Below are positions 1 to 44,924 of a stretch of DNA of 44,924 nt, one piece after another. Numbering within the stretch: the first letter of the stretch is position 1; each line of letters starts with the position of its first letter. The notes under the pieces were generated by a model. It was given only the letters and a program-made list of their open reading frames with translations, did no database searches and was not told where the DNA came from. The DNA is from a candidate division WOR-3 bacterium. GTDB taxonomy: Bacteria > Hydrothermota > Hydrothermia > LBFQ01 > DSFT01. The stretch lies in the NCBI GenBank assembly GCA_965649115.1, contig CBFGJN010000008.1:1-44924 (forward strand). Direction: 5' to 3'. The position numbers and the translations under genes are program-made.

Positions 1-205
1 TGCTTTGTCCAGTAATTCGGAAATTATATTCATTTCTACACTTTCCCACCCACCCTATATTTAAGCCTTCGGCTTATAAATACCCGTTTTTTGCCTTTGG
101 GGGGCGAAGCCCCCCTAATAATCCCCCCATTAAATCTATAATTTCTTTAAAAATTTTATAAGTTATTGATTATCAAGTGATTGAGAATAATTATTGGACA
201 AAGCA
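1..205 (+). mobile_element. MITE-like repeat, full-length copy
   Basis: 17-bp imperfect TIRs TGCTTTGTCCAGTAATT (1-17) and AATTATTGGACAAAGCA (189-205). Internal hairpins AAGCC-TTC-GGCTT and GGGGGC-GAA-GCCCCC. Similar copies at 27574, 27766 and 33590. No transposase. Confidence 0.8.
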
Positions 206-334
206 GCAAAAAAGTAATAATTGTAAATCGCTCTAAAAGGGAACTTGGAGAAATTTTGAATAGAGAGGAAGTTGGGGTTATTTCAATAAATGACAATAAC
301 TTTTATAAACTTTTTTTAAAAAGGGGGTTAAACG

Positions 335-1255
335 ATGATATGGTTAGTTGTAGGACAGGCTCTGAATTATCTTGGTATAATAAATAATAAATTGTTTATG
401 TACGGAGGATGGAGAAGGGATAGCACTCTTGCTCCTAATGGTAATACTGGTTCATATTCTGCAAAGGTTGAAACTCTGTTTGTAAATCAGGCATTTACAT
501 ATAATGGCCATCCTGGAAAGGGAATTTATACTGCCATTTATTATCAGGCGGGAAGTAGTATTTTTGAAGATACTGTTTATGAAGTTGGTGATACACTTAG
601 AAGACTTTATATTATAGGAAAGAATACAAGTGGAGGACCTTATAAGGTTGATATTAAAGCAGTAGTAACACCTTTTTCTATAAATAATTCCTGGCGATTG
701 GGACTTTCTGGACCTTATGTTGGTGATTTTGATGGTGATAATAGTACTCAGTATTATGATACACTTTGGTGGTTTGCTGATACTGCTAAAGTTTTATCTC
801 AGGAAAATGTTAGTGTTCCTGCAGGAACTTTTAGTGCTTATAAAATGTGGGTAAGATTAAAGGGAAGAATATGGTCATCTCTTATTAAAACCCAGGCAGG
901 AAATTTAGGATTTGACCCTTACTCTGACAGTTTATTAAGAGATTATTATATTTGGTGGGTTCCAAACTTGGGATATGTAAAAGATTCCCTATTTTCTTAC
1001 GCTCAGTGGAATGGTCCATTTAATACAAAAATTATAAGTAAGTCTTGGGAAGTTTCTGTTTTACAATCTTACACTACATCTATTGTTGAAAGGAATTCAA
1101 TTATATCAAATGAATTGATAAACTTCAAGGATAATGTAATTTTGTACGATGTTTCAGGTAAGGTTCTTTTTAAAGGTAAAGGTTTAGTGAAATTAAATAA
1201 AGGTGTTTATTTTGTAAGAAGTAGTCAGAAATTAATAAAAATTGTAGTTAAGTAG
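335..1255 (+). CDS. Exported protein with T9SS-type C-terminal sorting domain
   Basis: SD AGGGGG 7 nt upstream. C-terminus ILYDVSGKVL...KGVYFV...KLIKIVVK is typical of a type A CTD. WWVPNLGYVK beta-rich core. Confidence 0.7.
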   Translation: MIWLVVGQALNYLGIINNKLFMYGGWRRDSTLAPNGNTGSYSAKVETLFVNQAFTYNGHPGKGIYTAIYYQAGSSIFEDTVYEVGDTLRRLYIIGKNTSGGPYKVDIKAVVTPFSINNSWRLGLSGPYVGDFDGDNSTQYYDTLWWFADTAKVLSQENVSVPAGTFSAYKMWVRLKGRIWSSLIKTQAGNLGFDPYSDSLLRDYYIWWVPNLGYVKDSLFSYAQWNGPFNTKIISKSWEVSVLQSYTTSIVERNSIISNELINFKDNVILYDVSGKVLFKGKGLVKLNKGVYFVRSSQKLIKIVVK

Positions 1256-1260
1256 TTTTG

Positions 1261-1282
1261 GGAGGGTTTTAAGCCCTCCTTA
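1261..1282 (+). terminator. Probable intrinsic terminator hairpin
   Basis: GGAGGG-loop-CCCTCC just after the stop at 1255, with a poor U-tail. Confidence 0.4.
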
Positions 1283-1321
1283 AACAAGACAAAAAATTAT
1301 CCTATATAATTTTAGAACTTT

Positions 1322-1735
1322 ATGAATAAACCTATAAAGGTTCTTATAGGTAAAGTTGGTTTAGATGGTCATGATAGAGGGGCAAAAGTATTAGCAAGAG
1401 CTTTGAGGGATGCTGGGATGGAAGTTGTATATAGTGGATTACATAGAACAGCGGAAGAAATTGTTCAAATGGCAATTGATGAAGATGTTGATGTAATAGG
1501 AATATCAATACTTTCTGGCGCTCACATGACTTACTTTCCAAAAATTCTAAAACTTATGAAAGAAAACGGTCTTGAGGATGTCCTTCTAATAGGTGGAGGA
1601 ATTATTCCCGAGGAAGATGCAATAGAACTTGAAAAGATGGGTGTTAATAAAATTTTTGGGCCAGGAACACCTCTTGAAGAAATAATAAATTATATTAAAA
1701 ATTGGTATGAAAAAAAGAAGTTAGCAATTGTTTGA
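1322..1735 (+). CDS. Cobalamin-binding subunit of methylmalonyl-CoA/acyl-CoA mutase
   Basis: GLDGHDRG (DxHxxG) motif, SILSG, GGGIIP, IFGPGT. Confidence 0.92.
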
Positions 1736-2102
1736 AAAAGCTTTAAATTATATCAAATTTTCTTATGCTGTTTATTCAAATTTTAAAGTTGCGTGTATTT
1801 TGATTGCTTCAAATGGTTATGATAAAAAGGAATTTTTTGGTGTTAATATAGAAAATGCTTCTTATGGACTTACAATTTGTGCTGAAAGAGTTGCTATATT
1901 TAAAGCAATTTCAGAAGGTTATAGAGAATTATTGGAGTTATATTTAGTAGCTATAAATCAAAATGGAGAAGAAGTTTTTGATATTGTGCCTTGTGGAGCT
2001 TGTAGGCAAGTAATGAAAGAATTTTCGGATAATCTAAAAATAATTACAAGGAAGGGTGAATTTTCTATAAAAAACCTGCTTCCTTTTAGCTTTAAAATTT
2101 AA
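1728..2102 (+). CDS. cdd: Cytidine deaminase
   Basis: [23 protein letters not shown] and PCGACRQ zinc motifs. Confidence 0.93.
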
Positions 2103-2107
2103 TCCTT

Positions 2108-3016
2108 TTGAATAAACACTCGGATATTATTGAAAAACTATTTAAAGGATTAAGCTTTTTTTCAGTTGTTTTATTTATATTTATTTTTACTTCAATTTTT
2201 TTTGTTCTATTTAATGAAGCAAAACTTTCAATAAGTAAATTTTCATTTAATTTTATTTTAAAAGCAACTTGGGATCCAGTGAGAGAGGAATTCGGAGGTC
2301 TTGTGCCAATCGTAGGAACAGTTTTAACCTCAATTTTATCTGTTATTTTTGCATTTCCCATTAGTCTTGGGATTGCTATTTTTATATCTGAAATATGTCC
2401 TAAATTTTTAAAGAATTTTTTTAGGGTTAGTATTGAACTATTAGCTGGTATTCCAAGTATTATTTATGGAATATGGGGGCTTTTTGTTTTTGTTCCTATA
2501 ATGAAAAATAATGTTGAACCGTTTTTAATTAGATATCTTGGATTTATTAGAATTTTTAATGGAGAGCCATTTGGAATAGGTCTTTTAACAGCAAGTATAA
2601 TTTTATCATTTATGATTATTCCTTTTATCTCATCCATGATTATTGAATTGTTTTCCTTGGTTCCTGATGTTTTTAGAGAGTCTGCTTATGCTCTTGGTTC
2701 AACAAGATTTGAAGTTATAAGATATGTTTTAATTCCTTATGTAAAAGTTGGGATTTTTGGAAGTATAACCTTAGGATTAGCAAGAGCAATAGGTGAAACA
2801 ATGGCTGTTACATTTGTAATTGGTAATACTTATAAAATTCCGACAAATATATATGAGCCTACAATAACAATAGCATCCTCTCTTGCTAATGAATTTACAG
2901 AAGCTACTACTGAAATTTATCTTTCAAGTTTATTCTATCTTGCCTTTGTTCTTCTTCTTATATCATTTTTTGTATTTTTAATTTCAAGAATTTTGCTTTT
3001 AAAATTAATAAAATGA
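2108..3016 (+). CDS. pstC: Phosphate ABC transporter permease PstC
   Basis: WDPVREEFG, ELLAGIPSIIYG, ESAYALGSTR (EAA loop), LARAIGETMAV. TTG start. Confidence 0.92.
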   Translation: MNKHSDIIEKLFKGLSFFSVVLFIFIFTSIFFVLFNEAKLSISKFSFNFILKATWDPVREEFGGLVPIVGTVLTSILSVIFAFPISLGIAIFISEICPKFLKNFFRVSIELLAGIPSIIYGIWGLFVFVPIMKNNVEPFLIRYLGFIRIFNGEPFGIGLLTASIILSFMIIPFISSMIIELFSLVPDVFRESAYALGSTRFEVIRYVLIPYVKVGIFGSITLGLARAIGETMAVTFVIGNTYKIPTNIYEPTITIASSLANEFTEATTEIYLSSLFYLAFVLLLISFFVFLISRILLLKLIK

Positions 3017-3834
3017 AATTGAGAATAATTTTAGATAAAGTTATAACTTTAATTTCAACAGTGTTCGCATTTTTTGGAATTTTTGTATTATTTTGGATTT
3101 TGAAAGATGTTATAGTTAATGGTATCAAATCAATAAATTTGAGTTTTTTCTTGGAAGATCCAAGACCACCCGGAATTCAAGGTGGAGGATTAAGGAATGC
3201 TATTGTTGGAAGTTTTATAATTACATCTATTGCTATGATGATAGCTTTTCCTATTGGATTACTTGGTGCAACTTATATTAATGAATATTCAAGAAGTTCA
3301 AAATTTTCAAACTTTGTAAGATTCGTTTATGATGTTATGCTATCTTCTCCATCAATTGTTATAGGTGCTTATGTTTATGCTTTATTAGTAAAACCATTTA
3401 AAACATTTTCTGCTATTAGCGGTTCTTTTGCTCTTTCAATAATTATGATTCCAATTATATTGAAAACCTTAGATGAATTATTTAAATTGGTTCCAAATTT
3501 CACAAAGGAAGCTGCTTATGCACTTGGTGCTCCAAAGTGGAAAGTAATTGTTTATATAATTTGGCCTTACATTAGAATAGGAATTTTAACCTCAATTCTA
3601 TTATCATTTGCTAGAATTATCGGGGAAACTGCACCACTACTTTTTACAAGTTTTAATAATATGTTCTTTGAGGTAAATTTATTTAAGCCTATGGCTACAC
3701 TAACAGTTAATATATTTAACTTTGCAATGTCTCCTTATGAAAATTGGCATAAACTTGCTTGGTCTGCTTCATTTTTAATTGTTGTCTTTGTTTTATTTGT
3801 TAATTTAATATCAAGATTTTTGTTAAAAGAATAA
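3013..3834 (+). CDS. pstA: Phosphate ABC transporter permease PstA
   Basis: GGLRNAIVGS, PSIVIG, EAAYALGA, ARIIGETAPLL. ATGA-type overlap with pstC. Confidence 0.92.
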   Translation: MKLRIILDKVITLISTVFAFFGIFVLFWILKDVIVNGIKSINLSFFLEDPRPPGIQGGGLRNAIVGSFIITSIAMMIAFPIGLLGATYINEYSRSSKFSNFVRFVYDVMLSSPSIVIGAYVYALLVKPFKTFSAISGSFALSIIMIPIILKTLDELFKLVPNFTKEAAYALGAPKWKVIVYIIWPYIRIGILTSILLSFARIIGETAPLLFTSFNNMFFEVNLFKPMATLTVNIFNFAMSPYENWHKLAWSASFLIVVFVLFVNLISRFLLKE

Positions 3835-3896
3835 CTTTTAATTTATAAAGTTTCAGCCCCCTGCCGAAAAAAAAGGACTTTAAAATTTTCATTTCT

Positions 3897-6449
3897 ATGG
3901 AAAAAACATATAATCACAAGGAAGTTGAAGAAAAAATTTATAAATTTTGGCTTGAAAATGATTTATTTAAAGCAAACCCAAAAAATGTATTAGAAAATAA
4001 GAAAAAGCCATTTTCAATAATGATGCCACCACCAAATATAACAGGAAGAATACATATGGGTCATTTATTAAATAATACAATTCAAGACATTTTAGCAAGA
4101 TATTATAGAATGAAAAATTATGAAGTTTTATGGCAACCTGGAACAGACCATGCAGGAATAGCTACTCAAAATGTTGTTGAAAGAGAATTATTAAAAGAAG
4201 GAAAAACAAGATATGATTTAGGAAGAGAAGAATTTATAAAGAGGGTTTGGAAATGGAAAGAAGAATATGGAAGCATTATTATAAATCAGCTTAAAAGACT
4301 CGGAATAAGTGCTGATTGGTCAAGATTAAAATTTACAATGGATGAAGACTACTATAATGCAGTTATTTACGCATTTAATGAACTTTATAAAAGAGGTTTA
4401 ATTTATAAGGGACTTTACATTATTAATTGGTGTCCAAGGTGTTATACAACACTATCAAATGAAGAAGTTGAAAATAAGGAAATTGATGGAAAATTATATT
4501 ATTTAAAATATCCAATTTTAGATTCAAAAGAATATATTATCGTTGCTACAACGAGACCTGAAACTTATCTTGGAGACACGGCTGTCGCAGTTAATCCGAA
4601 AGATAGTAGATATAAACATTTGATTGGAAAGAAGGTAAAATTACCTCTTATTAATTGGAAAAGAAAGGATTATTATAATAATGAAATTTCAAGTGAAATT
4701 GAGATTATAGAAGACGAATTTGTAGATATGGAATTTGGAACAGGAGCAGTTAAAATAACTCCTGCTCATGACAAAGATGATTTTGAAGTTGGTAGAAAAT
4801 ATCATTTACCTATGGTTTTAATAATGGACTATAATGGAATTTTAAATGAAAATGCAGGTTATTTTAAAGGATTAGAAAGATTTAAAGCAAGAGAAGAAAT
4901 TGTAAAAAAGCTTTCTGAAAATGGTTATATTGAAAAGATTGAAAATTATAAATATAGTGTTGGTGTTTGTTATAGATGTGAAACAATTATTGAACCAATA
5001 ATTTCAGAGCAATGGTTTTTGAATTTAAGGTTTTTTAAAGATATTGCTAAAAAGGTTATTGAAGAAAATAGAATTGAAATTATCCCTGAATATGGAAAAA
5101 AAATTTACTTTAATTGGTGGGATAATATAAAAGATTGGGCAATTTCAAGGCAGATATGGTGGGGTCATAAAATTCCTATTGAAGGTGAAGAGGATGTTCT
5201 TGATACATGGTTTAGTTCAGCATTATGGCCTATTGCTACACTTGGTTGGCCAAATGAAACAGATGAATTAAAAGCTTTCTTTCCAACGAGTATTTTAATA
5301 ACGGGTTGGGATATTCTCTTCTTTTGGGTAGCGAGAATGATTGTTATGAGTTTGTTCTTTAAGAATGAGGTTCCATTTAAAAAAGTTTATTTACATGGAT
5401 TAGTTAGAGACGAAAAGGGAAGAAAAATGTCAAAAAGTCTTGGAAATTCACCAGAACCATTGGAATTATTTGATAAGTATTCAGTTGATGGTGTTAGAAT
5501 GGGATTGATGTTAATAACACCAGAAGGTCAAGATGTTAGATTTTCTGAAAAATATATGGAAGTTGGAAGAAATTATACAAATAAAATTTGGAATATAGGA
5601 AGATTCTTACTCTTGAATTTTGATGGAAATTATCAACCATTAAAACAACTTCAAATTGAGGACAAATGGATTTTATATCAACTTGATGATGTTATTGAAA
5701 GTGTTAATAAAGGTATTGAAAATTGTGAATTTAACAAAACTGCAAAATTACTATATGATTTTACTTGGCATAAGTTTGCAGATTGGTACATTGAAACAAT
5801 TAAAACGAGAGAAGATAAAAATTTTGCTATTTCTAATGCTCTATTTACATTTGAAAATATATTAAAACTTCATCATCCGTTTATGCCATTTATCAGTGAA
5901 GAACTTTATCAAAAGATGCCCTTTAAGAAGGAAATTTCAATAATGAAGGAAGAATTTCCAAATAAATATGGATTTGATTATAAGCAAGATTTTGAGAATT
6001 ATGAATTTTTAAAAAAGCTAATTGAAGAAACGAGAGAAATTAAGGGTATTTTTAAGATTCAAAATAGAAAGGATATTAAACTTTTCGTACATAACCAAAC
6101 AGAAGAAAAATTAAAAAATTTAGTAAAAGAAAATTTTAGGATTATTAGGTTTCTTGGGGGAATTGAAGGGATTTTTGAGACAGAAGAGAAAATAAAAAAT
6201 AGTGCAATAATAGTTTTTGATAGGTTTTTAGGATTTTTAATTTTGGAAAATTACGATTTTGAAAAAGAGAAAAAGCGACTTGAAGAAGAGTTGGAAACTA
6301 TTGAAAAATTATATAAATCAATTAAGGAAAAGTTAAATGATAGTGAATTTCTAAATAAAGCACCAAAGCAAATTATCGAAAACCAAAAAAATAAATTATT
6401 GGAACTTGAAAATAAAATAGAAAAATTGAAGATCATTTTGAATGTTTAA
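3897..6449 (+). CDS. valS: Valine--tRNA ligase
   Basis: PPPNITGRIHMGH (HIGH), GTDHAGIATQ, DWAISRQIWWGH, DTWFSS, KMSKS, C-terminal coiled coil with FLNKAP. Confidence 0.97.
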   Translation: MEKTYNHKEVEEKIYKFWLENDLFKANPKNVLENKKKPFSIMMPPPNITGRIHMGHLLNNTIQDILARYYRMKNYEVLWQPGTDHAGIATQNVVERELLKEGKTRYDLGREEFIKRVWKWKEEYGSIIINQLKRLGISADWSRLKFTMDEDYYNAVIYAFNELYKRGLIYKGLYIINWCPRCYTTLSNEEVENKEIDGKLYYLKYPILDSKEYIIVATTRPETYLGDTAVAVNPKDSRYKHLIGKKVKLPLINWKRKDYYNNEISSEIEIIEDEFVDMEFGTGAVKITPAHDKDDFEVGRKYHLPMVLIMDYNGILNENAGYFKGLERFKAREEIVKKLSENGYIEKIENYKYSVGVCYRCETIIEPIISEQWFLNLRFFKDIAKKVIEENRIEIIPEYGKKIYFNWWDNIKDWAISRQIWWGHKIPIEGEEDVLDTWFSSALWPIATLGWPNETDELKAFFPTSILITGWDILFFWVARMIVMSLFFKNEVPFKKVYLHGLVRDEKGRKMSKSLGNSPEPLELFDKYSVDGVRMGLMLITPEGQDVRFSEKYMEVGRNYTNKIWNIGRFLLLNFDGNYQPLKQLQIEDKWILYQLDDVIESVNKGIENCEFNKTAKLLYDFTWHKFADWYIETIKTREDKNFAISNALFTFENILKLHHPFMPFISEELYQKMPFKKEISIMKEEFPNKYGFDYKQDFENYEFLKKLIEETREIKGIFKIQNRKDIKLFVHNQTEEKLKNLVKENFRIIRFLGGIEGIFETEEKIKNSAIIVFDRFLGFLILENYDFEKEKKRLEEELETIEKLYKSIKEKLNDSEFLNKAPKQIIENQKNKLLELENKIEKLKIILNV

Positions 6450-6480
6450 GAATTGCCTTAATTTATGCTTTAAAATTTTA

Positions 6481-6532
6481 ATCTTACTCTCAATACTTCA
6501 ATCTAATCAATTGAAGTCCCCTGGGAGTAGAT
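6481..6532 (+). promoter_or_regulatory. Structured 5' leader hairpin of the SBBP/LVIVD operon
   Basis: ATCT/AGAT, ACTCTCA/TGGGAGT and ACTTCAAT/ATTGAAGT stems between the -10 box TAAAAT (6471-6476) and the SD AGGAGG. Confidence 0.5.
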
Positions 6533-6549
6533 AGCGAAGGAGGATGAAT

Positions 6550-8697
6550 ATGTTTATATCTCTGATCGCAAGCATTAGCTTGCCTAATTTCTTTGTTGAA
6601 AATAGGGGACAATTTGAAAATAATGTCCTCTATTATTCTTATAGCGGAATCTATATAATGAAAGATGGTTCAATCACTATAAAAAATTCAAAACTCTATA
6701 CAAAACCTAGATCCATAGTTCCTCAATACCAAGAAGGTTATATAAGCTTTCCTGATAAAAATATGAATAATCTAAGACTTTACAAAAGTATAAGACTTAA
6801 AGAAATTCAAAAGGGTATTGACCTTATTATAAATGCTCCAAGTAACGGTGAATTTGAATTTTATATTGAGATAAAACCAAATATAAAAGTTGAAAAAATC
6901 AGCCTGAAAATTGAAAATCTAAATGAATTATCATTTAAAGAATTTAAGGCATTTTCGGCAACTAATGAAATTCCAATAAAAGTTATAAAGAATAAAAATA
7001 ATTTAGCGTTTGAAATTGGAAATTATGATATAAGAAAAGGAATTATAATTGACCCTGTTGCTATGTTAATTAGTCCTCATAATGATATTGTTTTTGATGT
7101 TCAAGCAGAGAGTAATGATGTTATAGCTGTTGGCTGTACTGATGGATTAAGTGCTTTTGGTTCAACACCAAGAGATTCATTTGGTGGTGTTGGTGCTGGT
7201 TTTTATGATGTTTTTATTACAAAATTAAGTTCAAATTTATCTAATCATTTACAAACAACAATTATTGGAAGTTCAAATGCTAAAAATGAATGTGCTTATG
7301 GTGTTAAATTGGATAATAATGGTAATGTTTATGTTGTGGGAGGAACAGAAGATGGAAGTAATTTTGGAATTTCTCCAAATATCTTTGGAAATCCAGGGCA
7401 GAAAGATGTATTCTTAATAAAATTAAATAATTCATTAAATACTATTCTTTATAATGATATTTTTGCTTCACCAAATAATGATGTTGGTTATGCTATTGAT
7501 ATAAGTAATGGTAGAGTTTTCATTACGGGATATACAGCAAATTCTCCACAATTTACTAATATAACACCTAATGTTTTTGGTATTCAAGGTCTAAAAGATG
7601 TTTTTGTTATTTCAGTAGATACATTTGCCCTTTTCAATCCTTTTTTAGCTATTATATCTTCAAGTGATGATGACATTGGAAAAACAATAAAAGTTGATAG
7701 GAATGGAAATGTTTTTATTGGAGGAATGACGAAAAATTCAGTAAATTTTGCTCCAAATAGGATAAATTTTGGAACATCAGGGAATTTAGATGGATTTATA
7801 ACGAAGCTCAGCTTTGGTTTAAATAATCATTTTAATACTGCTATTTTTTCAAGTCCATTAGATGATTATATAAATACCATTGCTATTGATACAACTAATG
7901 GAAATATATTTTTTGGTGGATTAACGAAAAATTCTTCAAATTTCATCTGTTCTAATTGTCAATTAGTATATGGGACATCTGGTGGTGTTTCAGATGCTTT
8001 TATTTCAAGGATAGATAATAATTTCACACCTGGAAGTGAAAAAGTTGCTATTTTAACAAGTCAAGGACAGAATTTAGCTTCTGATAGTGAAGCAGTTAAT
8101 AGAATTATTATTCATTTCACGGGACAAATTTGGGCTGTTGGTTATACTCACCATTCGCAAACATTTACACCAAATCAAATAATAAGAGGAACTACTAATG
8201 GTTTTGGACAATTTGATGCTTTTCTGGTTCGTTTGAATAATAATTTAAACGCATTTTATCAAACATATATTTTTACTTCAAGTGATGATGATTATGCAAC
8301 TTCAATTGATGTAACAAATGGAAGTGTTGCTTATATTGGAGGATGGACAATTTATGGAAACAATTTTTATTGTAGTAATTGTCCTTCTAAATATGTTTAT
8401 GGTTCATTTATGAATGCAAATGATGGATTTGTTGTTTTTGAGGATGTTCAAGTTTCAAATAATGAAAAATTAGAAAATAATTTTAAGTTTGAAAATGGAT
8501 TTCTATATTTGAATATGAAAATTCCTAACTATGTTGGATATGAAATTTACGATTTTAATGGAAGATTAAAAACATTTAAATCAATTGGTTATTTATCAGC
8601 TGGAAGTTATAAGTTTGAAATAAATGCAAAAGGACAATCAATTATTAAAATTAGAATAGGAGATGAAGTTTATATAAAGAAGGAGGTTTTAAGATGA
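6550..8697 (+). CDS. SBBP-repeat beta-propeller surface protein with CTD-like C-terminus
   Basis: FVENRGQ and IIDP N-domain motifs, repeats of D..GNVYVVGGT...DVFLIKL, C-terminal EIYDFNGR...GSY. The second ATG (6550) is preferred because AGGAGG abuts the ATG at 6544. Confidence 0.8.
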   Translation: MFISLIASISLPNFFVENRGQFENNVLYYSYSGIYIMKDGSITIKNSKLYTKPRSIVPQYQEGYISFPDKNMNNLRLYKSIRLKEIQKGIDLIINAPSNGEFEFYIEIKPNIKVEKISLKIENLNELSFKEFKAFSATNEIPIKVIKNKNNLAFEIGNYDIRKGIIIDPVAMLISPHNDIVFDVQAESNDVIAVGCTDGLSAFGSTPRDSFGGVGAGFYDVFITKLSSNLSNHLQTTIIGSSNAKNECAYGVKLDNNGNVYVVGGTEDGSNFGISPNIFGNPGQKDVFLIKLNNSLNTILYNDIFASPNNDVGYAIDISNGRVFITGYTANSPQFTNITPNVFGIQGLKDVFVISVDTFALFNPFLAIISSSDDDIGKTIKVDRNGNVFIGGMTKNSVNFAPNRINFGTSGNLDGFITKLSFGLNNHFNTAIFSSPLDDYINTIAIDTTNGNIFFGGLTKNSSNFICSNCQLVYGTSGGVSDAFISRIDNNFTPGSEKVAILTSQGQNLASDSEAVNRIIIHFTGQIWAVGYTHHSQTFTPNQIIRGTTNGFGQFDAFLVRLNNNLNAFYQTYIFTSSDDDYATSIDVTNGSVAYIGGWTIYGNNFYCSNCPSKYVYGSFMNANDGFVVFEDVQVSNNEKLENNFKFENGFLYLNMKIPNYVGYEIYDFNGRLKTFKSIGYLSAGSYKFEINAKGQSIIKIRIGDEVYIKKEVLR

Positions 8698-10700
8698 TTT
8701 TTATATTTTTAAGTTTTGTAGATTCTTTGAATATGAACAAAGTTTTTAATTTCAATAAGTACCTTTCAGGAACAAGAAGTTTAGTTAAATTTAATAACTA
8801 TCTTTATATTTCAACTGCTTATGGACTAAAAATTGTAGATATAAGCAACTTAAATAATCCAAATCTATTAAATTACAATGAAAAATTTTACAAATCACTT
8901 ACAAATCTACAAATTTATAATAACTATTTATTTGTCGGTATTACAAATGGTTTCAGAGTATATGATATTTCAAATCCTTCTAATCCATCTATTGCTTTGG
9001 ACTATTATTATCCTTCTTCTGAAAACATTATCAAAATTTCAGGAAATTACTTGTTTGATATTTCTTATGTTGGAGGGTTTTCTATATTTGATATAACTAA
9101 TCCTTTAAATCCAATTTTAGTAGCAACAATTCCTTACTCATCAATAGGGAATGGTTATTATCTTGAAGTTTTAAACAATTATGCTTACACTTGTAGTAGT
9201 TATGGTTTTAGGATTTACGATATTTCAACACCTAATAATCCTGTTCTTATCTCTTCAATACCTATGACTTGTTTTCATATTACCTTGGATAACAATTTAG
9301 CCTACATTTTAGCCTATAATGGTCTTTATATTTATGATATTTCAAATGTTAGTAATCCAACCCAAAAAAGTTTTTTAAGTAGCTCTTATTATATAACTTC
9401 TTATAAGTTTAATAACTATCTTTATGTTATGAGTGGTAATACAGGTATAAGAATTATTGATGTATCAAATCCAAGTAGTCCAAATCAAGTTAATACCTAC
9501 TTTACAGGCGGTTCTGCACAGTCAGGATTTATTACTAATAATGTTCTATATTTGGCAGATTTTTATGGCATTAGGTTACTAGATGTTTCAAATCCTACGA
9601 ATTTATCAGAGATTTCAAGTTGGACGATTTCTGGTTATCCAAACAAAATTAAATTTTACAACAACCATATTTGGACAATAGAAGATAATAATTATCAGGT
9701 AATTGGAGGTTTAAAAATCTGGGATATATCAAACCCTAATAATCCTAATTTAATATCAAATTTTAAAAGAAAATCTGCTCTTATTTCAATGGATTTTATA
9801 AATAATTATGCTTATTTGTTTTATTCCGATTCTATTATTATCCTTGATATTTCAAATTTAAGCTCGCCAATTCAAGTTTCATCTATGGCAGCTGGGCCTG
9901 GCATTATTGTAGGAAATTATTTTTATTCGTTTTCTACTTTAAATTTGAGTGTGTTTGATATTTCAAATCCACTAAATCCTGTTTTAGAAAATAGTTTTTA
10001 TATTCCATTTTCTCCTCCTTATTCATTAACAGCTTATGGGAACTACATTTATGGAATAGCTTCTTCACCTAGTAATAGTATTTATTTGCTTGCTTTTGAT
10101 ATTTCAAATCCTGTTAGTCCATATTTGGCAGGTTTCGTTTCACTTGTTTATCCTTCAACAATTTCTTATTCAAATAATAGAGTTTATCTTTCGGAGGGAC
10201 ATTTTTTGCCTAATGGAATTTTAAGAATTTACGATGTATCAAATGTAAATAACATCCATCAAATAGGTTATTACGGCTCATCTTCAAGTGTTGTAAATAG
10301 TTATCCATTTGGTGATTATGTTCTTATATCTAATAGCTATGGTGGAGTTAAGGTTATAAATGTTAGTAATGTCAATAACCTGATTTTACTAGGATATTAC
10401 AATGATAGTTCAAATGTTTTAGATGCTTTGTTTTTAAATGGTTTTGTTTATAGCACGGAGGGAAATACTGGTTTTAGTGTTTATAAATTAAATATAACGA
10501 ATAATCCTGAAAAAGGGGAAATTATCAATTCAAGCAAAAATGCTATTGAATTTTTATCTGATGGATATTATAAAATTTATAGTGTTGATGGTAAATTGAT
10601 AAAAAGTGGTTTCTCAAAGAAAAACGAAAAACTAGTTTTGAAAAAAGGTGTTTATATTGTAAACTTAAATAAAACTATTAGGAAGGTGATTATTCAATAA
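8694..10700 (+). CDS. LVIVD-repeat beta-propeller protein with T9SS-type CTD
   Basis: About 13 repeats G(L/F)xI(Y/F/V)DISNPxNP. C-terminal KIYSVDGKLI...KKGVYIV...RKVIIQ. SD AGGAGG. Confidence 0.85.
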   Translation: MIFIFLSFVDSLNMNKVFNFNKYLSGTRSLVKFNNYLYISTAYGLKIVDISNLNNPNLLNYNEKFYKSLTNLQIYNNYLFVGITNGFRVYDISNPSNPSIALDYYYPSSENIIKISGNYLFDISYVGGFSIFDITNPLNPILVATIPYSSIGNGYYLEVLNNYAYTCSSYGFRIYDISTPNNPVLISSIPMTCFHITLDNNLAYILAYNGLYIYDISNVSNPTQKSFLSSSYYITSYKFNNYLYVMSGNTGIRIIDVSNPSSPNQVNTYFTGGSAQSGFITNNVLYLADFYGIRLLDVSNPTNLSEISSWTISGYPNKIKFYNNHIWTIEDNNYQVIGGLKIWDISNPNNPNLISNFKRKSALISMDFINNYAYLFYSDSIIILDISNLSSPIQVSSMAAGPGIIVGNYFYSFSTLNLSVFDISNPLNPVLENSFYIPFSPPYSLTAYGNYIYGIASSPSNSIYLLAFDISNPVSPYLAGFVSLVYPSTISYSNNRVYLSEGHFLPNGILRIYDVSNVNNIHQIGYYGSSSSVVNSYPFGDYVLISNSYGGVKVINVSNVNNLILLGYYNDSSNVLDALFLNGFVYSTEGNTGFSVYKLNITNNPEKGEIINSSKNAIEFLSDGYYKIYSVDGKLIKSGFSKKNEKLVLKKGVYIVNLNKTIRKVIIQ

Positions 10701-10719
10701 ATACCATTAAATTGACAAA

Positions 10720-10749
10720 TTGAAATAGAAAACTATTATGCTTTAAAAT
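10720..10749 (+). promoter_or_regulatory. Sigma70-type promoter of the tRNA operon
   Basis: TTGAAA-18-TAAAAT, ending 15 nt upstream of the tRNA. Confidence 0.55.
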
Positions 10750-10764
10750 TTCAAGCTTACAAAC

Positions 10765-10837
10765 GGGCCCGTAGCTCAAGTGGCAGAGCAGCGGACTCAT
10801 AATCCGTGGGTTGTAGGTTCGAGTCCTACCGGGCCCA
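10765..10837 (+). tRNA. tRNA with CAT anticodon, most likely tRNA-Ile2 (lysidine); CCA not encoded
   Basis: Acceptor GGGCCCG/CGGGCCC, D arm GCTC/GAGC, anticodon arm GCGGA-CTCATAA-TCCGT, T arm GTAGG-TTCGAGT-CCTAC. The paired G1-C72 and lack of three consecutive G-C anticodon-stem pairs exclude the initiator. C4-G69 and C5-G68 fit Ile2. Confidence 0.9.
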
Positions 10838-10838
10838 T

Positions 10839-11096
10839 ATGTTTTGGTTAATAAGTTCAATAATAATTAATAAAAGTGTTTCAAAAGTGGCTGATGGTTA
10901 TTATTATATGATTTTGAAGGGAACATCTGATAGGTTTTTTGTTGCTAATGTTATGAAGGGTGATATAAATGGTAACACTTGTGAAATTCCTTATATGAAT
11001 ATAAAATTAAATGTTGATGGAAAAATTATTGATTGTATTTACAAACCTACCCAAAATTTAAATGAGTTTGAAGTAGTAATTCATTATAGGAAATAA
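10839..11096 (+). CDS. Small hypothetical protein (85 aa), probably exported
   Basis: First ATG after the tRNA (the 10806 start lies inside the tRNA). It fills the gap to the next gene exactly. N-terminus MFWLISSII, two Cys. Confidence 0.6.
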   Translation: MFWLISSIIINKSVSKVADGYYYMILKGTSDRFFVANVMKGDINGNTCEIPYMNIKLNVDGKIIDCIYKPTQNLNEFEVVIHYRK

Positions 11097-11097
11097 C

Positions 11098-12198
11098 TTG
11101 ATTACTGCTGTTGAAATTGAGGCAAAGGCAAGGGAATTAAAAAGTAAGGGTTATCCTGTCATATCATTAGCTATTGGAGAACCAGATTTTCCTATTCATG
11201 AAAATATAAAAAAATCAATAAATCAAGCAATTCTTGAAAATAAAAATTACTATCCTAATCCACAAGGTGTTATTGAATTAAGAGAAGCAATAGCAGAATA
11301 TGAAACTGAAAGAAAAAAGGTTAATATAAGTCCTGATGAAATTTTGATAACAGCAGGTGGAAAGCCAGTTATATTTTATACAATTTTTTCACTTTGTAAT
11401 GAAGATGATGAAGTTATTTTATTTGAACCGTATTATTTAGTTTATCCTTATTGGTGTAAAGTTTTAAATATAAAATATCACATCATTAAATTAAATGAAG
11501 ATGGAACAATTCCAAAAGATGAATTATTAAAATGTGTAAATAATAAAACAAGACTTTTAATTATTAACTATCCCAACAATCCGCAAGGAAGTTTAATGTC
11601 AAAAGAAAACTTAGAATTATTATTAGAAGTTCTTGATAAATATCCAAGAATTTATATTTTATCTGATGAAGTTTATTCAGAACTAATTTATGAGGGTGAG
11701 CATATATCAATTTTTAGTTATAATAAAGATAGAGTTATTCTTTTGGAAAGCTTTTCAAAAACATTCTGCATGACGGGTCTTAGACTTGGTTATGGAATAT
11801 TTCCAAAGGAAATGATAAAAAATTTAATAACATTCAATTCAAATTTGATAACAGGACCAACAACACCTGTTCAGTATGGTGGAATAACAGCTCTAAAAGA
11901 TAATGAAGTTAAAAATTATGTTAATTTCATGAGAGAAGAATTTAAAAAGAGGAGGGATTTTGTTTATGAAAAACTAAAACATTTTGTTAAATTTAAACCT
12001 AAGGGTGCATTTTATTATTTTATAGAAATTCCTTACGATAGCTTGGAATTTTGTAATAAAGCATTAAATGAAAAATTTTTAGCATTAACACCTGGTTCTT
12101 TATTCGGTAATAGCTTTAAAAATTATGTTAGAATTTCATTTGCAAATTCAATAGAAAACCTAAATGAAGGTTTAAATAGGTTCTTAAGTCTTTTATGA
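11098..12198 (+). CDS. PLP-dependent aminotransferase class I/II (aspartate aminotransferase-like)
   Basis: LAIGEPDF, INYPNNPQG, SDEVY, SFSKTFCMTGLRLG (PLP lysine). Confidence 0.92.
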   Translation: MITAVEIEAKARELKSKGYPVISLAIGEPDFPIHENIKKSINQAILENKNYYPNPQGVIELREAIAEYETERKKVNISPDEILITAGGKPVIFYTIFSLCNEDDEVILFEPYYLVYPYWCKVLNIKYHIIKLNEDGTIPKDELLKCVNNKTRLLIINYPNNPQGSLMSKENLELLLEVLDKYPRIYILSDEVYSELIYEGEHISIFSYNKDRVILLESFSKTFCMTGLRLGYGIFPKEMIKNLITFNSNLITGPTTPVQYGGITALKDNEVKNYVNFMREEFKKRRDFVYEKLKHFVKFKPKGAFYYFIEIPYDSLEFCNKALNEKFLALTPGSLFGNSFKNYVRISFANSIENLNEGLNRFLSLL

Positions 12199-12752
12199 AA
12201 CTTATAGCAATTACAGGAAATGCAGGAAGTGGCAAAACGACAATTTCAAATATATTAAAAGAGAAAGGTTATTGTATAATAAATGCAGATGAAGTTGTTC
12301 ATAAATTATTACAAACGGAAGAAGTTAAAAACTTTATTATTCAGACATTTGGTGAGCGATTTCTTGATAGGAAAAAGTTATCAGATTACTTATTTAGAAA
12401 TCCAATGGAAATGGAAAAGTATGAAAAATTTATAAGAGAAAAAGTAATTAAAGCAATAAATGAAGAAATTTTAAAACAAAATTGTGAAACAATAATTATT
12501 GATGCTGCTTTAATTTTTGAGTATAAACTTGAATATATGTTTGATAAGATAATTTGTGTTGTTGCTGATGAAGATAAGTTGATTGAAAGATTAAAAAATA
12601 AAGGATATAGTGAAGATACTGCTAAATTAATTTTATTAAGACAAATGCCTCAAAAAGAAAAGGCAAAAAGAAGTGATATTGTAATTGAGAATAATGGAAC
12701 TCTTGACGAACTTAAAGAAAAAATTTCAAAACTTATTCTCAATTTCATTTAA
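12195..12752 (+). CDS. coaE: Dephospho-CoA kinase
   Basis: ITGNAGSGKT P-loop, ADEVVH, DRKKL, DAALIFE, RQMP, SDIVIENNG. Confidence 0.9.
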   Translation: MKLIAITGNAGSGKTTISNILKEKGYCIINADEVVHKLLQTEEVKNFIIQTFGERFLDRKKLSDYLFRNPMEMEKYEKFIREKVIKAINEEILKQNCETIIIDAALIFEYKLEYMFDKIICVVADEDKLIERLKNKGYSEDTAKLILLRQMPQKEKAKRSDIVIENNGTLDELKEKISKLILNFI

Positions 12753-14165
12753 GTCAATTTCATAAATAATTCTTCTATTGTTATGGTCAAAGTTTGGATT
12801 TTTAAGAGATAATAGTTTTAAAATAATTTCATCGTCAGATAATTTGCTATATTTTACAGCAATATCAAGAACTTGATTTAAAAATGCTTCAACTTCAAAT
12901 ACATGTTTTTTGTTATCAAGGGATTTCAAAATTAATTCCATATCTTCGTAATTTAAACTTTCAATTATATCAGGAATTCCATTTATAATAATTTCATTTT
13001 CTTTCGCTATTAAGTTAAAGCCATAGACTTTTAGAATTTTTAAACTTTCATCTGATAATTTTATTTTGAATGTATAAGGAAATGTTAGCATTTGAGTTTT
13101 ATATTGTTTGCTTAATAATTTTTGAAAATAAATTTTTCTTAGTGCTCTTTCTCTATGAATAATTAAAATACTATTTTTTGAAATTGTTGTTATAAATTTT
13201 GGTTTGCTTTCAATTTTGACTTGATTGCTTATTTGAATATGCTTTGGTTTAATTTTTATATCTTTGTTTTCATTTATAAACTTTTTTAGTTCATTATATA
13301 TATTGATGTTTTTTGAAAACTTAACTTCAAGTTTTTTTGGATGGACATTCACATCAACGTCTTTTGGATTGACATTTATAAAAATAATGTAATTTAGCTT
13401 GCTTAAAATTTGAGAAATTTTATTATCAATTACTGGTCTTAAATTTACAAAAATTCTATTTTCAATACTTTTATCAAAAATATATAATTCTAATGAAAAT
13501 TCAGAAGTTCTTAAAACTTTCTTTTGAAATTCACCAAATATCATTTTTATTCTTTCATCTCTGTTATCAGTTTTCTGAAAAACTAAATGCTTATTTGATA
13601 AGCTTAATTTGAATGTTATATCTTCAAATGCCAAAACATAATTTAAAATGACATTTTTTATTTTTTTCATCTCCGTTTTTGAATTTGAAAGAAAATTTCT
13701 TCTAATTGGAACATTAAAAAACAAATCTTTAACAATAATTGTAGTTCCTTTATTACAATAACAATTTCTAAAATCAATTAAATTACCACTTTCAAATTTT
13801 GCTTCATATCCTTCAATACCATCAATACTACTTCTTACTATCATTCTTGAAATATTTGAAATTGAATATAATGCTTCTCCTCTAAATCCAAATGTTTTTA
13901 GATTAAGTAAGTCTTCAAAATTGCTTAGCTTACTTGTCCAATTCTTTTTTGTGATATTTAATAAATCTTCCTTTTCAATTCCTTCACCATTATCTTTAAC
14001 TTTTATTAAACTTAATCCCTTTCCTTTTACTTGAATGATAATTTCAGAACTTTTGGCATCTATTGAATTTTCAATTAATTCTTTAATTACATCGGATGGA
14101 TTATTTATTACTTCACCTGCTGAAATTTTATTTATTACATAGTCTGGAAGTTTTTTTATTTTCAT
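12726..14165 (-). CDS. mutL: DNA mismatch repair protein MutL (short, degenerate C-terminal domain)
   Basis: ISAGEVI, KELIENSIDA, DNGEGI, TFGFRGEAL, DLFFNVPIRR, VDVNVHPKKLEV. Confidence 0.9.
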   Translation of the reverse strand: MKIKKLPDYVINKISAGEVINNPSDVIKELIENSIDAKSSEIIIQVKGKGLSLIKVKDNGEGIEKEDLLNITKKNWTSKLSNFEDLLNLKTFGFRGEALYSISNISRMIVRSSIDGIEGYEAKFESGNLIDFRNCYCNKGTTIIVKDLFFNVPIRRNFLSNSKTEMKKIKNVILNYVLAFEDITFKLSLSNKHLVFQKTDNRDERIKMIFGEFQKKVLRTSEFSLELYIFDKSIENRIFVNLRPVIDNKISQILSKLNYIIFINVNPKDVDVNVHPKKLEVKFSKNINIYNELKKFINENKDIKIKPKHIQISNQVKIESKPKFITTISKNSILIIHRERALRKIYFQKLLSKQYKTQMLTFPYTFKIKLSDESLKILKVYGFNLIAKENEIIINGIPDIIESLNYEDMELILKSLDNKKHVFEVEAFLNQVLDIAVKYSKLSDDEIILKLLSLKNPNFDHNNRRIIYEIDLNEIENKF

Positions 14166-14173
14166 TTAAAATG

Positions 14174-14191
14174 CCCCACCAAGTGGTGGGG
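14174..14191 (-). terminator. GC hairpin between the esterase gene and mutL
   Basis: CCCCACCA/TGGTGGGG inverted repeat, followed on the minus strand by CATTTTAA and the mutL ATG. Confidence 0.45.
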
Positions 14192-14194
14192 AAA

Positions 14195-15604
14195 TTACTT
14201 CTTTAAGAAGAATTTTAAGACTTCTCCAAGTTCATTATAAATATATTGATTATGTGTTGCAGGGAAGTTAAATGGATCAGTTGAACCATCTAAAATTTTA
14301 TAATAAACAAATTGATTTATATCCTTTCCTTTTGATTGATATTTATTTTTCATATATTCATAAAGAACAGAATCCATGCTAAGTATAACAAATTCTAAGT
14401 CTTGTCCATATCCTTTTCCTGTTGAAATATAAACTTTTAAGTTGTTATCCACAAGCGAATTAGATTGAGGAGTATTATTAGCATACCAAGTTAGAATGTC
14501 GTTTCTTAAAAGCCAAGCAAAGACTAATGTGGGTTGAATGATGTTGTTTAAATCTTTTGTTATAGGAAGATATAAACCTATACAATTTGTTCCCAAAGCA
14601 GATATGATATATGTTGAATCTTGATTGAAATTGGCACAATTATCAAATTTTGGAGAAAATGCTGCTGATAATGCTATTATGAAATTAGAAAATCCTTTAA
14701 TTCTAATAGGACTTATTCTATATATTACAATTGTTGTTTTAATTGTGCTATCTGCTGTTATAATTGTTGTATCTTTTTTATAAACTGCATTATAAATATC
14801 TGGAATTTTCAAGAGCAAAGCCATTGTGTCAAAACCATATGGAAATCTTGAATTTATATAATAACTATAAATTAATGCTTGTTTTGCATAGACAAAATTA
14901 TTATTCTTAAATATACTATCGTATTTTACCCAATATAGTGAGTCGTTTATTTCACCTTTTAGAACATTTTTTACAAAATTTTGGGCATTAGGGTCAGTAA
15001 ATACACCAAATCCAAGAGGACCACTAATTGAAGCAACACCTTTAAATAAATCTGGTCTATCATGAGTAATTCTCATTGCACCATATCCACCCATAGAATA
15101 TCCAGCTATATATCTTGTCCCATTTAATTTCCCTTTATTAATTATAATGTTTTCAACTTGTGGTATAACTTCTTGGATTATGTAGTCTTCATATTTTCCA
15201 AAAACATTCACATTATTCATTGGATCAACTGAATTAACATAAAAACTTCCTCCAAATGGATTTTTCCCATTTACAAATACAAGGATTGCAGGATTTATTT
15301 CATTTTTTGAATAAAGATAACTCATAATTGTTCCAATATCATAGACAACTTTATAATAATTATAATCTGCACCAAATGGATGTAAGAAATAGAAGATAGG
15401 ATATTTTACAGTAGTATCACTAGCATTGTAGTTTGGTGGATAATAAATAATAACACGAGATTGGAATGATGTATCAGTTATTTTTCCAGATGTAGATATG
15501 CTGTATTCAGAATAATAACCTGTTGGGAAGGAAATTTCATTATCTTTTTGCTTACAAGCTGAAAAAGCTGATAATAAAATTAAAATAGTTATTAACTTTC
15601 TCAT
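14195..15604 (-). CDS. Lipoprotein alpha/beta-hydrolase (esterase family)
   Basis: Lipobox AFSA-C, YYPPNY...YPIFYFLH, SFYVNS, nucleophile motif GYSMG, candidate catalytic His in ATHN. SD AGGAGG. Confidence 0.8.
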   Translation of the reverse strand: MRKLITILILLSAFSACKQKDNEISFPTGYYSEYSISTSGKITDTSFQSRVIIYYPPNYNASDTTVKYPIFYFLHPFGADYNYYKVVYDIGTIMSYLYSKNEINPAILVFVNGKNPFGGSFYVNSVDPMNNVNVFGKYEDYIIQEVIPQVENIIINKGKLNGTRYIAGYSMGGYGAMRITHDRPDLFKGVASISGPLGFGVFTDPNAQNFVKNVLKGEINDSLYWVKYDSIFKNNNFVYAKQALIYSYYINSRFPYGFDTMALLLKIPDIYNAVYKKDTTIITADSTIKTTIVIYRISPIRIKGFSNFIIALSAAFSPKFDNCANFNQDSTYIISALGTNCIGLYLPITKDLNNIIQPTLVFAWLLRNDILTWYANNTPQSNSLVDNNLKVYISTGKGYGQDLEFVILSMDSVLYEYMKNKYQSKGKDINQFVYYKILDGSTDPFNFPATHNQYIYNELGEVLKFFLKK

Positions 15605-15617
15605 ATTCCTCCTCCTT

Positions 15618-16988
15618 TTAAAACTTGTAATTTAAACCAAAGCCAACAGCAAAAATTGAAAACTTATATTCTCCTGGAAGGTTATATGAACTCTTGCTAA
15701 CTTCTTTCTTTGGCATTATGAAGTACTCAAAATTTATATCATAAGAAAAGTTGTTGTATTCTCTTGAAAATCCTCCTGTTAGTTGGATTTTATTTCCTGG
15801 ATCTGGTATTAGAGGTGTGAATGTTGAATCAGGAACTGGACTTTGATCAAAGGCAAAGCCTATTCTTAATGGAGTATTTTGAATTATTCTGTATTCTAAT
15901 CCTAAACCAAATTTAAATGTACTTTTCCAATTTTCTACAAATTCTTCACTTGATGGTAAAAATTTTCCAAGAATTTTATCACCAGTTTGTGAAGCACTAT
16001 CTATATCTAACTTTATTTTATCAAAAACACTCCAACCTTGATACTGAACAAAACCACCTAAGGTTAGTTTCTCAACTTTATATGCTAATCCAAAGTCTAA
16101 AATAAGAGGTAATTTAAATACTGCACTTCCTTTTGCTTTTGAGCTTCCAGTTCCTCCAAGGAATATAGGATTTCCTCCTGATGAATTATAATAATATGAA
16201 TTTTTTGGGAAATAAACATCTGCATTTATTTCTCCGTTTATTTTTGGACTTGAATTGTATCGTACTGCCAAACCTGTTTTTAATGATCCAATTTCATATT
16301 TAACACCACCATTTAAAACGAATCCCCATCCACTACCAGTTAATTTTACATCAACAGGCATATATGAGTATGGATAACCAAGGTCAGGGATATTATCTTT
16401 GTTTGCATCAAGAAGAGCAAAATCAACTTTTCTTAGTAAAATTGATGTTCTTGAAATCCCAAGTGCTAATCCAAATGAGAAATTTCTAATTTTTTTACCA
16501 TAACCTAAAACTGCGTCTATTACTTCAATTGAACTTTCATGGTCTACTTTTGGATAATTATCTAATCCATCATCTCTATAACCTATAGGTAGTGAATATA
16601 AATCCCATTTTGTTCCAAGACCAAATGGAACATATAAAGCAAATCCAAAGTTTTGTCCTTTATATGGTAAAACGAAACCAAATGCAGGTATTAAAAAACT
16701 TTGCTCTGAATTTATTGGATAGTTTTTTAAAGAATAAGGTCCATCCATTCCAACAATACCAGTTCTTGTAGTAGCATTACCAAAAGTTCCAACAATTGAG
16801 CTATGAATTCCAAAACTCTTTTTAGCATCAGCTAAGCCAGCTGGATTCCAATAAACAGCAGTCCAGTCATCAACAATTGAAACGTAAGAACCTGCTAAGC
16901 TTAAGGCTTTCCCACCCAATCCACTAAGAGCAAAACCGCCAGCAAACGAAATATAAGGAATTATCAATAAAATGAGAATTTTCCTCAT
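15618..16988 (-). CDS. FadL/TodX-family outer-membrane transporter
   Basis: Signal peptide, GGF...DDWTAVYWNPAGL hatch motif, PFGLGTKW, FDQSPVP...PLIPD, C-terminal YKF. Confidence 0.85.
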   Translation of the reverse strand: MRKILILLIIPYISFAGGFALSGLGGKALSLAGSYVSIVDDWTAVYWNPAGLADAKKSFGIHSSIVGTFGNATTRTGIVGMDGPYSLKNYPINSEQSFLIPAFGFVLPYKGQNFGFALYVPFGLGTKWDLYSLPIGYRDDGLDNYPKVDHESSIEVIDAVLGYGKKIRNFSFGLALGISRTSILLRKVDFALLDANKDNIPDLGYPYSYMPVDVKLTGSGWGFVLNGGVKYEIGSLKTGLAVRYNSSPKINGEINADVYFPKNSYYYNSSGGNPIFLGGTGSSKAKGSAVFKLPLILDFGLAYKVEKLTLGGFVQYQGWSVFDKIKLDIDSASQTGDKILGKFLPSSEEFVENWKSTFKFGLGLEYRIIQNTPLRIGFAFDQSPVPDSTFTPLIPDPGNKIQLTGGFSREYNNFSYDINFEYFIMPKKEVSKSSYNLPGEYKFSIFAVGFGLNYKF

Positions 16989-16995
16989 AGTGAAA

Positions 16996-17024
16996 ATTTT
17001 AAAGTATAATTAAAGCTCTGTCAA
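16996..17024 (-). promoter_or_regulatory. Consensus sigma70 promoter for a leaderless FadL-like mRNA
   Basis: On the minus strand: TTGACA-17-TAAAAT, then 7 nt, then ATG. Confidence 0.75.
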
Positions 17025-17088
17025 AGTAAAAATGGGGGTTTTGTCTCCCAAAGCCGATGAAAAATTTTCTAAAATTTAAGCCGATTTT

Positions 17089-17180
17089 TGCTTCGTCCAA
17101 AAGTTATAAAAATTCATTTAAAACTATTTATTTTTCGGAGGGATTTAAGGGGGCGAAGTTATAAACCGAAGGCTTAAAAT
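17089..17180 (-). repeat. Degenerate partial copy of the MITE-like repeat
   Basis: TGCTTCGTCCA end, GGGATTTAAGGGGGCGAAG and AAACCGAAGGCTTAAA match the 33590 copy. Confidence 0.55.
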
Positions 17181-17202
17181 TATGCTTTAAAATTTTAAAA
17201 CT

Positions 17203-17496
17203 ATGAAAAAATTTATATTTACTTTTTTGGTTTTTTTAAGTTTGGCAAATGCAAAAATAAATCTTGATGTTGAATCAACTGTTATTCCCAAAAACCAAAG
17301 TGCTACTATTTATGCTTATAGTGATAAACTTTCTATATTATCAGTCTATGATAATTCAGGCAGAATGATTTACAATTTTCTAAATGTCGGTAATAATGTT
17401 TATAAACTTCAATTTCCAAAGCAAGGATTGTACATTATTATTCTTAGAGAAAAAGAGACAAATGAAATGAAAAAATTCATTTTAGTTCTACCTTAA
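17203..17496 (+). CDS. Small exported protein: signal peptide plus a CTD-like Ig domain only
   Basis: MKKFIFTFLVFLSLANA signal, then VYDNSGRMI...QGLYII...KKFILV. Confidence 0.65.
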   Translation: MKKFIFTFLVFLSLANAKINLDVESTVIPKNQSATIYAYSDKLSILSVYDNSGRMIYNFLNVGNNVYKLQFPKQGLYIIILREKETNEMKKFILVLP

Positions 17497-18766
17497 AGTA
17501 ATTCATAACTAAAATAATAAATGCCCAAAATGCGAAAAATAAAATTAAACTATATGGACTTATTGACCCAAAAATAAAGCCCACTAAACTCAAAAAAATT
17601 GCCTTTGATTTAGGATTTGAAATTGAATTTATTGTATTTACTATAATATAAATAAAAAATAAAATATAGGCAATAAAGACAAGAATTCCAAATTTGGCTA
17701 AAATTTCAAGGTAAAAATTGTGAGGATCTTTAAAGTAAAAAACATAGTACTTTGGTTTCTCTTCAAGAAGGTACCTCAATTGACCAACACCAACACCTAG
17801 TCCTTTTGAATCTAAAAAGTACTCAAACGATGACTTATATAAATTTTCTCTGATTATTGTTGAAAAATCCTTTTTTGCTTTTAAGGTATTTATAACTTTG
17901 TTTCTAAGACTTGCATAAAATCTTAAAAATCTTTCATCTTTTATAAATTCAGGATAAGATGTATTTGAAATATAATAAACTGAATATACTGAAAAAATAA
18001 TTGAAGAAATTAAAATGGGAATGTAAAATAAATTAAATTTTCTATTCATTAAGAATGGCAATGTTATTGCTTGAAAAAATAGACCAATGATATTTGCTCT
18101 TGAAACGACATAAAAAATTATAAAAATTCCAGAAAGAATTAAAGGAATTTTTATTAAGTAGTTTCTTACTAAAAAGAAAATTATTGGTAGAGACAATATA
18201 ATGTATGTGGAAAAATCATTTTGATTTCCATAAAAACTTGTAGGTATATAAACTTTTGAAGTGACAATAAATGTCTCAAATTTATTTTCTTTATAATTTA
18301 AAGGATGATATTGAGAATTTATTAGGTGCTTAGCGGTTAGAATTTCCCAAAATGCAACTATCAAAGAGATAAAAAATACAAAAATCCAAATTTTAAATAA
18401 AGTTCTTAAATCTTTTTCATTTTCAATGACAATAAGTGAAATTAAACAAAAGATAATATAAACCGTTAAGTTAAAAAGTTCATTAGGAACATATTTAAAA
18501 TCAATAGCCCATAAAAGACTTAAATATGACCAAAATAATAAAATTAAAAGAAACCATCCATACTTTAATGAATTTCTTAAAAATTCGTAAAATGAATTTC
18601 CTTCAATCAAAAATTTCAAAATTAAAAGCATTAATGTTATTGTGAAGAAAACTCTAAATGGATAAATAGCAATACCAAATTTAATATAAAAGGCTTGTCC
18701 AATAAATCCGAAAAAAAATGTTAAGAAATAGCTAATTTTTAATAAGTTTGAAATAGACAAAAACAT
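17477..18766 (-). CDS. O-antigen ligase/Wzy-like polymerase
   Basis: Multi-TM protein with GNQND, SRANI, GLGVG and PHNFYLEILAKFGI motifs. Confidence 0.8.
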   Translation of the reverse strand: MFLSISNLLKISYFLTFFFGFIGQAFYIKFGIAIYPFRVFFTITLMLLILKFLIEGNSFYEFLRNSLKYGWFLLILLFWSYLSLLWAIDFKYVPNELFNLTVYIIFCLISLIVIENEKDLRTLFKIWIFVFFISLIVAFWEILTAKHLINSQYHPLNYKENKFETFIVTSKVYIPTSFYGNQNDFSTYIILSLPIIFFLVRNYLIKIPLILSGIFIIFYVVSRANIIGLFFQAITLPFLMNRKFNLFYIPILISSIIFSVYSVYYISNTSYPEFIKDERFLRFYASLRNKVINTLKAKKDFSTIIRENLYKSSFEYFLDSKGLGVGVGQLRYLLEEKPKYYVFYFKDPHNFYLEILAKFGILVFIAYILFFIYIIVNTINSISNPKSKAIFLSLVGFIFGSISPYSLILFFAFWAFIILVMNYFKVELK

Positions 18767-19907
18767 AAATAGAAAATGTTAAAGTATAAGCAATTAAGCT
18801 TGAAATTGATGCTCCAATTATGGAAAATTCTTTAATTAAGAAAAATGCTAAAATTGATTTAATAATTAGAGAAATTAATGAAATAATAAATGGGATATAT
18901 GTTTTACCAATTTTTAGATTTATATAGACTGCTATAACTGACGATGGGTTGTAAATTGCTGTTGAAATTAGAATTATAACTGATGGTAAATAAGCAGTTT
19001 GAAATTCAACTGAAAATAACAAATTAATTAAATTTTTACCAAAAATTAAAAATAGAAAAATTGATATAATTTCTATTATTAAAAGAAGAAAAATGGATTG
19101 TTTTAATATATTTTTCCCTTCAGTCGAAAAGAACTTGCCAGCAGTGGCACTTATTATGAAAGATAATATAATAAAATTTATTTCTCCAAGACTTAATGCA
19201 ACTGAATAAATTCCAAGAATATCCTTTGAATAGAATTTTTCAATCAAAAAAAAATCAATTCTATATAATAAAAATGTTGTAGTTGTTGATAAAGCAACAA
19301 AAATTCCATGTTTTAAGAAAATTTTTAAAATTTTAAAATTAACATTAAATTTTATAAATTTATGAAACCTAAAAATCATATATAAAAAGATAATAAAAAA
19401 TGAAGTCAAATAAGAAAACATAGCAGTTTGTACATCTTTCTTAAAACTTAAAATTAAAAACATAAATAGGAATGTTAAAATTGAAGGCAAGTTCCTAACG
19501 ATATTAACTAACTTAAAATCATCAATTCCATAGCCTATTCCTTCGCCGTAATTAACGATATTAGCAAAAATAAAAGTAATTAAAATTAAATGAAAGTAAG
19601 GATAACTTATAAATTTGAAAATAATTAAAAGAAAAATCAGAAAAATAATAGTTAAAATGATAGTTAAATTAAAAACATCTTCAAGTTTGTACTTTAAGCT
19701 TCCAATCAAATATGAAAAACTTGAATAAAATGTTGAAGTAAATGATAAGATAAGTGTTAATATATTTGAAAATAAGGCAATCTCTCCCCTTCCTTCTGGT
19801 CCAAGCATTTTAGCAGTTATAACAATTGTTAAGAAACCACAAACTGAACCCAAAAACCTGACAAAAAATGATGTAAAAACTCGCTTTATAAAATCAGAAT
19901 ATTGCAC
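18732..19907 (-). CDS. Wzx-type oligosaccharide flippase
   Basis: LGPEGRG, RIDFFLI, LGIYSVA, IIGASIS; about 12 TM segments. Confidence 0.8.
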   Translation of the reverse strand: MQYSDFIKRVFTSFFVRFLGSVCGFLTIVITAKMLGPEGRGEIALFSNILTLILSFTSTFYSSFSYLIGSLKYKLEDVFNLTIILTIIFLIFLLIIFKFISYPYFHLILITFIFANIVNYGEGIGYGIDDFKLVNIVRNLPSILTFLFMFLILSFKKDVQTAMFSYLTSFFIIFLYMIFRFHKFIKFNVNFKILKIFLKHGIFVALSTTTTFLLYRIDFFLIEKFYSKDILGIYSVALSLGEINFIILSFIISATAGKFFSTEGKNILKQSIFLLLIIEIISIFLFLIFGKNLINLLFSVEFQTAYLPSVIILISTAIYNPSSVIAVYINLKIGKTYIPFIISLISLIIKSILAFFLIKEFSIIGASISSLIAYTLTFSIYVFVYFKLIKN

Positions 19908-21346
19908 TTTTTATCTGAATAAAAGTTTTGAATTTCAATATAATTGTAAATATCTAAACCCTTATTTATAATAATAACATATTCATTAGATATATCTCTT
20001 TGATAGTTTTCAAACCCTTCAATGGGATAATTAAAATGGAATTTTTTGCTTTTATTTATAATTAAGTAAGTCTTTAATTCATTTAAATTATAGAAAAAAT
20101 TAACATTTTCTAAATGTGTCCATCGTTTTAATTGTAAAATTGTTGAAATTTTTCTATCTATGAAATCATAAGTTATAGAAAAAATAGCTCCAAAAATTAA
20201 GCCAATAAATAATGAAAAAATAATAATTTGGCGCTTGTTAGGCCATATAGGTTTATAAGGTTCAGATGCATAAGCAACAACATAAGCGGGAGAAACAGTT
20301 TTAGCAATAGCAATTTCAGCACCTATAATACTTGATATTATACTATCCCTTCTACTTAGATTACTTACAACCTGACTATTAAATATAGCATAATCAATAT
20401 CTTTTGAATAATAGCGTTCAATAATTCTTCTCAAATAATTATCATTAGGGTTGCTTATAAGTTTTTTTATAATTTCAGCAAGTGCTTCTGATGATAAACC
20501 TGATCTAAATTCAAGTAAATAAGATACAAGTGTCAAACTATCAAGTCTTACTTTGCTTTGTAATTGCTTCAAAGAATCCAATTGTTTATTTATCTCATCC
20601 AATAGTTTTTCTAATTGAACTTTTGATAACTTCGCTACTCTTCTTTCTTGTTCTAATGACCAATCTATATATCTATTAGCAATATCATTAGCTATTTTAA
20701 CAGCCAATAGTTTATCCTCATCTTCAACACTTATTTTTATTAAGTCAGTTATCCCTTCTTGATTAATTGAAACTTTATTTTTCATCCAATTTTCAATTGT
20801 TTTTGGATAGTTTTCATAAATAATTTTTCCCGTAATTTGTTTATTTATTGATTTTAATTTTTTAAGTTCAAAACTGAATAATGGACAATTTATTTGCTGA
20901 TTAAAAGTACCGCTGCAAATCAAAATTTTCTTATCAAAAACAGAAATACTATCATCTTTGATTTTTAAATCAAATACTAAATTTTTCTTTATGGTATCAA
21001 TAATTGTTTTTTTCATATCAACTTTTATTGAATTCGGAACGTTAAATTTCAAATTTACACCATTATCTTTTAAAACTTCTCCACTTATAATTTTAATAAT
21101 TTCAACTTGAGAACCAACCTTATCAAAAGGAACACTTGGTAAAAGTCCTTTATATAGAACTTCTTGTCCAATTTTTGGAATAACTTCATATACATCAACT
21201 TTTACAATCGCTGTTGGTTTGTAAATAGGTTTTGAAGTTATAATAATAATAATTCCTATCAATATAAAAATGATCATTGAAATAATAATTATTTTCCACC
21301 TTTCCTTCAAAGTATAAAAAATATCCAAAATTGAAATATGTTTCAT
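19886..21346 (-). CDS. Polysaccharide co-polymerase (Wzz/Wzc-like, no recognisable kinase domain)
   Basis: N-terminal TM followed by PIYKPTA, periplasmic coiled coil, ASEPYKPIWP before the second TM, DRKI. No Walker A motif. Confidence 0.75.
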   Translation of the reverse strand: MKHISILDIFYTLKERWKIIIISMIIFILIGIIIIITSKPIYKPTAIVKVDVYEVIPKIGQEVLYKGLLPSVPFDKVGSQVEIIKIISGEVLKDNGVNLKFNVPNSIKVDMKKTIIDTIKKNLVFDLKIKDDSISVFDKKILICSGTFNQQINCPLFSFELKKLKSINKQITGKIIYENYPKTIENWMKNKVSINQEGITDLIKISVEDEDKLLAVKIANDIANRYIDWSLEQERRVAKLSKVQLEKLLDEINKQLDSLKQLQSKVRLDSLTLVSYLLEFRSGLSSEALAEIIKKLISNPNDNYLRRIIERYYSKDIDYAIFNSQVVSNLSRRDSIISSIIGAEIAIAKTVSPAYVVAYASEPYKPIWPNKRQIIIFSLFIGLIFGAIFSITYDFIDRKISTILQLKRWTHLENVNFFYNLNELKTYLIINKSKKFHFNYPIEGFENYQRDISNEYVIIINKGLDIYNYIEIQNFYSDKKCNILIL

Positions 21347-21350
21347 AAAG

Positions 21351-21366
21351 CCTTAAAATTTTAAGG
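21351..21366. promoter_or_regulatory. Palindromic bidirectional -10 element
   Basis: CCTTAAAATTTTAAGG contains TAAAAT on both strands, each 11 nt from a divergent start codon. Confidence 0.65.
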
Positions 21367-21370
21367 TTCT

Positions 21371-22435
21371 TTGAAGATAGCTATTATTTTACCAACACTT
21401 CAAGGTGGTGGAGCAGAAAAATCTCTTATTAATCTTGGAGAATTCATTGTAAAAAATTATCCTGAATTTCATATTGATTTTATTCTCTATAAAGATGTTA
21501 GAGATTATGATACAATTTTAAATGTTATTCCTATTTTGGATAGAAACGAAAAAGTGAGCAAAAATTTATTAAAGTTCTTCAATAGATTATATAAAATTTT
21601 AAAAAATTATGATATTATAGTCGGTGGTCTTGAATTAGAACCAAGTTATCTTTCAATTATTTTTTCAAAAATTTTAGGTAAAAAAAGTATTAGCTTACAT
21701 CATAGTCTTGAAAACAGGCTTATCGGAAATAAATTCCTTTATCATTTCTTAAATTTTATTTTGCTTAGATTTGCAAATTTAAATATTTGTGTTTCAAATG
21801 AAGTTCGTGAAACAATAATTAAATTATATAAAATTACCTCTAAAAAATGTATTTGTATTTACAACCCACTTGATATTGAGAAAATTAGAAATTTATCAAA
21901 TGAGCCAATTGAAGAAAATTATAAATTTATATTTAATAAAAAGACATTATGTTTTATAGCAAGACTTGAAGAATATAAGGGATTAAAAAAGGTTATTTCT
22001 GCTCTAAAAAACTTAGAAAATTATCATTTATTAGTTATGGGTAAAGGAAATTTTGAAATTTATTATGAATACGCAAAAAAATTAAATGTTGAGAATAGAG
22101 TGTTTTATATCGGATTTAAAAAGAATCCATATAAATATATTAAAAATTCGTTTGCGCTTGTTTTACCATCTGAATTTGAAGGATTTGGAATGGTTTTTTA
22201 TGAGGCTATGGCTCTTGGAATTCCTATTGTTGGAAGTGGTATTAAAGAAACTTTTGGTAATAATAATGAATATGGAATATATGCTAATAGTGTTGATGAG
22301 ATTGTAAATGCAATAAGAATGCTTGAAAATGATGAAATATATAATTACTATAAACAATCTGGACTTAAAAGAGTAGAGAATTTTAGAATTGATAAAATTG
22401 CAAAAGAATATATTGATGTCTTTAAAGCCTGTTAA
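21371..22435 (+). CDS. GT4 glycosyltransferase
   Basis: GGGAEK, IYNPLD, ARLEEYKG, PSEFEGFGMVFYEAM (EX7E). TTG start. Confidence 0.88.
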   Translation: MKIAIILPTLQGGGAEKSLINLGEFIVKNYPEFHIDFILYKDVRDYDTILNVIPILDRNEKVSKNLLKFFNRLYKILKNYDIIVGGLELEPSYLSIIFSKILGKKSISLHHSLENRLIGNKFLYHFLNFILLRFANLNICVSNEVRETIIKLYKITSKKCICIYNPLDIEKIRNLSNEPIEENYKFIFNKKTLCFIARLEEYKGLKKVISALKNLENYHLLVMGKGNFEIYYEYAKKLNVENRVFYIGFKKNPYKYIKNSFALVLPSEFEGFGMVFYEAMALGIPIVGSGIKETFGNNNEYGIYANSVDEIVNAIRMLENDEIYNYYKQSGLKRVENFRIDKIAKEYIDVFKAC

Positions 22436-22903
22436 ATCTGCTGTTATTGTTCCTATTATTGAAGATAAAGAAATTCTTTTAATAAGAAGAAGCAAAAATT
22501 TAAAAAATCATCCAGGAGAAATTGCTTTTCCTGGTGGTGTTATTGAAAATGATGAAGATCCAGTAGAAACCGCTATCAGAGAAATTTATGAAGAAATTTC
22601 AATAAAAAGGAACATCTAACAATTATTGGTATTCTTGAAGGTGTTTTTATTTCTAAAACAAATTTTCAGATTATTCCAGTTGTATCAAAATTAGAAAGAA
22701 AAGCTCTTGAAGAAATAAAAATAAATAAGGATGAAGTGGAAGATATTATTATTTATTCTATTGATGAACTTTTAAAATTAAGAAGGGTAATTATTCCTGG
22801 TTTTTGGTACATATTTGCTTCTCCAAAGGGCGTAATATGGGGAGCAACGGCTAGAATTATAAATGATTTTTTAAAATCCCCTTACAATAAAAACTCCAAG
22901 TAA
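22416..22903 (+). pseudogene. CoA-pyrophosphatase-type Nudix hydrolase, frameshifted
   Basis: HPGEIAFPGG...TAIREIYEEI Nudix box. One A is missing in the run at about 22604-22608. The -1 frame continues KEHLTIIG...EVEDI...VIWGATARII to TAA at 22903. Confidence 0.8.
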
Positions 22904-23293
22904 GACCATAATTATTGCTAATATAAAATTTATTCTTCCAATTATTCTACTATATCTGATTAGTCTTTTATCCCCTTGCCTTACCGCTTTTGGTCCAATG
23001 TAAAAGTCATGGATTGCTGAAATTATTACTATTATTGAAAAAAGGAAAATTTTTAGCCATGTTAAAATATAAAATCCACGATAAATTGAATTAAAAATGC
23101 CAGTTAATAGTAAAAGTGGTAATATAATCCAGCCCACAAATTTAAATTGATTCCCAACTTTATTAATCATATCAAGAAAATAATGCTCTTTTCTTAATGG
23201 GATAAAAAAAATTATGAGAGAAAACATTCCTCCAAGCCATATACAAGCACAAATAATATGAATAAAAACAGAAATTAAATATAAAGTTTTCAT
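22871..23293 (-). CDS. CopD/DUF4149-like 4-TM membrane protein
   Basis: HIICACIWLGG, LLLTGI, LKI, SAIHDFYIGP. Confidence 0.65.
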   Translation of the reverse strand: MKTLYLISVFIHIICACIWLGGMFSLIIFFIPLRKEHYFLDMINKVGNQFKFVGWIILPLLLLTGIFNSIYRGFYILTWLKIFLFSIIVIISAIHDFYIGPKAVRQGDKRLIRYSRIIGRINFILAIIMVLLGVFIVRGF

Positions 23294-23733
23294 TTAATTT
23301 CACCTGGTTTTCTTATTCTTGGGAAAATTAAGAATAAAAAGTAAAAAATGCTTACTATTTGAAATAAAATACCAATAAGGGCTATATAAAATGCTAATTT
23401 GTTAGTCCTTGAAAATGGCTCAAATAGTGTTCGTAATATAATACCTATATTTAAAAGAATGTATAATGTAAGACCTTCTTTTTCAGTTGTAAATCGTTTT
23501 TCAATTGATATTTCTCTTGTTGGTTTTTGTGGAAACATCCATAATGCTACCCCCATAATCATTTGAATTACAAATCCAATAAGAATTAAATGTGTATGAA
23601 TACTAATTAAATTATAACCCCAATAAAAACTTTTGAATTGGTACGATAAGAATATAAAAAGACCTAAAATAACACCAATAATAAGATAAATGAGAGATGT
23701 TTTTAACATTAACCTTTGATAAGTGAATTTCAT
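23290..23733 (-). CDS. 4-TM protein resembling a fragment of the heme-copper oxidase subunit I / NnrS-like fold
   Basis: HTHLILIGFVIQMIMGVALWMFP motif; ATGA overlap with the next gene. Confidence 0.55.
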   Translation of the reverse strand: MKFTYQRLMLKTSLIYLIIGVILGLFIFLSYQFKSFYWGYNLISIHTHLILIGFVIQMIMGVALWMFPQKPTREISIEKRFTTEKEGLTLYILLNIGIILRTLFEPFSRTNKLAFYIALIGILFQIVSIFYFLFLIFPRIRKPGEIK

Positions 23734-23770
23734 AAGGTTGAAAGTTTAAAGTTAAAACTTACTAACCTTT

Positions 23771-23880
23771 TGTTGTGTCTAAAAATTCTGAAAATATATA
23801 TTATAAAAACCCCATATTTTGACTTGGGGGCAAAGCCCCCGATAATCCCCCCTGAAAAATCAAAAGTTTCATTAAAATTT
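23771..23880 (+). repeat. Degenerate copy of the MITE-like repeat
   Basis: TGTTGTGTCTAAAAATTCTG end and GGGGGC-AAA-GCCCCC followed by ATAATCCCCC. Confidence 0.6.
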
Positions 23881-23903
23881 GTCCAAACTATAAAATTTTA
23901 TTA

Positions 23904-25154
23904 TTGATATTCCTACTTTATATTGTTGGAATTTTATTATTTGTATTAAGTTTTTATTTTGGCTATATTATAATTATTCCTTTTCTTTTAATGCTTATAT
24001 TTTTAAGTTTATTTCTTGTGGATTCAAAAGAATTTTATTTTTGGTTTATTACTTTGCTTATTGCTATAAGACCTATAACCATAGATTTATTCTTTTGGGA
24101 TGATTTTATTTTTGGATTTAAAATAACGCATATATATAGTTTTTTTCTCATTACACTTTGTTTTTTAATTGTTTTTAAACTGAAAGTTGAATTAAAAGCT
24201 TTTCATCTTTGGATAGTTCCTGTTATCTTCTTTCTTTATCATTTTGCTTATTTTTTAAATTCTCTATTAAATGGTAATATTTATAGTTCCTTGGAGTACT
24301 TTTTAAGAAGTGCAGGAGGAATTCCATTTTTCTTCGCTATTGGGCACATTTTAGATAGTGAAGAAAAATTTATCAAATTTTTGAAAATTATTTTAGCTCC
24401 TCTTTTAATTTTGATTTTGTTTTCTATTATTTTCTCATTTTATAAAATTGACGATTTTTATATGATAACTGGTAATCAAAAACAATTTTGGCGATTGAAG
24501 CTACTATATCATGATGCTACGCAGTTAGTTATATATCTTACAATAGCTTTTATTATTTTGTGTTATCTTTATATTAAAGAAAGGAAATTTTATTATTTAT
24601 TACTTATTTATCTTACACTAATTCCAATATATGCTACACAAACACGTTCTGCTTGGGTTTCATCTTTATTAGTTTTTTTAACGTTCTTAATATGGATAAG
24701 AAAAATATATTATTTTGCTCCTTTTGTTCTTTTCTTTATTTTAAATTTAAATGGAATTTTGGAGAGGTGGAATTATGCAGGGATAGAATTTGATGAAGAT
24801 GTAGGGTTTAGTGGTAGAGTTGCTCTTTGGAAAATTGGTTTGGCTTATTTTTTAACTTATGATCCGATTTATAAGTTTTTTGGACAGGTAGGTAGCTTTG
24901 TAGCAAAAGGTGATTTTCATAATCAGTATATATCTTGGTTAGTATATAATGGCATTTTTGGTTTAATTTTCAATACATTAGTTCTAATTTTTTTGTTTAT
25001 TAATGCTTTTAAATTAACAAGAAACCCTATAATTCTGATGAATTTTATTTGGATATTTGTTTCTGGTTTTCTTGGAAATTTTCTTTCTATGCCGAATGTT
25101 GTTATATTCCTTTGGTCGATTCTAGGTTATTGTTTAAGAAATTATTCAAAATAA
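23904..25154 (+). CDS. O-antigen ligase family membrane protein
   Basis: TQTRSAW, SGRVALW, FHNQYI...GIFG; multi-TM; TTG start. Confidence 0.78.
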   Translation: MIFLLYIVGILLFVLSFYFGYIIIIPFLLMLIFLSLFLVDSKEFYFWFITLLIAIRPITIDLFFWDDFIFGFKITHIYSFFLITLCFLIVFKLKVELKAFHLWIVPVIFFLYHFAYFLNSLLNGNIYSSLEYFLRSAGGIPFFFAIGHILDSEEKFIKFLKIILAPLLILILFSIIFSFYKIDDFYMITGNQKQFWRLKLLYHDATQLVIYLTIAFIILCYLYIKERKFYYLLLIYLTLIPIYATQTRSAWVSSLLVFLTFLIWIRKIYYFAPFVLFFILNLNGILERWNYAGIEFDEDVGFSGRVALWKIGLAYFLTYDPIYKFFGQVGSFVAKGDFHNQYISWLVYNGIFGLIFNTLVLIFLFINAFKLTRNPIILMNFIWIFVSGFLGNFLSMPNVVIFLWSILGYCLRNYSK

Positions 25155-25156
25155 TT

Positions 25157-25673
25157 CTAAGAGCACATATTTGGGTCTCTTAAAATTAAATGTTTATTGG
25201 TTTTTGGATAATTATAACCTCTAACTGCTATAAAACTATAATCATAAAGCTCTTTTGAGATTTGAAAACTATTTTATAGCGGTTTTATCACCCTTTGGAT
25301 AAGCAAAATAACGAATTTTATTATTAGTTATTTTTTCAAGAGTTTCCTTAGTGAATGTTTTTAATTGAAAAGAATTCCATTTCTTCTTTGCTTTTTAGTT
25401 CTATAATTTTTGTAGGAATAAAAAATATAGCTTTTATATTATATTTTTCAAGAATTTCAAGAGCATTCTCATATTGACTTTTTAAACCATCATCAAAAGT
25501 TAATAAAACACACATATCATTCTTGAAATAACTCTCAAAAAATAAATCCAATATTCTTTCGGAATAAAGTGATAAATTATAACTCTCAAAGTATTTAATG
25601 TTTTCTTTTTAAAAATTATGAAGTTTGATATAAAAAAGAAAACCTTTTCTGCTAGTAATGGTTTAATTTTCAT
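25157..25673 (-). pseudogene. Polysaccharide deacetylase (CE4) remnant
   Basis: VIIYH, LTFDDG...ILEKYNIKAIFFI and YFAYPKG lie in different frames, with stops and deletions. Confidence 0.75.
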
Positions 25674-26448
25674 AACCCAATAACCTCCTTTTTTATAATT
25701 ATAATTTTTATCAATTTTCTCACCAATATATGCTTTTATTAAATACAACGGAAAATTTAAACCACATTCTATTGCTAAACTTAAAGAACCCCAAAACCTT
25801 GGATTGAATTCAATGAAATAATCAACTTTCATTTCTACCATGCCTACACCAAAATAATCCAAGCTTTTTAAAATGCTTTCTATTTCTTTTAATATCTCAA
25901 AGTTTAAAGGTACTGACATAGCACAAGATGAATAAGAACCTTTTGGAAATGTGAAAATGCCAAAATAATTTCTTTATTAAAAAGAAATTCTATCCCCCAT
26001 CCTTTCCCTTCTACTTTCTCTTGAATAATAGGATAAGGAACTTCACTTAGAGCAATTTTTAATTCTTCATCATTATTAACAATTACAACTTTCCCTTTTA
26101 TTATTTTATTATCTTCCAAAAAATAAGAACTTTTACTTTTCACAATAGCTGGAAATTTAACATTATTTTCATTATAAAATTTTGGATACTTTTTAAAGAA
26201 CTTTGAAATATATGATTTATCCATAAATTTTAAAAGTTTTTCGTAATCCATAACAATTGCTTTATTTTGAAAAAGAGATTTATGTTTTGAAATAATAAGC
26301 GAAAAAACATCATTTGTTGGAATTATTATTTCATAACTTTTGTATTTAAATTTTGAAAAAAAGGCTTTGTTAAAATATCCTTTAATACCAACTACTGAAA
26401 CTTTGTAAATTCTTCCTAATTGTGAGCAGGAATTACTAAAATTTTCAA
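25670..26448 (-). pseudogene. ATP-grasp (carboxylate-amine ligase-like) remnant
   Basis: TTG immediately after the M20 gene stop (MKILVI). IIPTND, MDKS, FPAIVK, IIQEKVEG and MVEMK..FIEFNPRFWGSL..G.NFP are split across frames. Confidence 0.75.
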
Positions 26449-27537
26449 TTATTCAAAATAATTCTTTAAGAATTCCTTAAAAATCAATTTTAGATTTTCA
26501 AGAGAATTTAAATCAGCCCATTCATCATTTGTATGAAGACCATATCCAATAGCATTTGTTATAATAACAGGAATTCCTTTTTGAGCAAAAAATCTACCAT
26601 CAGTAGCACCATGCTCACATATAAAATTAACAGTTCTATTTAGAATTTTTTCAGCAGTTTTCTTATATAATTTTAGAAACTCATTTTCTTCATCAACATA
26701 AATTGCTTCTCCAACACTTAAAATTTCCATTTCAAGATTTGGAAATTTTTTTATTGAAGATAAAACTTGTTCTTTGATCTTCTCAACTGTCCAAGGTTCT
26801 GTAAATCTTATATCAATTTCTGCACAACAATAGTCTGGAACAATATTTACTTTTACTCCACCTTCAATTTTTCCTAAATTTATAGTATTGTGCCAGTGAT
26901 TTGGGTCGCCACATGGTTCAGTTGGAAAAATTAAACTTATATCATTATAAAAATCAATAACGTTCTCAATAGCATTTATTCCTTCCCATACTCTTGAGCC
27001 ATGTGCTGATTTTCCTTTTGATATTACCCTAAAATGTAAAACTCCTTTTTCTCTATTTATTATATTAAAATTGAAACCACCATCTGGAATTATAGCAAAA
27101 TCACAAGAATAATTTTCTTCATTTAATAAGTATTCAACACCATTTTGGCTACCTATTTCTTCATCTGTTGTTAGCATTAATCCAATATCATAATTTTTAT
27201 TTTCTTTTGAGAGTTCTTTGAATAATTCTATTAGAACAGCACTTGGTCCTTTCATATCAATAGCACCTCTTCCTTTTATTATATTTCCTTCAATTTTTGG
27301 TTCAAATAGCTCTTCATCAGCATCTACAACATCTAGATGTCCAACGAAGAAAATTTTAGGATGTTTTGTTTCTTTAAATGTTGCAACTAATGAAAACTTA
27401 TTATTTTTTTCATATTTTTTAATTATTAAATTTGTTTCTTTTAAATAATTTTCAACGAAATCAATTATTGATTTTAATTCATTTGTATTTTGGGCTGTTG
27501 TTTTAAATTTTATAAGTTCAATTAAGAGCTCTTTCAT
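26449..27537 (-). CDS. M20 family metallopeptidase/deacylase (ArgE/DapE-like)
   Basis: GHLDVV, GRGAIDMKG, DEEIG, GKSAHGS, GATDGRF, GLHTNDE. Confidence 0.9.
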   Translation of the reverse strand: MKELLIELIKFKTTAQNTNELKSIIDFVENYLKETNLIIKKYEKNNKFSLVATFKETKHPKIFFVGHLDVVDADEELFEPKIEGNIIKGRGAIDMKGPSAVLIELFKELSKENKNYDIGLMLTTDEEIGSQNGVEYLLNEENYSCDFAIIPDGGFNFNIINREKGVLHFRVISKGKSAHGSRVWEGINAIENVIDFYNDISLIFPTEPCGDPNHWHNTINLGKIEGGVKVNIVPDYCCAEIDIRFTEPWTVEKIKEQVLSSIKKFPNLEMEILSVGEAIYVDEENEFLKLYKKTAEKILNRTVNFICEHGATDGRFFAQKGIPVIITNAIGYGLHTNDEWADLNSLENLKLIFKEFLKNYFE

Positions 27538-27573
27538 AACTTGAAAATTTTAAAGTATAAGTTTATTTTTTGT

Positions 27574-27756
27574 TGTTTTGTCTAGTAATTCTAGAAAAAT
27601 GATTATTTCTATATTTTCCCCACCCACCCTATGAATAAGGCTTCGCCTTATAAATACCCATTTTTCGGCTATGGGGGGCTTAAATTCAATAATTTCTTTA
27701 AAAATTTTATAAGTTATTGACTATCAATCACTTAACACTATTTGCTAGACAAAGCT
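27574..27756 (+). mobile_element. MITE-like repeat, tandem copy A
   Basis: TGTTTTGTCTAGTAATT ... TTTGCTAGACAAAGCT ends, CCCACCCACCCT, AAGGC-TTC-GCCTT. The 3' arm of the GC hairpin is deleted. Confidence 0.75.
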
Positions 27757-27765
27757 ATAAAAGGG

Positions 27766-27963
27766 TGTTTTGTCTAAGAATTCTGAAATGTAGATTATTT
27801 CTATTCTTTGCCCACCCACCCTATATTTAAGCCTTCGGCTTATAAATACCCGATTTTTGCCTTTGGGGGCGAAGCCCCCCTTTAATCCCCCATTAAAACA
27901 ATATTTCCGATGAAACTCCAATAAAGATTATCAAGGATTTAACACTATTTACTAGACAAAGCA
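27766..27963 (+). mobile_element. MITE-like repeat, tandem copy B
   Basis: TGTTTTGTCTAAGAATT ... TTTACTAGACAAAGCA; core nearly identical to 45-130. Confidence 0.8.
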
Positions 27964-27972
27964 TTTTTCGGT

Positions 27973-28106
27973 TGCTGTGTCTAGTAATTTTGAAAAGACG
28001 ATTAAATACCCATACTTATGCCTCAAAGGACTTAGCCTCCATTAACTCCTTGTAAAATCTATAATTTCATTAAAATTTTTCGCAAGTTATTCATTATCAA
28101 TTACTT
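27973..28106 (+). repeat. MITE-like repeat, degenerate tandem copy C
   Basis: TGCTGTGTCTAGTAATT start, AAATCTATAATTTC, and TATCAATTACTTA running into the stop of the next gene. Confidence 0.6.
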
Positions 28107-28586
28107 AACCCTAAAAAATTCAAGTATTGTAATTAAACCCATAAATAAGAAACTAAAAATTAATGTTAGGGATGTTATGTACTTCAAATAAACAAATAAT
28201 TTTGGTCCAAATGTTAAAAGCCATGGGTTTAAGATAAGCATTAGAATTGATAGAAAACTCAAAACAATAATAAAATTTTTTAGAAATTCATTTATTTGTG
28301 AAAATGAAAAGAAAATTGACAAGATAAGTGCTATCACGGGTGATATAAAGGCATGAAAATGTGATGTTTCAGACAGTTCCAAAGGTGTTTTTTGAAATCT
28401 TAACATTTCTTCATTCCCTTTATAATATGAGATTATATCACTTGGACTGAATGAACCATTAAGTTTAAAGTGGAGTATGAAGTGAGCAAAAATAAATCCA
28501 AGAATAACAAAAATATAAAAACATATAAAGGCAATTTTTATTGGAATTGGGAGTTCATTTAATTTTATCTTTAACATAGTTCTCAT
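28101..28586 (-). CDS. 4-TM membrane protein with HxH motif
   Basis: IISYYKG, LSETSHFHAF, PWL; last gene of a three-gene operon. The true start may be a few codons downstream. Confidence 0.65.
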   Translation of the reverse strand: MRTMLKIKLNELPIPIKIAFICFYIFVILGFIFAHFILHFKLNGSFSPSDIISYYKGNEEMLRFQKTPLELSETSHFHAFISPVIALILSIFFSFSQINEFLKNFIIVLSFLSILMLILNPWLLTFGPKLFVYLKYITSLTLIFSFLFMGLITILEFFRVK

Positions 28587-29043
28587 ATAAAAATAATGTT
28601 CTTTTTACAGCATAAGTTATAGAATTTACAGATATTGTAGCACCTGCTATATTTTTTATTTCTCTATTTACTCTTAGACTATCTCTTATAGTTTTATTTT
28701 CAAATTGGGATAAAAAACTTTTATTCTTTATTTCAAAACCATATGGTTCTCTATAAGCAAGGATTTCAATAAATTGAATAGAACCTTTTTTATTCAAAAC
28801 AATCATGAATGTAATTGGAAGATGTTTTCCAAGAACTTCATCAATTATAGCAACATTATCGCAACCATAATAGAATTTTAGACTATCTTTTAGTGGAGTA
28901 GGTAATTTATTTTTTTTCAGTTGATTTTTTATCTCTTTATCAATTTTCAAAGTTAAGCTATCAAATCTATTACAATTTTTAAAAGCTAATTTTAAAGCTT
29001 TTTCATTAGTTAAAAAAATTTCTGAAAATAGGAGGGGAAGCAT
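28555..29043 (-). CDS. FMN-binding (flavinylation-substrate) protein
   Basis: FLT..AL..AF, GKHLPIT, ILAYREPYG.EI...FL.QF, IAGATIS (S/T-G-A-T-like FMN attachment motif). Confidence 0.8.
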   Translation of the reverse strand: MLPLLFSEIFLTNEKALKLAFKNCNRFDSLTLKIDKEIKNQLKKNKLPTPLKDSLKFYYGCDNVAIIDEVLGKHLPITFMIVLNKKGSIQFIEILAYREPYGFEIKNKSFLSQFENKTIRDSLRVNREIKNIAGATISVNSITYAVKRTLFLYENYVKDKIK

Positions 29044-29050
29044 ATCCCCT

Positions 29051-29839
29051 CTAAAAGTTAATACTAAATATCATTCTTGCTTCAAGCTTCTCATGTTCAT
29101 CAAGAACATTAGTAATTTGAGGAGTAATTGTAAATGTAATCCAAAACTTTGAAGTAGAGTAATGTATAACTGGACCTAAGAAAAATGCATAGTGTTCTGC
29201 TTTTGTTGTAAATGGTAAAATTTGATCTTTAAATTCGCTATGTAGCCAGGCTTCAATACCAAATGAGAAATTATTAAGTTTATAAGCGATACCTGTTGGG
29301 AGCATAAATTTCGCCTCATTTTCAGTTTCTATATTACCAAAGGAATTGTAATTTCTTTGTAATTCTTGTTCAAATATAAAATTTAATGTTAATAGAAAAT
29401 TTCCAAGATACTTGCTAAGTAAAATTTTTTCTTCAAATTCTTGTTCATTCATTCTATATTTTCCTTCTAAATATATTCCAAAACCAATTGTATTTCTTGG
29501 ACTTGAAAATCTATGAACAACTGCAAGATCAATACCTTTAAATTTGAAATTTGATTGTTCTATTACATTGTTATTTTCATAAAATTGATAGTAAATTGAA
29601 GAATAGTTTAAATAAAGGGCAACATGGGTTTTTTCAGTTATAGCATATTCAAACTCTGTTCTCATATCCCAAAGATAGTACATTCCGTTTTCCTTTCCTG
29701 TTTTTAGTGTAGTCCATTGTTCAAGTTCAAACAACCCTCTTGGAAGATAATCTGTATCATAAGAGTAAGTGAAGAGCCTTTCGTGAGCATTCACAATTGA
29801 GAAATAGACTAAAATTGTAAAAGTTATCTTTCTTATCAT
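29051..29839 (-). CDS. Outer-membrane beta-barrel protein
   Basis: Signal peptide (IVNA), F.YSY....LP.G..ELEQW, EFEYAIT, alternating beta-strand pattern, terminal F. SD AGGAGG. Confidence 0.72.
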   Translation of the reverse strand: MIRKITFTILVYFSIVNAHERLFTYSYDTDYLPRGLFELEQWTTLKTGKENGMYYLWDMRTEFEYAITEKTHVALYLNYSSIYYQFYENNNVIEQSNFKFKGIDLAVVHRFSSPRNTIGFGIYLEGKYRMNEQEFEEKILLSKYLGNFLLTLNFIFEQELQRNYNSFGNIETENEAKFMLPTGIAYKLNNFSFGIEAWLHSEFKDQILPFTTKAEHYAFFLGPVIHYSTSKFWITFTITPQITNVLDEHEKLEARMIFSINF

Positions 29840-29898
29840 CTTTTAACCTCCTTTTAAATTTCTTACTTAGAAAGTCAGAAATTTTTTAGGACTAATTG

Positions 29899-29918
29899 TT
29901 GCAAATGATTTTCATTAA
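29899..29918 (-). promoter_or_regulatory. Fur-box-like operator
   Basis: Minus strand TTAATGAAAATCATTTGCAA resembles GATAATGATAATCATTATC and sits directly downstream of a TAAACT box (29920-29925). Confidence 0.6.
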
Positions 29919-30005
29919 AAGTTTATTAATTTTGCCTTTGTTTTTGGGGGCAACCCCCCCCTATTACTTAATTATTATTTATTGAACAAAGTATTTTTTT
30001 ATCTT

Positions 30006-30421
30006 CTATCTTATAAATACTTTAATAAGCTTTCTATCGTAGTATATGATATTCAAGCCACTTTTAAGGGGCACCTCGTTTGAGTACCCTTCATTAATAA
30101 TTTGTCCTTTTGTATTAAACACTTTATAGTGCTTTTTACTATTGAAAACAATCAAGTAATCCTTATTTGAAAACCTTGTGAATTAGGTAAGATAAACAAT
30201 TCAAAAGCGTTTAACTTTCTTATCATACAAGCAGAACAGTTACAAGAACCTATAACACTTCCACCACTATTTATGCAAGCGTCGTAATCGACACATGCAG
30301 AACAATACCCATTAGGACAATCATAAGTTGTTCCACTTGACTGACAAGTGCAGGTACCTCCCAAAATTATACGAGGTGTACTTACCAACATAATAAATAA
30401 TATCACCAGCTTCCATCTCAT
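30006..30421 (-). CDS. Secreted Cys-rich mini-protein; T9SS-type CTD encoded in the -1 frame (frameshift near 30170)
   Basis: TATAAT (30451-30456) and SD GGAGG, signal-like N-terminus, 9 Cys. Frame 0 stops at 30152. The -1 frame 30170-30006 reads ...YKVFNTKGQII...LKSGLNII...KLIKVFIR*. Confidence 0.7.
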
Positions 30422-30478
30422 ACTTTAACCTCCTTTTTCGCAGTGTTAAAATTATAAAGCATAAATTTTTGTTTTGTC

Positions 30479-30600
30479 TGCCTTGTCCAATAATTCTAAA
30501 AATATATATTTAAATAAGCTTTCAGCTTTAAAATACCCCTATTTCGGCAGGGGGGCTATCGCCCCCTACTAAAAACCCCTGATAAATCTATAAATTTCAT
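30479..30600 (+). repeat. Partial copy of the MITE-like repeat
   Basis: TGCCTTGTCCAATAATT end, AAGCT-TTC-AGCTT, GGGGGC-TATC-GCCCCC, AAATCTATAAATTTC. Confidence 0.65.
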
Positions 30601-30659
30601 TTCAAAGTAAAATAATTCTGAAAAAAGAACATTGTATAACAGTCCTTTAAAATTTTCAT

Positions 30660-32219
30660 ATGTTAAGACCGTTTAGTCCCGAACCTTATGTAGATTACAA
30701 AAAACCTGAAAATGAGAAAGCTTTAAAAGATTGGATAAATAAACATAAGGAGCAATTTCCACTAAGAATACCCCTTTTTATTGATGGAAAAGAAATTTAT
30801 AAAAATGAAACTTTCAAAAGTATAAGCCCTAATGATAAAAACATAATAGTGGCAGATGTTTCCTCTGCTGATACTAATGATGTTGATAAGGCACTTGAAA
30901 GTGCCTATAAAGCTTTTAAATTTTGGAGTAGATTGTCAGTTGAGGAAAGAGCTAATATTTTATTAAAAGCTGCTAAATTAATGAGAGAAAGAAGATTTGA
31001 AATTGTATCTCTTATGAGTTATGAAGTTTCAAAAAATTGGCTTGAAGCTGATGCAGATGTCGCAGAAGCAATTGATTTTTGTGAGTACTACGCAAGGGAA
31101 ATGCTTGATATTGAAAGACACATAAGAGGTGGATTATATTATTTACCAACTGAAAATAATACCTATTATTATATTCCTCTTGGTGTTGTTGCAGTAATTC
31201 CCCCTTGGAACTTTCCATTAGCTATATTAACAGGTATGACTGTTGCAGCATTAGTAGCGGGAAACACTGTTGTCTTGAAACCTGCAAGTGATTCGCCAGC
31301 AGTTGGTTATAAGCTGATAGAAATTTTAAAAGAGGTAGGTATTCCTGATGGTGTTATAAACTACATTCCTGGACCTGGTGGTGTAATTGGTGATTATTTA
31401 GTAGAACATCCACTTGTTAGAATGATTGCATTTACAGGTTCAAAGGAAGTTGGAATAAGAATTTATGAACTTGCTTCTAAGGTTAAACCTGGTCAGAAAT
31501 TCCTTAAAAGAGTAATAGCTGAAATGGGAGGAAAAGATCCTATAATTGTTGATAGCTCAGCCAAAATTGACGATTATTTATTTAATCAAATTGTAATAAG
31601 TGCTTTTGGATTTCAAGGTCAAAAATGTTCAGCTTGTAGTAGGTTAATAATTGTTGAAGATATTTATGACGAGGTTATTGATGGTGTTGTTGAATGGACA
31701 AGAAAACTAACTATTGGTCCATCTACTGAAAATTATAATTTTAATGCAGTTATAAATGCAGGTGCTGAAAAGAAAATTCTTGGGTATATTGAGATTGGGA
31801 AGAGTGAAGGAAAATTAATTTTAGGTGGTAAAAAAGCGGATATTGGAATAGATGGATTTTATATTGAACCTACTATATTTAAAGATGTTTCACCAAAAGC
31901 AAAAATAGCTCAAGAGGAGATATTTGGTCCTGTACTTTCAATTATAAAAGCAAAGAATTTTGATGAGGCTATTGAGATAGCAAATGATAGTGAATATGGT
32001 TTAACAGGAGCAGTCTTTTGTAGAGATAGATATAAAATTGAGAAGGCAAAAAGGGAGCTTATGATCGGAAACCTATATATAAATAGGAAATGTACAGGTG
32101 CTATTGTAGGAGTTCATCCTTTTGGTGGATTTAATATGAGTGGAACTGACGCAAAAGCAGGTGGTCCGGATTACCTATTGTACTTTTTACAAGGGAAAAG
32201 CATTTCAGAAGCTATTTAA
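30660..32219 (+). CDS. pruA: L-glutamate gamma-semialdehyde (P5C) dehydrogenase
   Basis: EAIDFCEYYA, PWNFP, FTGS, AEMGGK, SAFGFQGQKCSACSR, EEIFGP, KAGGPDYL. Confidence 0.93.
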   Translation: MLRPFSPEPYVDYKKPENEKALKDWINKHKEQFPLRIPLFIDGKEIYKNETFKSISPNDKNIIVADVSSADTNDVDKALESAYKAFKFWSRLSVEERANILLKAAKLMRERRFEIVSLMSYEVSKNWLEADADVAEAIDFCEYYAREMLDIERHIRGGLYYLPTENNTYYYIPLGVVAVIPPWNFPLAILTGMTVAALVAGNTVVLKPASDSPAVGYKLIEILKEVGIPDGVINYIPGPGGVIGDYLVEHPLVRMIAFTGSKEVGIRIYELASKVKPGQKFLKRVIAEMGGKDPIIVDSSAKIDDYLFNQIVISAFGFQGQKCSACSRLIIVEDIYDEVIDGVVEWTRKLTIGPSTENYNFNAVINAGAEKKILGYIEIGKSEGKLILGGKKADIGIDGFYIEPTIFKDVSPKAKIAQEEIFGPVLSIIKAKNFDEAIEIANDSEYGLTGAVFCRDRYKIEKAKRELMIGNLYINRKCTGAIVGVHPFGGFNMSGTDAKAGGPDYLLYFLQGKSISEAI

Positions 32220-32224
32220 GTTCA

Positions 32225-33523
32225 TTAACTACAATTTCTACCAATAGGATAATATTCAAATTTATATTTTAGAACTTCTTCACATTCAAATATATTTCTA
32301 CCATCAACAATTATGTGTGTTCTCATAAGTTTTCTCATTTTTTCAAAATCTACATTTTTGAATTCTTCCCATTCTGTTATAATTAAAAGAGCATTAGCAT
32401 TTTCTAAAACTTCGTACTTATCTTTTCCATAAATTATATTTGGAAATAATTTCTTAAAATTTTCAATTGCTTTTGGATCATAAGCACTTACAATAGAACC
32501 TTCTTCCAATAATTTTTTGACAATTTTTATACTTGGTGCTTCTCTTATATCGTCTGTATTTGGTTTGAAAGATAATCCCCATATTGCAATTTTCTTATTT
32601 TTCAAATTCCAAAGAGCATTTTTTAATTTCTCTATAACTCTATCAATTCTACTATTATTTATTTTTTCAACTACTTCAAGTAGTGAAAAATCTAAACCAT
32701 AACTTTTTCCAATGTAATAAAATGCTTTTACATCTTTTGGAAAGCAATATCCACCATAACCAATACCAGCATTTAAGAATTCTCTACCAATTCTTTTATC
32801 ATATCCCATACCTTCCGCTACTTTTTTGATATCAGCTCCTGTCTTTTCACATAAATCTGCAACCATATTTATAAATGATATTTTCATAGCTAAAAATGCA
32901 TTTGAAGCATGTTTAATAATTTCAGCAGTATTTACATCTGTTATAATTTTAGGAGCATTTATTTTTTCATATATTTTTAATAAAATTTCTTTTGCCCTTT
33001 CACTTTCAACACCTATTACGATTCTATCAGGATTGAAAGTATCGTGTAGTGCAGAACCCTCTCTTAAAAATTCTGGATTGCTTGCTACATCAAATTCTGC
33101 GTTTTCACTTGAATATAATTTTATAGTTCTTTTTATCCACTGAGCAGTTTGAACAGGAACAGTTGATTTTTCAACAATAAGTTTATAACCATTTAAATTT
33201 TCCGCTATGATTCTACTTACTTCTTCAACTTGACTTAAATCAGGAGAGCCGTCTGGATTTGTTGGTGTTCCAACGCAAATAAAAATAACATCTGAAATTT
33301 TTATAGTTTCTCGTATATCTTCTAAAAATTCAATTTGATTTTTTTCTAACATTTCTAATAATAGTTCGTCAAGTCCAGGTTCATATATAGGACAAATTCC
33401 TTTTTTTAATTTTTCAAGTTTATTTTTATCTTTATCATTTCCATAAACTTTAAAGCCAAGTTTAGCAAATGTTAAAGCAGTTGTAAGTCCTACATATCCA
33501 AGTCCAATAACTCCTATTTTCAT
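32225..33523 (-). CDS. ugd: UDP-glucose 6-dehydrogenase
   Basis: GLGYVG, VGTP, KSTVP, SNPEFLREG, GYGGYCFPKD, FKPNTDD.RE, DGRN. Confidence 0.92.
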   Translation of the reverse strand: MKIGVIGLGYVGLTTALTFAKLGFKVYGNDKDKNKLEKLKKGICPIYEPGLDELLLEMLEKNQIEFLEDIRETIKISDVIFICVGTPTNPDGSPDLSQVEEVSRIIAENLNGYKLIVEKSTVPVQTAQWIKRTIKLYSSENAEFDVASNPEFLREGSALHDTFNPDRIVIGVESERAKEILLKIYEKINAPKIITDVNTAEIIKHASNAFLAMKISFINMVADLCEKTGADIKKVAEGMGYDKRIGREFLNAGIGYGGYCFPKDVKAFYYIGKSYGLDFSLLEVVEKINNSRIDRVIEKLKNALWNLKNKKIAIWGLSFKPNTDDIREAPSIKIVKKLLEEGSIVSAYDPKAIENFKKLFPNIIYGKDKYEVLENANALLIITEWEEFKNVDFEKMRKLMRTHIIVDGRNIFECEEVLKYKFEYYPIGRNCS

Positions 33524-33589
33524 AAATTTTCAAAATTTTAAAGTTAATAAAAATTGCCTTATAATCTCTCCCAAAAATCAATTTTTCTG

Positions 33590-33793
33590 TGCTTTGTCCA
33601 GTAATTATTGCTAAATGCTTGATTATCAATGACTTACGAAAATTTCAATAAAACTATTGATTTCATGGGGGGATTTTAGGGGGGCGAAGCCCCCCATAGC
33701 CGAAAAATGGGCATTTTAAAGCCGAAGGCTTAAATATAGGGTGGGTGGGAAAATAAAGAAAAATAAATAATTCCAGAATTATTGGACAAGGCA
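33590..33793 (-). mobile_element. MITE-like repeat, full-length inverted copy with 9-bp flanking direct repeat
   Basis: TIRs TGCTTTGTCCAGTAATT and AATTATTGGACAAGGCA. ATTTTTCTG at both 33581-33589 and 33794-33802. Confidence 0.82.
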
Positions 33794-33820
33794 ATTTTTC
33801 TGTGCTTTATTTCTAAGAAC

Positions 33821-34486
33821 TTAAAAGTAATATCTTTTTCTTCTTATATAACTTCTCTTAAATGGTAAATAAAATAATGCGGTTATTAAGCCTGCAATAA
33901 AACCTCCAATGTGTGCCCAAAAAGCAATTCCTGTGCTTACATTTAATAATGTTGAGAATGTTCCCTGAATAAACTGATTTAAAAACCATATACCAAGATA
34001 AATGATTGCAGGAATTTCAGCTAATCCGATATATAAAAATGGTATAAAAACAATTGAAAGAATTCTTGAAGTTGGAAAGAATACAAAGTAAGCTCCAAGA
34101 ACACCACTTATAGCACCACTTGCTCCAATCATTGGAATGTTTGAATTTGAATAGAAAAATGCTTGAAGTAGTGCTGCACATATTCCCCAAAATATATAAA
34201 AAATAAGAAATTTTAAATGTCCTAAAACATCTTCAACATTATCTCCAAAAATAAACAAGAATAACATATTTGAAAAGATGTGGAAAAATCCACCATGTAA
34301 AAACATTGCTGTTATTATGTTTATAAAATTAAAATCAGCAGGTATGAAACCATATTTGTAAATAAATTCCTCGGGATTTGGATAAATAAAATAGTGATAA
34401 ATATAAACGATAACATTTGTTAGAATAATTAAGTAGCTAATAATTGGAAATGAATATGATTTTATTTCATCTTTTAATGGAAACAT
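33821..34486 (-). CDS. Rhomboid intramembrane serine protease
   Basis: MFLHGG..HI..NM, GDNVED, GASG, AHIGGF. Confidence 0.92.
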   Translation of the reverse strand: MFPLKDEIKSYSFPIISYLIILTNVIVYIYHYFIYPNPEEFIYKYGFIPADFNFINIITAMFLHGGFFHIFSNMLFLFIFGDNVEDVLGHLKFLIFYIFWGICAALLQAFFYSNSNIPMIGASGAISGVLGAYFVFFPTSRILSIVFIPFLYIGLAEIPAIIYLGIWFLNQFIQGTFSTLLNVSTGIAFWAHIGGFIAGLITALFYLPFKRSYIRRKRYYF

Positions 34487-35423
34487 CTAAATTTTTTAAC
34501 CTCCTCTCAATATCTTCCACTATAAGTTGAGCTATTTTTAAAGCTTTTAATCCGTCTTCTCCACTAACTTTTGGTCTTCTATTTTCAATGATTGAATTTA
34601 TAAATTCTTGAACTTCTACTTTTAATGGCTCTAAATTTTCATCAACATCTAGAAAATATGGTAATATGGCATCTTCTTCCTTAATAATCATATAACTTTC
34701 CTTTGATAATAAGTTTATTGAAATATATCTATCGTTTTGAAAAATTCTAATTTCTCTAACTTTTTTTAATGAAACCCTACTAACTGTTAAACTGATTACA
34801 GATGAATTTTTAAACTCTACTCTTGCACTTGCAATATCAATTTTATCTGTTAAAACAGGAGCTCCTACTGCATGAACGAAAATAGGCTCGCTTTTTATAT
34901 AATTTAAAGCAATATCCAAATCATGTATCATTAAATCTTTTATAACATCAACATCTGTTCCTCTTGGATTGAATGGTGCTATTCTAAGTGTTTCAATATA
35001 AAAGGGTTCTTTTATAAATTTTTCAGAAGCTAATATAGCTGGATTAAATCTTTCAATATGTCCAACCATAAGTTTTAATTTTTTTTCATTTGATAGTTTT
35101 ACTAATTCTTCTCCTTGTTCAATTGTTTCACTAATTGGTTTTTCTATAAATAAGTGTTTGTTTTTATTTAAGACTTTTATACCTACTCTATAATGGTGCT
35201 TTGTCGGAACAGCACAAATGACAGCGTCAACATTATCTATTAATTCTTCTTCACTTTCAAATGCTTTTACTTTATAAGCATTCGCTATTTTAATTTTCCT
35301 TTCATTATCAATATCATAAACCCCTACAAAATCAACGTTTTTAATTTCAGATAAAACTCTTGCATGTAATGAGCCTAAGTATCCAACACCTATAATTCCA
35401 ATCCTAATTTTATCTATCAACAT
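34467..35423 (-). CDS. Gfo/Idh/MocA oxidoreductase (GnnA-like)
   Basis: GVGYLG..HAR, EKP, VGHIERFNPA, DLMIHDLD. Confidence 0.88.
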   Translation of the reverse strand: MLIDKIRIGIIGVGYLGSLHARVLSEIKNVDFVGVYDIDNERKIKIANAYKVKAFESEEELIDNVDAVICAVPTKHHYRVGIKVLNKNKHLFIEKPISETIEQGEELVKLSNEKKLKLMVGHIERFNPAILASEKFIKEPFYIETLRIAPFNPRGTDVDVIKDLMIHDLDIALNYIKSEPIFVHAVGAPVLTDKIDIASARVEFKNSSVISLTVSRVSLKKVREIRIFQNDRYISINLLSKESYMIIKEEDAILPYFLDVDENLEPLKVEVQEFINSIIENRRPKVSGEDGLKALKIAQLIVEDIERRLKNLDVSIKR

Positions 35424-36576
35424 CTCCGAACACTGGATCTAAACTTCCCAGTATTGCTATTACATCAGGAATTTTTACATTTTTAACAAGATATGGAAGA
35501 ACTGAAAGATTTGAAAATGAAGGAGATCTAAGCTTTAATCTATAAGGTTTTGTAGTGTTATCTGAAACAATAAATGCTCCCATTTCTCCTCTTGGTGATT
35601 CAACCCTTGCATAAACTTCAATGTTTTCAGGTGGTTTAAAAGCAACAGGTGCTTTAAGTGGTGGTCTTGAACTTATTGGACCAGATGGAATACCTTCTAT
35701 AATTTGTCTTATGATTTTGACACTTTCTATAACTTCAAGTCCTCTAACCATCCATCTACTATAACAATCACAACCATTTTGAACGATCACTTTAAAATCT
35801 AATTCTCCATAAGCATCATAAGGTTCAGCTTTTCTAACATCATAATCAATACCACTTCCTCTCAATACTGGACCAGAGCAACCATATAACTTAGCAATTT
35901 CAGGTGGTAAAATACCTACTCCAATAGTTCTTGCTCTAAATGTTGGATTTTTTTCTACAAGTGGAATTAATTCATCGTATATAAATTTCTCTACTAATTC
36001 ACAAAATTTTCTTGTTTTATTTATCCATTCAGAAGATGGTATATCATATCTAACACCACCAATTTGAACTGCATTTAAATGAAACCTTGTTCCTGTAAAT
36101 TCTTCCATTAAAGCAAGTCCAAATTCTCTTATTCTAAATGCTCTCATAAATACACTTGTTCCTCCTCCAAGTGCTCCTCCTAAATCAAGACCATAAGTTC
36201 CAATAGCAATCATATGTGATGTTATCCTTGATATTTCAGCAAGCAATGTCCTAATGTACTTTGCTCTTCTTGGAACTTCAACATTTCCTGCTTTTTCAAG
36301 TGCTAAGACAAAGCATAAAGCATTGCTGATAGGAGATAAATAATCATTTCTTTCAAGTATCGGAGGAATTTGAACATAATTTAAATGCTCGCATAGTTTT
36401 TCAACACCCCTATGTAAAAATCCAATATCAGGCTTACAATCAATAACATTTTCACCTGAAATTGTAAGTATTAGTCTTAAAACACCATGTGTTGAAGGAT
36501 GTTGTGGTCCCATATTCAAAATTAATTTATCACCTTCAAAAGATTCTACTTCAAATCCCATTCCAAGTTCGGACAT
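35410..36576 (-). CDS. nuoD: NADH-quinone oxidoreductase subunit D
   Basis: LNMGPQHPSTHGVLR, GFLHRGVEK, R.DYL, GPVLRGSG, ESPRGE, C-terminal GDVDR. No NiFe CxxC motifs. Confidence 0.92.
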   Translation of the reverse strand: MSELGMGFEVESFEGDKLILNMGPQHPSTHGVLRLILTISGENVIDCKPDIGFLHRGVEKLCEHLNYVQIPPILERNDYLSPISNALCFVLALEKAGNVEVPRRAKYIRTLLAEISRITSHMIAIGTYGLDLGGALGGGTSVFMRAFRIREFGLALMEEFTGTRFHLNAVQIGGVRYDIPSSEWINKTRKFCELVEKFIYDELIPLVEKNPTFRARTIGVGILPPEIAKLYGCSGPVLRGSGIDYDVRKAEPYDAYGELDFKVIVQNGCDCYSRWMVRGLEVIESVKIIRQIIEGIPSGPISSRPPLKAPVAFKPPENIEVYARVESPRGEMGAFIVSDNTTKPYRLKLRSPSFSNLSVLPYLVKNVKIPDVIAILGSLDPVFGDVDR

Positions 36577-36593
36577 ATTGAAAGTTTAAAGCT

Positions 36594-36690
36594 TGATGTG
36601 TCCAAAAATTCTGAAAATATCTATTTTTCTATCTTTTGGCTTTAATGCCCATTTTTCGGCAGTGGGGGACTTTAAATCAATAATTTATAA
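36594..36690 (+). repeat. Degenerate partial copy of the MITE-like repeat
   Basis: TGATGTGTCCAAAAATTCTG end, GCCCATTTTTCGGC, AATCAATAATTTA. Confidence 0.55.
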
Positions 36691-37593
36691 ACTTTTTAAT
36701 GTATAGATATTCTCAAAAGCTCTGTGTTTTAAATAATTTATATAGCTTTCAAAATCCTCTTTTAAATTTTTAGGAAGTAATTCTTGAAATTTATTTAAGT
36801 AATTTAGAGCAAATTCTATTGAATTCTCTATTGCTTTACTTGTGATAATTTTTTCTTTCAAGTAGTTAAAGTCGTTTAAGAACATTAAGGCATTACTATC
36901 AAATTTATATAAATAAATCAAAGGCAATGTAATTTTTCCTTTTTTTATATCCTCAAAAAAATCTTCACAATCATCAATTATTTGATAGGCTATTCCAAGT
37001 AGTTTTCCTAATTCTCTAAAATAGTTAATATCATGATTTAGAATGATGGCTGAACTTGAAAAAGCATATTCAAATAATGAAGCAGTTTTGTCTGATATAA
37101 TTTCAATATAAGTTTCTTCTTTTAATTTTTCTTCTTTCGGATATAATTCTTCTTTTAATTCACCTTTTACCATATTTTTTGAAGTTTTTATAAATTCATC
37201 AATAATTTGAAAATTTTGAAATTTATTAGCAAATTCAAGCGATTTTATAAAAACATAATCACCACTTAAAACTGCCACAGAATTTCCATAAAATTTATTT
37301 AAAGTTGGATATTCTCTTCTAAATTCCTCGTTATCAATAATATCATCGTGAATTAAAGATGAAGCGTGAAGTAATTCTATTGAAATTGCTATATTTAATG
37401 TTATTTCATTTAAAAGGTTATAGTTTTTTAAAATAATCATAAATGAAAGTGCTCTTAATCGTTTGCCTTTTGTAATGAAATCAGGAATTAAAACCTTTTC
37501 CTCAAATACTTGTTTTATTTTAATTTCTAATAGTTTTAAATAATTTTTGTACTTTTCTCTTATTTCATTTAAAAAATTTTCACTCTTCTTCAA
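36685..37593 (-). CDS. Polyprenyl diphosphate synthase
   Basis: GKRLR, ELLHASSLIHDDIID, RR, KTASLF, YQIIDD. Confidence 0.9.
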   Translation of the reverse strand: MKKSENFLNEIREKYKNYLKLLEIKIKQVFEEKVLIPDFITKGKRLRALSFMIILKNYNLLNEITLNIAISIELLHASSLIHDDIIDNEEFRREYPTLNKFYGNSVAVLSGDYVFIKSLEFANKFQNFQIIDEFIKTSKNMVKGELKEELYPKEEKLKEETYIEIISDKTASLFEYAFSSSAIILNHDINYFRELGKLLGIAYQIIDDCEDFFEDIKKGKITLPLIYLYKFDSNALMFLNDFNYLKEKIITSKAIENSIEFALNYLNKFQELLPKNLKEDFESYINYLKHRAFENIYTLKSL

Positions 37594-39277
37594 GTTCAGT
37601 TAGCTCTTTTAATTTAGAAAGTTCCTTGTTTAATATATCACCAAGATTTACCCTTGCTGGCTCTTTCGTTTCTTTTAATTTTTTCTTCAATTCTTCTTGT
37701 TTCTGCTTTTCAATAAGTTTATAATACTGTCTTTCCGAAAGTAAAATTCTTTTCCTTTCAGGTTCAACCTTTAAGACTGCCAAATTTAATTCTTCACCAA
37801 CATTATAAACTTCTTTTGGATTTCCTTTCCTTTGAAGATAACCTACTGGAACAAATCCCTCAATTCCATCATATACATCTACAATAATTCCCTTATCAAT
37901 AACTTTTAGAATAGGTGCTTTTAGAATTGTATCTGGTTTTAATGTTTCTGAAATTTGTGGCCATGGGTTTGGTGTTAAATCCTTTAAGCTTAACTCTATT
38001 ATTCTTTGTTTTTTATCAATTTCTTTAACTAATGCTTTTATCTTTTGTCCTTTTCTTAAAAATTCAGAAGGTGATTTAATTTTCTTCGTCCAAGACATAT
38101 TACTAACATGAATATAACCATATATTTCAGGTTCTATTTCAACAAAAGCTCCATTTAAATTAAAATCTATAACTTTGCCTTTAACTATTGAGCCAATTGG
38201 ATATTTTTCCTCAATAACAGCCCATGGATCGGGTTGAGTTTGCTTCATACCAAGTGATATTCTTTCTCTTTCAACATCAACATTTAAGACTACTAATTCA
38301 ACCTCTTGCCCAACACTTACCATTTCTGATGGATGAGAGGGTGGCTTACCCCATCTCATTTCAGAAATATGAACAAGACCTTCAATACCGGGTTCAAGCT
38401 CAACGAAAAATCCAAAATCAAGAATTTTTTTAACTTTTCCTTTTACCCTACTTCCAATAGGATATTTTTGAGCAACAATTTGCCAAGGGTGTGGTTGAAG
38501 TCTTTTTATTGAAAGTGTTATTTTTCTGCTTTCTTTATCAACATCAATAACTTGAACTTTAACTTTATCTCCAACTTTATATAAGTTTTCTATTTTATTA
38601 ATTCTATGCCAAGAAATTTCTGAAATATGAACCAAACCTTCAATACCTCCAAGATTTACAAACAATCCAAATTCTACTATATTACTAATAGTTCCTTCAA
38701 GAATATCACCTACTTTAATTTCATTAAGTCTTTGTTTTGCAAGCTCTTCCTCTTCTTCTAAAACTTCAAGCCTTGAAACTATTAAATTTTTCTTTTGTGG
38801 ATTTAATTTTATAATTTTTACAGGTAAAATTTTTCCAACAAATGTATTAAAATTTTTTATTTTCTTTCTATCAATTTGACTTCCAGGTAAAAATGCTTCA
38901 ACACCAAATACATCAACCATTAATCCACCTTTTACAACCCTTAAAACCTTAGCATAAATAGTTTCATTATTTTCATAAGCATTTTTTATCTTTTCCCAAT
39001 TTAAAACAAAGTCAGCTTTCTGTTTTGATAATTTTATTCCTTCTTTACTATCTACTCTTTCTATATAGACAGTTATTTCATCTCCAACTTTATATTCATT
39101 AACTTTTAGTTCTTCAACTTTTAGAATTCCCTCTGCCTTTCCTCCTATATCAACGAAAACCTCTTTTGGTGTAATTTTTACTATCCTACCTTTTACAACC
39201 TCTCCTTCTTTTAGAACTTCATCTTTTACTTGTTTATTTATCAATTCCAAAAATTCACTATCATTCATTTCAATCAT
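37580..39277 (-). CDS. rpsA: 30S ribosomal protein S1
   Basis: Six S1 repeats (AFLPGSQ, GLVHISE, RISLGMKQ). ATG at 39277 preferred, 7 nt after SD GGAGGT. Confidence 0.94.
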   Translation of the reverse strand: MIEMNDSEFLELINKQVKDEVLKEGEVVKGRIVKITPKEVFVDIGGKAEGILKVEELKVNEYKVGDEITVYIERVDSKEGIKLSKQKADFVLNWEKIKNAYENNETIYAKVLRVVKGGLMVDVFGVEAFLPGSQIDRKKIKNFNTFVGKILPVKIIKLNPQKKNLIVSRLEVLEEEEELAKQRLNEIKVGDILEGTISNIVEFGLFVNLGGIEGLVHISEISWHRINKIENLYKVGDKVKVQVIDVDKESRKITLSIKRLQPHPWQIVAQKYPIGSRVKGKVKKILDFGFFVELEPGIEGLVHISEMRWGKPPSHPSEMVSVGQEVELVVLNVDVERERISLGMKQTQPDPWAVIEEKYPIGSIVKGKVIDFNLNGAFVEIEPEIYGYIHVSNMSWTKKIKSPSEFLRKGQKIKALVKEIDKKQRIIELSLKDLTPNPWPQISETLKPDTILKAPILKVIDKGIIVDVYDGIEGFVPVGYLQRKGNPKEVYNVGEELNLAVLKVEPERKRILLSERQYYKLIEKQKQEELKKKLKETKEPARVNLGDILNKELSKLKELTELEEE

Positions 39278-39375
39278 ACCCTTCACCTCCGAAAGGTTTT
39301 TTTGAAGTTTGAAATTTTAAAGCATAATTTATTGGACGAAGCATCGCCCTCCAATAATTCCCCTTTTAAAAACTT

Positions 39376-40245
39376 CTATATAATATTCGTGCTTCCATCT
39401 AATGATATAATAATGTTATCTATAAGTCTTGTTTTACCGAAAAATACAGCTAGTGCTATTAGAACTTCTCCCTCTAACAATTCTAATGGTCTAAGTTCTT
39501 TTGTATCTACGATTTGAATATATTGAATTTTAGAAAGTGGAGCATTTTCAATTATAAATTTTTCCATTTCCGAAATAATTTTTTTAGAATTTCTTTCACC
39601 CTCTTCAATTAATTTTTTAGCAAGCATCAAAGATTTATAAAGAACGCTTGCTTGTTTCCTTTCCTTATTATTTAAATAAACATTTCTTGAAGACATTGCA
39701 AGACCATCACTTTCTCTAATTGTAGGACCTGGTACAATTTGGATATCTAAGTTTAAGTCTCTTACCATTCGTTTTATTATAAAATACTGTTGGGCATCTT
39801 TTAAGCCAAATACTGCCAGATGAGGTTTTACTATATTAAAAAGTTTTAAAACTACTGTTGCTACTCCTCTGAAATGTCCAGGTCTAAACTTGCCACATAA
39901 TTCTTGGTCTAAGTTTTTAACTTCAACGAATGTTGAGAAATTTTCAGGATACATTTCCTTTTCATCAGGAACAAATACAACATCAACATTTTCCTTCTCA
40001 CAAAGTTTTAAATCTCTTTCAAGATCTCTTGGATATTCTTTAAAATCTTCATTTGGTCCAAATTGTAATGGATTAACAAAAATTGAAACCACTAATATAT
40101 GTGATTTTTTTCTTGCTATTCTAAATAATGATAAATGTCCTTCGTGTAAATAACCCATCGTTGGAACAAATCCTATGGTTTTTCCTTCATTTCTATAACT
40201 TTCAGATAAATCCATCATTTCACCTATTTTTGTAATTACTTTCAT
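39376..40245 (-). CDS. panC: Pantoate--beta-alanine ligase
   Basis: FVPTMGYLHEGHLSL, SIFVNP.QF, RPGHF.GV, FG.KD.QQ, DGLAMSSRN, RLIDN. Confidence 0.96.
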   Translation of the reverse strand: MKVITKIGEMMDLSESYRNEGKTIGFVPTMGYLHEGHLSLFRIARKKSHILVVSIFVNPLQFGPNEDFKEYPRDLERDLKLCEKENVDVVFVPDEKEMYPENFSTFVEVKNLDQELCGKFRPGHFRGVATVVLKLFNIVKPHLAVFGLKDAQQYFIIKRMVRDLNLDIQIVPGPTIRESDGLAMSSRNVYLNNKERKQASVLYKSLMLAKKLIEEGERNSKKIISEMEKFIIENAPLSKIQYIQIVDTKELRPLELLEGEVLIALAVFFGKTRLIDNIIISLDGSTNII

Positions 40246-40274
40246 AGTTTGATAATTTTAAAGCAAATTTTTAT

Positions 40275-40445
40275 GTTGTGTTGCTTGGCTTATAAATACC
40301 CCAAAAAATCAATAATTCTAAAAATTTTTTATAACTTATTGATAATCATATTTTTCTATATTCTGCTCACCAACCCTGTTTTCGGCAGTAGGTGGCTTTG
40401 CCCCCAATAAATTAAATGTTTTCCTAAAACTTTTATAAATTTACT
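40275..40445 (+). repeat. Scrambled fragments of the MITE-like repeat
   Basis: GGCTTATAAATACCC, TTATTGATAATCA, CACCAACCCT, TTTTCGGCAG..GGTGGCTTTGCCCCC. Confidence 0.5.
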
Positions 40446-40489
40446 GCTTTTAATTCTCCCGAATTTATAAAGACTTTAAAATTTCATTC

Positions 40490-41965
40490 TTGCTAACTCT
40501 AATTTTAATTTTTCAAACAGAGGATTTACCACAATTTTTTATTCAGCAATATGCCTCACATCCAATTGATATAAATAATGCCACTCTTGAAGAATTAAAA
40601 CAGATTCCATTTTTAAGTTCTGATGATATTGAAAAAATTTTAAAATATAGACCATTTAAAGGTTATGCTGAATTTAGAAGAACATTAAATTTAAGTTATA
40701 GAGAATTCCTTTTAATTAGACCTTATATAATAATACTTCCAAAAAGTTTTAATGGTTATTTTAGTGCTTATGGTGGTGCTCAAATTCTTTCAAATGTAGA
40801 TAGAAACTTAAATAATAATACAATTTTAGATAGCATTTTAAATAAAGTTTCTGATTATGGTCTTGATGTTCAACTTTACTATAAGCATTATGCTTTTAGA
40901 TTAAAAGATTATAATTTAACTGATACCATCTTCCTAAGTAATGATACAATAATAAATTATGAAAATCGTTTAAGGTTTGTATTTAATGCTTTTTTAAGTG
41001 ATATGGCTTTTAGAATTGGGAATTTTGCTCCAAGAGTAGGTTATGGTGCAATAAGTTATAGACCAAGGTACTATTTTTTATACTTGCCAAGTTTCAACTT
41101 CCCTTCATCAAATTTATCAATTGAATATAGATATAAATTTTTAGGTGTTTTTATTGATACAACGAAAAATTTCTTTATTTATTCTAATTATAAGGACTTT
41201 TATTTTGGGTTTATAAAGGGTTATTATGAAAGCTTTTGGTCATTTTTAATTTTAAATCCATTTCCAAAATTTTCATTTTCAATTGAAGGTTCCTATGGTA
41301 GAGATGGTTATAGTTATGGATATTCTTTAATTTATAGAGATAGGGGTGTTTTTGTTTTTTATAATCAAAACTTTTATAGAGGTTCTCAGCTTTGGAGATA
41401 TACTTATTGGTCTGATAGTTCATTTTTATATGTTTATTTATCGTTTTTTCCATTTGATTTAAGAATGAATATGAGAGGTGATAGAGGTTCTATAAATATC
41501 TCATATGAATTATCAAATTATTCTTATGTTATATTAAGGCATTATAGACATCCATTCTTTAATAGTTATCAGATTTCTTTTAATCAAACAAGGGGAATAT
41601 TTTTATCAGGTGAAAAAGTTAAAAATGGAGCAATTTTAACAGTTGGTTATAACTTACAGCTTGGAAGAAGATATGAAGACCCTTACATAAAGTTTAGAGT
41701 TTATTACTTTAATACTTGTATGACAAATAACAATTGTTTTGTTAATGATAGTAACTTGTATTATCAACCTTATGACCCCGATATCCGCTTGAATTTATAT
41801 TATTGGAGTTCATATGAAGGATTTTTTCCTTACATTGATTCAAGAATTCAGCTTTATGGGAGTGGTACAAAATTATCAATTTCTTTAAGATATAAAAAAT
41901 TTTATTTTAGATTTGTTGATGGTGGAAGGTACGACCTTGGACTGGAAAAAAATTTCTTTTTTTAA
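40490..41965 (+). CDS. Helix-hairpin-helix (ComEA-like) domain fused to a probable outer-membrane beta-barrel
   Basis: PIDINNATLEELKQIPFLS...ILKYRPF, followed by Tyr/Phe-rich beta strands and a terminal F. TTG start. Confidence 0.7.
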   Translation: MLTLILIFQTEDLPQFFIQQYASHPIDINNATLEELKQIPFLSSDDIEKILKYRPFKGYAEFRRTLNLSYREFLLIRPYIIILPKSFNGYFSAYGGAQILSNVDRNLNNNTILDSILNKVSDYGLDVQLYYKHYAFRLKDYNLTDTIFLSNDTIINYENRLRFVFNAFLSDMAFRIGNFAPRVGYGAISYRPRYYFLYLPSFNFPSSNLSIEYRYKFLGVFIDTTKNFFIYSNYKDFYFGFIKGYYESFWSFLILNPFPKFSFSIEGSYGRDGYSYGYSLIYRDRGVFVFYNQNFYRGSQLWRYTYWSDSSFLYVYLSFFPFDLRMNMRGDRGSINISYELSNYSYVILRHYRHPFFNSYQISFNQTRGIFLSGEKVKNGAILTVGYNLQLGRRYEDPYIKFRVYYFNTCMTNNNCFVNDSNLYYQPYDPDIRLNLYYWSSYEGFFPYIDSRIQLYGSGTKLSISLRYKKFYFRFVDGGRYDLGLEKNFFF

Positions 41966-41974
41966 TTTGTCAAT

Positions 41975-42003
41975 TTGAGCCCTTTTTAAATGTGCTTTAA
42001 AAT
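41975..42003 (+). promoter_or_regulatory. Promoter of the 23S rRNA gene
   Basis: TTGAGC-17-TAAAAT. Possible second promoter TTGCTA-18-TATTAT at 42028-42057. Confidence 0.6.
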
Positions 42004-42625
42004 TTTAACGCTTAACAATAAATCTTCTTGCTATATACATTCTCGTCAAAGTATTATAAAAAAGAGAGGCAACCAAGCTACTAAGGGTGGCAGGTGGATG
42101 CCTCGGCAGGGGGAGGCGATGAAGGGCGTGATAAGCTGCGATAAGCCTGGGGGAGCCGCATATGGGCTGTGATCCCAGGATGCCCGAATGGGGAAACCTG
42201 GCCTGCTGACGAGGCAGGTCATCACTTGGGGAAGGGTTGAACCCCGAGTACCCAGGTGGGGCGAAACCCGGGGAAGTGAAACATCTCAGTACCCGGAGGA
42301 AAAGAAAGAGACATCGATTCCCTCAGTAGCGGCGAGCGAAAGGGGAACAGCCTAAACCACTGCCGTGTAAAAGCCCGTGGGCGTTGCGGCAGTGGGGTAG
42401 TGGGGGTAAGACGGAGAGGGCCACGGACCTCTCGGGGAGTTACAAAACCATGCCTTAGCCGAACCACCTGGGAAGGTGGGCCATAGAGGGTGATAGCCCC
42501 GTAGGCGAAAAGGCATGGTCTCCCTGGTCTTACTTCCCGAGTACCTCGGGGCACGTGGAACCCTGAGGGAATCTGGGCGGACCACCGCCTAAGGCTAAAT
42601 ACTACCCCCTGACCGATAGTGAACT

Positions 42626-42657
<32 letters not shown>

Positions 42658-43229
42658 GGGAAGGGGAGTGAAATAGAACCTGAAACCTGCCACTTACAAT
42701 CAGTCACAGCCTCTACTTTCGGGTAGGGGTGGTGGCGTGCCTTTTGCAACATGAGCCCGGGACTTGCCGGCGTCGGCGAGGCTAAGCCCTTCTGGGGCGT
42801 AGCCGTAGGGAAACCGAGTCCGAATAGGGCGTTTTAGTCGGCGTCGGCAGACCCGAATCCGGGTGAGCTACCCCTGGGCAGGGTGAAGGTGGGGTAAAAC
42901 CCACTGGAGGCCCGAACCGGTGGATGGTGAAATATCCTCGGATGACCTGGGGGTAGGAGTGAAAAGCTAACCGAACCCGGTTATAGCTGGTTCTCCCCGA
43001 AATATATCTAGGTATAGCCTCGGGTGGTCCTTGTGGGAGGTAGAGCACTGTCTGGGTTATCCGCCTCTGGTGGGTAACCCATGCAAACTCCGAATTCCCA
43101 CAAGGCAAGCCCGGGAGTCAGCCTTCGGGGGATAAACTCCGCAGGCGAGAGGGAAAGAATCCCAGACCACCAGCTAAGGCCCCTAAGTGGAGGCTAAGTG
43201 AGAAAGGAGGTGGGAGCGCTAAGACAGCT

Positions 43230-43262
<33 letters not shown>

Positions 43263-43526
43263 GAGTGCGTAATAGCTCACCAGCCGAGCGCTCCTGCGCC
43301 GAAAATTTAACGGGACTAAGCCGCCCGCCGAAGCTGTGGGTCTATCACCTCTCCGGAGGTGGTAGGCGGTAGGGGAGCGTTCCTAACCCAGCGAAGGTGA
43401 GGGCGTAAGCCCCGCTGGAGGGTTAGGAAGTGAGAATCCGGGCATCAGTAGCGATAAAGGGGGTGAGAATCCCCCTCGCCGTAAGCCCAAGGTTTCCGAC
43501 GGCAGGTTCGTCCGCGTCGGGTTAGC

Positions 43527-43560
<34 letters not shown>

Positions 43561-43703
43561 AGGGGAAGTGGGGTCAATATTCCCCCGCCACTACTGGGGA
43601 CTCTATGTGGTGACGCCCTTCCAAGGGGTGGTGAGCCTGCTGGCTTAGGCTCTCCCATTCTGCGGAGGGGACGAGAAATAACCACATAGGGGATGAACCA
43701 GTA

Positions 43704-43737
<34 letters not shown>

Positions 43738-43973
43738 CATAAATGTGCCAAGGCGCGCGGGTGACCTCTCCCCAAGGAACTCGGCAAGTTAGCCCCGTAA
43801 CTTCGGGAGAAGGGGTGCCCTAGTAGGGTTAAAAGCCCGAACGGGTCGCAGTGAATGGGGCCTGGCGACTGTTTACCAAAAACACAAGGCTATGCATAAC
43901 CCGTAAGGGGATGTATATGGCCTGACGCCTGCCCGGTGCCGGAAGGTTAAGGGGACCCCTGCAAGGGGGGAAC

Positions 43974-44836
<863 letters not shown>

Positions 44837-44924
44837 GCCACTGTCTCGGGGAGACACCCGGCGAAGTTGTGTGCCGAGCGAAGACACTCGGTACCCGCCG
44901 CAAGACCGAAAGACCCCGTGAAGC

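Follow-up and report, generated by a model that had tools for sequence, protein, structure and literature searches.

How can a protein be exported when its N-terminus offers only a handful of hydrophobic residues? Classical bacterial Sec/SPase I signal peptides have an n-h-c organization and typically comprise ~18-30 residues. In the window, by which we mean the whole 44,924-nucleotide stretch of DNA analyzed here, an earlier note identified six genes beginning with short uncharged leaders and proposed a second, minimal export signal that would have a targeting or processing route to itself. Leaders of ~7-10 residues, a third of normal length, occur on more than 100 proteins of this hot-spring lineage, and on exported proteins they would challenge what textbooks give as the minimal bacterial secretion signal. 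Judging from sequence comparisons, we consider it probable that they are working export signals, i.e., classical Sec/SPase I signals reduced to Met and 5-8 strongly hydrophobic residues. The relevant features of the window are as follows.

335..355, + strand: putative mini-signal of gene 1 (335-1255), MIWLVVG, 7 codons; predicted mature start Q8
6550..6588, + strand: short uncharged leader of gene 2 (6550-8697), MFISLIASISLPN, ~13 codons
8694..8720, + strand: putative mini-signal of gene 3 (8694-10700), MIFIFLSFV, 9 codons
10765..10837, + strand: tRNA-Met (ARAGORN), its 3' end adjoining the gene 4 start codon
10839..10868, + strand: uncharged hydrophobic N-terminus of gene 4, MFWLISSIII; small conserved 85-aa ORF (10839-11096)
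29023..29043, - strand: putative mini-leader of an FMN_bind protein (gene 28555-29043, PF04205), MLPLLFS, 7 codons
40475..40484, + strand: -10-like box of gene 6, TTTAAAATTT; the end of its TAAAAT hexamer is 7 nt upstream of the TTG, a layout of the leaderless type
40490..40513, + strand: putative mini-signal of gene 6 (40490-41965, HHH_3 domain protein), (M)LTLILIF, 8 codons, TTG start, followed by Q

All six short starts hold. Each is fixed by an SD, a -10-like box, the end of the tRNA or a near upstream stop, and relatives have the same start with the same type of N-terminus. The ATG of gene 1 (335) is preceded by an AAGGGGG SD (321-327) and a TAA (329-331), and that of gene 2 (6550) by a TAG (6532-6534) and, 6 nt upstream, the SD GAAGGAGG (6536-6543). 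Gene 3 overlaps the preceding gene in an ATGA, and its ATG (8694) follows a TGA (8664-8666) and the SD AAGGAGG (8680-8686). Gene 4 starts at 10839, one base past the end of tRNA-Met, and its ORF is kept directly 3' of the tRNA in 4/4 genomes of the genus, with the N-termini MLWLLSS, MLWLISMM, MFWLINMM and MVWLVGML. The ATG of the FMN_bind gene (29043, - strand) lies 7 nt past the TAG of the upstream gene; its orthologs begin with MLPFLISE, MILLIISK and MLFFLLAQ and, in f2, with MILLSSTW and MILFITYT. Upstream of the TTG of gene 6 is a TAA (40451-40453). Orthologs of this gene, with the N-termini MFFLILISQTEDL, MLLILLITQTEDL, MLLLLVISQSEDL and, in g2, MLLLYIISQ, each start 5-7 nt past a TAAAAT(TT) box.

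Miscalled starts or assembly indels could nevertheless conceal longer signals upstream, as the sequence comes from a metagenome bin of 99 contigs and an in-frame ATT upstream of the gene 6 TTG would give a K-containing n-region. This ATT, however, falls within the conserved box, and where gene 6 has TTG its orthologs have ATG. Throughout the genome, in-frame stops are mostly 0-5 codons upstream of the short starts, which have a properly spaced SD or -10-like box. Contigs of two DNA runs from two studies, one of which may be the source sample itself, are identical over 6404-6637, 6526-7643, 8598-8842 and 10816-11200, without an indel at any start, and the same short starts recur across the family and order in ~20 independent assemblies. 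Since the trait is present across the family and order, at GC contents of 27-41%, it is no assembly artefact; this explanation is largely refuted, and we regard it as extremely improbable.

The leaders themselves proved to be much as first described, with some corrections. A basic n-region is absent (K/R within the first 9 residues in 0/6 genes), and the four genes with reportedly normal signals (15604, 16988, 17203 and 29839) match that description. The gene 2 leader, previously read as 8 residues, extends to ~13 (MFISLIASISLPN, then FFVENRGQ). A strict AxA motif is indeed missing, although -1 remains small and -3 aliphatic, as in VVG|Q. In AlphaFold models, residues 1-7 of the gene 1 product have pLDDT <50 and lie outside the confident fold, which begins at ~residue 9; in the FMN_bind protein, residues 1-3 have pLDDT <50 and the first helix comprises residues 13-21. 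A T9SS tail above the curated cut-off was confined to gene 3, an LVIVD propeller (Pfam) with a type A tail (TIGR04183, 25.1 bits versus a cut-off of 23). Genes 1 and 2 (the latter encoding DUF7948 and an SBBP propeller by Pfam) fell below it, with 18.3 and 16.7 bits, and neither export of gene 4, whose ORF matched no Pfam family, nor a beta-barrel in gene 6 was borne out.

Alignment with homologs revealed what the short leaders correspond to: orthologs and paralogs bear classical 17-23-residue signals at the same place. In the gene 1 family, M1 and Q8 (Gln at +1) are invariant in 17/17 sequences and -1 is always G/A/S, with leaders of 7 residues in the genus, 9-12 in f5 and f6, and 16-19 with K/R in f2, ending in A|Q or G|Q. 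This Gln, present behind leaders of 7 and of 19 residues alike, supports the connection drawn previously with the Q-rule. In g2, the gene 2 ortholog reads MRLSVPVSLFIPVFLSATVLPSG ahead of FIENRGQ, and the signal of a G002 paralog contains K; the gene 3 ortholog in G002 has MRFLLFFVAMMGIGYCA before the shared DSLN. One paralog pair reads MLRLLITITLFISIGYAQ|TSKIVWMNYSATGC versus MIFLIISQ|INKIIWFQYSSTGC. Among SurA-like proteins of 30 relatives, leaders have 17-22 residues with K/R in f4 and f6-f9, 9-11 in f3 and f5, and 7-8 in f1 and f2. A single protein family thus alternates between classical and mini leaders from one family of organisms to another, and even within a genus, and the predicted cleavage junction is identical in both forms. 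Classical signals at the same place, the invariant +1 Gln and the G/A/S at -1 together argue that the short leaders are shrunken Sec/SPase I signals.

Tabulation of N-termini demonstrated that minimal uncharged leaders recur throughout this and related genomes. We defined a short class as Met plus 5-8 I/L/F residues, uncharged, followed by a polar residue. With gene calls from a crude script of our own, it contained 135/1604 genes (SD/box-aware calls) or 133/1555 (first-ATG calls), ~8% of the genes in the genome, with the consensus M-[IL]-[FIL]-[LIF]-[LI]-[LIF]-[LSN]-Q. A simpler rule, Met and at least 5/6 hydrophobic residues without KRDE, was matched by 163/1604 N-termini (10.2%) versus 121/5592 internal Met (2.2%); the N-terminal pattern exceeds chance. 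Gln occupies position 8 in 29/133 short-class proteins (~22%) versus 25/1272 other genes (2%). In Q8 leaders, -3 is L/I in 26/30 and -1 is S/G/A/T/C in 18/30; the bulky -1 (L, I, N) of the other 12/30 counts against the reading as shrunken signals.

A Pfam scan covered 73 of the 135 proteins, and 42 had a family. About 28/42 fall into what we take to be envelope or secreted families, including Omp85+POTRA (BamA), OmpH/Skp, TonB-dependent receptor, OmpA, DsbA-like, three subtilases, M1+CTD, SppA, GSDH, YceI, PPIC, Amidase_2 and cytochrome c; SurA-like proteins are also in the class. Essential outer-membrane assembly factors are among the proteins with short leaders. The class is not confined to T9SS cargo, although most of this cargo belongs to it: of 30 Por_Secre_tail matches in the genome, 16/27 callable ones are members by rule and 22/30 by eye, and 13/13 relatives have a SprA/Sov homolog. 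The rule is not clean, because ~8/42 annotated members belong to ordinary cytoplasmic families (CutA1, CinA, GT2, ADH, PTPS, ABC, bactofilin and amidohydrolase).

These exceptions bear on the idea that the N-termini are not signals but first beta-strands, or a side effect of AU-rich coding sequence at the 5' end of leaderless mRNAs, in proteins that are cytoplasmic or otherwise exported. Some rule-positive cytoplasmic folds do open with a hydrophobic strand (CutA1 and, by eye, Cas2-like and Pth-like N-termini), the genome has 27% GC, and -10-like hexamers end 6-9 nt before 439/1602 called starts (~27%), with a peak at 7 nt. However, short-class genes (52/135) are not enriched in the leaderless-type box relative to all genes (587/1604), and the segment aligns to classical signals rather than to the mature domain and lies outside the predicted fold. 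In addition, BamA, Skp, SurA-like and DsbA-like proteins and TonB-dependent receptors need export and carry no other signal. Nor are short leaders a base-composition effect, being kept in 41% GC relatives: in G009 (41% GC), 32 of 368 genes belong to the short class versus 14 classical ones, and 10/15 reciprocal-best orthologs remain short there, whereas the G020 orthologs have 18-20-residue signals. We consider this idea improbable. Hardly any likelihood attaches to erosion, in which signals decay, export fails and cargo genes head for loss. An in-frame TGA in one close ortholog of gene 1 would fit it, but not the single tight consensus over more than 100 genes per genome, the essential envelope factors in the class (e.g., BamA, Skp and SurA-like), the conservation of leaders over genus, family and order, or the long, intact reading frames.

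The export machinery did not support the proposed second route. LepB is single, with intact Ser/Lys boxes, in 29/31 genomes searched; SecY was found in 31/31 and is single in 30, with two matches in G017; and the genome under study has SecA and TatC. Searches for a separate export route and for a plant-type glutaminyl cyclase were negative. The single LepB and SecY, leader switching within families and the identical junction point to a common Sec/SPase I route in which the signal has become drastically shorter. The earlier note suggested inspecting SecA, SecY, SRP and LepB for lineage-specific changes. SRP brought a surprise, described below; no such change was found in LepB, and SecY has one group-separating residue. 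It aligns to E. coli I187, presumably a pore-ring residue, and is S/A in f1-f3 and I elsewhere; Aquifex SecY (3dl8) has A at this site, and f5 has short leaders yet I.

Searches of 36 class genomes detected no Ffh, FtsY or SRP RNA, whereas other classes of the phylum have SRP components. The Ffh M domain and true SRP54-type GTPase matches were each found in 0/31 class genomes, versus two GTPase matches of 207-255 bits in 50/81 phylum genomes; SRP RNA was detected in 0/15 class genomes versus 49/81 in the phylum. In the genome under study, tblastn with same-phylum Ffh and FtsY gave no match, though flanking genes match. In a rewired SRP-free system, mini-leaders, cleaved or not, might depend on a dedicated targeting factor or enter in a different mode, e.g., with the uncharged N-terminus threading head-first and no hairpin of the usual kind; zero charge would fit an N-terminus that need not stay in the cytoplasm. 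Against this, no candidate factor was found, SecY and LepB are each single, the single YidC is without a basic ribosome-binding tail (6 residues in the genome under study), and ordinary SPase I processing is what the invariant Q and small -1 suggest. Moreover, SRP-less f4, f8, f23 and f26 retain classical SurA signals, and SRP-positive f19 has the short uncharged SurA leader MILFLFFAF|DG. SRP loss is thus wider than the mini-signal lineages, does not track short signals one-to-one and, therefore, defines no dedicated route. We view such rewiring as unlikely, albeit worth keeping in mind.

If the leaders are instead shrunken classical signals, as we favor, they would have shed the basic n-region together with the greater part of the h-region while keeping a cleavage cassette. 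This comprises the final three leader positions, with -3 aliphatic and -1 small, and +1, where Gln is frequent. A hydrophobic tip this short, in which only the (formyl-)Met end stands in for an n-region, may suffice for SecA/SecYEG to begin translocation. The single LepB would then cut before Gln or another polar residue, and a 7-residue leader could lie wholly inside the peptidase substrate groove. T9SS cargo would afterwards cross the outer membrane via its C-terminal domain. Against this reading, a 7-residue leader is far under the usual length and cannot span the bilayer as a helix, which makes it hard to explain how it would open SecY and reach LepB.

Like classical signals, these leaders are N-terminal and combine a hydrophobic core, a small -1, an aliphatic or small -3 and the same junction with extracytoplasmic cargo; unlike them, they lack a K/R n-region and have 5-8 hydrophobic residues in a total of 7-10 (13 in gene 2), less than a membrane span. 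E. coli prl (SecY/SecE) suppressors export proteins with defective or missing signals, and a translocon accepting sub-standard signals would likewise explain the class, consistent with S/A at the I187-aligned site; however, this is the one discriminating SecY site, and no known prl position is among the changes found. A Gram-positive surviving SRP loss has a second YidC with a ribosome-binding tail. Published work describes SRP-independent laboratory growth of E. coli suppressors (bioRxiv 10.1101/2021.01.06.425660), mRNA targeting in such growth (bioRxiv 10.1101/2022.11.21.517368) and survival of SRP loss by Streptococcus mutans (PMC8546722). Life without Ffh/FtsY appears natural and class-wide here and, unlike in those mutants and the Gram-positive, goes with a single, tail-less YidC. 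T9SS cargo, according to PMC12618676, consists of a Sec signal peptide, functional domains and a C-terminal sorting domain. The Por_Secre_tail matches, the SprA/Sov homolog and gene 3 conform to this scheme, but a mini-leader replaces the normal Sec signal in most cargo. Under the Bacteroidota Q-rule, as outlined in PMC5837995 and PMC10653852, the +1 Gln of SPase I substrates is cyclized to pyroglutamate; the former portrays it for normal-length Bacteroidetes signals, with values varying elsewhere in the FCB group. Unlike in Bacteroidetes, Gln here sits behind 7-residue leaders; as under the Q-rule, it follows the leader directly, and ...A|Q is likewise the ending of classical signals in this genome.

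By the textbook account, a signal peptide requires both a charged n-region and a core of hydrophobic residues that reaches the lateral gate of SecY and the signal peptidase; this core comprises about 7-15 hydrophobic residues, and the total length is usually at least 15. Six genes in the window, which belongs to a hot-spring bacterium of candidate division WOR-3 (genome G000; 99 contigs, 1.85 Mb, 27% GC, rated 94.5% complete), encode N-termini without these features. The earlier note regarded their starts as secure, and direct reading supports each of them by an SD or -10-like box, a nearby stop, or a tRNA end:

Starts of the six window genes
Gene 1: ATG 335, forward strand; AAGGGGG at 321-327 upstream, TAA at 329-331 one codon before
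Gene 2: ATG 6550, forward strand; GAAGGAGG at 6536-6543, 6 nt ahead of the ATG; in-frame TAG at 6532
Gene 3: ATG 8694, forward strand; AAGGAGG at 8680-8686, 7 nt ahead; ATGA overlap with the stop of the preceding gene; in-frame TGA at 8664
Gene 4: ATG 10839, forward strand; one base past tRNA-Met (10765-10837)
Gene 5: ATG 29043, reverse strand; 7 nt past the TAG of the upstream gene
Gene 6: TTG 40490, forward strand; 7 nt past a TAAAAT hexamer that is part of box TTTAAAATTT, 40475-40484

Two alternative starts were rejected. ATG 6544 of gene 2 would leave zero spacing to the SD, and the leader is uncharged whichever start is used. For gene 6, initiation at an ATT would bring K into the n-region; this ATT is part of the conserved -10-like box, and at the site of the TTG the orthologs have ATG.

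K or R is absent from the first nine residues of all six proteins, whose leaders are uncharged and comprise 7, ~13, 9, ~10, 7 and 8 residues (genes 1-6); the value for gene 2, initially put at 8, was revised by comparison with its ortholog in a second genus (g2), where a 23-residue R-containing signal precedes FIENRGQ. None of the six leaders contains the Cys of a lipoprotein (SPase II) signal or the Arg of a Tat signal, the genome itself encoding TatC. Pfam families were assigned to genes 2 (DUF7948 and SBBP), 3 (LVIVD propeller), 5 (FMN_bind) and 6 (HHH_3), and the same search gave no family for genes 1 and 4. Gene 3 carries a type A tail of T9SS, or type IX secretion system (TIGR04183, 25.1 bits vs the curated cut-off of 23). 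TIGR04183 is also the top match for genes 1 (18.3 bits) and 2 (16.7 bits), under that cut-off, and PF18962 had no match at E<=0.01 in the six proteins. In gene 1, the final ~50 residues resemble the ends of many ORFs of relatives, and AlphaFold models them as a beta-sandwich. Gene 4 is kept in 4 of 4 genomes of the genus, each time adjoining the tRNA; its export is putative.

We searched G000 for further N-termini of this kind, requiring that at least 5 of residues 2-7 be hydrophobic, with no K, R, D or E among them and no membrane-span-like 15-residue window. Our gene calls, which were crude, put 133 of 1555 genes (starts at the first ATG) or 135 of 1604 (SD/box-aware starts) in this short class, i.e., ~8% of G000 genes, so that the minimal uncharged signals proposed from the window recur genome-wide. 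The bare rule is satisfied by 10.2% of N-termini vs 2.2% of internal Met positions. The class consensus is M-[IL]-[FIL]-[LIF]-[LI]-[LIF]-[LSN]-Q. In 103 of 133 members, the hydrophobic run gives way to a polar or charged residue at position 7-10, and the class falls below the classical signal in hydrophobic stretch and total length. Classical K/R-containing N-termini occur in ~107-110 genes, many of them lipoproteins or membrane proteins. Lipobox signals, found in 30 of 107 classical-class genes, are short too (Cys at 12-18) and mostly contain K or R; about five lipobox-like N-termini are uncharged, e.g., MIIFFILILISC and MPILIIVLLILGC.

T9SS cargo gave a similar picture. Por_Secre_tail matched 30 places in G000. 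Inspected by eye, with each frame followed from its preceding stop, 22 started with Met and 5-8 uncharged hydrophobic residues (e.g., MILFLFSN, MFYLLTFIPE, MLLILIIQIFYEDFEN and MIILLIGQIQNPDFEN), two had classical signals, and the remainder were at contig edges or ambiguous. The corresponding translocon is represented by SprA_N (PF14349) in 13 of 13 genomes, including G000 (a 1697-aa frame on contig C32).

A Pfam scan (E<=1e-4) took in the 73 of 135 short-class proteins that lay in 20 fetched regions and assigned a family to 42 of them, including:

Short-class members with Pfam annotation
BamA (Omp85 and POTRA domains), with MLIILLSE followed by IVGKVEVSG
OmpH/Skp, with MLFIIISQ
TonB-dependent receptor, OmpA-family protein, DsbA-like thioredoxin, three subtilases, and peptidase M1 with a T9SS tail
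SppA, GSDH, YceI, PPIC rotamase, Amidase_2, NfeD and cytochrome c

We take these families, from general knowledge, to be extracytoplasmic; the annotated short-class members are mostly envelope and secreted proteins. Eight ordinary cytoplasmic families (CutA1, CinA, GT2, ADH, PTPS, ABC, bactofilin and amidohydrolase) entered the class either as false positives or through miscalled starts.

The mini-leaders occupy the place of classical signals. Among paralogs in G000, one has MLRLLITITLFISIGYAQ followed by TSKIVWMNYSATGC, and three have MIFLIISQ, MLFLIISS or MILILLTQ followed by the same motif. Orthologs of gene 1 begin with MIWLVVGQ-ALNYLGI within the genus, with MKKVLLVFGFASPLFAQ-PFTYLGI or MRYVLAALLMGASVGYLNAQ-ALNYLGI in the sister family (f2), and with 9-12 uncharged residues in families f5 and f6. 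An alignment of 17 sequences of the gene 1 family has only M1 and Q8 invariant in the leader region, and the residue before Q is G, A or S in all 17. In the AlphaFold model of gene 1 (mean pLDDT 81.7), residues 1-7 have pLDDT <50 and the confident fold starts right after them. An ortholog of gene 3 in a genome of the same genus carries MRFLLFFVAMMGIGYCA ahead of the common DSLN. By these alignments, the Pfam families of the members and the AlphaFold model, the leader is N-terminal and is followed directly by the mature domain, in proteins that are extracytoplasmic. Gene 1's closest ortholog (L174, G002:C6:8151-9068; 90% identity) has one in-frame TGA that cuts the frame to ~207 residues, possibly a strain-level pseudogene or a sequencing error.

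Gln follows the leader in a large share of these putative SPase I substrates. It occurs at position 8 in 29 of 133 short-class members vs 25 of 1272 other genes (Q background 2.1%) and at positions 8-10 in 47 of 135. Within the Q8 subset, the -1 residue is S, G, A, T or C in 18 of 30 proteins and bulky in 12, and -3 is L or I in 26. The likeness to the Q-rule raised earlier thus agrees with both the genome-wide enrichment of Q8 and its invariance in the gene 1 family. One article (PMC5837995) reports Gln at +1 for Bacteroidetes, with values that vary in the rest of the FCB group.

Long and short forms would share one function and one cleavage bond; in favor of this are the conserved junction, the invariant Gln at +1 with a small -1 residue, and the ease with which a single protein family alternates between the two forms. 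The simplest account of these sequences would make the mini-leaders Sec/SPase I signal peptides of which only the last 7-10 residues are left. An uncharged leader, with nothing holding it in the cytoplasm, might enter the channel head-first and fit wholly in the peptidase groove.

The earlier note had proposed instead a second export signal with its own targeting or processing route. The gene inventory gives such a dedicated route, though conceivable, no backing: LepB was matched in 29 of 31 genomes searched, once in each and with intact Ser and Lys boxes, and SecY was found in 31 of 31. G000 also encodes SecA; neither SecB nor plant-type glutaminyl cyclase (PF05096) was found in this 94.5% complete genome. 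Of the components that the earlier note proposed to inspect for lineage-specific changes (SecA, SecY, SRP and LepB), the SRP system (Ffh, FtsY and SRP RNA) was not found, LepB had no change that tracks the trait, and SecY offered one weak lead. In 23 genomes, the catalytic boxes and anchor of LepB are alike in all families, and a C-terminal deletion of 6-8 residues, present in the own genus (g1) and f2, is absent in g2. In SecY (29 genomes), 11 columns separate the own family (f1) and f2 from families with classical signals, and at most of them the short-signal group has the E. coli residue. The lone suggestive column is residue 184 (contig C64), aligned to E. coli I187, which we take to be a pore-ring position: it is Ser in g1, Ala in g2, f2 and f3, and Ile in other families, including f5; Ala is also found in Aquifex (3dl8).

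SurA-like orthologs were compared in 30 relatives:

Leaders of SurA-like orthologs
Genus g1: MIFLILSSDS; 7 residues, uncharged
Genus g2: MLALFIINQ; 8 residues, uncharged
Family f2: M-phi6-Q-LDTLDR, with a stop 1-2 codons upstream; 7-8 residues, uncharged
Family f5: MSWLMMLFAQ; 9 residues, uncharged
Family f3: MIKILILFFSQ; 10-11 residues, one K/R
Families f4 and f6-f9: ending in AQ or GQQ; 17-22 residues, with K/R

The trait is lineage-wide and graded. Orthologs of genes 5 and 6, like the SurA-like proteins, are short across f1 and f2, and the pattern recurs in related genomes. A 400-kb sample of an f2 genome (41% GC) has, among 368 genes, 32 of the short class and 14 classical ones; 15 short-class genes have their reciprocal-best partner in it, of which 10 remain in the class and most of the rest look short. 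In a sample of equal size from an f4 genome, the 17 genes that pass the rule have in reality leaders of 10-14 residues, 32 genes are classical, and partners of short-class genes carry 18-20-residue signals. No counterpart of BamA, Skp and others was found in 400-kb samples from two relatives (G009 and G020), and a related-locus search among genome contigs gave distant PPIase-like matches only. DNA similar to the window is contained in hot-spring metagenome runs from several studies, and independent contigs from two DNA runs are identical to it around three starts. Because of these identical contigs and of the short class at 41% GC, assembly error and base-composition bias are excluded. The results also speak against an erosion of these signals, understood as decay.

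Nor was the SRP system found in other genomes of the class. The Ffh M domain (PF02978) was found in none of 31 class genomes and in 14 of 14 control genomes. The SRP54-type GTPase domain, common to Ffh and FtsY, gave only P-loop-level matches (<=28.5 bits) in the same 31 genomes. In a sample of 81 genomes of the phylum, strong matches occurred in 55 (mostly two each, at 207-255 bits), in none of 15 class genomes and in none of 11 genomes of five other families. Of the 81, 49 contain SRP RNA (RF00169), in exact agreement, one miss aside, with the families that have both proteins; it was detected in none of the 15 class genomes. The GTPase-domain search covered 36 different class genomes, several rated 100% complete. 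Ffh and FtsY from four members of the phylum that have SRP, used as tblastn queries, matched nothing in G000, a file with just 20 N, in which the neighbors def, fmt and rpe did match. Three independent components thus all went unfound in the class genomes searched, and other classes of the same phylum possess all three, for example:

SRP-positive controls
Ffh: L249:6830-8110
FtsY: L245:1498-2367

Families f17, f21 and f25 (e.g., G037:C1:475494-476060) have one weaker SRP54-type GTPase match (in frames of 350-466 aa, at ~140-158 bits), lack SRP RNA, and may represent an intermediate or different state of the pathway.

SRP loss was considered as a cause of short signals and rejected, being neither necessary nor sufficient in the SurA sample: the SRP-less families f4, f8, f23 and f26 retain classical signals, and the SRP-positive family f19 has a short leader (MILFLFFAF followed by DG). 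It therefore leaves the mini-signals unexplained. Compensation through a YidC tail was likewise rejected; YidC is single-copy and lacks a basic tail, and C-terminal tails range from 3 to 39 residues with no pattern.

It is conceivable, if rather unlikely in our judgment, that export has been re-engineered here: in a free-living, SRP-free hot-spring class, a 7-residue uncharged hydrophobic tag would suffice for soluble and outer-membrane proteins, with non-hairpin entry (e.g., head-first or through a novel targeting factor) and cleavage before an invariant Gln. If so, the lower limit for secretion signals would have to be redrawn, and this lineage would offer a natural model organism for life without SRP. 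About 8% of the proteome has uncharged leaders one third of normal length, including BamA, Skp and SurA-like proteins, which are indispensable to a diderm. If these proteins are exported as proposed, the minimum for Sec recognition and SPase I cleavage would lie below that assumed, predictors trained on classical signals would probably return too small a secretome for this lineage and for related ones, and very short secretion tags would become a design option. To our knowledge, the SRP pathway has long been assumed to be universal in free-living cells, and the class-wide, co-occurring absence of SRP, FtsY and SRP RNA bears on this assumption. In the open-access literature that we searched, we found no description of minimal signals of this kind or of natural SRP loss.

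In G000, a -10-like hexamer (TAAAAT, TATAAT or TAAACT, often within cTTTAAAATTT) ends 6-9 nt ahead of 439 of 1602 called starts, with a peak at 7 nt, which suggests that about one gene in four is leaderless or almost leaderless. A leaderless-type promoter was rejected as a hallmark of the short class, as it is equally common across all genes. Some genes start 1-2 nt past an apparent tRNA 3' end (window 10765-10841; near C79:3132, reverse strand; C2:17369 and C73:360, forward strand). The tRNA-Met was confirmed for the window gene, and the other cases were judged by eye from upstream sequence. At such starts, tRNA processing would yield leaderless mRNA, similar to mitochondrial "tRNA punctuation".

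RNA-library contigs (X5) match parts of genes 2-4, as contigs only and from a library that may include DNA. Contigs of two DNA runs link 10757 to 8694 via 40 other letters, which suggests another promoter region ahead of a gene-3-like start in a related strain or a paralog. Finally, non-coding DNA 5' of genes 1 and 6 (window 1-330 and 40260-40440) has, by eye, repeat-like stretches in common (ggcttataaatacc... and tataa(g/c)ttattgat(t/a)atca).
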